Source of the DNA: Rhynchobatus australiae
Taxonomy: Eukaryota
Direction: 5' to 3'
Assembly: GCA_034780895.1 (NCBI GenBank)
Contig: JAUZTB010000069.1
Span: 5,763,870 to 5,827,869 of the forward strand
Length of the DNA: 64,000 bases
The notes under the pieces are model-generated. The model was not told where the DNA came from and searched no databases. It worked only from the letters and a program-made list of their open reading frames with translations. Shown here in pieces: positions 1-64,000 of the stretch (position 1 is the stretch's first letter; each line of letters begins with the position of its first letter). The position numbers and the translations under genes are program-made.

Positions 1-240
1 GCCCCAGGAGCACCGAGCCCGCGGGGGCCGCCGGCACTCTCCCCGGCCTTCCCAGCCACACCGCAGTGGCAGGACCCCGGGTGGTCCGGCAGCTCGGCTG
101 CCGATCTGCTTCGTGGGCGCCCTGGAATCCGCAGGCAGTCCGCTGCTTCTCCTTTAACCTCGGCTGACGGTGGTTGAGCACCGTCCGTGCTCACACTGGA
201 CGTGGCTCAGCTGGAGGGGCAGCCTTCCTTGGCTCGCAGA
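1..240. promoter_or_regulatory. 3' edge of a CpG island (GAPVD1 promoter / exon 1 / start of intron 1 region)
   Basis: Very GC- and CpG-rich (gcccgcgggggccgccggc...), dropping abruptly to the AT-rich, CpG-poor background after ~250. Lies upstream of the gene's first exons. No strong splice donor is seen, so exon 1 probably lies before base 1. Confidence 0.75.
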
Positions 241-1299
241 AGGCACTCTGTAATTTTTATTCTTTTTATCCGATGTTACACTTTCTGTTACATCTGGTCC
301 TATACTTTCCACTGCATCTATTTTATAATCCATCTGATTTTCATCTTTTCCACTACAGACTAAAGAATATACGTAATCCAAGATATAAAGTCTTTTCACT
401 TGTCAGCCGTATGTTGTAATATTTTAACTGTGTATGTGTAACATAGTAATTGGTTTTAAATTGTAGCGACAATATGTTAGTGTGTTGGAACTTTATTCAC
501 GCACAGTCCAGGTTAGTAGTGAATCCATCCCCTAACTGTTTCTAAAATGAGTGACTTATTAGGTTATTTTAGATGATGGAGGTTCCAGAGTTGTGTTCAT
601 TTTGAACACAAAAATGACAATGGAATTTTGTCAACTGCTCAACAACTTAAAAGTAACTTGTTATATAGAAGGAGGCATGTTTTTTTTTCAAAAATATTAG
701 TCACTGTTCTGTGTAAGATAAATTAGGTATTTGATATTATTTCACTACTAGAAATTTTTGTTTTAATTGTATAATATGGAGAGTTTAAGATGGGTTATTT
801 TGCCTTGTGTCCTATTTTTTGCTCTTTTCTCCTATTTCCTTCCCTCTCTTTGCCCCCACCTCACTGACAAGTGCAAAAACCATTGCTAATATACAGATGA
901 TTTGCATCGTTCCAGCTCATCCAGAAGTCCTCTCAGCTGAAGTACCTGGTTTATTGATCTTTGTTTTTCAGTGCATCATCTTTTAAAAAAACTTGTAGTT
1001 GCCTACATATGTATAATTTCACATGGTCTATCTTTACAACAATATCAAACTGAATGTATTAAGAAACATTACGACAAGGAACAGAATTAAGTCCATGCAA
1101 TCTAGTCAGTTTGCAGCCTTGTACAGTGTTCCACTGCTCTCTAGAACACCATGTCCAGAGATAGACTAAATATGTATATAAAAAAAAAATTCAGCTAATA
1201 CAGACAAAATTCTGATACGGAATTGTATGGAAAGGCATGAGTCATCATGGCAGTAACTAACAGCTAAACTTTACATATGATTCTAGGAATAACTTTTGA

Positions 1300-1480
1300 T
1301 CTCCCAAATTATTGCTACAGAACTTTTTTATGTCCATCAAAAGACAGATGGACTTCTTGATTTCATGCTGGACCAATAAAAGGTACTTCTGACAGTGTGA
1401 GGCATAGATTACTGTGCTGGTCTCTTTGGAATGTAATTTGTCCCGATAAGTTGACTCAGAGGTGAAAGATCCATCCCCTC
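1300..1480 (-). mobile_element. Degenerate DeuSINE (SacSINE1/AmnSINE1-like) fragment
   Basis: tttttatgtccatc...acagatgg...ggtacttctgacagtg...gactcagaggtgaaag resembles the reverse complement of the recalled Deu domain and tRNA head. Confidence 0.45.
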
Positions 1481-2239
1481 ATGGCAGACACAATGTCCAA
1501 TTATTGTTTAATGAGCATTCTCATGCACATGACTGACTTGGCAAATTATCAGAAATAGCTGTCTTGTAATATAAAACATCAATGGCTTTATTTAATAGTG
1601 CGGAAAATGCAAAACAAAACCAGTCAAAGTGTTCTATTTCCTTTCAGAACTAACCAATTCAAATGGTTTGGGAATTTTTTTTTTGTGTGGGTATGTATTC
1701 AAAGCCAAACATGAAGTGCATATAAAGTTTTATGTGTAAAAGTTACCAGATTCTGTTTAGAAATCCATTCTTACCAGTTTTGCCTCCCAAAATCTATATC
1801 ATGTGAGCCCGATCTGGTTGAACCAGTCTGATAATTGGCCCTGTTGCTTCTATCCCTTTTTCCTGACCACTGAGCCTTTCCACTGTTGTAAGCTTCTCTC
1901 ATACTATGGGATCCTTCAGGCCAACATCTTTCAGCTATGTAATTGGAAGATCCCTCAGTAACTCAAAGAAAAACTTGGGATGAACTGGAAGCAAAATTTA
2001 AGGGCAACAATTAACAGCCTTCAGTTGCACCCAACCAGTTGATTCCGAATGTCATCGATATCAAATGGAGCTGAATTTAGGCCTTCATCGTTCATCCTTA
2101 ATGAATCTAAATGTAGTTTATCAACTGTAGGATGTAAATACATTGCTCTGTTTGTTTCCAAAATGTGGAAAACAGGCACCATTTAAAAAAAATGACACGC
2201 AAGTCTGTTTCATGAGTGACATAATCAGAATTCTTTATA

Positions 2240-2525
2240 TCTTTTAATGAGTGTTCATATTTGAGGTGATTCGTGTAGATGGATTTTAGGTGAAACTGGA
2301 TAAGTACATAGAGAAAGGAATTGAAACAGATTTTGATTGGCTGAGATCGAGAGGTGAGAGGAGGTGGTGAAGTATTAGCACCAGTTTAGTTCTCCTGGAT
2401 CAAATTTCCTATTTCTGTTCTGTGTCCTATTTGCATAGAAGTTTCTTGCTGATTTCCTTGCACTTCAAAAGTACCCCATAGACTGTAAAGCACTTCGAGA
2501 TGACCTGGGCCATGAAGGGCGCAGT
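2240..2525 (+). mobile_element. Old CR1 3' end followed by a DeuSINE tail
   Basis: aggtgaaactggataagtacat...ggatcaaatttcctatttctgttctgtg (CR1 tail), then cacttcaaaagtac...ctgtaaagcacttcgagatgacctg (SINE tail). Confidence 0.5.
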
Positions 2526-4119
2526 GAAGATCATACCAATGCTGATTCCTGAATTGCTGTAATGGAACTAAGCCAAGGAAAACAAAGTTTAATAATTAGA
2601 AAGGAGAAATAACTTTTTGTGTACTTAGTTTATCCCTAAGTACTTAACACTTTATTGATTGTGAGGGAGTTAAAAGTGACAGCCAATGTCTGTACAGTAA
2701 ATAGCCACAGAGAATAATAGAAAAATTAATTTTGGTTTGTTGTTGAAGAATGACTCTTGCCCAGTACATTAAGAGGATTTCTGACTTCTGAATGGGATGC
2801 AATATTTTGTGTTCACCCAAGCTGTTTGTGTTCAACCAAGCTGTTTGAGGGGATCTTCAGAGAAATTGGTTATAAGAAGTGATAAATCTTCCATGGTTTT
2901 GCTTGATTTTAGCTTTTGTCAAACATTTGCTTGAAATGTATCTTTTCCATGGTAACATCTTTGCTTGGGTGATTAAGTAAGCTAAAAATCCATGATTTGA
3001 CTACTTTGGACTGAGCTTGCATGAATGGTCTTTTTCTTTGGGATGGTTTTGCTGCAATGCTATTCTCGTTTTAATTTTTCTTTCCTCACAGTTGGCCTGT
3101 AATATGAACAATCCTTGGTTGGTCTTGAGGATGTTCTGAAACACAGCCAGGGAACTGAGAATGTGGTTGTCTTCTCTCTGTCCACTGATCATGGTAGGAA
3201 GTGTGTGTGTATGCTTCCCCTTTTCTGTACCACTTGCATATTTGCTGTTGGTGGTGGTGTTGGTAAATTTTCATTGTATCTATTGTTACCAAAAAAATTT
3301 CCAACAGCATTCCAATCATCAGTGCTAGTTGGTAGTAAGAACATTGATGAAATATTTAATTTAATATCTTCAGGCGCATTCACCAAACATGACACTTGCA
3401 CTCTATGGATATTTTGTATTTTAAATTTTTTGCTTGATGCAGTGGTAGGTTATAGTTCTGAGTTTCTCCACACTTCTGAACTATGAGATGATACACAGCA
3501 GATGCTGTTTGCTTTCTTGTGTGAAGAATAATGGGGAGGATGAATCCCTGTTATTTTCAAGCAAGTTCAATAAATTATTCATTTGGCACTGGCAGCAGTC
3601 CAGCTAGAGATCCTATGCTCACCTGTGTGGGTTTGGTGTAAGTTATGGAGCTTCAAGAAATTAATTTTGTGTTGTTATTTAAACTTTTTTTTCACCTCAA
3701 TTCTTGTGTTAATATCTTGGTCATCCAGAGTTCTTGTCTGGGATGTGATCAGGATTTCTAATGTCAGGCAGGACAAATACGGAGGGATTATTGTCTCTAT
3801 CTTGTGCATCTGTGCTGGTATGGAATGATATTTTAGTTCAAAATGGGCTTTGGGCCAAATGAACGTAAGGAGTTTGCCCTTAGTTTGTGCAAAATGTGAC
3901 TTGTTCAGTTCCAAACCAGTACAAGTTGTGCCCAGGTTAAGAATGCTTGACTTGTGTAGTGTCCACATATGAGTGGGCATTTAGGAGATTGACGGGAATT
4001 CAGTTCCCAGTTGTATTTCTGACTGGAAAACTGTTTGAGTTCTCAACAGTTCACAGGAACAGATCCCTGCTATAACTGGGGTAGGACCTGTACTGTAATG
4101 CAGGAAATCAAGGAGGCTG

Positions 4120-4390
4120 CTTTGTACACTGCAAGGCCTGATAACGATGAGGTAAATTATCAATTAAAGTTGTTTGTTGAATGGTGACTAGGACACTCTT
4201 GTGTTTCCCTTAGAATGCTGCCATGAGATCTTTGTCATCCATCTAGGAGATCAGGGTTTTAACGTCTCAGACAAAAAAAAATCATTTCTAACAGCACAAG
4301 GTTCTTCAGTACTGTATCGAAATGCCAACCCATGTGTCTAGAGTGGGATTTGAAGACCATCTTCGGAGTCAGGGGAAAATGCTGCTTGAG
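4120..4390 (-). mobile_element. DeuSINE (SacSINE1-like)
   Basis: tgccatgagatctttg...tttaacgtctca...cttcagtactg...ctagagtgggatttgaa matches the recalled Deu domain and B box in reverse orientation. Confidence 0.6.
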
Positions 4391-5344
4391 TAGAAAGGAG
4401 ATGCAACTTGGAGAAGCAGCTAATGGTGAGGAACATTAAGTTTTCAGCAGTCATTTGTTTCTAAAGTAATAGGTTGATGAATTAAGGAACAATTGTCAAG
4501 TTAATTCAAGCTCTTGCTATGTATGTGGCAGCTGATTGTGATACAAAATGAAGATGGGTTCAGAAAATACATTTGTGGTTGGGGAAATGTGGATGCTGGA
4601 GCAAGAGAATAAGTACTTTTTGGGGTACATGAGGAATGGGTTTAAAATGCATGTACAGATTTCGTGAAACAATATGCAAGAAGTACCTTTTTGAGACACT
4701 GTATCAACACAGTTGCCGTGATAACTTTTTCTAGTCTGACTTGTAGAGTGGACTGAAGGTCACCAAGTTTATGCAGAAAGGTTCTGTGCAAAATAGTTTT
4801 ATTGTACACCTATAATAATTTTTATTCATTTATAGCATGTGCAAGTTGCTGGCAACGCCAGCATTTATTCTCAATACTGATTGCCACTGAACTGAAATGT
4901 GTGCTNNNNNNNNNNNNNNNNNNNNNNNNNNNNNNNNNNNNNNNNNNNNNNNNNNNNNNNNNNNNNNNNNNNNNNNNNNNNNNNNNNNNNNNNNNNNNNN
5001 NNNNNCACTGAACTGAAATGTGTGCTGGCAGTTTCATGGCGCAGTTAAAAGTGAACCACATTATCTTGTTTCTAAAATCAAGTCAGGCCAATTTGGGTAA
5101 AGATGCTGATTCCTTTACCCAAAATGCAGTATTAAACTAGGTAGGCTTTTGCAAGTTAAGTTCAAGGAACTTCCCCTCATTATCTACCCGGGCATGTTCT
5201 TGCCCATGAAATGGAGCTTAATGAGCTTTTCCGGTTTATGTCAGCACTGGCCATTTTTCATGTAGTGTCATCAATATGTGACTTTTAAATCAGATTTTCT
5301 CTCTAAAGACGTTCCCTAAACTGTTGGGTATTTTCAGCATTGTT

Positions 5345-5760
5345 TAATTTCAGATTTCCAGCAATTAATCTTTTCTCTGCCTTGCTGTTCCAGCCTTGTT
5401 TTTCTCTCTCTCTCCCTCTCTCTCTGTTCTTATTCAGCTCCCTCTACTTGCCTCTTTCAGATCAGCTGTATTTAACAAGCCTTCACCACCCTCCCTCAGC
5501 CAGCACCAGCACCGTCTGTGTCATCCATTTTCTCTTTTCCATCCAAATCAGACCAATTCTCTCCACCCCTCCTCCTCTGCAACTTAAAACGTGCTCATTT
5601 TCTGCTTTTCTTAGTTCTTCTGAAAAGTCATGTATTGAAATATTAAGGAAACACGAGACTGCAGATGCTGGAATCTAGATTGCAATATTAACTCAGTTTA
5701 ACTGTCCAGAGATACTGCACAAGCTGCTGCTTTTTTTATTTCCAATATCCAGTGTAAGTT
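5345..5760 (+). mobile_element. Old Penelope-like element 3' region/terminal repeat with a 32-nt nested insertion
   Basis: Pyrimidine-rich body and a decayed hammerhead-like segment at 5612-5646. Insertion 5647-5678 is flanked by attgaaatattaa / attgcaatattaa. Confidence 0.6.
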
Positions 5761-6969
5761 TTTATTTGCTCTTGCAGCAATCCAGTGTTGTCTTGTCATT
5801 ACTAATGTCACTAGCTTTTTATTCGAAATTTATTTAACTACCTAAGTTAATTCAGTTTGGTTATATTCACTTAAATAGGCTTTGAACTTGTGTCTCCAGG
5901 TCTTTAGTGTAGTCCACTGGATTACTGGTTCAGTAATATTGCCACCATGCCACAGTTCCTCTTAATTAAATGTGTAAAACCTCTGAAACTGCTAAACTAT
6001 TTGCAGTAATTTTAGGTTCTGGAATTTGTAGAAGTAACTATCTAAAATGCAGGTATAATGTGATCATCAAATTTTCAATTCCTTTAAATTTCTGNNNNNN
6101 NNNNNNNNNNNNNNNNNNNNNNNNNNNNNNNNNNNNNNNNNNNNNNNNNNNNNNNNNNNNNNNNNNNNNNNNNNNNNNNNNNNNNNNNNNNNNNTAAAAT
6201 GCAGGTATAATGTGATCATCAAATTTTCAATTCCTTTAAATTTCTGTATGTTTGATTATGGCCAACCCAACAGTGTTGCTCAAAGCTGCAAAGGCATTAC
6301 ACATCAGTCAAAATTGTCATTAAGGTCCTTGTGTATGGGTATAGGTAAGCTGCAAAAAAAGGCATTCATTTCTTGAGTTTGAAAATAAAAGAATCTCTGT
6401 ACGTCTGAGGAAGATTGAATCAGTATGTGATCGTTGGATTTTATGCAAACAAAAAATTCACATACAGAGGCTGCTTTGTTCTTTACATGCCCACGGCTAA
6501 GAGGAATGGAGGAAAAATATTCTGTCGTTTATTTTGTGCTGACTGAATCGCATTTGTTCATTCATTAAGTTTTGGCAAAAATAATGCAAGTGAACCGCAC
6601 GGATGATGAAAATTATAAACATATTAGTTTTTAAGCAATTTTTGAATCTTTAGAGAAATATCAACTAAATATCATGCCATCTATTTCCATTGTACTATAT
6701 TTTGTGCTTTGCTTTTGCAAACTAGTTTGATCAGTTTTTGTATGCTACAAAGCGCACATTTTGCAGCAAAGTAGATCTCTGAATTATTGTTTTTTCCTCA
6801 TTAAAAACTATTCCAAATCAAACTTTGTTCATTGTTTTAGTCACCATTTAAACTGTATGTGTAACCCAATCTTATGATGGGCCTGACCCAAATCATTTGC
6901 TGTATTTCACATGTCACTCAAGCAAGAATGGTTTATCTGGGGGGGAAAAAAATTGAACCTAGGTTAACA

Positions 6970-7275
6970 GGAGACACAAGAAACTGCAGATGCTAGAATC
7001 TGGAGCAACATAAAAGGCACTGGAGGAACTCAGCAGGTCAGGCAACATCCATGGAAGGAAATGGACAGTTGACGTTTCAGGTTGAGACCCTTCATCTGGA
7101 TTGGAAGAAAGGGGGAGATAGTATAAAAAGGTTGGACGGCAGGGTTGGAGCAATAACTGGCAGGAATAGGTGGATCCATGTGAGGGGGTTGATAGGCAGA
7201 TGAGGGCAGGTATGATATCAGAAGCGGGGAAGTGACAAAGGGCAGAAGATGTTAGGAGGGGAGGAAGGTAGAATC
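6970..7275 (-). mobile_element. Penelope-like terminal repeat (pLTR) with hammerhead-like motif at 7066-7103
   Basis: actgcagatgctagaatctggagcaac...ctggaggaactcagcaggtcaggc...gacgtttcaggttgagacccttcatctgga. The same unit recurs through the window, and other copies are attached to GIY-YIG remnants. Confidence 0.8.
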
Positions 7276-7354
7276 TGTGTTTTACTGTATGTTTGGCTTA
7301 AGTTACTTGTTTAGAAAGTAAATGCACCAGCATAAGATCCACACGTTATGCTTT

Positions 7355-7695
7355 GAGATTGTAGACAGTTTTGGTCACCCTCTTATAGGAAAGGCATGAT
7401 TAAGCTAGAAAGAGTATAAAGAAGATTTATGAGAACATTGCCAGGACTCTAGGGCCTGAATTATAGGGTGAGTTTGAACAGGCCAAGACTTTATTCCTTG
7501 CAACATAGGAGACTGAGGGGTGACCTTTGAAGGTGTTTAAAATCATGAGGGACATAGATAGGGTGAATGCACACAGTCTTTCTCCGAGGGAAAGGGAACC
7601 AAAAACCAGAGGGTGGTAGGTTGAAGGTGAGAGGGGAAAGATTTAAAAGGGACCTAAGGGGTGGCAACTTCATGCAGATGGTGGTGCGTATGTGT
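7355..7695 (+). mobile_element. CR1 LINE fragment (ORF2 C-terminal region)
   Basis: cagttttggtcaccc (QFWSP), then aggagactgaggggtgacc (RRLRGD) and aaggtgagaggggaaagatttaaaagggacct. Confidence 0.8.
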
Positions 7696-8135
7696 AATAC
7701 AATAATCTAACAATCATTTGATATAAAGCTATTATAATTGTCTGGCTTCTTTGAACAAATGTTTAAATTATGCATATTGAGGTTATAAAATCCTGTTAGA
7801 AATATACAGAGCAGTTAACAGGAACGTGATGTTCTGTTTCAGCCTCTTGGGGAATAAATAATGGCTTAAGTGAAATAGCAAACGTCTCAAATCAAACTGA
7901 AGATTTGCATCTAAAATTGGATTCCTCTGATTAACTTATCTGTTTTTGTTGAATTGGTTAGCTGTTCAGTTTTAATTATTTTGTCATATTTGTTTACACT
8001 TCTAATTGCTCCTGCTATTTTTAAATTAATCATGTGAACACTACTCAGAAGTAGCATGAGTTGTTCAGAACAACTTCCTCTTTGGAAGAAAAAGACCAAC
8101 TTTGCTGTAAATCATTTTGTTTTTTTTCATTTCAG

Positions 8136-8227
8136 GTCATATTACAGAGATTGAAGTATTGAATGTTTGGATCAGGTTGTTTGCTGTAACATTCTGCCCA
8201 AGGCCAGCTGCTGAAGGTTGCTAATAA
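8136..8227 (+). other. GAPVD1: Candidate non-coding 5'UTR exon of GAPVD1 (92 nt)
   Basis: Long T-rich tract and acceptor ttttgttttttttcatttcag|G, donor TAA|gtgagt, in non-repeat sequence. Contains a short uORF, ATG 8163 to TAA 8189 (MFGSGCLL). Confidence 0.55.
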
Positions 8228-9754
8228 GTGAGTATGCTTATCTTAGGGGTAGATTTAAAGGCAGTAAATGTATTTAACTTCCTCACTTAAAAGGACCAGT
8301 TTATGCTTTGGTATGTTAGTGTAAGGAATGATATGCAAATAGTGGTCATGTGTGAGCTTAGAAGTGGTCACTTGATCAATAGGGGCATTGTAACAGCTTT
8401 GTCATTGATGTACAAGCCGAGTTGATATCTAATTGTGATGCCTCTCCCAGAACTAAATGTTTCATGTTATGAGTTTATGGAGGTGTTTTTAATTAATTTC
8501 ATTGCTCACTTTCACCCTGTTGTTTTAACATGAATTCCTATCACTGCACTGCTGCCAGTATTTTTTGCAGTTGGCTGTTAGCTGATTTCAGAAATGATTC
8601 TGGTATCATTTTGTTTGCTGGGAAATGTTACCCTTTTCACTAGCAGTAATGGGCTTGGTTCGGTGGTGGAAGAGTTAAAGTGTTACTAAGCAAAGGAATT
8701 TGTGTTAGGTTAAGATCGATTCTTGCTATGTGCTTGGTTAACTACTTGACAGCTATGTGGATGATGAGAGTTACCCCAGAAGGGAGGGCATCACGAACTA
8801 TATTCATGTTCCTGGTCAAATCCAGTGAAGGCCAGAAAGTCCAAGGACAGACAGCACTATATTCCTACCCACTTCAAGTCTGGGAAAGAATTTAAGAATT
8901 GAGGGAGAAATTTAGCTGTAAATATATTGGCTCTTACTCACTTAGTGAATGTTTAGCAGCTTTTATTCTTGTGTTTCAAATAGTAGTCACATTTGGTCTT
9001 TCTATCATTTTGCAGAGTTGACAGATAAAATGTAAATAAACCTTTCTGTTGCCAGCTTTCATTTTCACTATTGGTGAACTGCATGAAACATAAATCAGTT
9101 TGCTTGAAAACTCTTTGTGCAATTGTACACTTTAAACTAGATATTTATTCTCTCGTGACTGTCAAATTTGAGGTTTTTCCCCATAATCACAAATTCACTT
9201 GCTGTTTATCATAGTAGTACTCAGTTACACTTGCAAGCAGAACATATTCTGTACTGTCACAAAAAGCTAGGAAATTGTCAGCATTCTGTTCTGTATGTGA
9301 GTTTCATATCACCCTGAAAGCTTATTGGTGGTGAAAGAAGGCATGGAATTACTTACTGTTGAACAATGTATGAGAACTGATGTGGAAGCCAAATGGCCTC
9401 AGTAACTCAGCTTGCAAGAAGGGATAACCCAACTGCAAAGTCAGTCAGTTGATATTCTTTGGACATGTTTATATTTGTTTTGATTTTCTAGGTTATCAAG
9501 CTGAGAAAACTAATGCCAGGAATAAATTAAGTGAGGACTTCTGCTTTCCATGGTTAACGTCAAATACTTCCAAGTCACAGAATATTTATGACGTGGGAGC
9601 AGACCATTTGGCCAATCTGTCAATGCTGGTTTTCAAAGCTCATCAGCTTAAACCCACCTTAGAGCTGCTGATCTGTAGTCCTGCAGGGCACGCTTCTTCA
9701 GAAACAGCGTGGCTTAATGCAGAGTGATGTTTCTTCTGCTCTATATTATAGATC

Positions 9755-10030
9755 CAAGTTAGCACAGAAACAGGCCCTACAGCCCAACTCATCCATACTG
9801 ACCTAGGTGACCTGAGCTCGTCCCATTTGCCTGCACTTGGCCTACATCCCTTTTCCTATCCATGAACTTATACAAATGTCTTTTAAATATTGTGATTACA
9901 CCTGCCTCTACCAATTCCTCTGGAGGCCCTTTCCATATATGCACCACCCTCAGGTCCCCTTTAGATCTTTCCCCTCTCACCTTAAACCTATGGCCTCTAG
10001 TTTTAGAGTCCCCTACCCTGGGGAAAAACC
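9755..10030 (-). mobile_element. CR1 LINE 3' end
   Basis: Minus-strand ORF FFPRVGDSKTRGHRFKVRGERSKGDLR...IFKRHLYKFMD is the typical CR1 ORF2 C-terminus. Confidence 0.85.
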
Positions 10031-11282
10031 TGGATGCTGCTTGTAACTCCCACCTATGTGTACTTTTTTTCAGAAGCAGAGGGCCAAGCAGGTTGATCCT
10101 CAACCTCTGGGTGTTTGGTGAAGAGGATCAGGCTTTGTACCTGGTAGATCAAAAGCCACATGGCTTGAAGGCGTGTCCTTGAAATTCACTGATACCCTTC
10201 ACTCCTTACTGTTGATAATTTTCCAATAAATGTAGAGTTGTTACCAGCAAATATTAAAATAAAAGTAAAATAATTTAATACTTAATGTTTTTCATGGGGT
10301 CACACTAAGGTAGTGTTTCCCCAAGAATAAACTAAGAGTTGGATGTGGGGTGCACCTGGACTCTCTTTCAGGGCGTCACTCCTTTTAAACTCGATTGTGC
10401 ATCCAGTGAAATCAGTATCTGACCTTAATTTTGTCTTGGACTTGTGCTATTAACCACGTATGTGTTTGGATTCTGAGTCTTCCTGAGGTACAAATAATTT
10501 TAACTGCTGGCTCCGTTTACAGTTGCCAGCTATCATGCAGCACGATTCAACCCACAGAGAAACTTGAGTCTTGGAAGAGCACTCCTTCTCTATGCTAGTG
10601 TGGCACTACCCTTTTCTGCTTAGAGTATGGATTTATTAATACAATGCTTATTGTTCCTAGCTATGGATAGTTTTACCCTTAAGGCCTGTGGCCTTGAGAA
10701 TCTATGTGGAGGCTATCTGAATTTGCATCATAAAAAATCTCTTAAGTAGAGAGAGAAATGAAGGATGCTCATTGCTGTTTTGGATTAGATTTGCATGGAT
10801 ACCTAAAATGGAAAGACTTGTAATTGACTGCACCATTCAGTTCCTCGAATGTTTAATATATTGTTTTCAGGCTAATAATGAGTTCCACTCTGTCCTCTGG
10901 TTTCTGACAGTTGATGCAGCCATCAAATATGAGAGCTTAAACTTTCTCCTGGTTAGGCTCTGTCTTTTGAAGATTGGCAACCTAGCAACTGTTTCCTGTT
11001 GTTGTCTCAAACATAAACCATTGAAGTAACTCAAAAACAAACTATTTTAACTAAACCTTGCAAAGTAACTTCCTCATTTCATCTTCCAGATCCTTTTTAA
11101 AATACAGGTGATAGATCATTGTACACAGCTGTGCAAGAGTTTCTTGGTACTAATTTGTTGGCATGGTGATGAGTTTGTAGGTTATTTTTCTAAGAGTGAC
11201 TTTTACTTTATAAAAGACCACATGCACGTGTGTTTTTTTTGGTAATTCCACTTTGCACTTGTAGAATAGTTAGATAATAGAA

Positions 11283-11726
11283 TGATGGTTCTGCATCTAA
11301 TTTACTGTGTTCAGTTCTGGTCGCCGTATTATAGGAAGGATGTAGAGGTGTCGGAGAGGGTGCAGAGGAGATTTACCAGAATGCTGCCAGGTTTAGACCG
11401 TATGGAATATGAGGAGAGGCTTAAGGTGCTAGGGCTTTACTCACTGGAGAGGAGGAGGATGAGGGGAGACATGATNNNNNNNNNNNNNNNNNNNNNNNNN
11501 NNNNNNNNNNNNNNNNNNNNNNNNNNNNNNNNNNNNNNNNNNNNNNNNNNNNNNNNNNNNNNNNNNNNNNNNNNNCAGGTTCAAGAGGTTGTTGGATAGG
11601 CATATGGAGGAATGTGGGATAGAGGGATATGCGGGAGGAAAGGGTTAGATAGAGTGAGGTGTGGTTTGATGGGCGGCACAACACGGTGGGCCGAAGGGCC
11701 TGTTTTGTGGTGTATTGTTCTATGGT
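11283..11726 (+). mobile_element. Young CR1 LINE 3' end (gap inside)
   Basis: [31 protein letters not shown]...[21 protein letters not shown]; tail gggccgaagggcctgtt...gtattgttctatg; CpGs retained. Confidence 0.9.
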
Positions 11727-12554
11727 AACATTACTTGTTTATAATTACAATGCAGTAACAGTCTTTTAAAAAATATAAAAAGAGAAGATGCAAAAGAACA
11801 TTACTATGTCACTTTACTGCTGATGACATTCTACTGACAAGGAACCAAGTATAACCTTGTTCCACCTTGTTTTATTTATGTAGCCTTTTGTACATGTCTG
11901 GATAGTGCATCAGATTGTTATTTTTCATCCTCTTGACACATTGCTGCTTTTGTACCCAATACAAAAGGCTGCTGTTAAAAGCAAGCCCTTGCTTCCTATA
12001 AAGTGTGAATGATCTTCTGCACTTTGCATCTGTTAGTTTGTGCCTGGTGTGGGAAAATAAATCCCTTGTACAACTGGTGAGTTAAGTGTAAATAACTTCA
12101 GATGCCTTTTATTTTATTGACTTCTCCACCTTTTGGACAAAAATCACTAATATTGTAATGACTGAGTATCTCTGGTTTTAAAGGAAACATCACTGATTAT
12201 TAGGACATGAAGCAAAATGGCAATGGAAGTGCAAAGCACAGGTTTTGTAATCACTTCAAAAATCTGTTCTTGATTATTTGTGAGAAAATGCATAGATGTC
12301 AAACATTTTGTGCTTCCGGGATGCACCATGCCAACTCTCATGTGCTGGTATTCATTCAACTAATCTTATTGTGGAACTAGAGTTATGTCTCTTTCCAGCT
12401 TTGAAGCCTGAATTGGGTTAAAAGGGTAAAATTAATACCTTTTATAATTACCATCAGATGGTCAGTTACTGATCGAGAAAAAAAAATAGTGGAAATCTTC
12501 AGCAGGTCAGACAGTGTTATGGAGTGAGAAAAAGACATGGCATCTTGGTTGATA

Positions 12555-13037
12555 TTCTTTCTTTTTCAATCTTTTTTATTGGTTTCAAATCAATACAAAT
12601 GGTATATGGCATCAAAGTTGTACACATCTTACAAAGAGATCTGGTTATCACTCAAATCTTAGATAACCATACAATAAAATATAGAAAAAGCAAAGACCAA
12701 CGATCTCTTAGTTAATAGAGTATAAAAGAAAGGAAATAAAAAAAGTTTATTATATACATTAAAAAAAGAAGAAACCCAAATCAAAATATAAAAAAATTAT
12801 AAACAATATAAACTAAGCAAACAAAAATTTAAAAAAAACAAAACAAAGACTGGGCCAAAATTTTTCAATAGAAACAAAGCAATATTATGTCGTCAACTCC
12901 GATCCTCCAAATTAAAAAGTTAATGAAGGGGGAATCTACGTCGTGTGAAAATATTGGATAAATGGACTCCAAATGTCTTCAAATTTAAGCAAAGGATCAA
13001 CAGTACTACTCCTAATTTTTTCCAAGTTTAAACATGA
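12555..13037 (-). mobile_element. L1-clade LINE 3' end (ORF2 C-terminus, T-rich 3'UTR, AATAAA tail)
   Basis: Minus strand reads SCLNLEKIRSSTVDPLLKFEDIWSPFIQYFHTT* (stop at 12936-12938), like the fish L1 LEKI...F..IW.PF end. It finishes with ccaataaaaaagattgaaaaagaaagaa and abuts a pLTR fragment at ~12490-12555. Confidence 0.75.
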
Positions 13038-14313
13038 NNNNNNNNNNNNNNNNNNNNNNNNNNNNNNNNNNNNNNNNNNNNNNNNNNNNNNNNNNNNNNN
13101 NNNNNNNNNNNNNNNNNNNNNNNNNNNNNNNNNNNNNATAGCGAAACTGCGCAGTCATTATTTGTACTCGGCCGATGTCTATATAAACGATAAGTAATGG
13201 TTAAATAATTAAGTACATTTCTTCCTGAAGATTGTAGAAGTTGCTCACTGGTGTGTAACAGCCCTACCTTTGTGATTCACATTGCAATGTAACTAAATGT
13301 GACCTTTGTAAGCAGCACTCAAAATCAGTAAGTGGAACCAAACTTTTCTAAAATCAGTTTTATGACTAGTTTGAGAACTTGTTGGTTTACTGAGATGAGT
13401 GTGCAGAAGTAGTGACTGTTCCACAATGTGTCATGTAGATTCATTTTTTTTACATAAACTGAGCTTTTCTGAATTTTGTTTGGATTGGAGATATTGCATA
13501 CACAATGATATTAACAGACTTGTGAAAGATAAGTAAGTTGTTGAGTGTGAAGATAAACTCCATGTTGTTTGCCAGCATTATATTATTTCATTCCTTTAAT
13601 TCAATTTTTTTTAATGATAGTAATTTGCATATAGAAAATTTCTGGTAAGAATGGCAATTGCTTTGTGTTTGTAAGAGATGCTAGAACTGCTGAATAATTT
13701 TTCCAGATCGAAAGACATTATTACACTCTGGATGTTGAACATCACTGTCTTTAATTGATTTTGGTCTTTAGTTACTGGCTTTTTTTGTGTTTTTTGCTTC
13801 TGTACTGATGTTTAACCTTTGATTATAAATTGGTTAACGTCAGTCACAACTGATTCACTGTTTAGAGCAGCAGAAGAAAAAAAGTTTGAATCCAATTTTT
13901 TTTTCCCCTCTGGTATACTTCACCTTCATACTGAATCAATTAATTTGAGATTTCATATTTGCATTCTGAAATCCTGGTACAATGGATAAATGCCAATATA
14001 TAATTAAGGTTTGAAATAAGATCAGGCATTTTAAGTAGATGCACAATTAGTCTGCTTCTGTAACAAGATTTTCCAGTTTAACCTGCTGAGGAATAATTTC
14101 TTTTAATGTTTATAATCTTTAAATGTATTACCATTCTCAGCAAAATAAATCAATAGTTTTGTTTGGGCTTACTTTTTCTTTCATACAGANNNNNNNNNNN
14201 NNNNNNNNNNNNNNNNNNNNNNNNNNNNNNNNNNNNNNNNNNNNNNNNNNNNNNNNNNNNNNNNNNNNNNNNNNNNNNNNNNNNNNNNNGGGCTTACTTT
14301 TTCTTTCATACAG

Positions 14314-14442
14314 ATTCAGTTAGGGAGTTCCATGTATATTGATGCATGGATGGTAAGAGTTTGGAAACATTGCTTTGGATGATAATAAGCAAAGAATAGC
14401 AAATTAAGTTGTTTACTAATTGCCTAATGCCATGTAATGCTG
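14314..14442 (+). other. GAPVD1: Candidate non-coding 5'UTR exon of GAPVD1 (39 nt with donor after 14352, or 129 nt with donor after 14442)
   Basis: Acceptor cttactttttctttcatacag|A and two strong donors, ATG|gtaaga and CTG|gtaagt. Splice-signal evidence only. Confidence 0.45.
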
Positions 14443-15470
14443 GTAAGTAATTGAAAATACTTAACTGAGGGACTTCAGTTAAGCCAAAAGGAAGTTTCAA
14501 GTGATTCTTTAACACTTCAGGCTGTATAAAGGTAATTGTGCAGATTATCACACTGGTTGGAGAAGCCTGCATTTTATTTGTGGGACAGCTGTTATTTTTG
14601 ACAATTTTAAAAAGTACTACTTAAAGCAGAATAAGTAATAAAGGAATAGAAATAATTAGAACCACCGATCACCTCTTTCATTGGAGAGCTTTGTCTCTTA
14701 AAGCTTTACTTGGATATGAATTCAAAATATACTATAGTGAAAACATTAATTCAGCAAGAGTAAAGGTTTAGAACTTTTAGTTATTTGCATGTTGCTGTTT
14801 TCAAGCTTGTGTTTCTTAGAGCAAGTGGTGGAAACAGCAAACAGCATGACATTTTAAATTCTTCACTCTTCACTTTTTCTTTTGTCATTCAGTCCTGCCC
14901 CAAAGTTATTTAAATTAATTCCATTTTGGAACTTCAATTTGTTTGTGCAATGAGGTTATTGAAGTAGTATATTCCATCAGATCATCTTGAAGATAATCCT
15001 TGTAAGTCACCTACCATGTAAAGTATTTTCTTCATGGGACTGTCATTTCCTCTTAAATTAGTGTTGCTATATTGCTCCATTATTGGTGAGGAGCCTTGTT
15101 ATTTTTAGCACTAAAGCATTAAATTTTTGACATCCAACATAATTTTAATGTTCTTGTTTACACTTTATAAAGGTCTGCTGGCAATTATATTTTTACCTAT
15201 TGATTTAGTGTGCTCTGTGTAATCGGTTCAATAGCAATTCATTTTGTGGTCATTTTATTTATTTCCTGACACACATCTTTATCATATGCACAAAGATTGT
15301 TTTTGGTGCCTTTCTTGATGCCTTTATATGAGCATTGATTTGATATTGTTAAACAACTACTGTAGAAATGTCTTGCATCAATACTTTTAAGAAAAAAATC
15401 ACTCATGGAATTCGGTGTTTCTAGCATTCAAAATTGATTCTGGACTGCTAGGCTTGCTAGGCTATTTCAG

Positions 15471-15677
15471 AGGGCAAAAAGCAAACTGCTGGAAGAAATT
15501 AGCCGATTAGGCAGCATCTGTTGAGGCAAAGGGATGGCTGAAGTTTTCAGTCAAGACCCCACATCAGGAAACATCAACCATCCTTTTGCCTCCATAGATA
15601 TTGCTTGATCTGCTGGTTTCTTCCAGTAGTTTGCCTTTTGCTCCAGATTCCAGCATCTCCAGTCTTGTGTGTTTCCA
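15471..15677. mobile_element. Fold-back pair of Penelope-like terminal repeats (~75-bp inverted arms)
   Basis: 15471-15547 is approximately the reverse complement of 15569-15644. The pair is inserted in an older SINE. Confidence 0.8.
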
Positions 15678-17484
15678 TTTCTGGGCGTGTTTGCGTTAAT
15701 CATCTTGTTGTTGATTTTGAATTTGCATTCTGGCCAGGTAATTAGAGCAGGTTTCCTTTCCTAACTTAGTGAACCAGTTGGTTTTTAATGACAGTCTAAA
15801 TGTTGCCATTTTCAAAAACAAAATTTCAAATTTAAAATGGATACATTGAAAGTTGTAAGTCAGCCCATAACATTGTAGCAGTCAGTGTAATTAGTGGTAA
15901 TAGAAAAAGCCACAAACACCCAGCATGTTGGGTAGCATCTACGTACAGAGATACTGAGTTAACATTTTGGGTTGATGGCTTGTTAGGGGAAAGTTGTCTG
16001 AGAAATTTTATAATAAGTTTATTCCTTTCATCATGTCTGTGTGAACTTGGTCATTGGGTGAATGCAAATTTCACTTTACTTTTTGCATTACAAACAGGCC
16101 CATTCCATCTGTGCTTTCCAATAAAGTGTCAAATTACAGTACCAAATTTTCTTTTTAATAACAGGATGAGGCACCTTGCTGAATATTTACTCTTTAATCT
16201 TTATACGCTGGAGCTGATGGTGTCTTTTTATTATTCTTGAAGCAGCTGGTATTTGAATTTCTTTTAGTCATTGAGAAAAACTAAGATGATTTGTATTTGG
16301 TAATTAACATTTTGTTCGAAATAGTTAAAATGTGGGCAATTTGTCATGTTATTGGAGCTGTTTCTGATTTAGTTTTTACTTTTTTGGGCTCTTAACTGTA
16401 TAAAGCAAATGCAAGGAGCAATATAGAACATGGCTGCGTTTTGGGACTGGATGGGACTTTGCATCCTGCAAATTTTGTATTTATATTTTGTATGTGTATT
16501 GGCTTCTGATTCTCAGATTGTTTGCTTCAGTAATCCCTTGATTCTTAATGTACAGGGTATGGTACTTCATTTAAATAGTTTCTGGTATTTTTGTGGTAGA
16601 TGCATCACCCCACTGTCATGTGTCATAAAATGATTGTAAATCAGAATATAACACTGATTATCAGTTGTACATGTGGAAAAATGTTGCTTCATTTAATCCT
16701 GTATTAGTAAAAGGTAACTTAAAACGTACTATTTTTTCCATTCTTTTTGAAATTTTTGTCATATTCTCTTAACGAATTAAATGTGAAATTAATGAAACTA
16801 AGAAGAAAATCTTTGAAATGGCATATTGCAAGGATAGTTAGTGCTATAATTCTCCATTATTATTTATTGAATTTTATTAACAAGCGGGTGAAAATGTGTG
16901 GCTGTCAGTGAAGTATTACCTGGTAAATATTTTGTAACTGGAATAAATTAGATTGACAATATTTTGTGCTGAATTAATTTAACGTCATTATCCTGTCATC
17001 ATGCTTATTAATTTGGAAGTTTTTTTTACTTGCAAAAATTAGTAAGCAGCTCTGTTTCATCGGCACAGAATATGCGAATACATCCATAAAATTGGAAGCT
17101 CACTGCACTTAAGTTTGTTGCCATGGATGCATTAGTAAAGGAGATAAATACAATCTGCCTGGATTACTCCTGTGCATCTGGGAAAGTATATAATCATGAC
17201 ATTGTTTTAAGCAGACAGACAAATCTGTATCTCTTGCTTTTGGCCTTGACAGTTGTGTTATTTTGGAGGATCAAAGGGAGGATTCCAAATTTAGGTTTCC
17301 CGTGTGATGAATTAATTTTGCAGTGGCCAGTATCATTAACTCGATGCACATTGTGGAGTTAACTTGATTCGCATTGTAAAATGTTTCTGGCAACTTATAA
17401 CTGCTCAGTTTGTACCTATCCAGCTGGGTCTTAATTTTTTTGCCTTGCTTTTACAGTTGGTATACCCTCCTGTGCCATTTGAAG

Positions 17485-17669
17485 ATGGTGAAGCCTGATC
17501 TTCACACTCTGGCCCATCACCTCAAGCAAGAACGTCTTTATGTGAACTCTGAAAAGCAATTGCTTCAACGGTTAAATGCAGATGTGCTCAAAACTGCAGA
17601 AAAATTGTACTGTTCAGCATGGATTGCAAAGCAACAGCGAATTAACTTGGACCGTCTAATACTGACAAG
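17485..17669 (+). CDS. GAPVD1: GAPVD1 first coding exon (exon starts 17457, ATG at 17485)
   Basis: MVKPDLHTLAHHLKQERLYVNSEKQLLQRLNADVLKTAEKLY...RINLDRLILT matches the recalled vertebrate GAPVD1 N-terminus. Acceptor ttttacag|, Kozak AAGATGG, donor AG|gtaaga; 185 nt, ends in phase 2. Confidence 0.97.
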
Positions 17670-19611
17670 GTAAGATCAATGTGAATTTAGTGCTATATTC
17701 AAATGCATGACTGTAATAAAAAAATACAAGACTAAATCTCACTTTGGCAAACTACTTCAGTGTTGTTCAGTATTAGTTACAGATGCTCTCAGTATTTGCT
17801 TATGAGTAATGTGTTAATTTCAACTGTACATTTGTTTGTACAATTCACAATCCAATTATTGCATGTAAGAGTTTTAATGGGCACTAGTGAAGGAAACTTT
17901 TATCCAAGCAGAAAAAAATTAGCTGCTGCTAAGGAGAAACAATAGTCATAGAATCAATTCAGTCAAATGCAAATTAGATTTGTCAGGAAGCAGTATNNNN
18001 NNNNNNNNNNNNNNNNNNNNNNNNNNNNNNNNNNNNNNNNNNNNNNNNNNNNNNNNNNNNNNNNNNNNNNNNNNNNNNNNNNNNNNNNNNNNNNNNNNNN
18101 NNNNNNNNNNNNNNNNNNNNNNNNNNNNNNNNNNNNNNNNNNNNNNNNNNNNNNNNNNNNNNNNNNNNNNNNNNNNNNNNNNNNNNNNNNNNNNNNNNNN
18201 NNNNNNNNNNNNNNNNNNNNNNNNNNNNNNNNNNNNTGCTGAATCCCTTCTGGGTTACTTTGCAGCTGGTTATTACCTTTTGACTAAAACAACCAATGCC
18301 AATTTAAGAAGAATGAGTTTAATCTGACAAAGAAATTATGCATTTGATCCCTTGTGTTTCCATTGCACTAAATTATCAATTGGTGTGTTAACATTAATAG
18401 CACTGAAAATTGATGCAAATCTTGAATTTTTGTTCCTCTGTTCAAATTAATTGGAATTCATTTTTACTTTACAACCAGTTCTAATTGTAAAGTTGGTGGC
18501 TGCTGTCAAGGTTTATTGCCCTTTTTTTGATCTGGGAAGGTGGTGGTGAGCTGCTGCTTTGAACTCATCCAGTCTGTGTGCTGAAGGCATTTTCACAACT
18601 TCAGGTTACTGAAGGTGTGGCAATGATGATGCATGTTTGGACTTGTATGAATGTTTCTCCATGTTTTTAATTGAAATATTTTGCTGTTGCTGATTTTTTT
18701 TTCGTTCTTAAATGGCTGCAACACTGGGAATCACTGTATGAATTGTGTTCTCATGTCTATACTATAAATTACATGATTCCCTATCTCACAATTTACATGC
18801 ATTGCATATGGTAATAGGAGGGTTGAAATAGTGGCAAGTTTGGTGGAGAAAAAATGTAATTGGCACTCATTTGACTTCAGGTCTCAAGATTAGCCTGATA
18901 TTGCATTTAAACATAGCATAAAATTATCATTTGTACTGAATGCAGGGCATGATGAGACTCTTGATGATTTAGAATTGAGACTTAACTGAATGGGGCGTGG
19001 ATACAGATTGGAGAAAAGCAATGGAAAGCAGTAGAATGGATTGTATTAGGGAGAAATTTTCTGTCCGGCTGAAACAAACTATGGAGATGCACTGAAATAG
19101 ACAAGTAGAAAAATAACAATGGGCAGACAATGAAGAATTTAACAGGGAAGTGAGAGCCCAGGTGGTTACCCAGGTTGGCTTTCTTCTGACTGTTGACAAA
19201 TCTATAAAAATGGAGAGAAGGCTGTAATTGAGCATGTTGCATGCCTCTGTGATTCACTATTGAGATGTACCCTTCTACTTGGTCATTTCTCGCCTGGAAT
19301 TCTGGACAATGATCCATGGTCCATTTATTTCCCTCTCCTGATTATTATTTTTTTCTCTTTTTGGCCACACTTGGTTGTAGTTTCTTGTTGTGTAACAATT
19401 GCCCAACATTACAGCTGTCCTGAATTAGAGTTCCAAAGTCAAGTTTTCTAAGCAACAGCTGGCGGCTGGGGATAAATTACCCAATTCCATTTAGAAATAC
19501 TCGAATGAGCATGCAGGTTTGTTCCAGGGTTGGTCTTTGTGGAACACCAGATTTACTTAAAGCAAGCTTCAGACTTCACATCCCTTGAATGGGCATTGCA
19601 GTATTCTGCAG

Positions 19612-20511
19612 ACGTGAAACTGCATATGCTGTAATCTGGAACAAAAAACAAATTCCTGGAGGAACAAGCAGATTCAGTGGAAGGAAGATGATTGTCAATG
19701 TTTCAGGTCAAGACCCTGCATCAGGACAGAATGGAGAGGGAAGATGGCCAGTATAGAGAGGGAGTTGTGAGATAGGCCAGTAGGTGATAGGTGGGATGAT
19801 GGGCAAATGGAGCCAGGTAATGGTGGGGCGAATGAAGTTGGGAGACAGAGGTAGGTGGGTGATTGGTGGAAGCAGGTGAGGGGAGAAAAATGGGGCAGAT
19901 AGTCAGGTGGGGGATAGGAGGGTGAGTGTGGAGGCTGATGAGCAGGCACACAGAGTACAGGTGCTGGAATTTGATAGGTGAGGAAGGTGTTAATGGGAAC
20001 CATTTGAAGACGAGATGGAACCAGATGAGATCCAGCTAGTGAAGTGGATGGGTAGTATGTGCGTGGAACATTGGGCGATGGGGGGGCTTGAGGGGAGTGT
20101 GCGAAAGGAAACAAAAATGGGAGGACTGGGATGGATTTGAAGGAGATAAGCAGGGAAACATGGGGTAAGAGTTATCTGAAATTGGAAAATTCAGTGTTCT
20201 TTGAGTTGTAGATAACCCAGGTGGAATATGAGATGATGTTGAAGTTCATGTTTGGCCTCTCTAGTGGTGGTGAAGATTGAAGGGCAGACAGGTTGGTGTT
20301 AAATGGGAAAGGGAGTTGAAATGGCATTCATATGGGAGCTTTGGATGGCCGTTGTGGAGAGCGCACCATCTGCCCATCTCCCTCATCCTTAGTCCACCTT
20401 ATCTATGGCCCCTGTCTCACCCCTCAACCTCTCTTTATACTGGCTTTCGGTCCTGGTGCAGTGTCTGGATCAGAAATGTCAATAATTCCCTTCCCCTCCA
20501 CAGATGCTGTT
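19612..20511 (-). mobile_element. Penelope-like element: pLTR + GIY-YIG remnant (minus), followed by an inverted pLTR (plus, ~20363-20511)
   Basis: Hammerhead-like motif at 19692-19729 (minus). 20170-20360 on the minus strand resembles CHFNSLSH...HHLIFHLGYLQ...EFSNFR*. An inverted copy ends at the gap. Confidence 0.8.
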
Positions 20512-21619
20512 NNNNNNNNNNNNNNNNNNNNNNNNNNNNNNNNNNNNNNNNNNNNNNNNNNNNNNNNNNNNNNNNNNNNNNNNNNNNNNNNNNNNNNNNN
20601 NNNNNNNNNNNNNNNNNNNNNNNNNNNNNNNNNNNNNNNNNNNNNNNNNNNNNNNNNNNNNNNNNNNNNNNNNNNNNNNNNNNNNNNNNNNNNNNNNNNN
20701 NNNNNNNNNNNNNNNNNNNNNNNNNGTAATGGGAAAAGTCTTAAAAGATAAAATCGTAAAATGGAAAGACCCTACCTACTTATCATAACAAAGATTTGCA
20801 ATCACACAAGATATTTCATGACCTCTAAACATCTCAGACCTCTGCAGCCAATTTACTACTTCTGACGTGTCTAGTGAATCATACACTACAAGCCTATTCG
20901 GGTCCTTTGTCAGCACTAGTTTGTACAAAGACGTCGCCAATTAGTTTGACTGCTCTTTCCCCTGTGTTGCCAATTTTTAGTTTTGAGGTATATATCCAGT
21001 TCCTTTTTGGTTCTTCTAAATCTGCTTCCACCACCCTCCCATACATTGCAGTTTATAATTTAAAATGAACTCTCTTCATCCTGTAACTTAATTATTTTAA
21101 AACTGCTTATCTGGAAATTGACTATCCTGCCAGTGGGGTCAATTTCCCCATAATTATTCATATAAAAAAAACCCTGATTTTGAGCACCAAATGAAATTAA
21201 TTTGGAAAGCTTAAAGCCTAGCAAAGAATTATTTGTAACATTTGGGTTAATAGGACACCAATGTTGAGGGGGAGAACTGCTGATAGAAATGTTGCAATTT
21301 GTAAATAATTACAGATATAACCAATATGACTGTTCCAATCTACTTTACCGATGGGCATATGTCTACCTCATTTTGACTGGAGCTGCAATTATTATAAATT
21401 GTGAACTTACATTTGAAATTTTCTTCCAAGACTTAATCCTTGATAACATTTTATGGCTATCAGATATTGAGATGCCTGAATTATTTTATAGATTATTTTT
21501 TTAAGGATTATTTTAGATTTGTAAGTAGATTTTTGGCTGTTCTCACACATGAGAAGCTTCAGGAGAATGACTTAAAACCAAGCACTTGAAAGCTACTCTG
21601 CCAATGATTGTATTGATTC

Positions 21620-21870
21620 TTCACCCAAGGGCAAGGACAGCAGGGGAAAACCACCATCTGTAGATTTCCTTTCACGTCGCATGCCACCCTGGCTTGAAAA
21701 TATATTGCCAGTCCTTCATCACCATTTGGTCTAAATCCTGAGCTACTTGCCTTACAGCACTGTGGGAGCATCTTCACCAGAAGAGACTACATCAGCTCAC
21801 CACCACTTACTTGGAAGCATTTGGAGATGCTAAATAACTGCTGGCCTTCCTAGTGATGCCCTGAATGAAT
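21620..21870 (+). mobile_element. Old LINE 3' end sharing its tail with the local tRNA-SINE family
   Basis: caccatctgtagatttcc...cagctcaccaccacttac...aaataactgctggccttcctagtgatgccc; the tail resembles the SINE end at ~48600-48660. Confidence 0.55.
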
Positions 21871-24299
21871 ATATTGTAGAGCTGGGTAACTAGAGAAAGC
21901 AATTCGTACAAAGAGCATCCAGATGAGAAAAAAGTGAATATTTATGTGGCTGAGAATTATGCAATGATGTATACAGTATTTTTAGCTTGCATTTGATGGC
22001 ATATACCTGACAGTTTTAGGAGATATTAATTTTAAAGCCATACACTTGTTTTGCTGGTGGTTTAAAAAAAGTTAACAACTTGCATCAGTTCTTCCTCACC
22101 AATCCTTAGTTGAATTGAATTGGTGGATTTTGGACACTTGTGCATGGTCTATGTTATTTGCCAATACCATTTCTTTATTAAATTTGGCTCTGAAGGTGTT
22201 AGCACTGAGGATCTTGCACGTTGTTGTTGACAAACTATTTGATGTTATAAAGGCATGATGCCAAAGTTTGATACTGTCTTTGATGTTCAAACAAGCATTC
22301 TGTTCCTGTGTGGATCCAAGTTAGCATTTAAGAGGAGGAACTGTTAGATTTTCTTGTTCCTTTGCTGGGGGCAATTTGCATAATTCCAGTTCCTATGTTA
22401 TGCTAAAACAAACAGCTAAGATGCTGGCATGTGCATACCATATTTTTGCTAAATTCTGTTTAGCAGTTCTGTCTTTTGGACTGGGACATTGCAAATGACA
22501 CTCCATTATTGAGAGAGGGAGGAGGGAGAAAGTCAGACACTACAGACTTGTCAGTTTCTCTTAGTTACAGAGCAACTGAGCAAGAAATTGTGAAATGATC
22601 TAGAAATTGTAAGTTCATAGTTAATGGCTTCTCTAAATATATTCTATTTAACTTTTCCCTCAAAATACTTATTCTATTTTATTGAACCTAAAATATTTCA
22701 CTTATTAATACAATTAGCTGTGCATAACTCCAACTTGTCGACATCTGGCAGATGTTTGGAGAGCTGATTTCCCTTTTTTGCTTTTTATCTGTAAATGTAA
22801 TCTGTTGCTTTACGCAAGGCACAATAAAGATTGAGGACTTGCTAATAACTATAAGTACGTGCATGTCTTGATATTCTAATCTGCCAGATTCAAGGTAACT
22901 AAATTCAAGCTAAGAATCAGTCTACATATTGGAGTAACTCTTTAATTTCTCTGGTTCAAAAATTAAAATTTGACCATGTAACAAGACAACTTATTATTTT
23001 TCTTTCAGTTAGTGAAAAACAGAAGCAAATTGAAATGTGAGGAAGCCTCTTGATTTACCTAGTGGGGTAGTTGGCTGGTTTGGATGCTGGATTAGTTGAG
23101 AAGCACGAGGAAAATTAGCTATGGTTGATTAGGAGAATACATAGAAAGGTATGACATGGAGAGGCAGTGGTTAGCATTTAAATAAAAAATAAAGCGCAAC
23201 TTGCAAAAGAAAATGTTCCTTTTAGACACGCAACCTCAATAAGAAGTGATTCAAAATCTCTGGAATTTCAGGTGACAGCCTGAGCATCCACCTCTAAAGC
23301 CACCTCTTTCAAAACTTCGGAATGTGAATCATTCAGTCCCTAGGATTTATCAGGTTTCAAACTCACCAGCACTATATTTTGACTAATCCAAGTCTTTCTG
23401 ACTGATGAAAAATTAAGATGGTTTTAAATTCAAGGCAGAGGCTTACGGACTTGCTGGAAATGCTCATTGGGAGCATTTTGAAACCAGCTAAGGAGGACCA
23501 AGAAATTGATAAGAAAGGCAAGATAAAATACAAGAGTAGACCTGATGAGAAACAGAAGTGCTTGCAGTCTGTTTTGATAGCTACAGCAGAAAGAAACAGC
23601 AGTAGAAAGTTTATAAATGCCCAAGCACCGGATGATTTGCATTCCAGTGTTTTGTTGTTGACATTTTTGAAAGCACAAGAAACGATGATAGAGTCCACTT
23701 TGAAATTTCAAATGATAATCAGATTTGGAGAGCAAGAAGTACTGTTGAGTGATTACAAAGAAGAATGTTATTGTGACGTGTAATGGCAAACACAAAGCAT
23801 TTTCTTTCAATAACTTCCTGGTAGATTGATGGTGTACAGTGGTGTACAAGACAGATTTGGTGCATGGTGCTTCGTATTTGGCATATCGTGCTGACTTTGT
23901 TAGCTGGAGGCACTATAGTTAGCTGTAGTTCACTAAAAGTGTATAATTTGAGAAAACTCCTGGAGCAGGAACTCAAAGTTGGAACTTCCAGTTGTTGTGT
24001 ACAGCAGTTACTCTAATGATTGTTGGGAAGCCAGAAGTAGAGATGTGCTGGTACATCAAAATTAAATCTCAATCTGAACCTGAGGATGTTGTTTTGATAG
24101 TTGTAGCCCAACCTGAACCCAAGAAGTACAGTCAGGCCCTGTTGAGTTCAGGTTGGGTGGCCAGGCTTGAGCTGGAAGGGAACTAAACTTCTGATGTAAG
24201 TTATTCACCTGGCAATGTGTCAGGTACCTTTAAAATAATTTGGTTGATACTAATAATGCCTATATTTGGAAAAAATATACTGTTCCCTTTTTATTTCAG

Positions 24300-25161
24300 T
24301 GTTGAAGCATCTCCAGCTGAATGTTGCAAACATGCCAAAATCTTGGAGGATACACAGTTTGTGGATGGTTACAAGCAGCTGGGATTCCAAGAGACATTGT
24401 ATGGTGAATTTTTAAGTCGGCTCAGAGAAAACCCAAGACTCGTTGCCTCGTGTCTAGTTGCTGGGGAGAAGCTTAATCATGAGAGCACCCACAGTGTCAT
24501 CCTTACAGTGTTTACTGCCCTTTATGGTAACTGCATTATGCAGGAAGATGAGAGTTACCTTCTGCAAGTATTGCGTTACCTGATTGAGTTTGAACTGAAA
24601 GAAAGTGATAATCCTCGGCGGTTGCTTCGAAAAGGTGCTTGTACTTTCAGCATTTTATTCAAACTTTTTTCAGAGGGGCTGTACTCTGCAAAGCTTTTTC
24701 TCACAGCAACCTTGCATGAACCAATAATGCTGCTGCTTGTTGAAGATGAGGATCACTTGGAAACTGACCCAAATAAGCTTATTGAAAGATTTACTCCAGC
24801 GCAACAGGAGAAACTTTTTGGGGAAAAGGGCACAGAGCAATTCAGACGGAAGGTGCAGGAGATGGTAGAGAGTAACGAAGCAAAGCTGGTAGCTTTGGTG
24901 AACAAGTTTATTGGATATCTCAAACAGAATACTTACTGTTTTCCACATAGCTTGCGNNNNNNNNNNAGCTTGCGTTGGATTGTGTCACAAATGTATAAAA
25001 CCTTATCTTGCATGGAGGGGCTGGATATTGGGGAGGTGAAGGCCATGTGCACAGATCTATTGCTTGCCTACTTCATTTGCCCTGCAATCGTGAATCCAGA
25101 ACAGTATGGGATAATTTCTGATGCTCCAATTAATGAAGTGGCAAGATTTAATTTGATGCAG
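24300..25161 (+). CDS. GAPVD1: GAPVD1 coding exon 2, RasGAP domain
   Basis: (S)VEASPAECCKHAKILEDTQFVDGYKQLGFQE...FICPAIVNPEQYGIISDAPINEVARFNLMQ; tttcag| and CAG|gtaaga; phase 2 to 0. A 10-N gap with duplicated agcttgcg adds 18 artefactual nt (true length 844). Confidence 0.98.
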
Positions 25162-26699
25162 GTAAGATTATTTTCTGCTATTTAAGTAAATTGTCAAGAT
25201 TATTCTTCAATATTTTGTTTACATCCTCCGTGATGAAACTGGAATTCAACCTCACTGGTTATCTGTAAATGAAACAACCTTGGGGAATGTTTTGGATTAT
25301 TCGTTAGCCTAAATCCCAAAGAAAATGTTCTTTTGATACCTTTGCCAATGATGTTCTCATCAGTGTGATTATGTCATCAATCCATAAAAGGGACAGCACT
25401 TACTCTTTCTTTTTCTCTTTCATATTAGATCACTGCTAGCCTTGTGGGGAACTTGGTTGATTATAAAAACATTCTTGTACTTATTTGTTAAATACATATG
25501 ATGTGGGAAATGTATTTTTATGCACACACTTGTCTATGTATAACATTGTCTAGAATAGAATTTGGAATATGATTTCTTGTGCAAGGTTATCCAAATCAAA
25601 CATTAGGTCAGCATGTCACTCTGGTGACTCTGTTCTCTTGCTATTTTAATTTTTTAAAAACTCTTGACTAAGCACTATGTGGAGAATAGATAACCATTGA
25701 AGGGAAATTGAGCAGGGATATCAAACTTGGTTGATTCAGGCTTAATATTGAGAACACTGATAAACTTCAGAAAGCTGTAAACCCAAAACTGCCAAAAAGA
25801 TTTGCTTTAACAAAAATAAAAGCAAAATAAAACAAAGAAATTGAAGCAGTCTGTTGTGTAGGGCAATTTTTTTTTACTGTANNNNNNNNNNNNNNNNNNN
25901 NNNNNNNNNNNNNNNNNNNNNNNNNNNNNNNNNNNNNNNNNNNNNNNNNNNNNNNNNNNNNNNNNNNNNNNNNNNNNNNNNTGCTTGACTTATTAGTGTT
26001 TTTGATCTAATTTTTGCTGCATTGTATGTCTTCATTTTATACTAATCAGACCTGAGTTTGTACATTGGTAATGCATGAACTTGCATTGCATTTAATGTTG
26101 CACAACAGTTTCACTAACGATTCCTATACCAGCAGCCACTTCACCATAGAGAGGAACTTAAATGATTACCCACCAGTTTAACTGGTACTAGAATGGATAT
26201 GTGTCTCTTTTTCCTACAAAACTAAAGTAAATTACACAATTCTGTTAATCTGGTTTTGTTCTATTTATTTAAGTTTGTAACCACGATGTTTGTCAATCTG
26301 TTTTTAACGATGGATATTTTTGATGGTTATTGTTACCTGTTCTTGTGGGTGAGTGTATTTATACCCTTGCAATGTAGTGATAAAGCATAAAGTAAATGGG
26401 ATCAGGCATATATAAAATGACTCTCAACAGTGCTAACCAGTTTTCTACCTTGCCCATTTCTCTTAACCTTCTATCAATACCACTTTTTTTTGATGCGTCT
26501 TGCATCTTCTATGACACAATTTTCTGCACTTAATTTCCCCTCTGAGCTTCCAGCATGTGCTCACCAGCCCCAATATCATAACCAAATGTTGTAAGGAAAC
26601 GTAAGGAAATCACTTGGTTTCATCATTCTGCGAGCTCCACGTTGCATAGCACTTAACTGATTTTTATTTCTTTGAGAAAACCATTAACTGATTGCTTGT

Positions 26700-27760
26700 G
26701 ATAAAATGTCAGGGCTTTGAGTTTTTTAAGGAAGTGAAGAAGATGATTTGAGTCTAGGGCTGTGGATGTTGTTGACATTGACTTTAGTAAAGCATTTGAC
26801 ATGGTCCCTCATGGTCGACTGGTCCAGAAGATTAAATAACGGGATCTATGATGAGTTGGTTAATTGGACCCAAAGTTGACTTGGTCATAGAAGACACAAG
26901 TTAGTGGTAGAGGAGTGTTTTTCTGACTGGTCTTTGAGCAGTGGTGTCCTGCAAGGATCAGTGCTGAGGCCTCTGTTTATAATATAAATGATTTGGATGA
27001 AAGCGTAAGTGGCTGGTTTACAAGCTTGACGTGGAAGTTGTTTTGGATAGTGAGAGAGGTTGTCAAAACATACAACTTGGTATAGATCAATTGGAAAATT
27101 CAATGGAGAAATGGAGTTCTGGACAAGTGTGATGCATTTTGAGAAACAGGAGGAAAGTATACAGTAAATAACAAGAACATTGATTCAAGTCGGGGAGTCA
27201 TGTTGCTGCTAGATAAAACTTATTGGTTAAGCCACATCTGGAGTACTATGCACAGTTCTGGTCACCGCATTACAGGAAGGATGTGGAGGCTTTGGAGAGA
27301 GTGCAGCGTTTCACCAGGATGCTGTTTGGATTAGAGTATCAGCCATAAGGAGAGGCTGGAGAAACTTTGGATTGTTTCTCTGGAATGTCACAGGCTGAGG
27401 ATAGACCTGATAGAAGTGTATAAAAGTTATGAGAGACATAGGTTGGGTAGATCTTTTTCCAGGGTGGAAATGTCAAAAATCTGAGGGCAGAGGTTTAAGA
27501 TGAGAGGGAGAAAGTTTAAAGGAGAATTGCAAGGCAAGTTTTTGCTTTAGAAAGAGTGCTAGGTGCCTGCAATGTGTTGCCATGGGAGGTGGTGGATGCA
27601 GTTCCAATAGGAACATTTAACCAGCATTTAGACAGATGTGAATAGGCAGGGAGTTGAGGGATATGGATCACGTGCAGGCTGATAGGATTATTTCCAATAT
27701 GTGGTTGGTGCAGACCTTTTGGGCCAAAGGGCCTGTTCCTGTGGTGTACTATTCCATGAT
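26700..27760 (+). mobile_element. CR1 LINE 3' ~1 kb (degenerate reverse transcriptase)
   Basis: AVDVVDIDFSKAFDMVPHGRLVQK at ~26759, GVLQGSVL at ~26943, HLEYYAQFWSPHYRKDVEALERVQ at ~27235, tail gggccaaagggcctgttcctgtggtgtac. Confidence 0.9.
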
Positions 27761-29146
27761 TGTAGGAAGGTAGTTTTGTGTGTGATTTCTTGCTGTAATA
27801 TTATGCAATACACTTTTTAGCAATTGCTATTTGGCTTTTCTCCCCCACGTATGGTTTTCCGTGCTCTGTGTTGAGGCTCTGATTGCCAGGAATTTCGTGA
27901 TAAAGGCTTCAGCCTCATGGTACGTTACACAAGAGGATGTTGGTATCACTTCTGTCATTGAATGGGGTTCTGTTCAGTGTTTTTCATGTTTCTCAGAACT
28001 AGACGTGCTAACAAATGATGGAGCTGCACAACAGACTCTCAGAAAATAACATGTTGCATTATACCTTTTAAGATCGAGCCTGTAAAGGAATACTAGCACC
28101 TTGAGCTGGAACAGCACCATATTGTGCTCCCTCTTTAGGCACATAGAAAGGGAATTGAGCAAAATACAGTCATCTCTATCTTTGAAGCTAGTACAAAGAG
28201 GAACCTTTACAGCAATAGCTAACTGATTCAGAAAGGAACAATATGCTTTCACTTAAAGAAGAAGCTACAAATTCCGGGAATCTGGAACAAAAACAGAAAA
28301 TGACAGTCATTTTGCAGAGGAAAGACACGTTCACATTTGAATTGGAACCTTCAGAACTAAACTGAAAAATATCACCATTTAGTAGTAAGGAAAGAAAATT
28401 CCTTTCCACAACGAGGAAGTGAATGAGGTTAATGCCTGCAACAATATTAAAAGGGCATTCTTGGACACAAGATCATTCCATTGAGCCAAAAACTTTATAA
28501 CAAGGAACAAAAGCAAATCAAGGGCAATGTTTCTTTTCCCCACCAAGAAAAATGTGGGAAATTGAAAGGGAAATTAAAAAGAGCTAATGCTGCAGGTACC
28601 AGTAAGATGAAATCTGAAATATTGGAGAGAAATAAAGGATACGAGTTCTCAAAGGAGTAAAAGAAAAATAGGTCAACACTAGGAGACGCACTGGTTTGAG
28701 TGTTGATATCAGTATATTTTGTTTCTTTGATCTGTCTTTTTGACTCTTGACCATTTTCATTCTGAGGGTTGCACAGATTTCATTCTTTGAGGACCTATTT
28801 TAGCCTCAAATATCATGAATAAAATTTAAAATAAACATCAAAATAAGACAGGCAATTTTCTATTCTTGTCATAACAGTGAATGATATATCCATAACATAA
28901 TGACTATAAAGCAGCTGTACTGCATTGCACTTGAGCTAATTCATTCAGAAGATTAGGTTCCTGATCTCTGACTGCCATGCACCAAGCTGGAGCTGAAAGC
29001 ATCTGGAGATGCGTTCTCTAATATAATTGTCAGTAAAATAATTTCCAATTTCTTAACAACATAAAGCTGAACAACATCATCATCTCAAAACAAACTGTAG
29101 AACAAAGAAGCTGCAAAGTGACATCTAATAATCTGCTTATTTTGCC

Positions 29147-29570
29147 ATGGTAGTCTCCAACATAACAGCCTCCAACATCGATTTCTCTAACTTCCGGTAC
29201 CACACACCCCATCTTCCTTCATTCCTGTGGCCTCCTCTTTTCCCTCTCCCAGCCTATCTATTCCCCACCTCCTTCCCCTTGTTCAATGGTCTACTGCCTT
29301 CTCTTACTAGATTTCTCCTTCAGCCTTTGCCTCTTCTACCTATCACTTCTCAGCTTCTTACATCATTCTCTTTCATCCCCTCTCCCTCACCCCAACCTGG
29401 ACTCGCCTATCACCTGCCAGCCTGTGCTCCTCCCCGTCTCCCAACCTTCTTATTCTGGCTTCTGCCCTCTTCCTTTCCTGTCCTGATGAAGGATCTCGAC
29501 ATTGACAGTTTATTTCCCTCCATAGATGCTGCCTGACCTGCTGAGTTCCTCCAGCATTTTGTGTGTGTTA
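29147..29570 (+). mobile_element. Penelope-like element 3' end (GIY-YIG tail + pLTR)
   Basis: aacatcgatttctctaacttccgg (NIDFSNFR), pyrimidine-rich body, gtcCTGATGAaggatctcgac, cagatgctgcctgacctgctgagttcctccagc-type end. Confidence 0.85.
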
Positions 29571-30409
29571 TAGATGTTTGATCAAGTTTCTTTTGGGTTT
29601 AGTATTGTGCCATGTTTGAAGTGATCTTCAGTTGGCATTCATTTTGTTCCTAAACTCTTGATTTGGATCCCTTGGAAGCTCTAGTTTTGATTGTTCAAAT
29701 ATGACAAAAGAAATACTTTCTCTTTAAATACTTGAAAATTAGGAAAGCACCTCTGCAAGTATGTTTTTGAACAATGGGTATGTTTTTAAACTTTTTGTAA
29801 TTCACAATGTTCGGTTTAGTATGTGACTAATGATTATCACTACACGAAACTAACAACAGACCTATGTAACCTTAAACTTTGACAATGGACAATACTCCCA
29901 TATAACAATGCTTAAGTTAGAAAGCAGTCAAATGTTAAATGAACAAAAGCAAAATCATAACATGGTGAAGTAAGTGAGAACATTTCTAAGATTTCCACGG
30001 ATGCTGTTCGGTTGAATTCTTCCAGCCTTTTCTGTTTTGGTTTCACATTACAGCGTCTGCGCAGTTTTATTTATTTTCCACTTCTAAAATTCCATGCTCT
30101 TGATCTTGCTCCCACTACAGTTACAGTCAGCTATTGGATTGCAAATGCTTACAGTTCTAGCAGGAGTTTACATTCTCAAATACCTTTTCCATGTAGAAAG
30201 ACCAAATCTTTAACTGAATGGACATGAAATTTAAAACAAAAAAGGCATTCCCTTTATTGATTTATAACCCATCTAGTGGAGTGCTAAGCATTGCAGTACA
30301 TTGGCTTTTGAGATGGGTCGTGGATGATTCAATTTTATTTTTTGAACTGAAAAGCAGGCAGACAGATTCGGGTTGAGATTTTTAAAAAAAAACAAGTACA
30401 CAATAAGAA

Positions 30410-31085
30410 CATTAGAACATAATATAAAAAGAGTATCCCAAAGATGCTTTTTGAGCCTGATGCACCATTGGACAGTGGCTTGGCTGACCTCCTTCCTCAA
30501 CTGAAGATTATCACATTATCCATGATTAATTTTTACTCCACTGCTTTCAAACTATAACTTAAATCTCCAGTATAATCAATGATTGAGCATCAGCAGGCCT
30601 CTGGGAAACAGAATGCTAAAAATTCACAAACCTCTGAAATTCATTTGGAACTCAGTCCTAAATTTTTGTCATCTTAATTCTGAAACTCCATACATCATTT
30701 CTAGACTCTGCAGGCAAGGAAAACAACTGCTTGGTATTAACCTGATCAAAATCTTGTATCTTTCATTGGAATTGCTTATTGTTCAAAACCACAGGGAGCA
30801 TAGGTCCACTTAACTTGACCTTCCTAAAATGGCCTTCTCATCCCAGAATCATGCTGGTAAGATTCATTGTAGTATCTCCTAGCCAAGGAGGTACTTCAAT
30901 AAATTTTCTTTTGACTAGGAGATACCATGAAACTAAAACTGCACATAATACTCCAAATGAGGTCTTACCATGTTAACCTGATAATTACCAGTTTATTCCT
31001 ATTCTGTCTATAAACCAAGCCTCTCTCCATGCACCCCTCAAGCTTTTAACTTGTGTGACAGCTTTTTATGTGACACCTGATCAAA
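30410..31085 (-). mobile_element. Degenerate CR1 LINE fragments
   Basis: agaacattagaacat tail repeats; aaactgcacataatactccaaatgaggtct (reverse of RPHLEYYVQF). Confidence 0.6.
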
Positions 31086-31309
31086 TGTTGTGTTTATTTG
31101 CAGTTAGTAACTTGCTGGGATAACAAGATGGTTATTTTTATCTGTTTAGATTCAGTAGCAAAAGGCTTTGCTTCTTGACTGGCTAGTAATTTGGGGATTT
31201 TTCTCTATTCTTTCTACTGAAAACTGGGTTTACAGTTGCCAGAAGTTGCAACAGTGCTCATTGGTGGCATCAAATGTCTGGTTATGATTCAGAATTGTTA
31301 AATCTGTTG

Positions 31310-31480
31310 TGAAGTGCAGAAGGCTGTCAAGTGCCCAATTGAAAGACAAGGCCCTGTTTTCCAAGCTTCTGTAGGCCATCAGGAACAATGAAGTGGGCTG
31401 AGGTCAGAGGGAGTGGAGCAAAGGATTAAAATTGCCAATGCCTGGAGTCTCAGTTCACTTCTAATAACTGCAATCACCCA
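31310..31480 (-). mobile_element. Degenerate Penelope-like GIY-YIG remnant
   Basis: Reverse complement resembles ...KLGKQGLVFQLGT.QP, as in the copies at ~20200 and ~52550. Confidence 0.5.
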
Positions 31481-32548
31481 ACCAGTTTTTTGTTTGGTTT
31501 CCTCAGTGTAGAGGGTATTGAAGCAAAGGAGGGTTTAGGGAGAAGATTCCTTATAATTTTCCCTGATTAGAAATATAGATTATTCTAATAAAGATATTGA
31601 GCCTAGAATCTTTTGGTTTTTCTGTCTATAGATACTACCTGACTGGTTGAGGATTTTTTAAAATTTTAAATATAGCTTTATTAAATTGGGATTTTTAAAA
31701 GCATTTTCAAGATTCTGAAATGATGAGATAAGATAGAAAAGCACCAGTCTGGCCAGTGACTGAAGGAAAGGAAGAGATTAAGGATTCACAGCAGGTGTGG
31801 ATTTTTTTTTTATAGATGAAAAAGAATCTGATATTATTGAATGTGAGCAGAAATGGGGTGAGACCACTTGGCCCTTTGTGCCTGCTCATCCTCTGGTCAC
31901 CTTAATAGGTACAAATTTGTTAACTTCTGTCTTGATTATACAGCAGATGAGTCTGTACTGCCACTTGGCTANNNNNNNNNNNNNNNNNNNNNNNNNNNNN
32001 NNNNNNNNNNNNNNNNNNNNNNNNNNNNNNNNNNNNNNNNNNNNNNNNNNNNNNNNNNNNNNNNNNNNNNNNNNNNNNNNNNNNNNNNNNNNNNNNNNNN
32101 NNNNNNNNNNNNNNNNNNNNNNNNNNNNNNNNNNNNNNNNNNTAGTCAAGGCAAAAGAATAATGATTACACTTAATCCATATGGTTCTTGGACTACAGCC
32201 TATTAGATCCAGTCAGGGTTTGTACCTCCACTGTTCTTTCTGGGAAAGAGTTCCAGGTAGCCACCACTCAATGGATGGGGGAAAAAAAACTTCTGCTTAA
32301 CTTTTCCATTAATCATTTTACAACATCATTCAATCTATGCTGTGCTGGTTAATGATATCCTTGCTATGGGGGCTGAATTGCCATTGGGACTACTGCTTGT
32401 GAATAAATTCCACCAAAACAACAATGTTGATTTCTTTGCACTTTGTCATTGCGAAATGTGATATCTTCCATTGAACGTGTATGGAATAAGCTAAAGATAG
32501 TTTTGTATCTGAAGCATGCAAAATTTCTGATTTTGTGTTTTGTTTTAG

Positions 32549-32635
32549 GTGGGCCAACTTTTACAGCAGTTAGCAATGACGGGAAGCGAGGAAGCAGATC
32601 CACGACTGAAGAACAGCCTTTGCAAATTTGACAAA
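32549..32635 (+). CDS. GAPVD1: GAPVD1 coding exon 3
   Basis: VGQLLQQLAMTGSEEADPRLKNSLCKFDK; ttttag| and |gtaagc; 87 nt, phase 0-0. The ORF track shows this region in a different frame. Confidence 0.96.
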
Positions 32636-35073
32636 GTAAGCTATCAGAATGGTACTGAGATTTAATGGGTAAAGTTTGAAAGACAGAGGAGTGATTTTTA
32701 ACATATTGTAAAACCGTTACAGGGAAGCTGAAATGAGTGGTTTAAGTTTTGATTTATTTACCCAAAATTGTTTAATTTTTCATTTTTCAGTCTTGTATAT
32801 AAATTATTGTATACATTTAATCTAATAACTGAAAGAAAAAGGAATTGTGTATTTTGATTTCAGAGGTTTTAAGTAATAGAGTATTAGTTCATTCATTGTG
32901 ATCTCTGTGGTGACTGTTGCGAGTGAGCTGGAAAGATGCTGAATCATTTCAGATTGTTATGTTTGGTGATAATCTACACCAATGAAATGTTTACCGGATT
33001 TGGGTGGAGACAGATTTGATAAGGGCAGGTGGGACGTCTTTTCTCATAAATCTTAGAAATATTTGATGTTTGAGCAAGCAACATGATTTTTGACAGGTGT
33101 TGAAAATTATGCAAAGGAACACAGCACCTTGTCTAAAGAGGAGACTGTGTGATATGGAGTGGTTACTAAATGACTTAATGGCAGTGTTTTCCATAATTGT
33201 AGTTAGAATTAGTTGAAGATTTTTGATAAGTAATGAATAAGCAAGAAAAATCTTGAGAGAGCCAAGATAGGAAGCATTAGATCTAGGTGGCAATGAAGCA
33301 GGGAAGGCAAGACGATTGGAATTGAGGATACAAGATGAAGCTAGTGTAGAGATGGACTGCATTAGTCACCAAAGTTGGCAAAAAGTTTGCAATTTCAATT
33401 AGCTGTGCCAGAGCAAGTAAATTACCTTGCCATGTCATCCACCCACTGGGTCATGAACATTTTATTTAGTTGCCAATTTAACACTTATGCTTCTGATCAC
33501 ATTTACCAGATTTTGTTTGTATTATTATAGGGCAGTTACTACTATTCTAAATGAGCATTGCAGATAAATAACTCAACTTCTTAGCAAATGTCTAGTCCTA
33601 ATATATGCATAAAAATCTTGGAGATCCCCTCATTTACTCAATTAGAATTTGTTGAGTGCAGATTTGGATATTGAAGACTGCATGGAATTCATTGCTTCTA
33701 TCTTGGTGAGAAGATGCTACCAGCAATCCCAAAAAATAAAAATCTTCCATTAAGTTACCAGTGCGTGACCATATCCAATTCCGTAATTGATTGTGTTCCT
33801 TAGGCAAACTGTTCCTACTACTAATAATTACCACTGGTAAAGTTAAGGTGCAAATGACAGTCAGCAAATGTGCTTGTATTCTGAGACCCATCTCTTAACT
33901 CTGAATCTGTAAAATCTATTATAGTTCCAGCATTTTGTTTCTGTAATTTTTTTCCACTTTTCCTCTAGTCAGATAGTACTGTCAATGAATTAGAATACTG
34001 TATTTTGGACAGTGATATTCTACTTCACTGGTCCAGGATTAAGTCCAGCCAAGACTGATCAGGTGAAAGGCTTTCTTGTATATGAAATTAATTTGTTAAA
34101 TCTAATTTTAGTTCTTAATAGTTGTGAGCTTGGGGAACATTAATTCATTTATTTTGTTGGCACCTGTCCAGATGAATTGCAAGCAGTACATTCTCCAGAG
34201 AATGAGGCAAATCAAATCAAATTGAAAAAAGTTCTTGGAACAGTACAGATAGGATCCTGGAAGCTAATTATGCATGAGGCTTTACCCAGGATATTGTTGA
34301 TATATCAAATAGGCATACTGAGAAATTGGCATCATGTAGCTGGGGTAGCCATCCTTCCCTGCCAAAGTAAAACTATGACCATATCTACCACACAATTAAA
34401 ATTGCATAAGCCAAAATGAAATCACTATTATTCTTTTGGATTAACAAAGTTGCTAGCTATATCTCCTTGAGAAGGCAGAACCAGCTTTAGCCACAAGATT
34501 GTATCCGATTGAAACGTGGAACATGATAACAAATTGTTAAACAGACTTGTAAAGGACAGATGTCATCTTAATATTTCATATCGTGAGATGGAAATACAGC
34601 ACCACAACTTATAGAGCTGTGCAACGGATTTTCCCCAAAGGGACTGATCAAAGCAGAGGGAAAGAACTGCTTTACTGTTAAAGTGCTTAAAGTCAGTATT
34701 TTGTGGTTTCACTTGTTTAGTCAATTTTCCAAATCTTTTACTTGATAAAGGAAGCTGTTCAAACAGTTTGTAGAATTGAATCCCACATAATACTCATTTA
34801 AGCTAGCTCTCAGCAGTCACTTAAAGGTAAGCACAAGAAAGCTTTGAAAGGGAACTACAGAAGAACCTTGTCCTACATGACAGTCGTTAATGTTGGAAAA
34901 TCTCAAATTCTCAGCAGCCACTGGACTATTAATGTTGCAGCATTGGTATAAAACAGCAAAATGGCATTCACACAAATGTGCCGACAGTAAAACGTGCGGA
35001 TTGTTCATTGCTGGAGAATGTGATTTGCTTTAGATCTCCAAGAATATGAAGTATTCTGATTCATCTTTTGCAG

Positions 35074-35208
35074 AGTTGTGTTGCAGCTTTCTTGGATGTC
35101 ATTATTGGAGGCCGTACTGTAGAAACCCCTCCCATGTCCTCAGTGAATTTACTGGAAGGGCTCAGCAGAACTGTAGTCTACATGACGCATAATCAACTTT
35201 TGAACTTG
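35074..35208 (+). CDS. GAPVD1: GAPVD1 coding exon 4
   Basis: SCVAAFLDVIIGGRTVETPPMSSVNLLEGLSRTVVYMTHNQLLNL; ttgcag| and TTG|gtaagc; 135 nt, phase 0-0. Confidence 0.96.
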
Positions 35209-36508
35209 GTAAGCTCATGTCTTTTACTACTTTTGTATGTGGCCAATATTGTGGGCAAGAGTTGTAATTCACCTTTAAGATGTGTGACAAGATGTAACAG
35301 TAGTTGACCTGTTGCAGAACAAAAGGGCACGTAGCTGAATCCATGTTTGGTGTGCACCTGTGTGGTTTACTGTGCTCACTAATACAAAACCTCTGTTACC
35401 CTCATTTGGCATTAATTAGAAAACTGCCCATTTATGGATGCAGATTTTTATTGCTCTGGCAAAACCATAACACAGTACCTTTTTTATGGCTTTGTTCACC
35501 TGTGACCCAATTTCTTTTCAACAAAGCAAGCTTCATGATTTCAGCCCACTGCTGCCCCATGTGGATTTGTATCCCCTATATTCTGTTTTGTTAGTATGCA
35601 AGAATTTGAATGTAGGAAGGGGCAGATTTGGATTTAATCTGGCTTCCCAGCATTCCCATGGTCTGCACAGATGACACGTTTTATTTAAACAGTCTAATAA
35701 CGTGATGAAATTCAGAATTGTATTGGCAGGCAGCCATGGTTAACACTGCCTGCTGACATCACTGTGGAGCTGAGCAAAGCAGTTAAATGAAGTTGTGATC
35801 GTCAGCCTCTGAAGGGTGACTTTAAATTCAGAACTGATCACACATGCCTGCAGACTTGCTGGTTGTGGAAGGAAGGAGGAAAAAAAAATACAAAGTTTGT
35901 TGAAGGCGTGTTGGAAGATGATAATGTTGGTTGTAAAAGTTGGCATGGATTAGGTGGACAATGCAAGCAAATGTATTTTGTATAATTCTGAAGTTTAAAT
36001 GAGACTGCCAGCAGTTTCAAAGCGTAAAGAAACGGCGATTGAGTCGACAGTAATTGTACAGATAAAATACTTAATATTTTCAGAAATTTGGAGCAATATC
36101 TGCTAATAATTCAGGTGTGACATTTTATTCGTACCTGCCTTTGTTTTATTCGATCACATTTGGAGTGATGCTTTGGAAAAGGTACACACCCTTCTGGAAG
36201 CTGGCATTGGAAGGTTTTGGTAATTAGATTGTTTATACATTTATCCTGTTGACATACAAGATTGGCAGGAGTGGGAATAAGCTGTTGTATGTTATCTTGA
36301 GTCAGAAGCCAAGGAACGTGTGGCATAAGAAACATCAAACAAAATAAGTAGTCTGGTGGTGAAAAGCTAAGAAAAATATAATCTTGCTAACTTTTCTTCA
36401 CAAAGTTTACAATGAAGTTTCTTTTAACTGGAGAATCCTAAAAGGGTTTGCTGTTGCATAAGTTTTCATTGACTAAAATTAAGCTGTGCATTTTTAATTT
36501 GTACATAG

Positions 36509-36701
36509 GTTACTTTTGCAAGGCATGTAATGCCAGGAGAATTGCTGAGAGAAGAGGACAGAATGGCTCTGGAGAATCTAATCATTAATGTTCCACATCA
36601 CAGAACAGGGAAGAGCAATAGTCTTGAGCTGACTCCCTCCAGTACACCCCAGCTGTCTCCTGCGACTACTCCCGCCAATAAAAAAAATCGACTGCAAATA
36701 G
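36509..36701 (+). CDS. GAPVD1: GAPVD1 coding exon 5
   Basis: VTFARHVMPGELLREEDRMALENL...TPQLSPATTPANKKNRLQI; catag| and G|gtagga; 193 nt, phase 0-1. Confidence 0.95.
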
Positions 36702-39289
36702 GTAGGATACACAACTGCTTTAGTTAATTCTACCAGGGGTGCAGCAGTAATTTTGGGGAAAAAAAAAACAACTTTAAATTAAAATAAGTGAATTAAATGT
36801 TCTGATTATTTACATTTTTACTGTAGTTTGATTCATTGTTTCTCTAGGATTTTATAGAGTATTTAATTTTTGTGAATTTGCAAGGAACTTAGTGTTCTTA
36901 AGTTTGAGACTAATGCATCTAATTGTTGAAGTGAAGTTCATGTGACAATTCAACTGTGTATTGCTAATGTGATTCCTTTTTCAGTCTCTGGAAATGGGCC
37001 TACAACTCTTGTTGTACTTGATGCTGTGTTATTTACCCACTTATACAAATAACTCCCACTTCTGATTACATCTTTGCAATTAAAATGAAACCCTTTGGCA
37101 CAGAGTTCTCGCAATCATTGTGCAACACTGTTCATTTTAGGCTGCTAGATCCTTGCTTTCTGTGACCAATATGCATGTAAACGACTTTGTTTTCATTCAC
37201 TCTTCCTAATGCAGGTGATTTATCAATAAGGCTGGAGAGCAGTTTGACCTAGGCTAAGAACTATTTGTGATGCTTCTACTGTAAAGAAATGCATTACTTT
37301 GCTTGATACATATTAGCTCAACAGTCCAAAGTTGTTTGAGGCAAGCAAATTTATGTACTTTGTTTCAATAAATTGAAAGAAATATTGCAGACAATGGTTA
37401 ATTATCCTTAATACACAATCTAATTCCAAACCCACCCCACCTCCCTCTCCAGGTAAGTTGTCTTGCCTTTCTAGGTTAAAGGAACTTTTTATTTTACAAG
37501 AGTTGTCATGAAAGCTATCCAGCACCTCGTCCAAGTGGTTATTATGCATCAGCTAAGGCGGTGAGTGTTCACCTTCCTTTAAGGTCTGCATAGCTGAGCC
37601 TGATTTTATTTCATCAAATAATCATTCTTCCGATCTGTAGGACACTGACACAGATAACCATTTATTGCACCAGATTTGTTGCCCTGACTACTATTTTGGA
37701 GAGCAGTTGAAGTACCAATCGCACTTGCGTGCTGTTGGATTCACGTGTACACCGTACTAAGGGTGGGAGGTTTACCTGGCAATAGAAATCCTGTAGATCA
37801 GGTTTTTAAATGCCAATACAATAACTTGGATATCATTGCTTCACTTTTCTGTTGCTTTAATATAAAGCAATTAAATTCTTAAAGCAGGATTGTTGTCTTT
37901 AATCTCGCAAATGGTTTGACTGAACTCTTGTTTGGTGGGCTTGTTATTCAGGACTTTGGATTGCTGGTTCAGTAACAGGCATATTAGAATGCTGTTTAAT
38001 TTCCAGTGAGAGTTCGTGGCTAGTGATTGAGGGTGGCTACACAGCCTGACTGAGAAATTAGTGTTATGCTGCTAATTAAGCTAAATCAGCACAGTTCAAT
38101 AATCTATATTTTGTTTCATTGATGAATACGGTACATCAAATAGGAAATTAATGTGGAGACACACCAAGCAATTATTGGCTTTATTGCAAAGATATTGATT
38201 ACAACAGTTAGGGCTGTAATTGTATTGAACTTAGATGAAATCTTATCTGACGATATTACAAGCAATTTTGGTTTTTATTCCTCAGTAAGAATATATGACA
38301 TGGAATTTTTGTGGCNNNNNNNNNNNNNNNNNNNNNNNNNNNNNNNNNNNNNNNNNNNNNNNNNNNNNNNNNNNNNNNNNNNNNNNNNNNNNNNNNNNNN
38401 NNNNNNNNNNNNNNNACATCTTTTATTGTTTTTAAAGTTCAATCTGTATTAAGTCTTGGGAATTGTATCAGCTGAAACAAAACTTAGAATTCATATTGGT
38501 ATTGACTAATAATCTGTTTTGCCAAGTTTTCAATCTACTTCCATTTCTGTGGAATATAACTTTGGACATTTCATCCAATTAAGACATAATACCTAGTTTT
38601 ATTTTATTTCAATGAGAAACAAATCACATTCTTGTATATGCTTTCTTCCAATCTTCAATACATGTATTCCGTGGCACAAGTTCAAGCAATTTTTTTTAGT
38701 TGAATCACAGTTAAAATAGCATGGATCCTAACAAAAATAGAAGTGTATTTGAAAATAAAATGTATTTGGTCCTTTTGACTTTTGTAAGAATCGTGTTAAC
38801 TTATTGATGGCAATGTCCATTTGGAGTAAAATTCCTTACCTTATTGTGAATGCTAATTTGCTGCCTGATTCCATCATTTACAAATTGGAGCTTCGTGATC
38901 AGTATGCTTATCACTGGTGTGCAGACTTCTGTTTGTTAACTGCAGCATACTATTTTCTTCACTTAAAATGAACCATATTTTCCTTTTGACTGGACAAAGA
39001 GCCATAACACTACTTTTCTACCTTTTTGATGTGGTAAATCCCATGGTTTTTGTGGTCTGAGGTTGTCACTGGTTTGGTCTGATGTTGTAGCTGAGCCTTC
39101 AAAGGTTGAGAAAAGTACTCAGTTTGGGGAATGTTCAGAATCTTCTGTATTGTAAATAATAAACTGTAATATAGTTTGTATTTATGTGTAAAATTAAAGT
39201 GTGGGCAAGGGGGAGAAACTTATTTTGATATTTAATGGGGTTATTAATCTGCATCTGGTTTCCATTTCTTTAATGCTGCCCATACCCAG

Positions 39290-39370
39290 GACAACAATTA
39301 GCATCCATTACTGCCTGGGATACTTCAGCTACAAATCTGACTGCTCACATTCCTCTTGTAGCTCCTTTTG
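39290..39370 (+). CDS. GAPVD1: GAPVD1 81-nt cassette (probably alternative) exon
   Basis: cccag|GA CAA CAA TTA GCA... reads GQQLASITAWDTSATNLTAHIPLVAPF, donor G|gtgggt. Symmetric phase 1-1 and open. Resembles a recalled insert in some tetrapod isoforms (GQQLAAITAWDSSATNLTAHIPLVTPF). Confidence 0.85.
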
Positions 39371-40289
39371 GTGGGTAACATTTCCATAAAGTCTAGAATG
39401 GTTAAAACTTCCCTGTTAGAATTGTTGAAATGAATGTTTGATGGTTCCTTTTTTATTGTGCCTGCTGCAGCACAGAAAATGTACTGCCACTTTCTGAATG
39501 CAGCAGAAGCAGAACTCAGTTTAAATTCTTGGGCACGAGCGATGGTCTGTTTCATCAATCGTAATCCAATTCAACAGTGAATTAGACTTAATATATTGGA
39601 TGTTGATTCTTGACATACATCCAGTAAACTTTATTTTCAAACTCTACCCAGCAATTCTTTCTTTTCAAGAAATTTTACACTTGATTCAGTCTGTGAAGTG
39701 ACATTCAATATTTCATATGCAGCATTAAAATTAAAAGGTACTCCAAATGATGGTTATTGAACCATAATGGATTTAAATATTGTTTAATGCAATGTGCATC
39801 TCACACCAAAGAGCCTCAGTGAGACTGAAGTCCATGAGGTTTGGGGTGCAAACAACCCAGGTGTCATACTTGGTACAAAGGGAGATCTCTGGTCAAGGTC
39901 AACCATCCCCTCCCTTGCTATTACTTCTTGGAAGCTCAGTTTGGAAGCATCGAAGGTTGAAATGAACATGATGCCATTCCATTCATGATAGCTCAAAGAC
40001 CGTCTTGCGCATATAAAAACCTCCACCTTTTTCTCTGTTCATTTTAAAAAAAAGGGTTCTTTAACTCAATTGTGTTGTGGAGGGAAATGCCATATCGTAA
40101 CTATCTCTAGTTTTAATCAGAAATTACCACTACATTGTTTTCACAGGTTATAGGTGTTTACACAGTTAACGGATCTACACATTATTGAAATAACAAAAAT
40201 TGTAAAGGAATATTTTAATTATTTTAAGAGGGGTGACCAAACAGATGGCTTTACCTGAGCATGTATCATGTATTTGCAGCACCGAAACC

Positions 40290-40640
40290 AACCACTTAGC
40301 TCAACAGCTTCTTTGTTTTTTTTCCCTCCACAACTAACTCCATTGTCCTAAAATTCTTTCGGGTTTTAAATGCATCTATTTACATTAAAATTAATAGTAG
40401 TGACTTCTGCATTCTATCAGGTTCTGGGTAAAGAGGTTTCTCTCGAATGTCCAGCTGAATTTAGAAATGACCACCTTGTGTTCATGATCCAGTTCTGGTA
40501 TGGTAAGGTTCTGATCTTTCCCGTTAAAGGAAAACATTTTCCTCAAATCCACCCCATCAAACCCTTTTACCATCTCAGACTTCATTCTATTTTTATGCTG
40601 CAGGTAATGAAGGAATTTATTGCTTGTTCTTAGCTGCCCT
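40290..40640 (-). mobile_element. Degenerate CR1 fragment
   Basis: Minus ORF MVKGFDGVDLRKMFS...HEHKV...ERNLFTQ is CR1 ORF2 C-terminal-like. Confidence 0.55.
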
Positions 40641-40893
40641 GTACCTAAAGCTGAGGAAGGTCTTTACCTTATTGCAGTCCTTGCAATGACTAGGCTCATG
40701 CCCAACAATTGTAGTATTATTTACTTGGACAAGGTCAATAACTATCTGCAGTGGTATTGACCTAGTGGGTTTTCATGCTTGCTTTTCTTTGAGCACAAGA
40801 TTGAGGTGTTTGTAGGTGGAATTTATTTCAATTAAATCTGTTTGCAACCCAGGAAATTGAAATAAAATTGAAAAGCAAATTGATGTTTTGCAG

Positions 40894-41051
40894 CTGGAAG
40901 AAATAGAACCCGGACAAATGAAGCAAAGGAACACTTGGAACATGAAAATACAATACAAGAGACCTTGCAGGAGGTGCAGCCTGAAGAAGTATTGGTCATT
41001 TCACTGGGCATTGCTTCACAGATGACACCAGGGATGATGTCTGAAAATGAG
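40894..41051 (+). CDS. GAPVD1: GAPVD1 coding exon
   Basis: (A)GRNRTRTNEAKEHLEHENTIQETLQEVQPEEVLVISLGIASQMTPGMMSENE; ttgcag| and GAG|gtacag; 158 nt, phase 1-0. Confidence 0.95.
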
Positions 41052-41364
41052 GTACAGTCCTAAGCTCTGCAGATCATAAGAATTTTGTGTTCCAAGAACC
41101 GTCTTACTTTTTACAGATGAAATTGGAGGGTCATGCGCAAATATTGTGAAACAACCAGTAAACTATTTTCCATAATTTAAAAAAAACATTAACGATTGAA
41201 GAATCTACCCACCACCCCAATCACTCATCAGAACATGTTTTCCAAATCTCTCTTTGGAGTCATTTCTAACCTTGTATCATGGCTCATCTCAGTATTTTGG
41301 AATCTTTTCTTTGTTAGTGCCTCAAAATTGCTGACTTTTACAGAAAATATTTCTATGGCTAGCA

Positions 41365-42110
41365 ATATTAGAACAAAAAGAACAGGATCAGGAGAAGGCC
41401 AGCTGACCACTTGAGCTTGCGCCTCAATTCAAAAGAAATTTCCCTTTTGTAAAACCACGCTTGATGTTGTTTTCCAAATACTCCATTGGTATCTCCTTAA
41501 TGATGGATTGCAGCATTTTCCCAAAGATCCATATTAGGCCAACTGGCCTATGATTACCTATTTTGGATCTCTCCTTTCTTGAATGTTTGCCACATTCTCC
41601 AATCCTCTGAAACCTCAAGAATTGAGGGAATTTTGGTAAATAATTGCAGCCACTTTGCAGCCACTTCCTTTAAGCCCCTCTGATGCATGCTATCACCTGT
41701 CAGACTTGTTAACCTTTCGACCCATTAGTTTGCTCAATACTTGATCTCCAAGTGGTACAGATTTGTTTATAAAAGCCTCCCTCTCTATTGATCCTTGATT
41801 ATTTAGGATTCAGATATTTGCTGTCTTTAACCTTGAGGACTGATCTAAAGTAATTGGTGAGGATCTCTGCCGTTTATCTATTTCCTTTTATTACTTCCGC
41901 AGTTCGTTCCTACAGGGGACCAACTTTTACTTTTGCTTATATATACATGTAGAAGCTCTGTCTGTTTTTACATTATTTGTTGGTTTATTGTTCTCTATTT
42001 CCCTCTAAAAATTTTTTTAACCATCCTTTGCTGACTTAAAAATCTCCCAAACCTTGGCCTATAATTAATCTTTCCAAAATTGTGCTCCTTTTTCAATTTG
42101 ATTCCATCCA
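41365..42110 (-). mobile_element. Degenerate CR1 (endonuclease-RT linker region)
   Basis: Minus ORF GNHRPVGLIWIFGKMLQSIIKE...YLENN...GFTKGK corresponds to CR1 GNYRPVSLTSVVGKMLESIIK...HGFxKGK. Confidence 0.75.
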
Positions 42111-43660
42111 TGTTAATTGTTTTGTCTGTTCATATAAATTTTCTTCGCCGAAATATCACCACGAAAAATTATAAGATGATTGAAGCAATCTTCAATGGTA
42201 AATTTCAACCAAATTGGATAGCACTTTCAAATTATCTTCTCTTTATAACTGGGAAACTTTATCCATGTGTTTACCATATGGATTAGCCTATGGAAGTTGG
42301 ATTCAGAATGGAATGTTCTGTGAAATAGTTCAAAGGCTTCCGAGATTTAAAAAAATTTTGAATTAGAAATTCTGAGGAGGTTTAGCATCAGACTCTTGGC
42401 ATAACAAATGAATGCAAGCTTTATTACTAGTAAAGTTACTATGAAAATCAGATGTATTTTGGCATTAGAATTGCTAATTCATTTAGTTCAATTGACATTG
42501 TGATGCACTCCAGATTATTAAGAAATTGTACGTAGATAAGTTATTAGCTTCTGAGAACTGAAAAGATGAAGGTGCATCATCTAAGCTTTGAGACCGTAGC
42601 TACTATTATTTGGGACGTGATGTGAAGCTACTGAAATATCCATTCATACATGAGTGCAATAGACCAGTGTTCTATGTAATACCCATGGTATCACATTTGA
42701 AGTTTAAAGAAAAATATAATCAGAGACCTTAAGTGCTACTTTTTTTCCCTTTTATAATGAGTTATCACCATCGGTGCTAAGCTCTAGTAGATGAAATTGC
42801 AAAGGAGTACCAGAATTGTTTGTTTAAGCAGTTCACCCAGTGAGTAATAATTCATTGGGTGCTGGTTCCTTGTCTAACTTGTCAGTGAATGCAGATAATT
42901 CTGAGTAGGTGACAGATTTCTACACTCAGTATAAGTGATGTTGTTAATATAATCACTACCAAAGTTTGCTGATTTTAAAAGAAATTGTGCATGTCCCAAA
43001 ACTTTACATGTAATTAGTCATGCAGCCAGAATTATTTTGTTTGAACTTGATCTTGAACTTGACAAGATTTAATTGTAAAAAGTCCCTTTTTGGAGGCCGT
43101 CCCCACTCCACCTCCCACCACTTTGTTTTTACAGAACACATTTTTAAAAAAAAACAAGAAGCACAGCCACTTCACTGAATCCATAAACTACAGATCTGTA
43201 ATACTCTGTGCTCTTTTGGCAAGAGGCACAAAAACTTTTTTATTCATTTGGGGGTGGGAGGGTTGTTTGGTATCTTGTTGCATCATTGGAAAACAATTTG
43301 TTAGAACAATTTGAATTTTTGCTGATATTTCTTGATCATTAATTTTAATAGGTCATATGATGCAAATTAATTTCCAAAAGTGTATGAAAACTAATTGTTT
43401 GTGTATTTCCTATGAAATTACTACTACAGCGACTTTCTTTAACAGTTACTTGTATGATGTCTTTCACCCAGAACTGTAGTGCTGTGTTCTCATGCCCTAC
43501 AAATGCTGTCATTGTAGTTTAGAATTCAGCAGTTTAGTCTTTCACTATAGAACCAAAGCATGCTTCTTGGTTCATCAAATGAAGAAATGAAGAAAAAACT
43601 AGTGACAAATGCACATTGATTAATGCAGAAGAAATTAACACGTGAGCTGAAGCAAGAGAT

Positions 43661-43679
43661 TTGCACCACCTGGTGGCCA
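43661..43679 (-). promoter_or_regulatory. Candidate CTCF binding site
   Basis: Minus strand TGGCCACCAGGTGGTGCAA versus the CTCF consensus TGGCCACCAGGGGGCGCTA; lies in non-repeat intron sequence. Confidence 0.6.
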
Positions 43680-44019
43680 TTTTATCAACCTGCCTTTTTA
43701 CCTACTGCAACTGAATTTGGATTGTGGTGAAGACGGAATTTGAGAGTTGCTGGAGAGTTTTTAAAAAGGAATTGGACTGAAAAACTCTAGNNNNATTTAA
43801 ATTGTTTTAGCAGCAGTGCTACTGTTTATTTTCTAATCGTATGGGTAAAATGGCCAATAATATAACGGTAACTGCATCAAACAGGTAAAATATTTGTGTG
43901 CTAAAAATATGTAAAGATTTGGCATTTAGTTTTCAGCTGGCAGTCCAATCATGTCCATAGATTTATTATGGACACAAAAATTTAAACTTGAGTCTTTCAC
44001 ATCAGTGGACCATCCTGTT

Positions 44020-44870
44020 GCATTTCCTATCGAATGAAATACATGTATTTGCAGTCTATATCAATGATTTGCTCAAGTGGACCCAATGTAATATCTTTAA
44101 GTTTACTGATGACATGAAACCAAGTGAGAGAATGTGAATTGTAATGGAGGTGCAATGAAGCTTCAAGGGCATATAGACTAGCTGAACAAGTGGGCAACAA
44201 CATTGCAGGTGGAGTACAATGTGGAAAAGGTGTGTGGTTATCCACTATGGTAGGAAAAAGTAGAGATGCTGAGTATTTTAAATGGTGAGAGATTGGGAAA
44301 TGTTGAAGTTCATTGAGACCTGATTTTCCTTGTACACAAGTTACTGAAAGCCAACACGCAGGTTGTTAGGAGGCAAGTAGTATATTGTCTTTTATTTGCA
44401 AGGCTATTAGGTTATAAGGATCTCTTACTAAAATTATAAAGGGCCTTGGTGAGACCACACGTGGACTAGGCAGAATTTTGGTACATACCAAAAAAAAGGA
44501 TGTATTTGCTGAAGAGAGAATGCACTAAGGATTGACCAAAGGCTTATTATTTCAGATGAAGACCTTTTATTTTCTTCATTGAGATGTACAAGATTTAAGA
44601 GGGCTTGATGTTTCCCCTGGCTGTGGACTTGACAACTAGGGGTTAGGAACTCAAAATATGGGGAAGCCATTTAGGATTGGAATGAGGAAATCTTCTTTGC
44701 TCTGGGAGTGGTGAATCTTTGGAATTCTTTACCCCAGAGAATTGAAGAGGCTCTGTCATTGATTAGATTCAAAACAGATTGATCTAATTCTGGGAATAAA
44801 AGGAATTGAGGGATATGGGGATAGGTCAGGAAAATGATGTTTTTAGTTTGAAGATCAGCCACGAATTTGT
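44020..44870 (+). mobile_element. Degenerate CR1 LINE 3' region
   Basis: aagtttactgatgacatgaaac (KFADDTK-like), gccttggtgagaccacacgtggac (ALVRPH), gtggtgaatctttggaattctttacc (VVNLWNSL). Confidence 0.8.
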
Positions 44871-44929
44871 ATGTCAAAGCAGGCTGGGGGAATGTGGGGA
44901 TTGAGTGGCATCTACCTACTCCTCATTCT

Positions 44930-45080
44930 GCTGTTCCTCTGCACAGATAAAGGGTCTCAATGCAAAACATTGAGGGTCCATTTCTCTTAGATGCTGCCTT
45001 CTTCCAGCACTGAACTCTTCCAGCAGCTCATTCTTATTTTGTTCGAGATTGCAGTATCCGCATTCTCTTACGTCTCCAAG
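44930..45080 (+). mobile_element. Penelope-like terminal repeat fragment
   Basis: cagataaagggtctcaatgcaaaacattgag...agatgctgcc...ttccagcag. Confidence 0.65.
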
Positions 45081-45948
45081 TTAAATACTATGTGGCCCTT
45101 GGATGTTTGAGCGATTTTAATGAGAGTTAAAATCTTTACCCTTGTGATACTGAAGGCACCCTTTTGGCACCTGAAGTCTTGGCAGTTCTTTATTAGGAAG
45201 GGCAAAATTTTACATCTTGCTGTTCAGGGCTTTTCATCAAGGTAGAGAANNNNNNNNNNNNNNNNNNNNNNNNNNNNNNNNNNNNNNNNNNNNNNNNNNN
45301 NNNNNNNNNNNNNNNNNNNNNNNNNNNNNNNNNNNNNNNNNNNNNNNNNNNNNNNNNNNNNNNNNNNNNNNNNNNNNNNNNNNNNNNNNNNNNNNNNNNN
45401 NNNNNNNNNNNNNNNNNNNNNNNNNNNNNNNNNNNNNNNNNNNNNNNNNNNNNNNNNNNNNNNNNNNNNNNNNNNNNNNNNNNNNNNNNNNNNNNNNNNN
45501 NNNNNNNNNNNNNNNNNNNNNNNNNNNNNNNNNNNNNNNNNNNNNNNNNNNNNNNNNNNNNNNNNNNNNNNNNNNNNNNNNNNNNNNNNNNNNNNNNNNN
45601 NNNNNNNNNNNNNNNNNNNNNNNNNNNNNNNNNNNNNNNNNNNNNNNNNNNNNNNNNNNNNNNNNNNNNNNNNNNNNNNNNNNNNNNNNNNNNNNNNNNN
45701 NNNNNNNNNNNNNNNNNNNNNNNNNNNNNNNNNNNNNNNNNNNNNNNNNNNNNNNNNNNNNNNNNNNNNNNNNNNNNNNNNNNNNNNNNNNNNNNNNNNN
45801 NNNNNNNNNNNNNNNNNNNNNNNNNNNNNNNNNNNNNNNNNNNNNNNNNNNNNNNNNNNNNNNNNNNNNNNNNNNNNNNNNNNNNNNNNNNNNNNNNNNN
45901 NNNNNNNNNNNNNNNNNNNNNNNNNNNNNNNNNNNNNNNNNNNNNNNN

Positions 45949-46032
45949 TAGAGGATGGAAAACTCCATGGCAAACCAGATAAAACCTTGCGCTTTTCTCT
46001 ATGCAGCGATAATATGGAGGGAATATCAGAAG
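45949..46032 (+). CDS. GAPVD1: GAPVD1 coding exon, 5' part hidden in N gap 45250-45948
   Basis: EDGKLHGKPDKTLRFSLCSDNMEGISE then G|gtgaag. By comparison with the recalled ortholog, about 15 codons and the acceptor are inside the gap. Confidence 0.92.
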
Positions 46033-47001
46033 GTGAAGCTTTTCCTATGGGCGAGCATTAAGTTTCATGTAGTCCTTGCCCCAGTCTTCATGGCTTGATT
46101 TCATTCCCAGTGCCTTCATGCTTTGCACTTAAATTCTCGTCTTTTGTCTTTAAATCTTGTGCAGTCTCACTTCAGCCCATCATGGCAACCTCCTCCAATC
46201 TAGGTTCTTGCTTTCCAATAAATTCTTCTTTCCTTTTGAATTTGTTTTTTTTTCTTATCCATATTCACCTTTTGCTCCATTTATGACACATCAGATTCTG
46301 AGGTTCTCTTATTACCTCTGTAAAATGTTTTTCCTTTCCAAGCTACTAATTCTTCACAAAATCTCCTTGGGAAATAACCCATTAATTTGGCTAAGCTGTA
46401 GGTCACCTCTCCCAACTTGTCCCTTCCTGGCTTGGTGTATGTTTTGTATGAACTACTCTGAAGTGCTGAGGGGTTTTCGTTATTGTGTTAAGGGGATTTG
46501 GGGGGAAAATATGTAGAATTGTGGATTCTAAGAGCACTTAATGATAAATTCTTTGGTATTTAAAACTCAGATTTTAATATTGATGCCATCCCTATGTTGT
46601 TACAGTCATTCTGATTTTTAAAAATTGAACAGGGTTAAACAGTATTTAACCTGACCCTTGGAGTACTGATGAATGATTAGCATCCAAAATATTGCCAATC
46701 AGAAAGTCATCAGTTCTTTATAATAACCTGTATATTGTTACACCAGTAAAATGTGGCTACTGTTACCAGTGGTATCATAATCAATTCAGTAAATCTATTA
46801 GTTCTGTAATTTATCAGCTGGATTGATCTAGTTAATGAATGTTGACATGGAAGGGAGTTTAAAAAGAAACAGACTTTGAAGGTGAGTTCAGCAAAATGTG
46901 TGTTACTGGGTAGCAGGATATGAAATCCATTCAGGATGTTCCTGTCTTTTTTTTTGTTTGCTTGTTTATTTAATTCACATAGTAATTTGTATTTCTAATA
47001 G

Positions 47002-47127
47002 GGCCTTCAAACCGTTCAAACTCTGTGTCCTCATTGGACCTGGAAGGAGAATCAGTCTCTGAACTTGGAGCAGGACCCTCTGGAAGTAATGGTGTTGAAG
47101 CTTTGCAACTGTTAGAACATGAACAAG
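47002..47127 (+). CDS. GAPVD1: GAPVD1 coding exon
   Basis: (G)PSNRSNSVSSLDLEGESVSELGAGPSGSNGVEALQLLEHEQ; aatag| and G|gtcagc; 126 nt, phase 1-1. Confidence 0.96.
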
Positions 47128-48311
47128 GTCAGCAAAATAGAAAGCAGGTCACGTTGCTTGAAAGTTCAACCAGTGGAAGATTTTCTTTTTAAGGACTGTT
47201 TCCAAGCAAGCCACTGAATGCATTCACTACATCTAGTTTCTAGTTAACTTGTGCATTGCTCTAGTAAGAACTTTTGGAAGGAACCCTGCTCATCAATGAT
47301 AACTAATGCTTTTCTCCGCTCCTTCCTGCATTTTAAATTAATTCATCCCCTTAATTAGATCATGGTACGATTTAGACTAACATGTGACATACAGATTTCT
47401 GGTTTGTGCAGCACTTTCCATCTCTCTTTTAATTGGGATTGATGGTTTTTTTCAGGATATTCCAGATTTCTTTTGAGAGACTGGATTCCTTTGTTGTTTC
47501 TTCAGGTAGGTTAGGGTTTCTTTTCACTCCTATTTAGCTGATCAGCACTCTATTTAGAAGTAGATTTATTGTTTTAGTGGTGGAATAGTATTCAGCTAAT
47601 GGAGAATGAAACGTGATGGAGTTGTTTTGAGATTTATTAGTTAAGATAATTGATTTTTTGTTTGTCAGGTGGTTACTGAGGAGGCTGGAATTGATGCAAT
47701 TCCAAAATTGCCGAACACATCCTGCCACTTGGGCTGTTTCCTCAATATATACCAATAAGAATTTTGTACTCTGGGTAGTCTGAGTGTTTTCCTCCCTGAT
47801 GTCGTTTGTGGCATGTATTGAGCCGATGATGCCCAGTGATAGTATTGCAGGGTTGGTTGATCCCAACAGTTAGATATGAATGGTTTACCAATACCTGTTC
47901 ACCAAGTCTGGTTTAGGTATGCAAGATGGAGCTAAAGATGCTGTCCATTTCTCAATGTGTTGAAGGTATACGCTGTAACCATTGCTAATTATAGTGCAGG
48001 AAGGGAAGTGCTTGACTTCTGGGTCTAATTTTGTATTTGCTTACGGCTTCTTGCTGAGCCAGTTCTTAGGGCTACAGACTTGTCTTTCATGACACATGAT
48101 TTGTGAGACAAAGAGCTTAAAAGACAAACTCAAATGCTTGCTTGCACCATTGGCCATCTGCTGTTGTGGTTATTATTTGATTTCTGTTAATTAGAAGCAA
48201 CGAGTGCCCATGTTCTGTTTTTGTTGGAGTAAAGTTGAAGGTTGCATTGACATTCACAAGTGTGACTTCTTAGTAAGATACTCAATGTAACAGATTCATG
48301 CATCAACATGA

Positions 48312-48670
48312 GAGGCATGGTGTCGTAGTGGTCAAGTTACAAAACTACCAGTGAGAGACATGCACCAATGATCCAGCGGCACTAGTTTGAATTCGACCAT
48401 GGCAGCTGAATAATTTAAATTCAGTTATTTAAATTAATCTGGAATTAAAACTTATTTCAGAAGCCGTAACCATGATTGTTGTAAATACCCATGTGGTTCG
48501 CTAATGTCACTTGGAAAGAAATGGGCCACCCTTTCCAGGCTGGCCTGTGTGTGACTTCAGACCCATTGATGTGGTTGACACCTAACTATGCCCTCCAATT
48601 CAGTGGCAGTAAGGAGTGAATAATAAATATTAGGTTGCTAGTAAAGTTTGCATTCTGTGAGCGAATGATA
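48312..48670 (+). mobile_element. Near full-length tRNA-derived SINE
   Basis: A-box-like tggtgtcgtagtgg, B-box-like gtttgaattc, body ggttcgctaatgtc...ctggcctgtgtgtgacttcagaccc...gtggttgac. Reverse-strand relatives lie at ~5780-5950, ~15680-15800, ~37640-37990 and ~59880-60010. Confidence 0.7.
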
Positions 48671-49830
48671 AAATATTGCGTGGGGGCTGCAAAGCCACAT
48701 CATTGATCTTTTCAAGCTTTTGTCGTTGTCTTTAGCCTTTTTAAGCAAAGAACATTTAATCTATTGTACTCTAATTTGGAGTATAAGGGCGAGAAATAAA
48801 TTTGAAGCAGTCTTAATTATAGTGCGTGAGCTAGCCATGTATTTGGCTTCAGAGTTCTGATGAACTTGCCTCTGGGCATGGTCCCTCATTTCTTTTCTGT
48901 TAAGTTCAGTTAGTGAGAGACAGATTCTGTCTGAACTCAGTTCTGTACCCAGCAGTTCTTCTTCGATAAGTTGATACTCAACTTAAAAACAATCTATTCT
49001 TAGAACTTTTAGAACCCTTCACGTTTGCTGCAGTTGTAACTGTGTTATTATGTTCCAAAACTGTGGATGATTTGCTGCTGCAGAATGTCTAACTACCAGT
49101 ACGCCAAAAATGAATACTGATCTCTGACTCAAGTAAATCAGCAAGGGTTCATTACCAACAATACTGTTTTACCATCCACAAAACTAAATGATCATGAAAA
49201 TTTCTTGTGTACATTTGAACTTCAGAAAACAAAATGCAGGAGCAAAACAAGTATGTGAACTTGTAAAATTCAAGTGACATTGTCCAAATATGAATGGTCC
49301 ATTGCTGCTTAAACCTAATTTTCCTTTTTTAAAGGAAACTTATTTCTGCAATTAAGTAACACCCACGTGGTAGAGTACACTTTGCTGATTTTCATTTAAG
49401 CAACTTTGTGAAGTTCAGGAACATTGCTTCAGTAACAAATTGGGTTGGGGGAGTGAAATTGGCTTTCATAAACAAGGATGTTGGAGACTGTAGTCTAGAA
49501 AACATGACTTTTGAGTTGCATGGAATATAGTTTTGTGAACAGGACATTTACAAATGGCTATGTGATAACGAAATGCCATATCACAGCTTGCATTCAATTC
49601 CATATTTGTTACAACATGCTTCCATGTTATTGTCCTCAAATGTACATCTCAGCCAAATTTCTGTTTCTACACTTGGCAAAGTGCTTTGAGAATATCCAAT
49701 TACAGGTTTACTAGATGGTAAACTACAGTTTTAACTCCATAACTTTTTTTTGTTCAGAGCAGAGCTTATTTTAAATCTATTAACTAAAACCTCCAGCAAA
49801 AATTAATAATATTTCTTTATTGTAATTTAG

Positions 49831-50004
49831 CCACCACCCAAGACAATCTGGATGACAAACTCCGAAAATTTGAAATTAGAGACATGATGGGGCTGACAGA
49901 TGACAGGGATATTTCGGAAACTGTGAGTGAGACTTGGAGCACAGATGTCCTGGGAAGTGATTTTGATCCAAACATTGATGAAGATAGACTGCAAGATATT
50001 GCAG
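49831..50004 (+). CDS. GAPVD1: GAPVD1 coding exon
   Basis: (A)TTQDNLDDKLRKFEIRDMMGLTDDRDISETVSETWSTDVLGSDFDPNIDEDRLQDIA; atttag| and G|gtaaat; 174 nt, phase 1-1. Confidence 0.96.
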
Positions 50005-50509
50005 GTAAATAATTAAGTTGATGGTACTTGTACTAGTATTTCAGCACTTATGCAAGTATTTTGATACAGGATTCTGATGTATGACAAATGCTTCTAAAAC
50101 ATTGCTAAGGCACGGCGTTGCATATTGTTCTAAACAAAATGCTTTAGTATGGTAATTGTGTTTTCAATTTGCTGTAGAAAAACATAACATTCATTGTGTT
50201 AAATATGCCTGTCCTCTTAATAAAGAGGTGTGGTAAATTTTCTAGTCTAATGTGTGATAAATATCAAGTGATTAACAGAAACACTTGTGCTGCCCACCAA
50301 AATGTTGCCTTTAATGAAAGCAATTATGTTCAACAGAATGGTCTTGGAAAGATTCTTTCATTTTAGTTTACTTCTAATTGTTCTGCAGATTTACTAGAAA
50401 ATATGGGAATTGTCATGTTTTGCTGGTTATGTATTTGATAAAGTAATTTTGCTGAATAACTTCAGCACAATTACTCATGGCGAAACACATATGGGCTTTG
50501 GTAGATGAA

Positions 50510-50990
50510 AACCCAAACAAAAAGATGCTGGAAATCTGTAATAAAATTTTAAAAAGTGCTAGAAGCACTCAGCAGGTCAGGCAGCATTTGTGGAAGGAGA
50601 ATGGAGTTAATGTTTCAGGTTGAAGACCCCTCCTTGGAACTGGGAAAGAAAGGGTGGGGGGGGAAGCAAATTGGCTTTCAGTTGCGGAGAGGCTGGAGTG
50701 GGGATCTATAGAACAAAGGGAATATGTTTCCAGTATTGTCTGTTTTTATGGTCTTTACTAAGCTTGAAGTATCCTGAAACAGCCAAAAGAGTATTATCTA
50801 CAATTACTTTCTTGATTGAATGTGTACCTGGATGCCATTTTCCAACTGAGATAAGAGACTTGCAGATGTTGGAATCTGGAGCAACAAACAAGACGCTGGA
50901 GGAACTTGACAGGTTGGGCAGCGTCTCTGGAGGGAAATGGACCCTTCATCTGGACTGAAGATTAGAGGGGAGATGGCCAGTATGTTTTAT
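50510..50990 (-). mobile_element. Two Penelope-like terminal repeats (older at ~50510-50700, younger at ~50853-50990)
   Basis: agatgctggaaatctg...cactcagcaggtcaggcagcat...ttaatgtttcaggttgaagaccc; and gcagatgttggaatctggagcaac...acccttcatctggactg. Confidence 0.75.
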
Positions 50991-51099
50991 ATTATATATN
51001 NNNNNNNNNNNNNNNNNNNNNNNNNNNNNNNNNNNNNNNNNNNNNNNNNNNNNNNNNNNNNNNNNNNNNNNNNNNNNNNNNNNNNNNNNNNNNNNNNNN

Positions 51100-51270
51100 T
51101 CTTTGGGTGTATTTAAGGCAGAGATTGATGGGTATATGAGTAGCCAGGGCATCAAAGGTTATGGTGAGAAGTCAGGGGGAGTGGGGCTAAATGGATCAGC
51201 TCATGATAGAATGGCGGAGCAGACTCGATGGGCTGAATGGCTGACTTCTGTTCCTTTGTCTTATGGTCTT
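51100..51270 (+). mobile_element. Young CR1 3' end
   Basis: gtatttaaggcagagattgat...gcggagcagactcgatgggctgaatggc...tcttatggtctt; closely similar to ~51915-52085. Confidence 0.8.
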
Positions 51271-51679
51271 CATTGAGACTTTCATCTTGGACTTAAAGCT
51301 GAAGCTTATGCCACTCAATTTGTCGAGCCTTCTCTAAACCTTTCAAGCTGCTGACAGCTTGCACTGACAACCAGCTGAAAGGGGACACATCCATTGCCCC
51401 ATGCAAATGGAGGTGCCTTTTGAATAGGGTTGGTGGGTGTGCTTCTCCCAATCCATTTGTGCAGTATAACTCTGAAGAAACTGAAGTCTTTGTTGCTCAA
51501 ACGATTTACATTTTAATTACAGTGTCGAAACTGCGACTACCAGCAAGAAGCTGATAATAGCTGTATCTACGTCAATAAAATCACACATGAAGTCGAGTAA
51601 GTAGATCTCATCTGTTGTGTGTGCCGGTTAAAGCAGAGCAGGGTTGTGACATGGGTGACTGGTTAATTATAGATCTTTG

Positions 51680-52902
51680 GAGACGTAAGAGACTGCAGAT
51701 GCTGGAATCTGGAGCAACACACAAACCTTTCAACATTTCGAATGGTGAGTCTAGTGGGTGGGTGAGTCACGAGTGGGTGAGTCCAGGACTAGGGGGCATA
51801 GTCTTAGAATTAGAGGGTACCCATTTAGGACAGAAATGAGAAGAAATTTCTTTAGCCAGAGGGTCATGGATTTATGGAATTTGTTGCCATGTACAGCTGT
51901 GGAGGCCCGATCATTGGGGATGTTTGAGGAGGAGATTGATAGGCATCTAATTAGTCAGGGTATCAAGGGATTATGGGGAGAAGGCCGGGAATTGGGGTTA
52001 GATGGAAATAGTTTAGCTCATGGTGAGGTAGCGGAGCAGACTCGATGGGCTGAATGGCCTACTTCTGCTCCTTTATCTTGTGACCATTGGAGGAACTCGA
52101 GAGGTCAGGCAGCATCTGTCGAGGGAAATGGACAGTGGACATTTCAGGTTGAGACCCTTCACCTGGACTGAAGGAGGGGAGACAGCCAGTGTCATAAGGT
52201 GATGGGGAGGTGTGGAGCAAGAGCTGGCAGCTTATAGGTGGATCCAGGTGAGGAGAGGTGATAGGCAGGTGGAGGAGGGGGAAGTGGAAATAGTGACAGA
52301 GGCTGGGAGATGGTAGGTGGAGGTGACAAAGGGCTGCAGATGGTGGGATCTGATAGAGGAAGGTGGAGCATGGAATCAAATTAGGGAGGTGGGGTGGGCA
52401 GATGGGAACAGTGGGGGGAGGGGACGACGTGATAGGCAGATGGAGTGGGTGGAGGAACAAGGTAATTGGTTGGGGAGGGTGTAGGAAGAACAGCACATTT
52501 TGACTCTGCTTCCGCACTGACCCCTCTGTCCACGGTCTCTTCAGTTGCTACAGACAGGCCAATCGCAAATTGGAAGAGCAACATTTCATATTCTGCTTGG
52601 GTAACTTGCAATGGTATGAACATTGATTTTTTTTTTCATACTACAGGTAGCCCACATGCCTGATGTTCTTCTCCCACACCCACTCGCCCATCCACCTAGT
52701 TTCTTCCCTTTATTCACCTTTTCCATCCCATCCCCTCCCCTCCCCCTTCCCTGCCTGGTTCCATCTGCCTATCATCCCCTCTTCATCTGGTTCCACCTAT
52801 CACCTACCAACCCCTGTCCCAATCCTCTCTACATGCTATACACTGGCAATCTTTTCATTTCCCCGTCAGTCCTGATTCAGGGACTCGGCCTGAAACATTG
52901 AC
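51680..52902. mobile_element. Composite Penelope-like element: minus pLTR (51680-51725 and 52086-~52490) joined to a plus GIY-YIG remnant + pLTR (~52495-52902)
   Basis: Plus strand SVHGLFSCYRQANRKLEEQHFIFCLGNLQ / GMNIDF at ~52525-52630. Hammerhead-like motifs at 52133-52170 (minus) and 52867-52902 (plus). Confidence 0.85.
51726..52085 (+). mobile_element. Young CR1 3' end inserted into a Penelope-like repeat
   Basis: VGESRTRGHSLRIRGYPFRTEMRRNFFSQRVMDLWNLLP...; it splits ggagcaacacacaaa from tggaggaactcg. Confidence 0.9.
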
Positions 52903-52909
52903 GTACACA

Positions 52910-53170
52910 AAATGTAGAGGGAATGCTATCTGAGGTATCTTTCAGATGATACGTTCAACTCCTATATTTCCCCTTAATAGTATATACAGGATCTTGCAGA
53001 ATTCTTTATATAACAGCTGCGGATATCTCTCCTCTGTGTCCTGACCAATGTCACCAAAAACAAGCAGATTATCTGGTGGTCATCTCATTGCTGTTTCTGC
53101 AACCTTGCTGTGTCAAAGTTGCATTTTCTTTCAATTTTAAATTAAAAGTAATTCATTGGCTGTAACATGC
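52910..53170 (+). mobile_element. DeuSINE (SacSINE1-like)
   Basis: gagggaatgct...tctttcagatga...gtgtcctgaccaat...cagattatctgg...cattgctgttt...aaaagtaattcattggctgtaa. Confidence 0.65.
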
Positions 53171-55266
53171 TTTTTCCTTCCCTTATGTTTAATTCAAACA
53201 TAATATAATTTGTGGAAAGGGAACGGAGTTCAGTATAAATTCAGTATAATGCAACCCTATATTTAATTCTTCCCACCCCCATATGACCTAGTTGCTATAA
53301 GATTCCTGAAAAGTAGCCTGGAGGAATGCATCAGATGACAGGTTTATTTTTCTCTAAAGATGCTACTTACCTGTCACCCAGTAACACTCCATAGGGAAAA
53401 TCATAGGCATTTCTTGCCACTTGTGGCGTACTGGATTTGAACATTGACATGTCCTGCAGCTATACCACTATAGTACTTGAAAATGAAAGAAAGCTGTACA
53501 CAAAATTCTAAATCATCAACATTGCTACCAATAACACATTTCACTGTAAACTTTTTATTACTGTTGACAAACATGAAACTTCTTAAAAAAATGCATTATA
53601 TTAAAATACAACTGTCATTTGCTGGATCCCAGCAGTGTGATTGACCTTGGTTCTTTCTCATTTGCATCCAGCATTTTTCATGCTTTTAGATTATGTGGTT
53701 TGGGATGCTTGTATCATTAACTGAATTTGCAGCAATTTCCTTATGTNNNNNNCTAAGGGATAGCATTATGAGATGCACATTAAATCTCCATTAATACCTC
53801 ATTATCCCAGTGATAAGATTACCATGATAATGAGGCATAAATTCTAATTGTTTCAGATCTTGTTGTGCCTCTCATTTAATCATATACCTGTATTTGTCTT
53901 CAGTAAGCTTTAAATTGGGACTGTTTCTGGTGACCTGAAAATATTGCTCAAGATGTTGAAAGCAGATCTTTTAATCACATTGCAAGAGTAAATATTGTTT
54001 TAAAAGCTGTTGCTTGTGCTTTTGATGATTCAAGATGCAAACAAAATTCTGCATTAGCTTAGATTTGCCCTATTAAAATCCAACATCCAAGAAAGCTTCA
54101 AAATAAAATAGTCTTAAGCACCCATGAATTTAATCAGGAGACTAAACCAACTAGCATTGTCTGTGGTTTGGCTCTCATTGCAAATTAAATTAGACAAACT
54201 TTTCCCCAACATTTTTCATTTTTGCTAATTTAAATACCTGTACTTTCTTACTAAATATTTAACTTGATATTCAAGATGCTCATTTCATAATTCAACTTTG
54301 TTTATACACATGAAAATGAATTGTTCACAGTTGTTACTTTTCAGCGGATGGTATATTTATATTTTCTAATATGGTGCATATGTGAATATTTGTTTTTAAC
54401 TTCATTGAATTTGATTATATCTTTAAAGATGACATTACAGTATCTTATCATTGGTTCAGTTACAAAGGGCTTTGATGTAAGGGCTGAGATTGGTGCGAGA
54501 AGTTTAATTTTGTCTACTTGCATTGTGGCCACTGACTTGTGTAAGACATGGTTTTGCCCTGTATGTTTTTGGTGCTTTTCTGCTGTTCATTTATCTTAGT
54601 GTACAAGTGAAACAATAATATTAAAGTTATTCTGAGTCGCTCTCATTCAGGAATAGCTGAATCTTAGTGTTCGTTTGTTGAAATCATCCATGCCCTCTGA
54701 TTTCTTCATTTTTATGAAAAAGAAAATTGTACTGTTTTTTTTAAAGAATCTGACATCTTGTTTGTTCATTTTTTTTTAACTACTTCTGAGTTGTTTAGCT
54801 TTGTCCTATCTCACTGCTGGTTAATAAATAATGACCTGTTTCTCTTTCACTGAATTATTTCTGTAAAACAAAAATGACCCGATTACAAAACATCCCTTAA
54901 TTCATTTCCAGGCTGTTGAGTATGGGTACTGTTTTTAACTTAGAATGGGTCCTTGTGATGGTCAACAAGGTTTATGCAGCAGTTGTCTGTAGTCTAAACA
55001 AAAAATGCTTCAGATTTCTAAATTAGATGTAATATGTTGATGATTGCTAATGTTGTTAATTATACTTAAAGATGTTACATACTTTTTCTAGAGATTGCAA
55101 TGCTGCAGTTTTATAGAGGACTTTAGAAGCCCAATAAAATTGCTTCTGAAGCTTTCTAATTCAATATTTCCTTTTTCTTAAAGATGATTCAACACTGCTT
55201 CAATGTATTATTTTAAGTAAAAATGCTTGAATGGTACAAGCTAATAAATATTTAATTTTAAACTAG

Positions 55267-55407
55267 GTGCAGCAGCAGAGAGTATGCTGGGTAGTTTGCT
55301 GGGACTACCAGGTTCAAGTTCAGTGCTACTAGATCCCTGCACTGGGTCAACAATCTCTGAGACGACCAGTGAGGCCTGGAGTGTGGAAGTTCTACCAAGT
55401 GACTCGG
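55267..55407 (+). CDS. GAPVD1: GAPVD1 coding exon
   Basis: (G)AAAESMLGSLLGLPGSSSVLLDPCTGSTISETTSEAWSVEVLPSDS; aactag| and G|gtgcgt; 141 nt, phase 1-1. Confidence 0.96.
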
Positions 55408-55856
55408 GTGCGTATGTCATGCTGATGAAATTTATTTTTCGGACATTACTAAAAGTACTTCAAAACATTCATCTAATAAATATTTTCCTTAAAAGAAAGT
55501 AGTCATGAAGTTAGTAATGCAGTCCAGTTGCCATTTAAGAATTAGTCTTTATTCATAGTCTTTTGATTTGGGAATCTAATTATTTATTTTTGCTTTTGAA
55601 TTGACTGTTCCTTTGAGTTTGTGGGGACGCGCCCTTGTTTGAGTTGAGTTTTATGTTCTTTCGATGTTGAAACCCCCTGAAGTTGGGTGTACCATGTACA
55701 AAGCTGACGATGTGGGAGTATGTAAGCATCCCATAGAATTTTGAACCAAGTTGTTGTATAATAAAATTGGTGTGAATACAAGGTGGCTGTTTGCTGTTGG
55801 TTAATCTAAATTCATTTGGCTTCAGTACACTACATTGTGAGGGAAACAGATCTGGC

Positions 55857-56625
55857 ACATTTATAACCACAGATGTTCATGTCTAAAAGGTGCCAGAGCA
55901 GATGCTTGTGCTGTTTTTATCCAGGTGTTGATAGGTCAAGGAGGGGTAGGGAGGGAAGAAATAGTGTATTTGGAAAATAGAATGCAAATTTAAAATTATG
56001 TGTACGATTATGATAGTAATTATGAGCCTTAAAGGTCAGAGTAATGAACACAAGCACTTGAAGCATGGTATGTGTAATATGGGAACATATACAGCACTTG
56101 GAGTCAGTTATTTGCAGTTAATATCTCTTGACCTTTTCTCTAGATACTTAAAGTTTCACAATAGTTGAACATAAACAACAGAGGAACAGAAGTAGGCTAT
56201 GCAACCAGTGGAGCATATTCTGCCATTCAGTAGGGCTTTGAGTGCAGATTGCTTTCCTGCCTCCTCATCATCGATTCCTTTATAGTGCAGCAATCTATCA
56301 ATTTCAACTTTGAATATATTAAATGATTCAACCTTCACAGCTGTCTGGGGTAGGAAATTTCATGATCCTTTGAAAGAATAAGTTTCTTTTCATCTTCGTC
56401 CTGATGAGTACATTTCTAACCACACATATTCATGTCCAAAAGTGCCAGAGCAGGTGCATGTGCTGTTGTCATCCAGTTGTTGATAGATAAGGGGGGGGGG
56501 GGGGGGTACCAAACCGTATTTGGAAAAAAGAATACAAAATAATNNNNNNNNNNCCCCCCCCCCAAGACACAGTATTGGGAATATAGAATGCAAAATAATT
56601 ATGAGAGGAAGTGTGAGCCTAAAGG
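55857..56625 (+). repeat. Local direct duplication (~170 bp): 55857-~56036 and 56410-~56625
   Basis: acatttataaccacagatgttcatgtctaaaaggtgccagagcagatgcttgtgctgtt... versus acatttctaaccacacatattcatgtccaaaagtgccagagcaggtgcatgtgctgtt... Confidence 0.8.
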
Positions 56626-57020
56626 TGCCATTTGGTCAGGAATCAGCTATTTATTCTGAAACTTTGGTTCCAGATTTCAACTCAAAGGGAAATATCCTTT
56701 TAGCATTCACCTGTCTAAGCTTTTTAGAATCTGTTGGTTCAAAAGATTACCTTTCATTCTAAACTGCAGCATCTTGTCCAAACACTCAGCATTCCTCATA
56801 AGATCATTCCTTCATCCCAGGAAACAACTTGCTGAGCACCAGTGTACTCCATCATTCCCGCAGCAAAGCTCAACATTCTTTTTGTCCTCCTAACTACTTG
56901 TCCCAGCATTATAACTTTGTCATGTACAAGGATATCCAGATCCTTGTATATAACAGTATTCTGTAATTTGTTTAAGTTTCAATAATATTCAAATTTTTTT
57001 CTTCCCGTCAAAGTGTCTGC
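56170..57020 (-). mobile_element. Degenerate CR1 fragment interrupted by the duplicated segment
   Basis: Minus ORF VESFNIFKVEIDRLLHYKGI; CR1-like sequence resumes after ~56630. Confidence 0.6.
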
Positions 57021-57160
57021 ATATCTTCATCTTGGTGGACTGGGGGAAGAGATGAAGTTAAACTATTTTCCTTTTTTAATTGCTCAGTTATAGAGTCTTA
57101 AAATCTATTTGAGAAATGATATCGTAGTTAATATAGAAATACTCTTGAACTATTTTTCAG

Positions 57161-57295
57161 AAGCTACAGATCTGAAGCAGGAGGAACGACTGCAGGAGCT
57201 GGAAAGTTGCTCTGGACTTGGCAGCACATCTGATGATACAGATGTGAGAGAAGTGAGCTCAAGGCCCAGTACTCCTGGACTCAGTGTTGTATCAG
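57161..57295 (+). CDS. GAPVD1: GAPVD1 coding exon
   Basis: (E)ATDLKQEERLQELESCSGLGSTSDDTDVREVSSRPSTPGLSVVS; tttcag| and G|gtacgg; 135 nt, phase 1-1. Confidence 0.96.
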
Positions 57296-57484
57296 GTACG
57301 GGATAGTAGCACATTTTGTGATCACTTGTTTTCAGTATATGAGTAAATATCATGCAGAAGTTTGAAATGGTCCCTCCTGATAAAGTGTTGCAGTTTCTAC
57401 CAAAACATTTTCCTCATTGAAGTCTAATCACGATACTTAGATTTAAGAATTAATACCTTTTAGGCTTTTTACACTATTTTACAG

Positions 57485-57604
57485 GCATCAGTGTTACCTC
57501 AGAAGACATACCCAACAAGGTTGAGGATATACGATCAGAATGCAGCTCTGATTTTGGAGGAAAGGATTCTGTAACAAGTCCTGATGTGGAGGAAATTGTG
57601 CAAG
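57485..57604 (+). CDS. GAPVD1: GAPVD1 coding exon
   Basis: (G)ISVTSEDIPNKVEDIRSECSSDFGGKDSVTSPDVEEIVQ; ttacag| and G|gtaagt; 120 nt, phase 1-1. Confidence 0.96.
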
Positions 57605-58175
57605 GTAAGTAATGGTGTTTTAACTAAGCCAACGCAGAAGTATTTGAAATAATAGAAATCAGGCTTTTTATAGTGCAAAAGTAAAATACTGGGTTTAATT
57701 TCCAATGCATCCAGATTTTAAACAGACTTTTATTTCAATGTATTCTTCCTGCTGACTCTCCCATCTAGTTGAGGCAAGTTCTGTTTGGTTAGGTGTTCCT
57801 GAGTTGTGCTCCTTGGAATTGAGTTCCCATTTGTTAATTTGGAGTACTAGCACTGGTATTTCAGGGATTGTAAGCTTTGAGTATTGAAATATGCACATGC
57901 TGGTGCTGCACCACACCATAACCAGACCAGAATTTGGTGTTGCAGTTAAAATTCTTATTTGAATGTCCACAAACAAAGCTCATTTATATCTGCAGTTTGT
58001 TCTGTAATTGACCTAAGATAAGATGAGGTCAGTTCAACAGTAAGATGAGATTTCTTTATTAGTCACATGTACACCGAGAAACAGTGAAAAGACCTAATTC
58101 ATTATGCTTCTAAATGTGTAACCTATCCAATTTGTGCAAGTTTGACTGCATATTTTTTCCATTGTGTGTTTACAG

Positions 58176-58250
58176 GTGGACATCAGATGACTTCTTCACT
58201 TTCCCAGACAGACGCATTACTTGCAATGTTTGATCCGCTGTCTTCAGATG
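58176..58250 (+). CDS. GAPVD1: GAPVD1 coding exon
   Basis: (G)GHQMTSSLSQTDALLAMFDPLSSD; ttacag| and G|gtaggt; 75 nt, phase 1-1. Confidence 0.93.
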
Positions 58251-59230
58251 GTAGGTTAAAACTTGCTAAAGCCCACCTTTTGTGGTTTAGGACTAACAGC
58301 AGTGACTTCCAGAAAGGAACAGGGTTAACTTGCAACAAGATGCACCTGTTTATAAGTTGAGGGTTTTATTGTTGCGTTTTCCTTTCTCTTCATTGTTCTT
58401 TCTCTCCAGAATTCCCACAATATAATAATTCCATTGAGGTCAAATTGAGAAGAGAGAGTATTATGAAGTATTTGAGGAAGTGAAGTTGTCATTTATTATG
58501 TTTTGCTTTTCTCCATTTGGATATCCTTGCACCATTTTTCCTCTTGAACTTCCCCAATACTTCCTATGACAGCTGAAGGTGTAGTTCAAATGCCCCTAGT
58601 GGATTTCCTAATTCATTTTATTTCCTGCCTCATGGGAATCACTTTGTTTTCACTTGATGCCTTTCTTAATTACTTAATTGAAATTGACAACTTGTGATGT
58701 GGAGAATCTGAGCTCCCCAAGGTGCTGCTATTACTTGGCCTATCTACAAATAACAAAGTTGCCTGAATTAGATTACAGTATAGTTAGACTAAAAGTCAGG
58801 GAATAAAGATGGAGTTATTTTGTTCGGTGGATAGGAACGTAGAAGACTGGAAGAGAATATTGTAGTCCATCTAGTTATGTTCTTTGTGTCTCACACTTGT
58901 CATTTTCGAAACTATTTAGCTTCCTTCTGAAATTACTGACATAATTTACCTAAAGTGCCGCGAGTGCAGTTCATTCTGTGCAATAACTATGTTCTTTGTA
59001 AAGAAATTCATAGTGAATTTTTTGTATTCCTTTTGTAGTGTTTGATTGACATAAACATATACTAAATTTCAATGTGTTCACACTATGATGGATCAGAATT
59101 AAGATCTCAAATTCAAACATCCTTAATTTCTGTGATCTATCCTTTTAGTTGAAATGCTTAAACTTGGGTATCAGATCAGTTATTTGGTGTGTCTTCTCCA
59201 AAATCAGAACTTCCCATAATACATTGACCA

Positions 59231-59640
59231 AGAATCAGAATCTGGTTAATGAAAATGCGGTTTATTATCACTGACTTGTATGTTGTGAAATTTGTTGTTT
59301 TGTGGCAGCAGTACAGTGCAAGAGATAAAAATTACTGTAAGTTACAAAACTAAATAGTGCTAAAGAGAAATAACAAGGTAATATTCATGAGTTCATGGAC
59401 CGTTCAGAAGTCTGATGGCGGAGGGGAAGAAGTTGTTCCTGAATTGTTGAGTGTGGGTCTTCGGGCTCCTGTACCTCCCTGGTGGTAGTAATGAGAAAAG
59501 GGCATGTCCCGGATGGTGAGGATTCTTAATGATGGATGCTGCCGCCTTGAGGCACTGCCTCTTGAAGATGTCCTCAATGGTGGGATAGGGTTGTGCCCAT
59601 GATGGAGCTGGCTGAGCCCACAACTCTTTGCAGTCTCTTT
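59231..59640 (-). mobile_element. Rex1/Babar-like LINE 3' end
   Basis: Minus ORF PTIEDIFKRQCLKAAASIIKNPHHPGHALFSLLPPGRYRSPKTHTQQFRNNFFPSAIRLLN is the typical Rex1-clade C-terminus; (gattct)n tail. Confidence 0.8.
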
Positions 59641-59723
59641 TAGATGCAGTTGTTTTCTCAGGGCTTTGGCTTTTACCTCCTGTCTTTACTGCAGGTGTCA
59701 CTGGCAAGGCCAACGCTTGTTAT

Positions 59724-59880
59724 GTCCATGAACCCAGGAACACTACCTCATTATTTCTCTTTTGCACTATTTATTTATTTTTGTAACTTATAGCAACTTT
59801 TACGTCTTATTATACTTGCACTGTACTGCTGCTGCAAAACAACATGCTTCACGAAATGTGTGATAATAAATCTGATTCTG
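59724..59880 (+). mobile_element. Second Rex1/Babar-like 3'UTR, inverted relative to 59231-59400
   Basis: gtccatgaac...ttgcactgtactgctgctgcaaaacaac...tgataataaatctgattctg. Confidence 0.75.
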
Positions 59881-60559
59881 AAAAATTTAAATTCCAGATT
59901 AATTAGTTATCTCAATTTTAATTTCCTTGTTAGAGTGATAGGATTTGAATTTGTACCTCCAGATTGTTAACCTAGGCCTCTGGGTTACCAATTGGCAAAG
60001 ACCGTGTCACAGTGTACTGATGGTTTCAACACTAGTTATCTCCCTCCATGTGGGATAGCCACTGCAAGCATTGTACTTCTGGGAACCTTAGCCTCAAGCA
60101 TTGCCGCAATATAGTGATTCTAGTATTATGGATGATGGAAATAAAGGCTTGTAAAGGAGTATGATGGAAGAAGAATAGACATTGGAGGACATTTGGGGCT
60201 CTTTTCAATCTCCACCTTGTTTCAAAACACATAAGTATCAGATAATTGTTGCTTGTCTATATTTCTGCGCTTGTTCTCCTTTTAAAAATCTATTTTTTTT
60301 TGCTGCAAATCCGTTGCCTTGTTCTCTGTGAATCCCTCCCATTCAGTTTTGTGTGAACAAATTTTAAGAAGTCATTTGAACTTCCGAATGATTTATCTGT
60401 ATTGTAAATGGGTTTTTGTTTTACACAGATGGTTGCTTTGATCATGATCTTACGACTAATTAAATTTATGCTTCTAGATATTTCATAGAATACTGCAGAC
60501 TATATAAAGCTTCCTTTCTGCTATGATACCAAGCAAGCTTCAAGTAGTGAAAACATTAG

Positions 60560-61660
60560 GTTTAGCTCCATCTTTACAAGCAGTAAGCTCAGAAAAAGGG
60601 TATTGAACTTCTCGTGACAGGTGTGGCTTATCCAACGAGATTAGGTAAATCAAAAGAAAATAAATGGTATTAATGGAGCAGGTTTATGTGGGTGGAGTTG
60701 TTGATGCATAGAAGAATTTTGGAAATGCATTTTATTATACCACATAAACATTGTAAGTAATTGCAATATGTATAGGGTTATAAAGGAAGAAGGCTGTGGT
60801 GCGAGGTTGTTTTTTCACTGGAGTGATTATGCAGTGACANNNNNNNNNNNNNNNNNNNNNNNGCACCACTCACTGTTGTACACAGGTCACAATTAGAACA
60901 TTTGTAGGTAACACAAACTCAACTGTAGAAAATAATGAGGAGAAAAGTAATAGATTTTGGAAGGACTAGGATGGGTGAAATGGGCAGATGCACAGCAAAT
61001 AAAATTTAACCAAAATGTGAATTAATCCATTTTGGTTGACAGAACGGGGAGAGGTAATGCAAACTGAACAATATGCTTTTAAAGGGAACAGGTCTGGGGA
61101 GAGCTGATGCCATTAAATACTTAGTGTAAGATGTTTTTGTCTGTATAACTAAATGCATGGAATACAAAAATAAGGAAATGGCATAAAACCTTTAAATGTT
61201 TACATGCCTAAACTGGAGTATTCTGGCCTATTGTCATCTGGCAGGGTTTCAGGATCTTGGAAAGGGTACGGTGGTGGTTTGATAGAACATGGGATGAAGG
61301 AAGTTGAATGGAGAGATTTGGGAAATGGGTTTTATCATTTGTGTAAAGTGGATTAAAGGAAGGTTTGATCGAACTGGTCTTAATATTTGCAAGTTTTTGA
61401 CAATTTTTTTTTCTGTAGCTCATGGGTCTGGAGCTGGAAGGGAAAGATTTATGGCAATTTGCAAATTAAAAGCAAGACAACAGCAATTTACTTTGTATAG
61501 CAAATTGTAATGCGCATGGTACTGCCTGAAAGTGTGTTGGCATTAGATTTATTAAAAATTTTCACAAGGTAGTTGGACAAATCCTTGAAGATTAAACATT
61601 TCATTGGGCCATAGAACAGGAGACTAGAACTGATTGGATAGCTCAGTTTTCTGGGATTCC
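60560..61660 (+). mobile_element. Highly degenerate CR1 LINE
   Basis: aaatgggcagatgcacagcaaataaaatttaa...aaatgtgaattaatccattttggt (W.M.FN..KC..IHFG); cctaaactggagtattctg. Confidence 0.55.
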
Positions 61661-61890
61661 ATGAAGCACACCTTCCAAAAAAAAGCCAGGAAATGCACTG
61701 TTATGGATTTGGAGGTTTTGAAAAGTTTCTCTCTGCATCTCAGCAAGGATTATCAACATTTGTACATTCTGATATTATGAATGGTGGATCTGATTCTTCC
61801 AGTTACTCTTGATATCTTGTCAGAGGTAATCTGCACAGATGTGTCTGCGTGCCATAATCCATGTTTTTCATTCATTCCCAATGTTCACAG

Positions 61891-62246
61891 CTTCAACCAT
61901 ACCATCAATAGTCAGGCCTAAAGTGCACTATGCAAGACCATCACACCCACCACCGGATCCTCCGATATTAGAAGGTGCTATAGGGGGCAATGATGCCCGA
62001 TTGCCACCGTTTGGGTCACACATTTGCTGCCAAACTGAAGCCGAGCTGCTTAAACAGCGCCATTCCTTTCCAGAAAGGCTAGTACGCAGCAGGAGCTCTG
62101 ATGTTGTTTTGGCATCTCGAAGACCAATGAGTGATCCTGGGTGGAGTATTCCAGGTAGCAGAAGGGCAGCAAATGAAGAGCTATTTGCATCAGGGGCAGC
62201 GACTGGAATCTGTGGGCCAACTTCATCTCCAAGCAAAGACTCCCTG
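61891..62246 (+). CDS. GAPVD1: GAPVD1 coding exon
   Basis: (A)STIPSIVRPKVHYARPSHPPPDPPILEGAIGGNDARLP...KQRHSFPERLVRSRSSD...SPSKDSL; tcacag| and CTG|gtaagg; 356 nt, phase 1-0. Confidence 0.95.
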
Positions 62247-62828
62247 GTAAGGTCTAGTCTTAATGCACAAGTTTCTCATGTTGTTTTAAAATCTCATTCT
62301 AACTGGGGGTGAGTTCAAATGGTTTGCTTGCTGTTGACAAGATGAGCAATAAATTTATTGCATTTAAAGGCAGCATATAAATGCAAATCTTTCTCAGTGG
62401 ACGTAGATAACTAATTTAAAAATATTCTTGGAATAAGTTTAAATAGTAAGCATCCAGAAATTCTGGTTAAAATTCCTAGTTCCCATTTGTATGTGGAATC
62501 AAACCAGCCTTTGCACTGAAGTGCAAGACTGATTTTGTATTTGGACATACATGTTTACCCATGGGGGGAGGATGTGGAAATTGCTTCTTCACAAGAGAAG
62601 CGTANNNNNNNNNNTACTACGTTTCAGAAGAAAATCAGGTTACCTGAGACCAATAATTTGCACCATACAATGCAACATGTATTATGAAGACCTAGTGTTA
62701 AAACTAAAGACTTGAATTTGAGGGTGTAAACATTTCAAATAATACCTTGCAGTGTTTAATATCATGTCCTTCAATCATTTTACCTGTCAAATATCTTTCA
62801 AGATCCCCATTATCTCTCTTTTGCACAG

Positions 62829-62916
62829 GGAGAGGATAGAAAGGACAGTGATGATGAGAAGTCAGATCGTAGCAAATCCTGGTGGAAGAAGCGATTTGTG
62901 TCTGCCATTCCTAAAG
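62829..62916 (+). CDS. GAPVD1: GAPVD1 coding exon
   Basis: GEDRKDSDDEKSDRSKSWWKKRFVSAIPK; gcacag| and G|gtcagt; 88 nt, phase 0-1. Confidence 0.95.
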
Positions 62917-63700
62917 GTCAGTCTTGGGATTATGATTTGTAACACAGAATGTGAAATGATTGATCAAATGGTTTTATAATCTAACTGGATCAGAGATCTT
63001 TTACTTTTGAATTCATCAGTACCTTGAAACAAGGTTATCTTTTCCTAGCTTAACTATATCTGTGTAACTTTCTCGTGCATTTGCCTGTGGCAGCTCAGTG
63101 CATTTTGATTTGATTCACTCTTACCTGTGAAAATGAAAAGGCTGCTTGTTTGCATTCCTTGTTTTTACTGCTTGTCGACTACTTTAGCATGTTAGAAGTC
63201 AACAGTCTAGGAATTTCTCAAGAATTTTAGAACTGATTTTATTTCTGGTCAATTTCCTTATCTCTTCCCTAAATTCAGTACTTCCCCTAATCCCACTTTA
63301 CTCATGGGGTTCATATACAAAAAAACCACTTAATATCTTGCAGCTTCGCTTATGTTAAAAAGAATAGTTATCCTTGGTGTTAGTTACAAATATTTGCCAT
63401 CGGAAGTTTATTTTGAATCAACAAAATTATGCTGACAGATCACCACTGTGAAATAGATTTTACTAAAATAACTGTAGTGACATCTATATCCAGCTGATTT
63501 TTCAACTAGTTTTAGGTAGGGGTGCAGCTGAATATTTTCATTGTAACTGGTATAATAGAATGGAAAGATGTTATCTGATATTAAAACCTTCATTGTTGTC
63601 AGGTACACTTCCACAAGGTTTTGGTTAACACCATGAATTTCTTCATCCTGTGTGTGAAGAAGTTGCTTTGTTTTTGTAATGTGGTATATTTTCTCTTTAG

Positions 63701-63781
63701 CTCCCATTTCCTTCAGGAAGAAAGATAAACAAGAAAAAGACAGAGAAGATGGTGCACAGGAAAGGTTTCAGGCCATGCAAG
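63701..63781 (+). CDS. GAPVD1: GAPVD1 coding exon (last in window; gene continues)
   Basis: (A)PISFRKKDKQEKDREDGAQERFQAMQ; ctttag| and G|gttggc; 81 nt, phase 1-1. Confidence 0.92.
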
Positions 63782-64000
63782 GTTGGCTGATCCTACCTTA
63801 CATAAAGAATGGTGAATGAGGACTACAAAAATGAATAACACGTGCATGAAACAGGAATAGCTTAAATTAAAATAAAACAACAAATTATCGGAGTATTATA
63901 ATTTTTTAGAAGATAAATATTCAAATGCATGGAAATCACACTAACAATGTAATACAAGTATGTGGCCTGTATCTGTGATTCCAAAGTGCCTTTGCACTGT

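Follow-up and report, generated by a model that had tools for sequence, protein, structure and literature searches.

The window, the whole 64,000-nucleotide stretch of Rhynchobatus australiae DNA analysed here, carries the gene GAPVD1 on its plus strand together with a scatter of truncated Penelope-like element (PLE) 3′ ends, several of which hold a decayed hammerhead motif. The features are as follows, with subfamily letters taken from a clustering of sampled copies of the repeat.

8135..63816, plus strand: GAPVD1; 5′ exon at 8135-8228, first coding exon at about 17458-17669, coding exons mapped to 63816.
6969..7251, minus strand: PLE 3′ end with a complete tail, from subfamily B (core position 4 is A); motif at 7066-7103.
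15468..15676, no single strand: two decayed PLE ends in back-to-back arrangement, forming a fold-back pair.
19607..20325, minus strand: PLE 3′ end of subfamily C/D (C at position 9); motif at 19692-19729, GIY-YIG remnant at 20204-20325.
20400..20511, plus strand: inverted stub 5′ of the 19.7-kb copy; its motif (C at position 9) is decayed.
29136..29567, plus strand: PLE 3′ end of subfamily A, whose 5′ core is canonical; GIY-YIG remnant (the last codons) at 29136-29185, motif at 29478-29508.
44944..45084, plus strand: additional decayed end (A at position 4).
50523..50654, minus strand: additional old end, like subfamily E.
50853..50983, minus strand: additional end of subfamily B (A at position 4) whose motif has lost its 3′ half.
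51678..51726, minus strand: likely tail of the 52.15-kb copy, split from it by a fragment of about 360 bases that we take to be LINE-like.
52085..52382, minus strand: PLE 3′ end of subfamily B, with A6G as well as A at position 4; motif at 52133-52170.
52508..52902, plus strand: PLE 3′ end with C at position 9 and G8T; GIY-YIG remnant at 52508-52629, motif at 52867-52902.

Five motif strings had been given in a preliminary description of this DNA, and all match the window letter for letter (in element orientation 7103-7066, 19728-19693 and 52170-52133 on the minus strand, and 29479 onward and 52867-52902 on the plus strand). The five copies are mutually homologous, with blastn E values from 1e-35 to 1e-8. 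They had been called intronic, which is right for the four that lie in GAPVD1 introns; the 7-kb copy, which may or may not be intronic, precedes the first 5′ exon mapped by about 0.9 kb. Relative to the gene, the 29.5-kb and 52.87-kb copies are sense and the 19.7-kb copy is antisense. That no copy is intact also holds—a descriptor scan that allowed canonical cores as well as the position-4 and position-9 forms returned 0 whole motifs in the window. Two changes break helix I in the 7-kb copy, the 29.5-kb motif has lost GAA and the 3′ helix II arm to a 7-base deletion, and the 52.87-kb copy stops right after helix I. The window holds more copies than had been listed: a downstream-flank profile finds 14 matches in 64 kb, beyond which lie the 52.87-kb copy, the 20.4-kb inverted stub and a tail piece at 5.67 kb. 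The stub runs into N, so that its left end is approximate; its layout resembles that in the Fig. 2 legend of PMC8557442.

Within the window, matching a loose core pattern counts for little by itself: the 16 matches exceed the 6.3 expected by chance, and they are mostly unrelated, with 2 of the 16 belonging to the five-copy set. The decisive evidence comes from genome-wide counts, which settle the family as real. The consensus previously proposed, an intact motif of 34 letters, has 299 exact copies in the genome against 0 for the reversed pattern; the downstream flank is matched 190 times in a sample of 1,000,000 bases, where reversed sequence gives 0, and the count extrapolates to about 4x10^5 copies per genome. 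Intact motifs are a small part of this total: 1 of the 190 sampled copies has one, and two patterns recover at least 1,192 whole motifs genome-wide. Most of 893 pattern matches belong to subfamily F, and a first look for the nuclease gave 43,690 candidates in the genome.

The Penelope-like origin of the repeat is borne out by long loci elsewhere in the genome (L093-L112), in which the reverse transcriptase (RT) motifs DKG and YIDD, a CX4CxxC linker and a GIY-YIG nuclease are found. RT and then nuclease pieces occur in that order in L099, L100, L103 and others, with every copy frameshifted. Database relatives from two rays share 60-69% identity and carry PF26215, and look-alikes in Atlas have PF26215, GIY-YIG and RVT_1. 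The three GIY-YIG remnants reported in the window are all genuine by DNA profile search (52508-52629, plus strand, E 4e-16; 29136-29185, plus strand, E 5e-6; 20325-20204, minus strand, E 2.5e-4; best control E 3.9); tblastn recovered the 52.5-kb remnant alone. Pfam named none of six PLE protein pieces, nor did PDB name any. Of 46 loci selected by their nuclease, 22 have the motif 3′ of it; among the remaining 24, many are masked or truncated at that place. A set of 20 long loci yielded neither an intact ORF nor a 5′ pseudo-LTR (pLTR); in L100, the most complete copy, the sequence directly before the ORF is masked, and short same-strand pairs occur elsewhere. The element probably belongs to the Neptune clade, an assignment based on the linker motif (of the CX2-5CxxC type common to Neptune and Nematis; PMC8557442) rather than on a tree.

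The ends of the copies are those of a coding element. Their 3′ ends fall into two clusters, at about +62-68 and +95-105, some 35 bases apart in subfamilies A, B, C, E and F—a pattern that agrees with the optional PLE tail of 30-40 bases (PMC8557442). Inverted 5′ stubs are present at 20.4 kb and 15.5 kb. Target-site duplications of at least 7 bases were absent from five of six searched junctions, the sixth (29 kb) giving one doubtful 7-mer. We also considered a conserved ATG after the motif as the ORF start behind a splice acceptor and rejected it: the frame shifts or meets stops between subfamilies, and F mostly has no AG.

The motif itself has the sequence of a minimal type I hammerhead, as had been proposed, and the proposed consensus fits the minimal PLE form published in PMC4209133. 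Its dimer-type ACGU centre is present in all five pattern sets, and in sampled copies the palindromic CG decays to TG/CA, as expected. The Rfam check suggested at the outset fails: no hammerhead family matches at E<=10, either in the window or in six loci with whole or core-variant motifs. Rfam models evidently miss the minimal form, and such motifs are left unannotated. Covariation is thin, amounting to one compensatory change (helix I, pair 2.1-1.1) and two one-sided G-U changes; one count used pattern-selected copies and leans toward structure. At the innermost pair of helix I, subfamilies B, C and F have C-G where E has U-A (in 18 of its copies, with Watson-Crick pairing at 0.62 versus 0.43 when shuffled). 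The outer pairs of helix I fail in C/D, E and F, and the helix is 3 base pairs long in C/D and F. A compensatory A-U pair at 10.1-11.1 in E proved partly true, with 10 A-U and 10 G-U among sampled copies and A in 6 of 72 exact matches.

In structure prediction, monomers fold no better than shuffled sequences (z -1.3 to +0.4), the double-hammerhead fold is predicted to be 2-10 kcal/mol less stable than two monomers, and in monomers with U at position 7 the core is predicted to be locked in a rod. Within the oldest subfamily the core letters are kept no better than the flank (0.853 vs 0.863). Core A/T letters are better kept than the flank in clusters B and C (1.0 vs 0.88 and 0.91 vs 0.85), which we ascribe to mixed subfamilies and alignment; selection is possible too. 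RNA reads from a related organism that cover the repeat come from other loci and show no pile-up of read starts or ends at the predicted cut; fragmented libraries are unable to show one, and the lack of it therefore counts as no evidence.

Undoing CpG decay had been thought to lead every copy back to one consensus. This is so for the subfamily of the 29.5-kb copy; the other four copies carry core letters that are subfamily-wide. The 7-kb and 52.15-kb copies share A at core position 4 with 12 of 13 sampled subfamily B copies, and the 19.7-kb and 52.87-kb copies share C at position 9 with 27 of 29 sampled C/D copies. Because both letters are fixed subfamily-wide, the odd core letters are not all decay. 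Exact matches to position-4 variants number 66 for A, 45 for C and 3 for G; since C also gives 45, the count for A is no proof by itself, and it is the linkage to the flank that proves the point. Two clusters of 8 copies (fold-back junctions or noise) were left out of the subfamily clustering. The canonical core, CUGANGA(H) with GAAA..UH, is found in A, E and F and is absent from B and C/D. Both the youngest subfamily, F (about 6% divergence, measured on 5 copies), and the oldest, E, have this core; C3, G5, A6, G8, G12-A15.1 and U16.1 are majority letters in all subfamilies, and positions 7, 17 and loop II vary across them. Together, the core-altered subfamilies make up 39 of 82 scorable sampled copies.

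The association of PLEs with minimal hammerheads is known, and is here extended to a shark- or ray-type genome. The family shares much with the minimal pseudo-LTR hammerheads described by Cervera and De la Pena (2014; PMC4209133): CUGANGA plus an extra base, G10.1, GAAA, a C-G palindrome without loop III, UH and a short helix I, a terminal-repeat position behind an RT-GIY-YIG ORF, and thousands of dispersed single copies. The consensus of that paper, CUGANGAH, helix II and GAAAN-palindrome-UH, is matched by subfamilies A and F. Helix II has 4 base pairs here, and the supplement file of that paper that was searched has no elasmobranch and neither the position-4 A nor the position-9 C string. 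In copy number, the roughly 4x10^5 ends estimated here stand against 4,000-9,000 whole motifs in coelacanth and Xenopus, whole motifs here numbering at least 1,192. With the Neptune EN+ PLEs of PMC8557442 the family shares a C-terminal GIY-YIG, the linker, DKG, an inverted 5′ stub and the optional tail. The Anolis Poseidon element PAc (PMC11167929) likewise has a minimal hammerhead in its pLTR and two downstream end sites that define a tail; however, it belongs to another clade, and its ORF starts inside the hammerhead, whereas the frame of the post-motif ATG is not kept across subfamilies here. Animal non-LTR retrozymes (PMC7229834; 10.64898/2026.07.22.740005) also combine a type I hammerhead with vertebrate PLE-related repeats, but they form non-coding tandem arrays, in contrast to the dispersed truncated ends with ORF remnants seen in this family.

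We are highly confident that the window motifs are broken minimal type I hammerhead sequences, located in the 5′-truncated 3′ ends of a very abundant PLE, probably of the Neptune clade, and that these copies are likely inert. By analogy with PMC11167929 and PMC4209133, the element protein would nick DNA and prime reverse transcription at two sites that closely follow the motif; nearly every insertion would therefore have the motif, however short it is. In tandem master transcripts, the ACGU palindrome would let two motifs pair and cleave the RNA after GUC or GUU; from the same two papers, such dimer cutting would be weak and probably helped by protein. Once inserted, copies decay with no selection apparent, and they do so most quickly at CpG sites, among them one that contains the catalytic G12. 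The masters of subfamilies B and C/D would have had A at position 4 and C at position 9, respectively, and the spread of these subfamilies suggests that they had no need of fast cleavage.

How far the ribozyme matters to the element is a separate matter. The motif may be a vestige of a ribozyme-bearing ancestor, kept for another role (protein binding or as a promoter) or simply hitch-hiking, with no subfamily cleaving usefully; this concerns activity alone and fits a PLE origin. The core-altered masters behind nearly half of the scorable copies speak for it, as do the 3-base-pair helix I of C/D and F and the predicted rod in monomers with U at position 7. So do results elsewhere: hammerhead mutants of the anole Poseidon are unimpaired for insertion in vitro (PMC11167929), Naiads multiply without canonical hammerheads (PMC8557442), and 8 of 9 Xenopus dimers went uncleaved (10.64898/2026.07.22.740005). 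Against it, F and E have retained the canonical core through changes at positions 7 and 17 and in loop II, a pattern that fits selection on masters for the hammerhead core. We consider a pure vestige unlikely on present evidence, while giving it more weight than any other rival.

Much less probable is that the short copies are non-autonomous retrozymes spreading through circular RNAs made by the ribozyme. Most copies are indeed short and without an ORF (the nuclease lies within 1.2 kb upstream in 12 of 80 pattern-selected loci), a few same-strand pairs stand 76, 371 and 406 bases apart, and one chondrichthyan has retrozymes with a mean length of 363 bp. However, the 5′ ends are variable and reach into ORF remnants in 3 of 5 copies, the window has no tandem array, and the copies end at PLE tail sites rather than at the cleavage site: the copies derive by truncation from a coding element and are not tandem retrozymes. 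That the host has kept intronic copies to cut GAPVD1 pre-mRNA, in the manner of the ultraconserved intronic hammerheads of amniotes, is scarcely credible and already strongly disfavoured; two of the five copies (29.5 kb and 52.87 kb) are sense to the gene, but both have broken cores (GAAA deleted in one, G8T plus C9 in the other), and the density of profile matches in the window (14 in 64 kb) is like that of the genome sample (190 per Mb).

As found, the known link between PLEs and minimal hammerheads reaches a shark- or ray-type genome, and little else is changed; the core-altered subfamilies are the sole lead. The role of the PLE hammerhead is still open (PMC8557442, PMC11167929), and canonical and altered sister subfamilies with countable copies make the question testable, as amplification success set against cleavage rate. 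A bolder reading, a little less likely than not, is that core-altered masters account for about half of the genome's estimated 4x10^5 Penelope ends, with older and younger subfamilies canonical. If this is true, either the family would be a natural experiment, showing in vivo that PLEs can amplify with no need of ribozyme cleavage, or it would have two new active cores (for example, with an extra base between G8 and A9).

The five motif strings quoted in the preliminary description, at 7, 19.7, 29.5, 52.15, and 52.87 kb, are present in the window letter for letter and belong to mutually homologous copies. None is intact, as that description held—a structural descriptor scan returned 0 whole motifs—and a profile of the downstream flank alone marks 14 places in the 64-kb window. 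The proposed Rfam check gave no support, with 0 hammerhead matches reported in the window or in six loci picked for whole or core-variant motifs.

The host gene is GAPVD1, with coding exons spanning 17485 to 63816 on the + strand (tblastn, two stored GAPVD1 proteins); the 24.3-kb exon encodes a RasGAP domain and is a 97-99% match to shark and ray GAPVD1. Four copies (19.7, 29.5, 52.15, and 52.87 kb) have mapped exons on either side and are intronic, as originally described; however, the 7-kb copy lies upstream of an exon at 8135-8228. That exon is joined to 17458-17669, with 29 letters ahead unplaced, in a related organism's contig (run kind presumed RNA). Hence, the 7-kb copy occupies a first intron or immediately precedes GAPVD1.

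Several other features accompany these copies. A LINE-like 3' fragment, presumably CR1-type, occupies 51727-52087, between the 52.15-kb Penelope-like element (PLE) end and the apparent tail of that end; as a nested insertion, it would be later than the PLE copy. At 59280-59857, long inverted arms enclose a fragment that we take to resemble an L2/CR1-type ORF, and at 6043-6246 an identical 52-base repeat flanks an N gap on both sides, probably an assembly artefact.

The Penelope assignment is well founded. A DNA profile of the nuclease confirmed all three GIY-YIG remnants (~20200, ~29170, and ~52550), and RT pieces (DKG, YIDD), a CX4CxxC linker, and GIY-YIG follow in that order in twenty 9.5-kb stretches around nuclease matches, where every PLE ORF is frameshifted. 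DNA searches gave 2,975 first-look candidates with the 52.15-kb copy as query (40 scored) and 43,690 with a nuclease fragment from locus L040 (150 scored). The nearest stored proteins to the PLE ORF are four from two rays (60-69% identity), with PF26215, and Atlas look-alikes carry PF26215, GIY-YIG, and RVT_1. The available text of PMC8557442 gives this kind of linker as a marker of Neptune and Nematis, and vertebrate PLE clades in the accessible part of 10.64898/2026.07.22.740005 are Neptune and Poseidon only; a Neptune element is therefore the probable assignment. Two stored ray proteins, annotated "divergent protein kinase domain 1C isoform X2" and "chitinase domain-containing protein 1 isoform X1" (P0002 and P0004), match the PLE ORF at 62-65%; a faulty join between gene models or exonisation of PLE sequence is the probable cause.

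The motif lies 3' of the nuclease in 22/46 nuclease-selected loci, mostly 330-450 bases past the nuclease end; in many of the remaining 24, the sequence beyond is masked or ends early. In each of the five pattern sets (subfamilies A, B, C, E, and F), copy 3' ends form two clusters, ~+62-68 and ~+95-105 past the motif, a pattern resembling the optional 30-40-base PLE tail that PMC11167929, in the portion available, ties to two reverse-transcription start sites. A stretch ~20-55 bases 3' of the motif, where a short hairpin is possible, is more constant between subfamilies than the motif helices, and is a candidate protein-binding or priming signal.

Truncated copies are abundant. In 100 stretches of 10 kb, taken at round coordinates on large contigs (796,434 non-N bases), the downstream-flank profile found 190 copies and 0 in reversed sequence, which scales to ~4x10^5 PLE ends per 2.23-Gb genome, a figure that includes both arms of fold-backs. 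Among the 190, the structural descriptor found 1 whole canonical motif and 2 that are whole but have A at position 4. Both G12 and the ACGU centre lie in CpG sites and show matching decay. Two exact patterns for whole canonical motifs gave 299 and 893 genome-wide (controls 0). The single consensus previously proposed stands as a canonical pattern with 299 exact copies, but four of the five window copies are B or C/D type.

Subfamilies were defined by clustering 169/190 sampled copies, without N or edges, on the downstream flank alone; two clusters of 8 (junction artefacts or noise) were left out, 3 copies are low-confidence, and the 82 copies retaining the 5' half of the motif form the scorable set. 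Divergences, which are upper bounds for mixed clusters, are ~19% (non-CpG) in E (31 copies), 16% in C/D (29), 12% in A+B (17), and 6% in F (5). Subfamily E has a canonical core, a U-A innermost helix I pair, GUU, and a 5-base loop; F is canonical with A at position 7 and GUU; C/D has C at position 9 in 27/29 and a 3-bp helix I. Within A+B, position 4 is A in 12/13 TC-type copies versus 0/4 TT-type copies by flank. Exact-match counts agree with these states (position 4: A 66, C 45, G 3; position 9: C 63, G 7, T 4), and the position-4 A matches have a distinct flank of their own, with A at 11.4 in 63/66.

Nuclease sequence lies upstream of the motif in 3/20 B, 1/30 C/D, and 8/30 A loci, and likewise in two position-9 window copies; hence, subfamilies B and C/D were ORF-bearing. 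From mutagenesis of minimal hammerheads, U4 and A9 changes are expected to lower activity. Core changes mostly cut activity sharply, yet a U4C viroid variant remains viable (PMC3088659, available portion); hence, the B and C/D hammerheads may be weak rather than dead.

Subfamilies A and F conform to the published PLE hammerhead consensus (PMC4209133, as far as its supplement is available). Helix covariation, a suggested check, amounts to one compensatory event, pair 2.1-1.1 (C-G in B, C, and F versus U-A in E), whereas at 10.1-11.1 and 10.4-11.4 a single partner changes, giving G-U; low shuffle values count copies rather than events, as each event is common to many copies. Folding predicts that the 5' core pairs with a CGUY stretch in monomers with U at position 7, and that a double hammerhead is less stable than two monomers. 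These monomer and dimer predictions are compatible with the weak or protein-assisted PLE hammerhead activity reported in the available parts of PMC4209133 and PMC11167929. At locus L295 (1495-1620), two whole F motifs form a natural tandem on the same strand, at a distance of 76 bases, which is predicted to pair its two helix II regions rather than form a double hammerhead.

PLE hammerheads are on record from fish, coelacanth, frog, and reptiles (PMC4209133, in the part available), and hammerhead retrozymes from one chondrichthyan. Our literature search found no paper on this elasmobranch PLE family or on position-4 A or position-9 C core variants; Lunse et al., Repbase, or Dfam may record them.

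In RNA reads from a related organism matching window 7020-7055, the commonest extension past the shared flank is subfamily F (727 and 1,215 reads); the youngest subfamily thus dominates matching RNA in that organism. Passive intronic transcription likely lies behind these reads, since they come from both strands. Reverse transcription would start just 3' of the motif, so that even short insertions would retain it; tandem master transcripts could cut as dimers, and cleavage of single intronic copies would be impossible. A fold-back pair of PLE ends at 15468-15676 draws a spurious Rfam mir-3122 match (E 0.016, far under gathering), and PLE hairpins of this kind could yield false miRNA calls.
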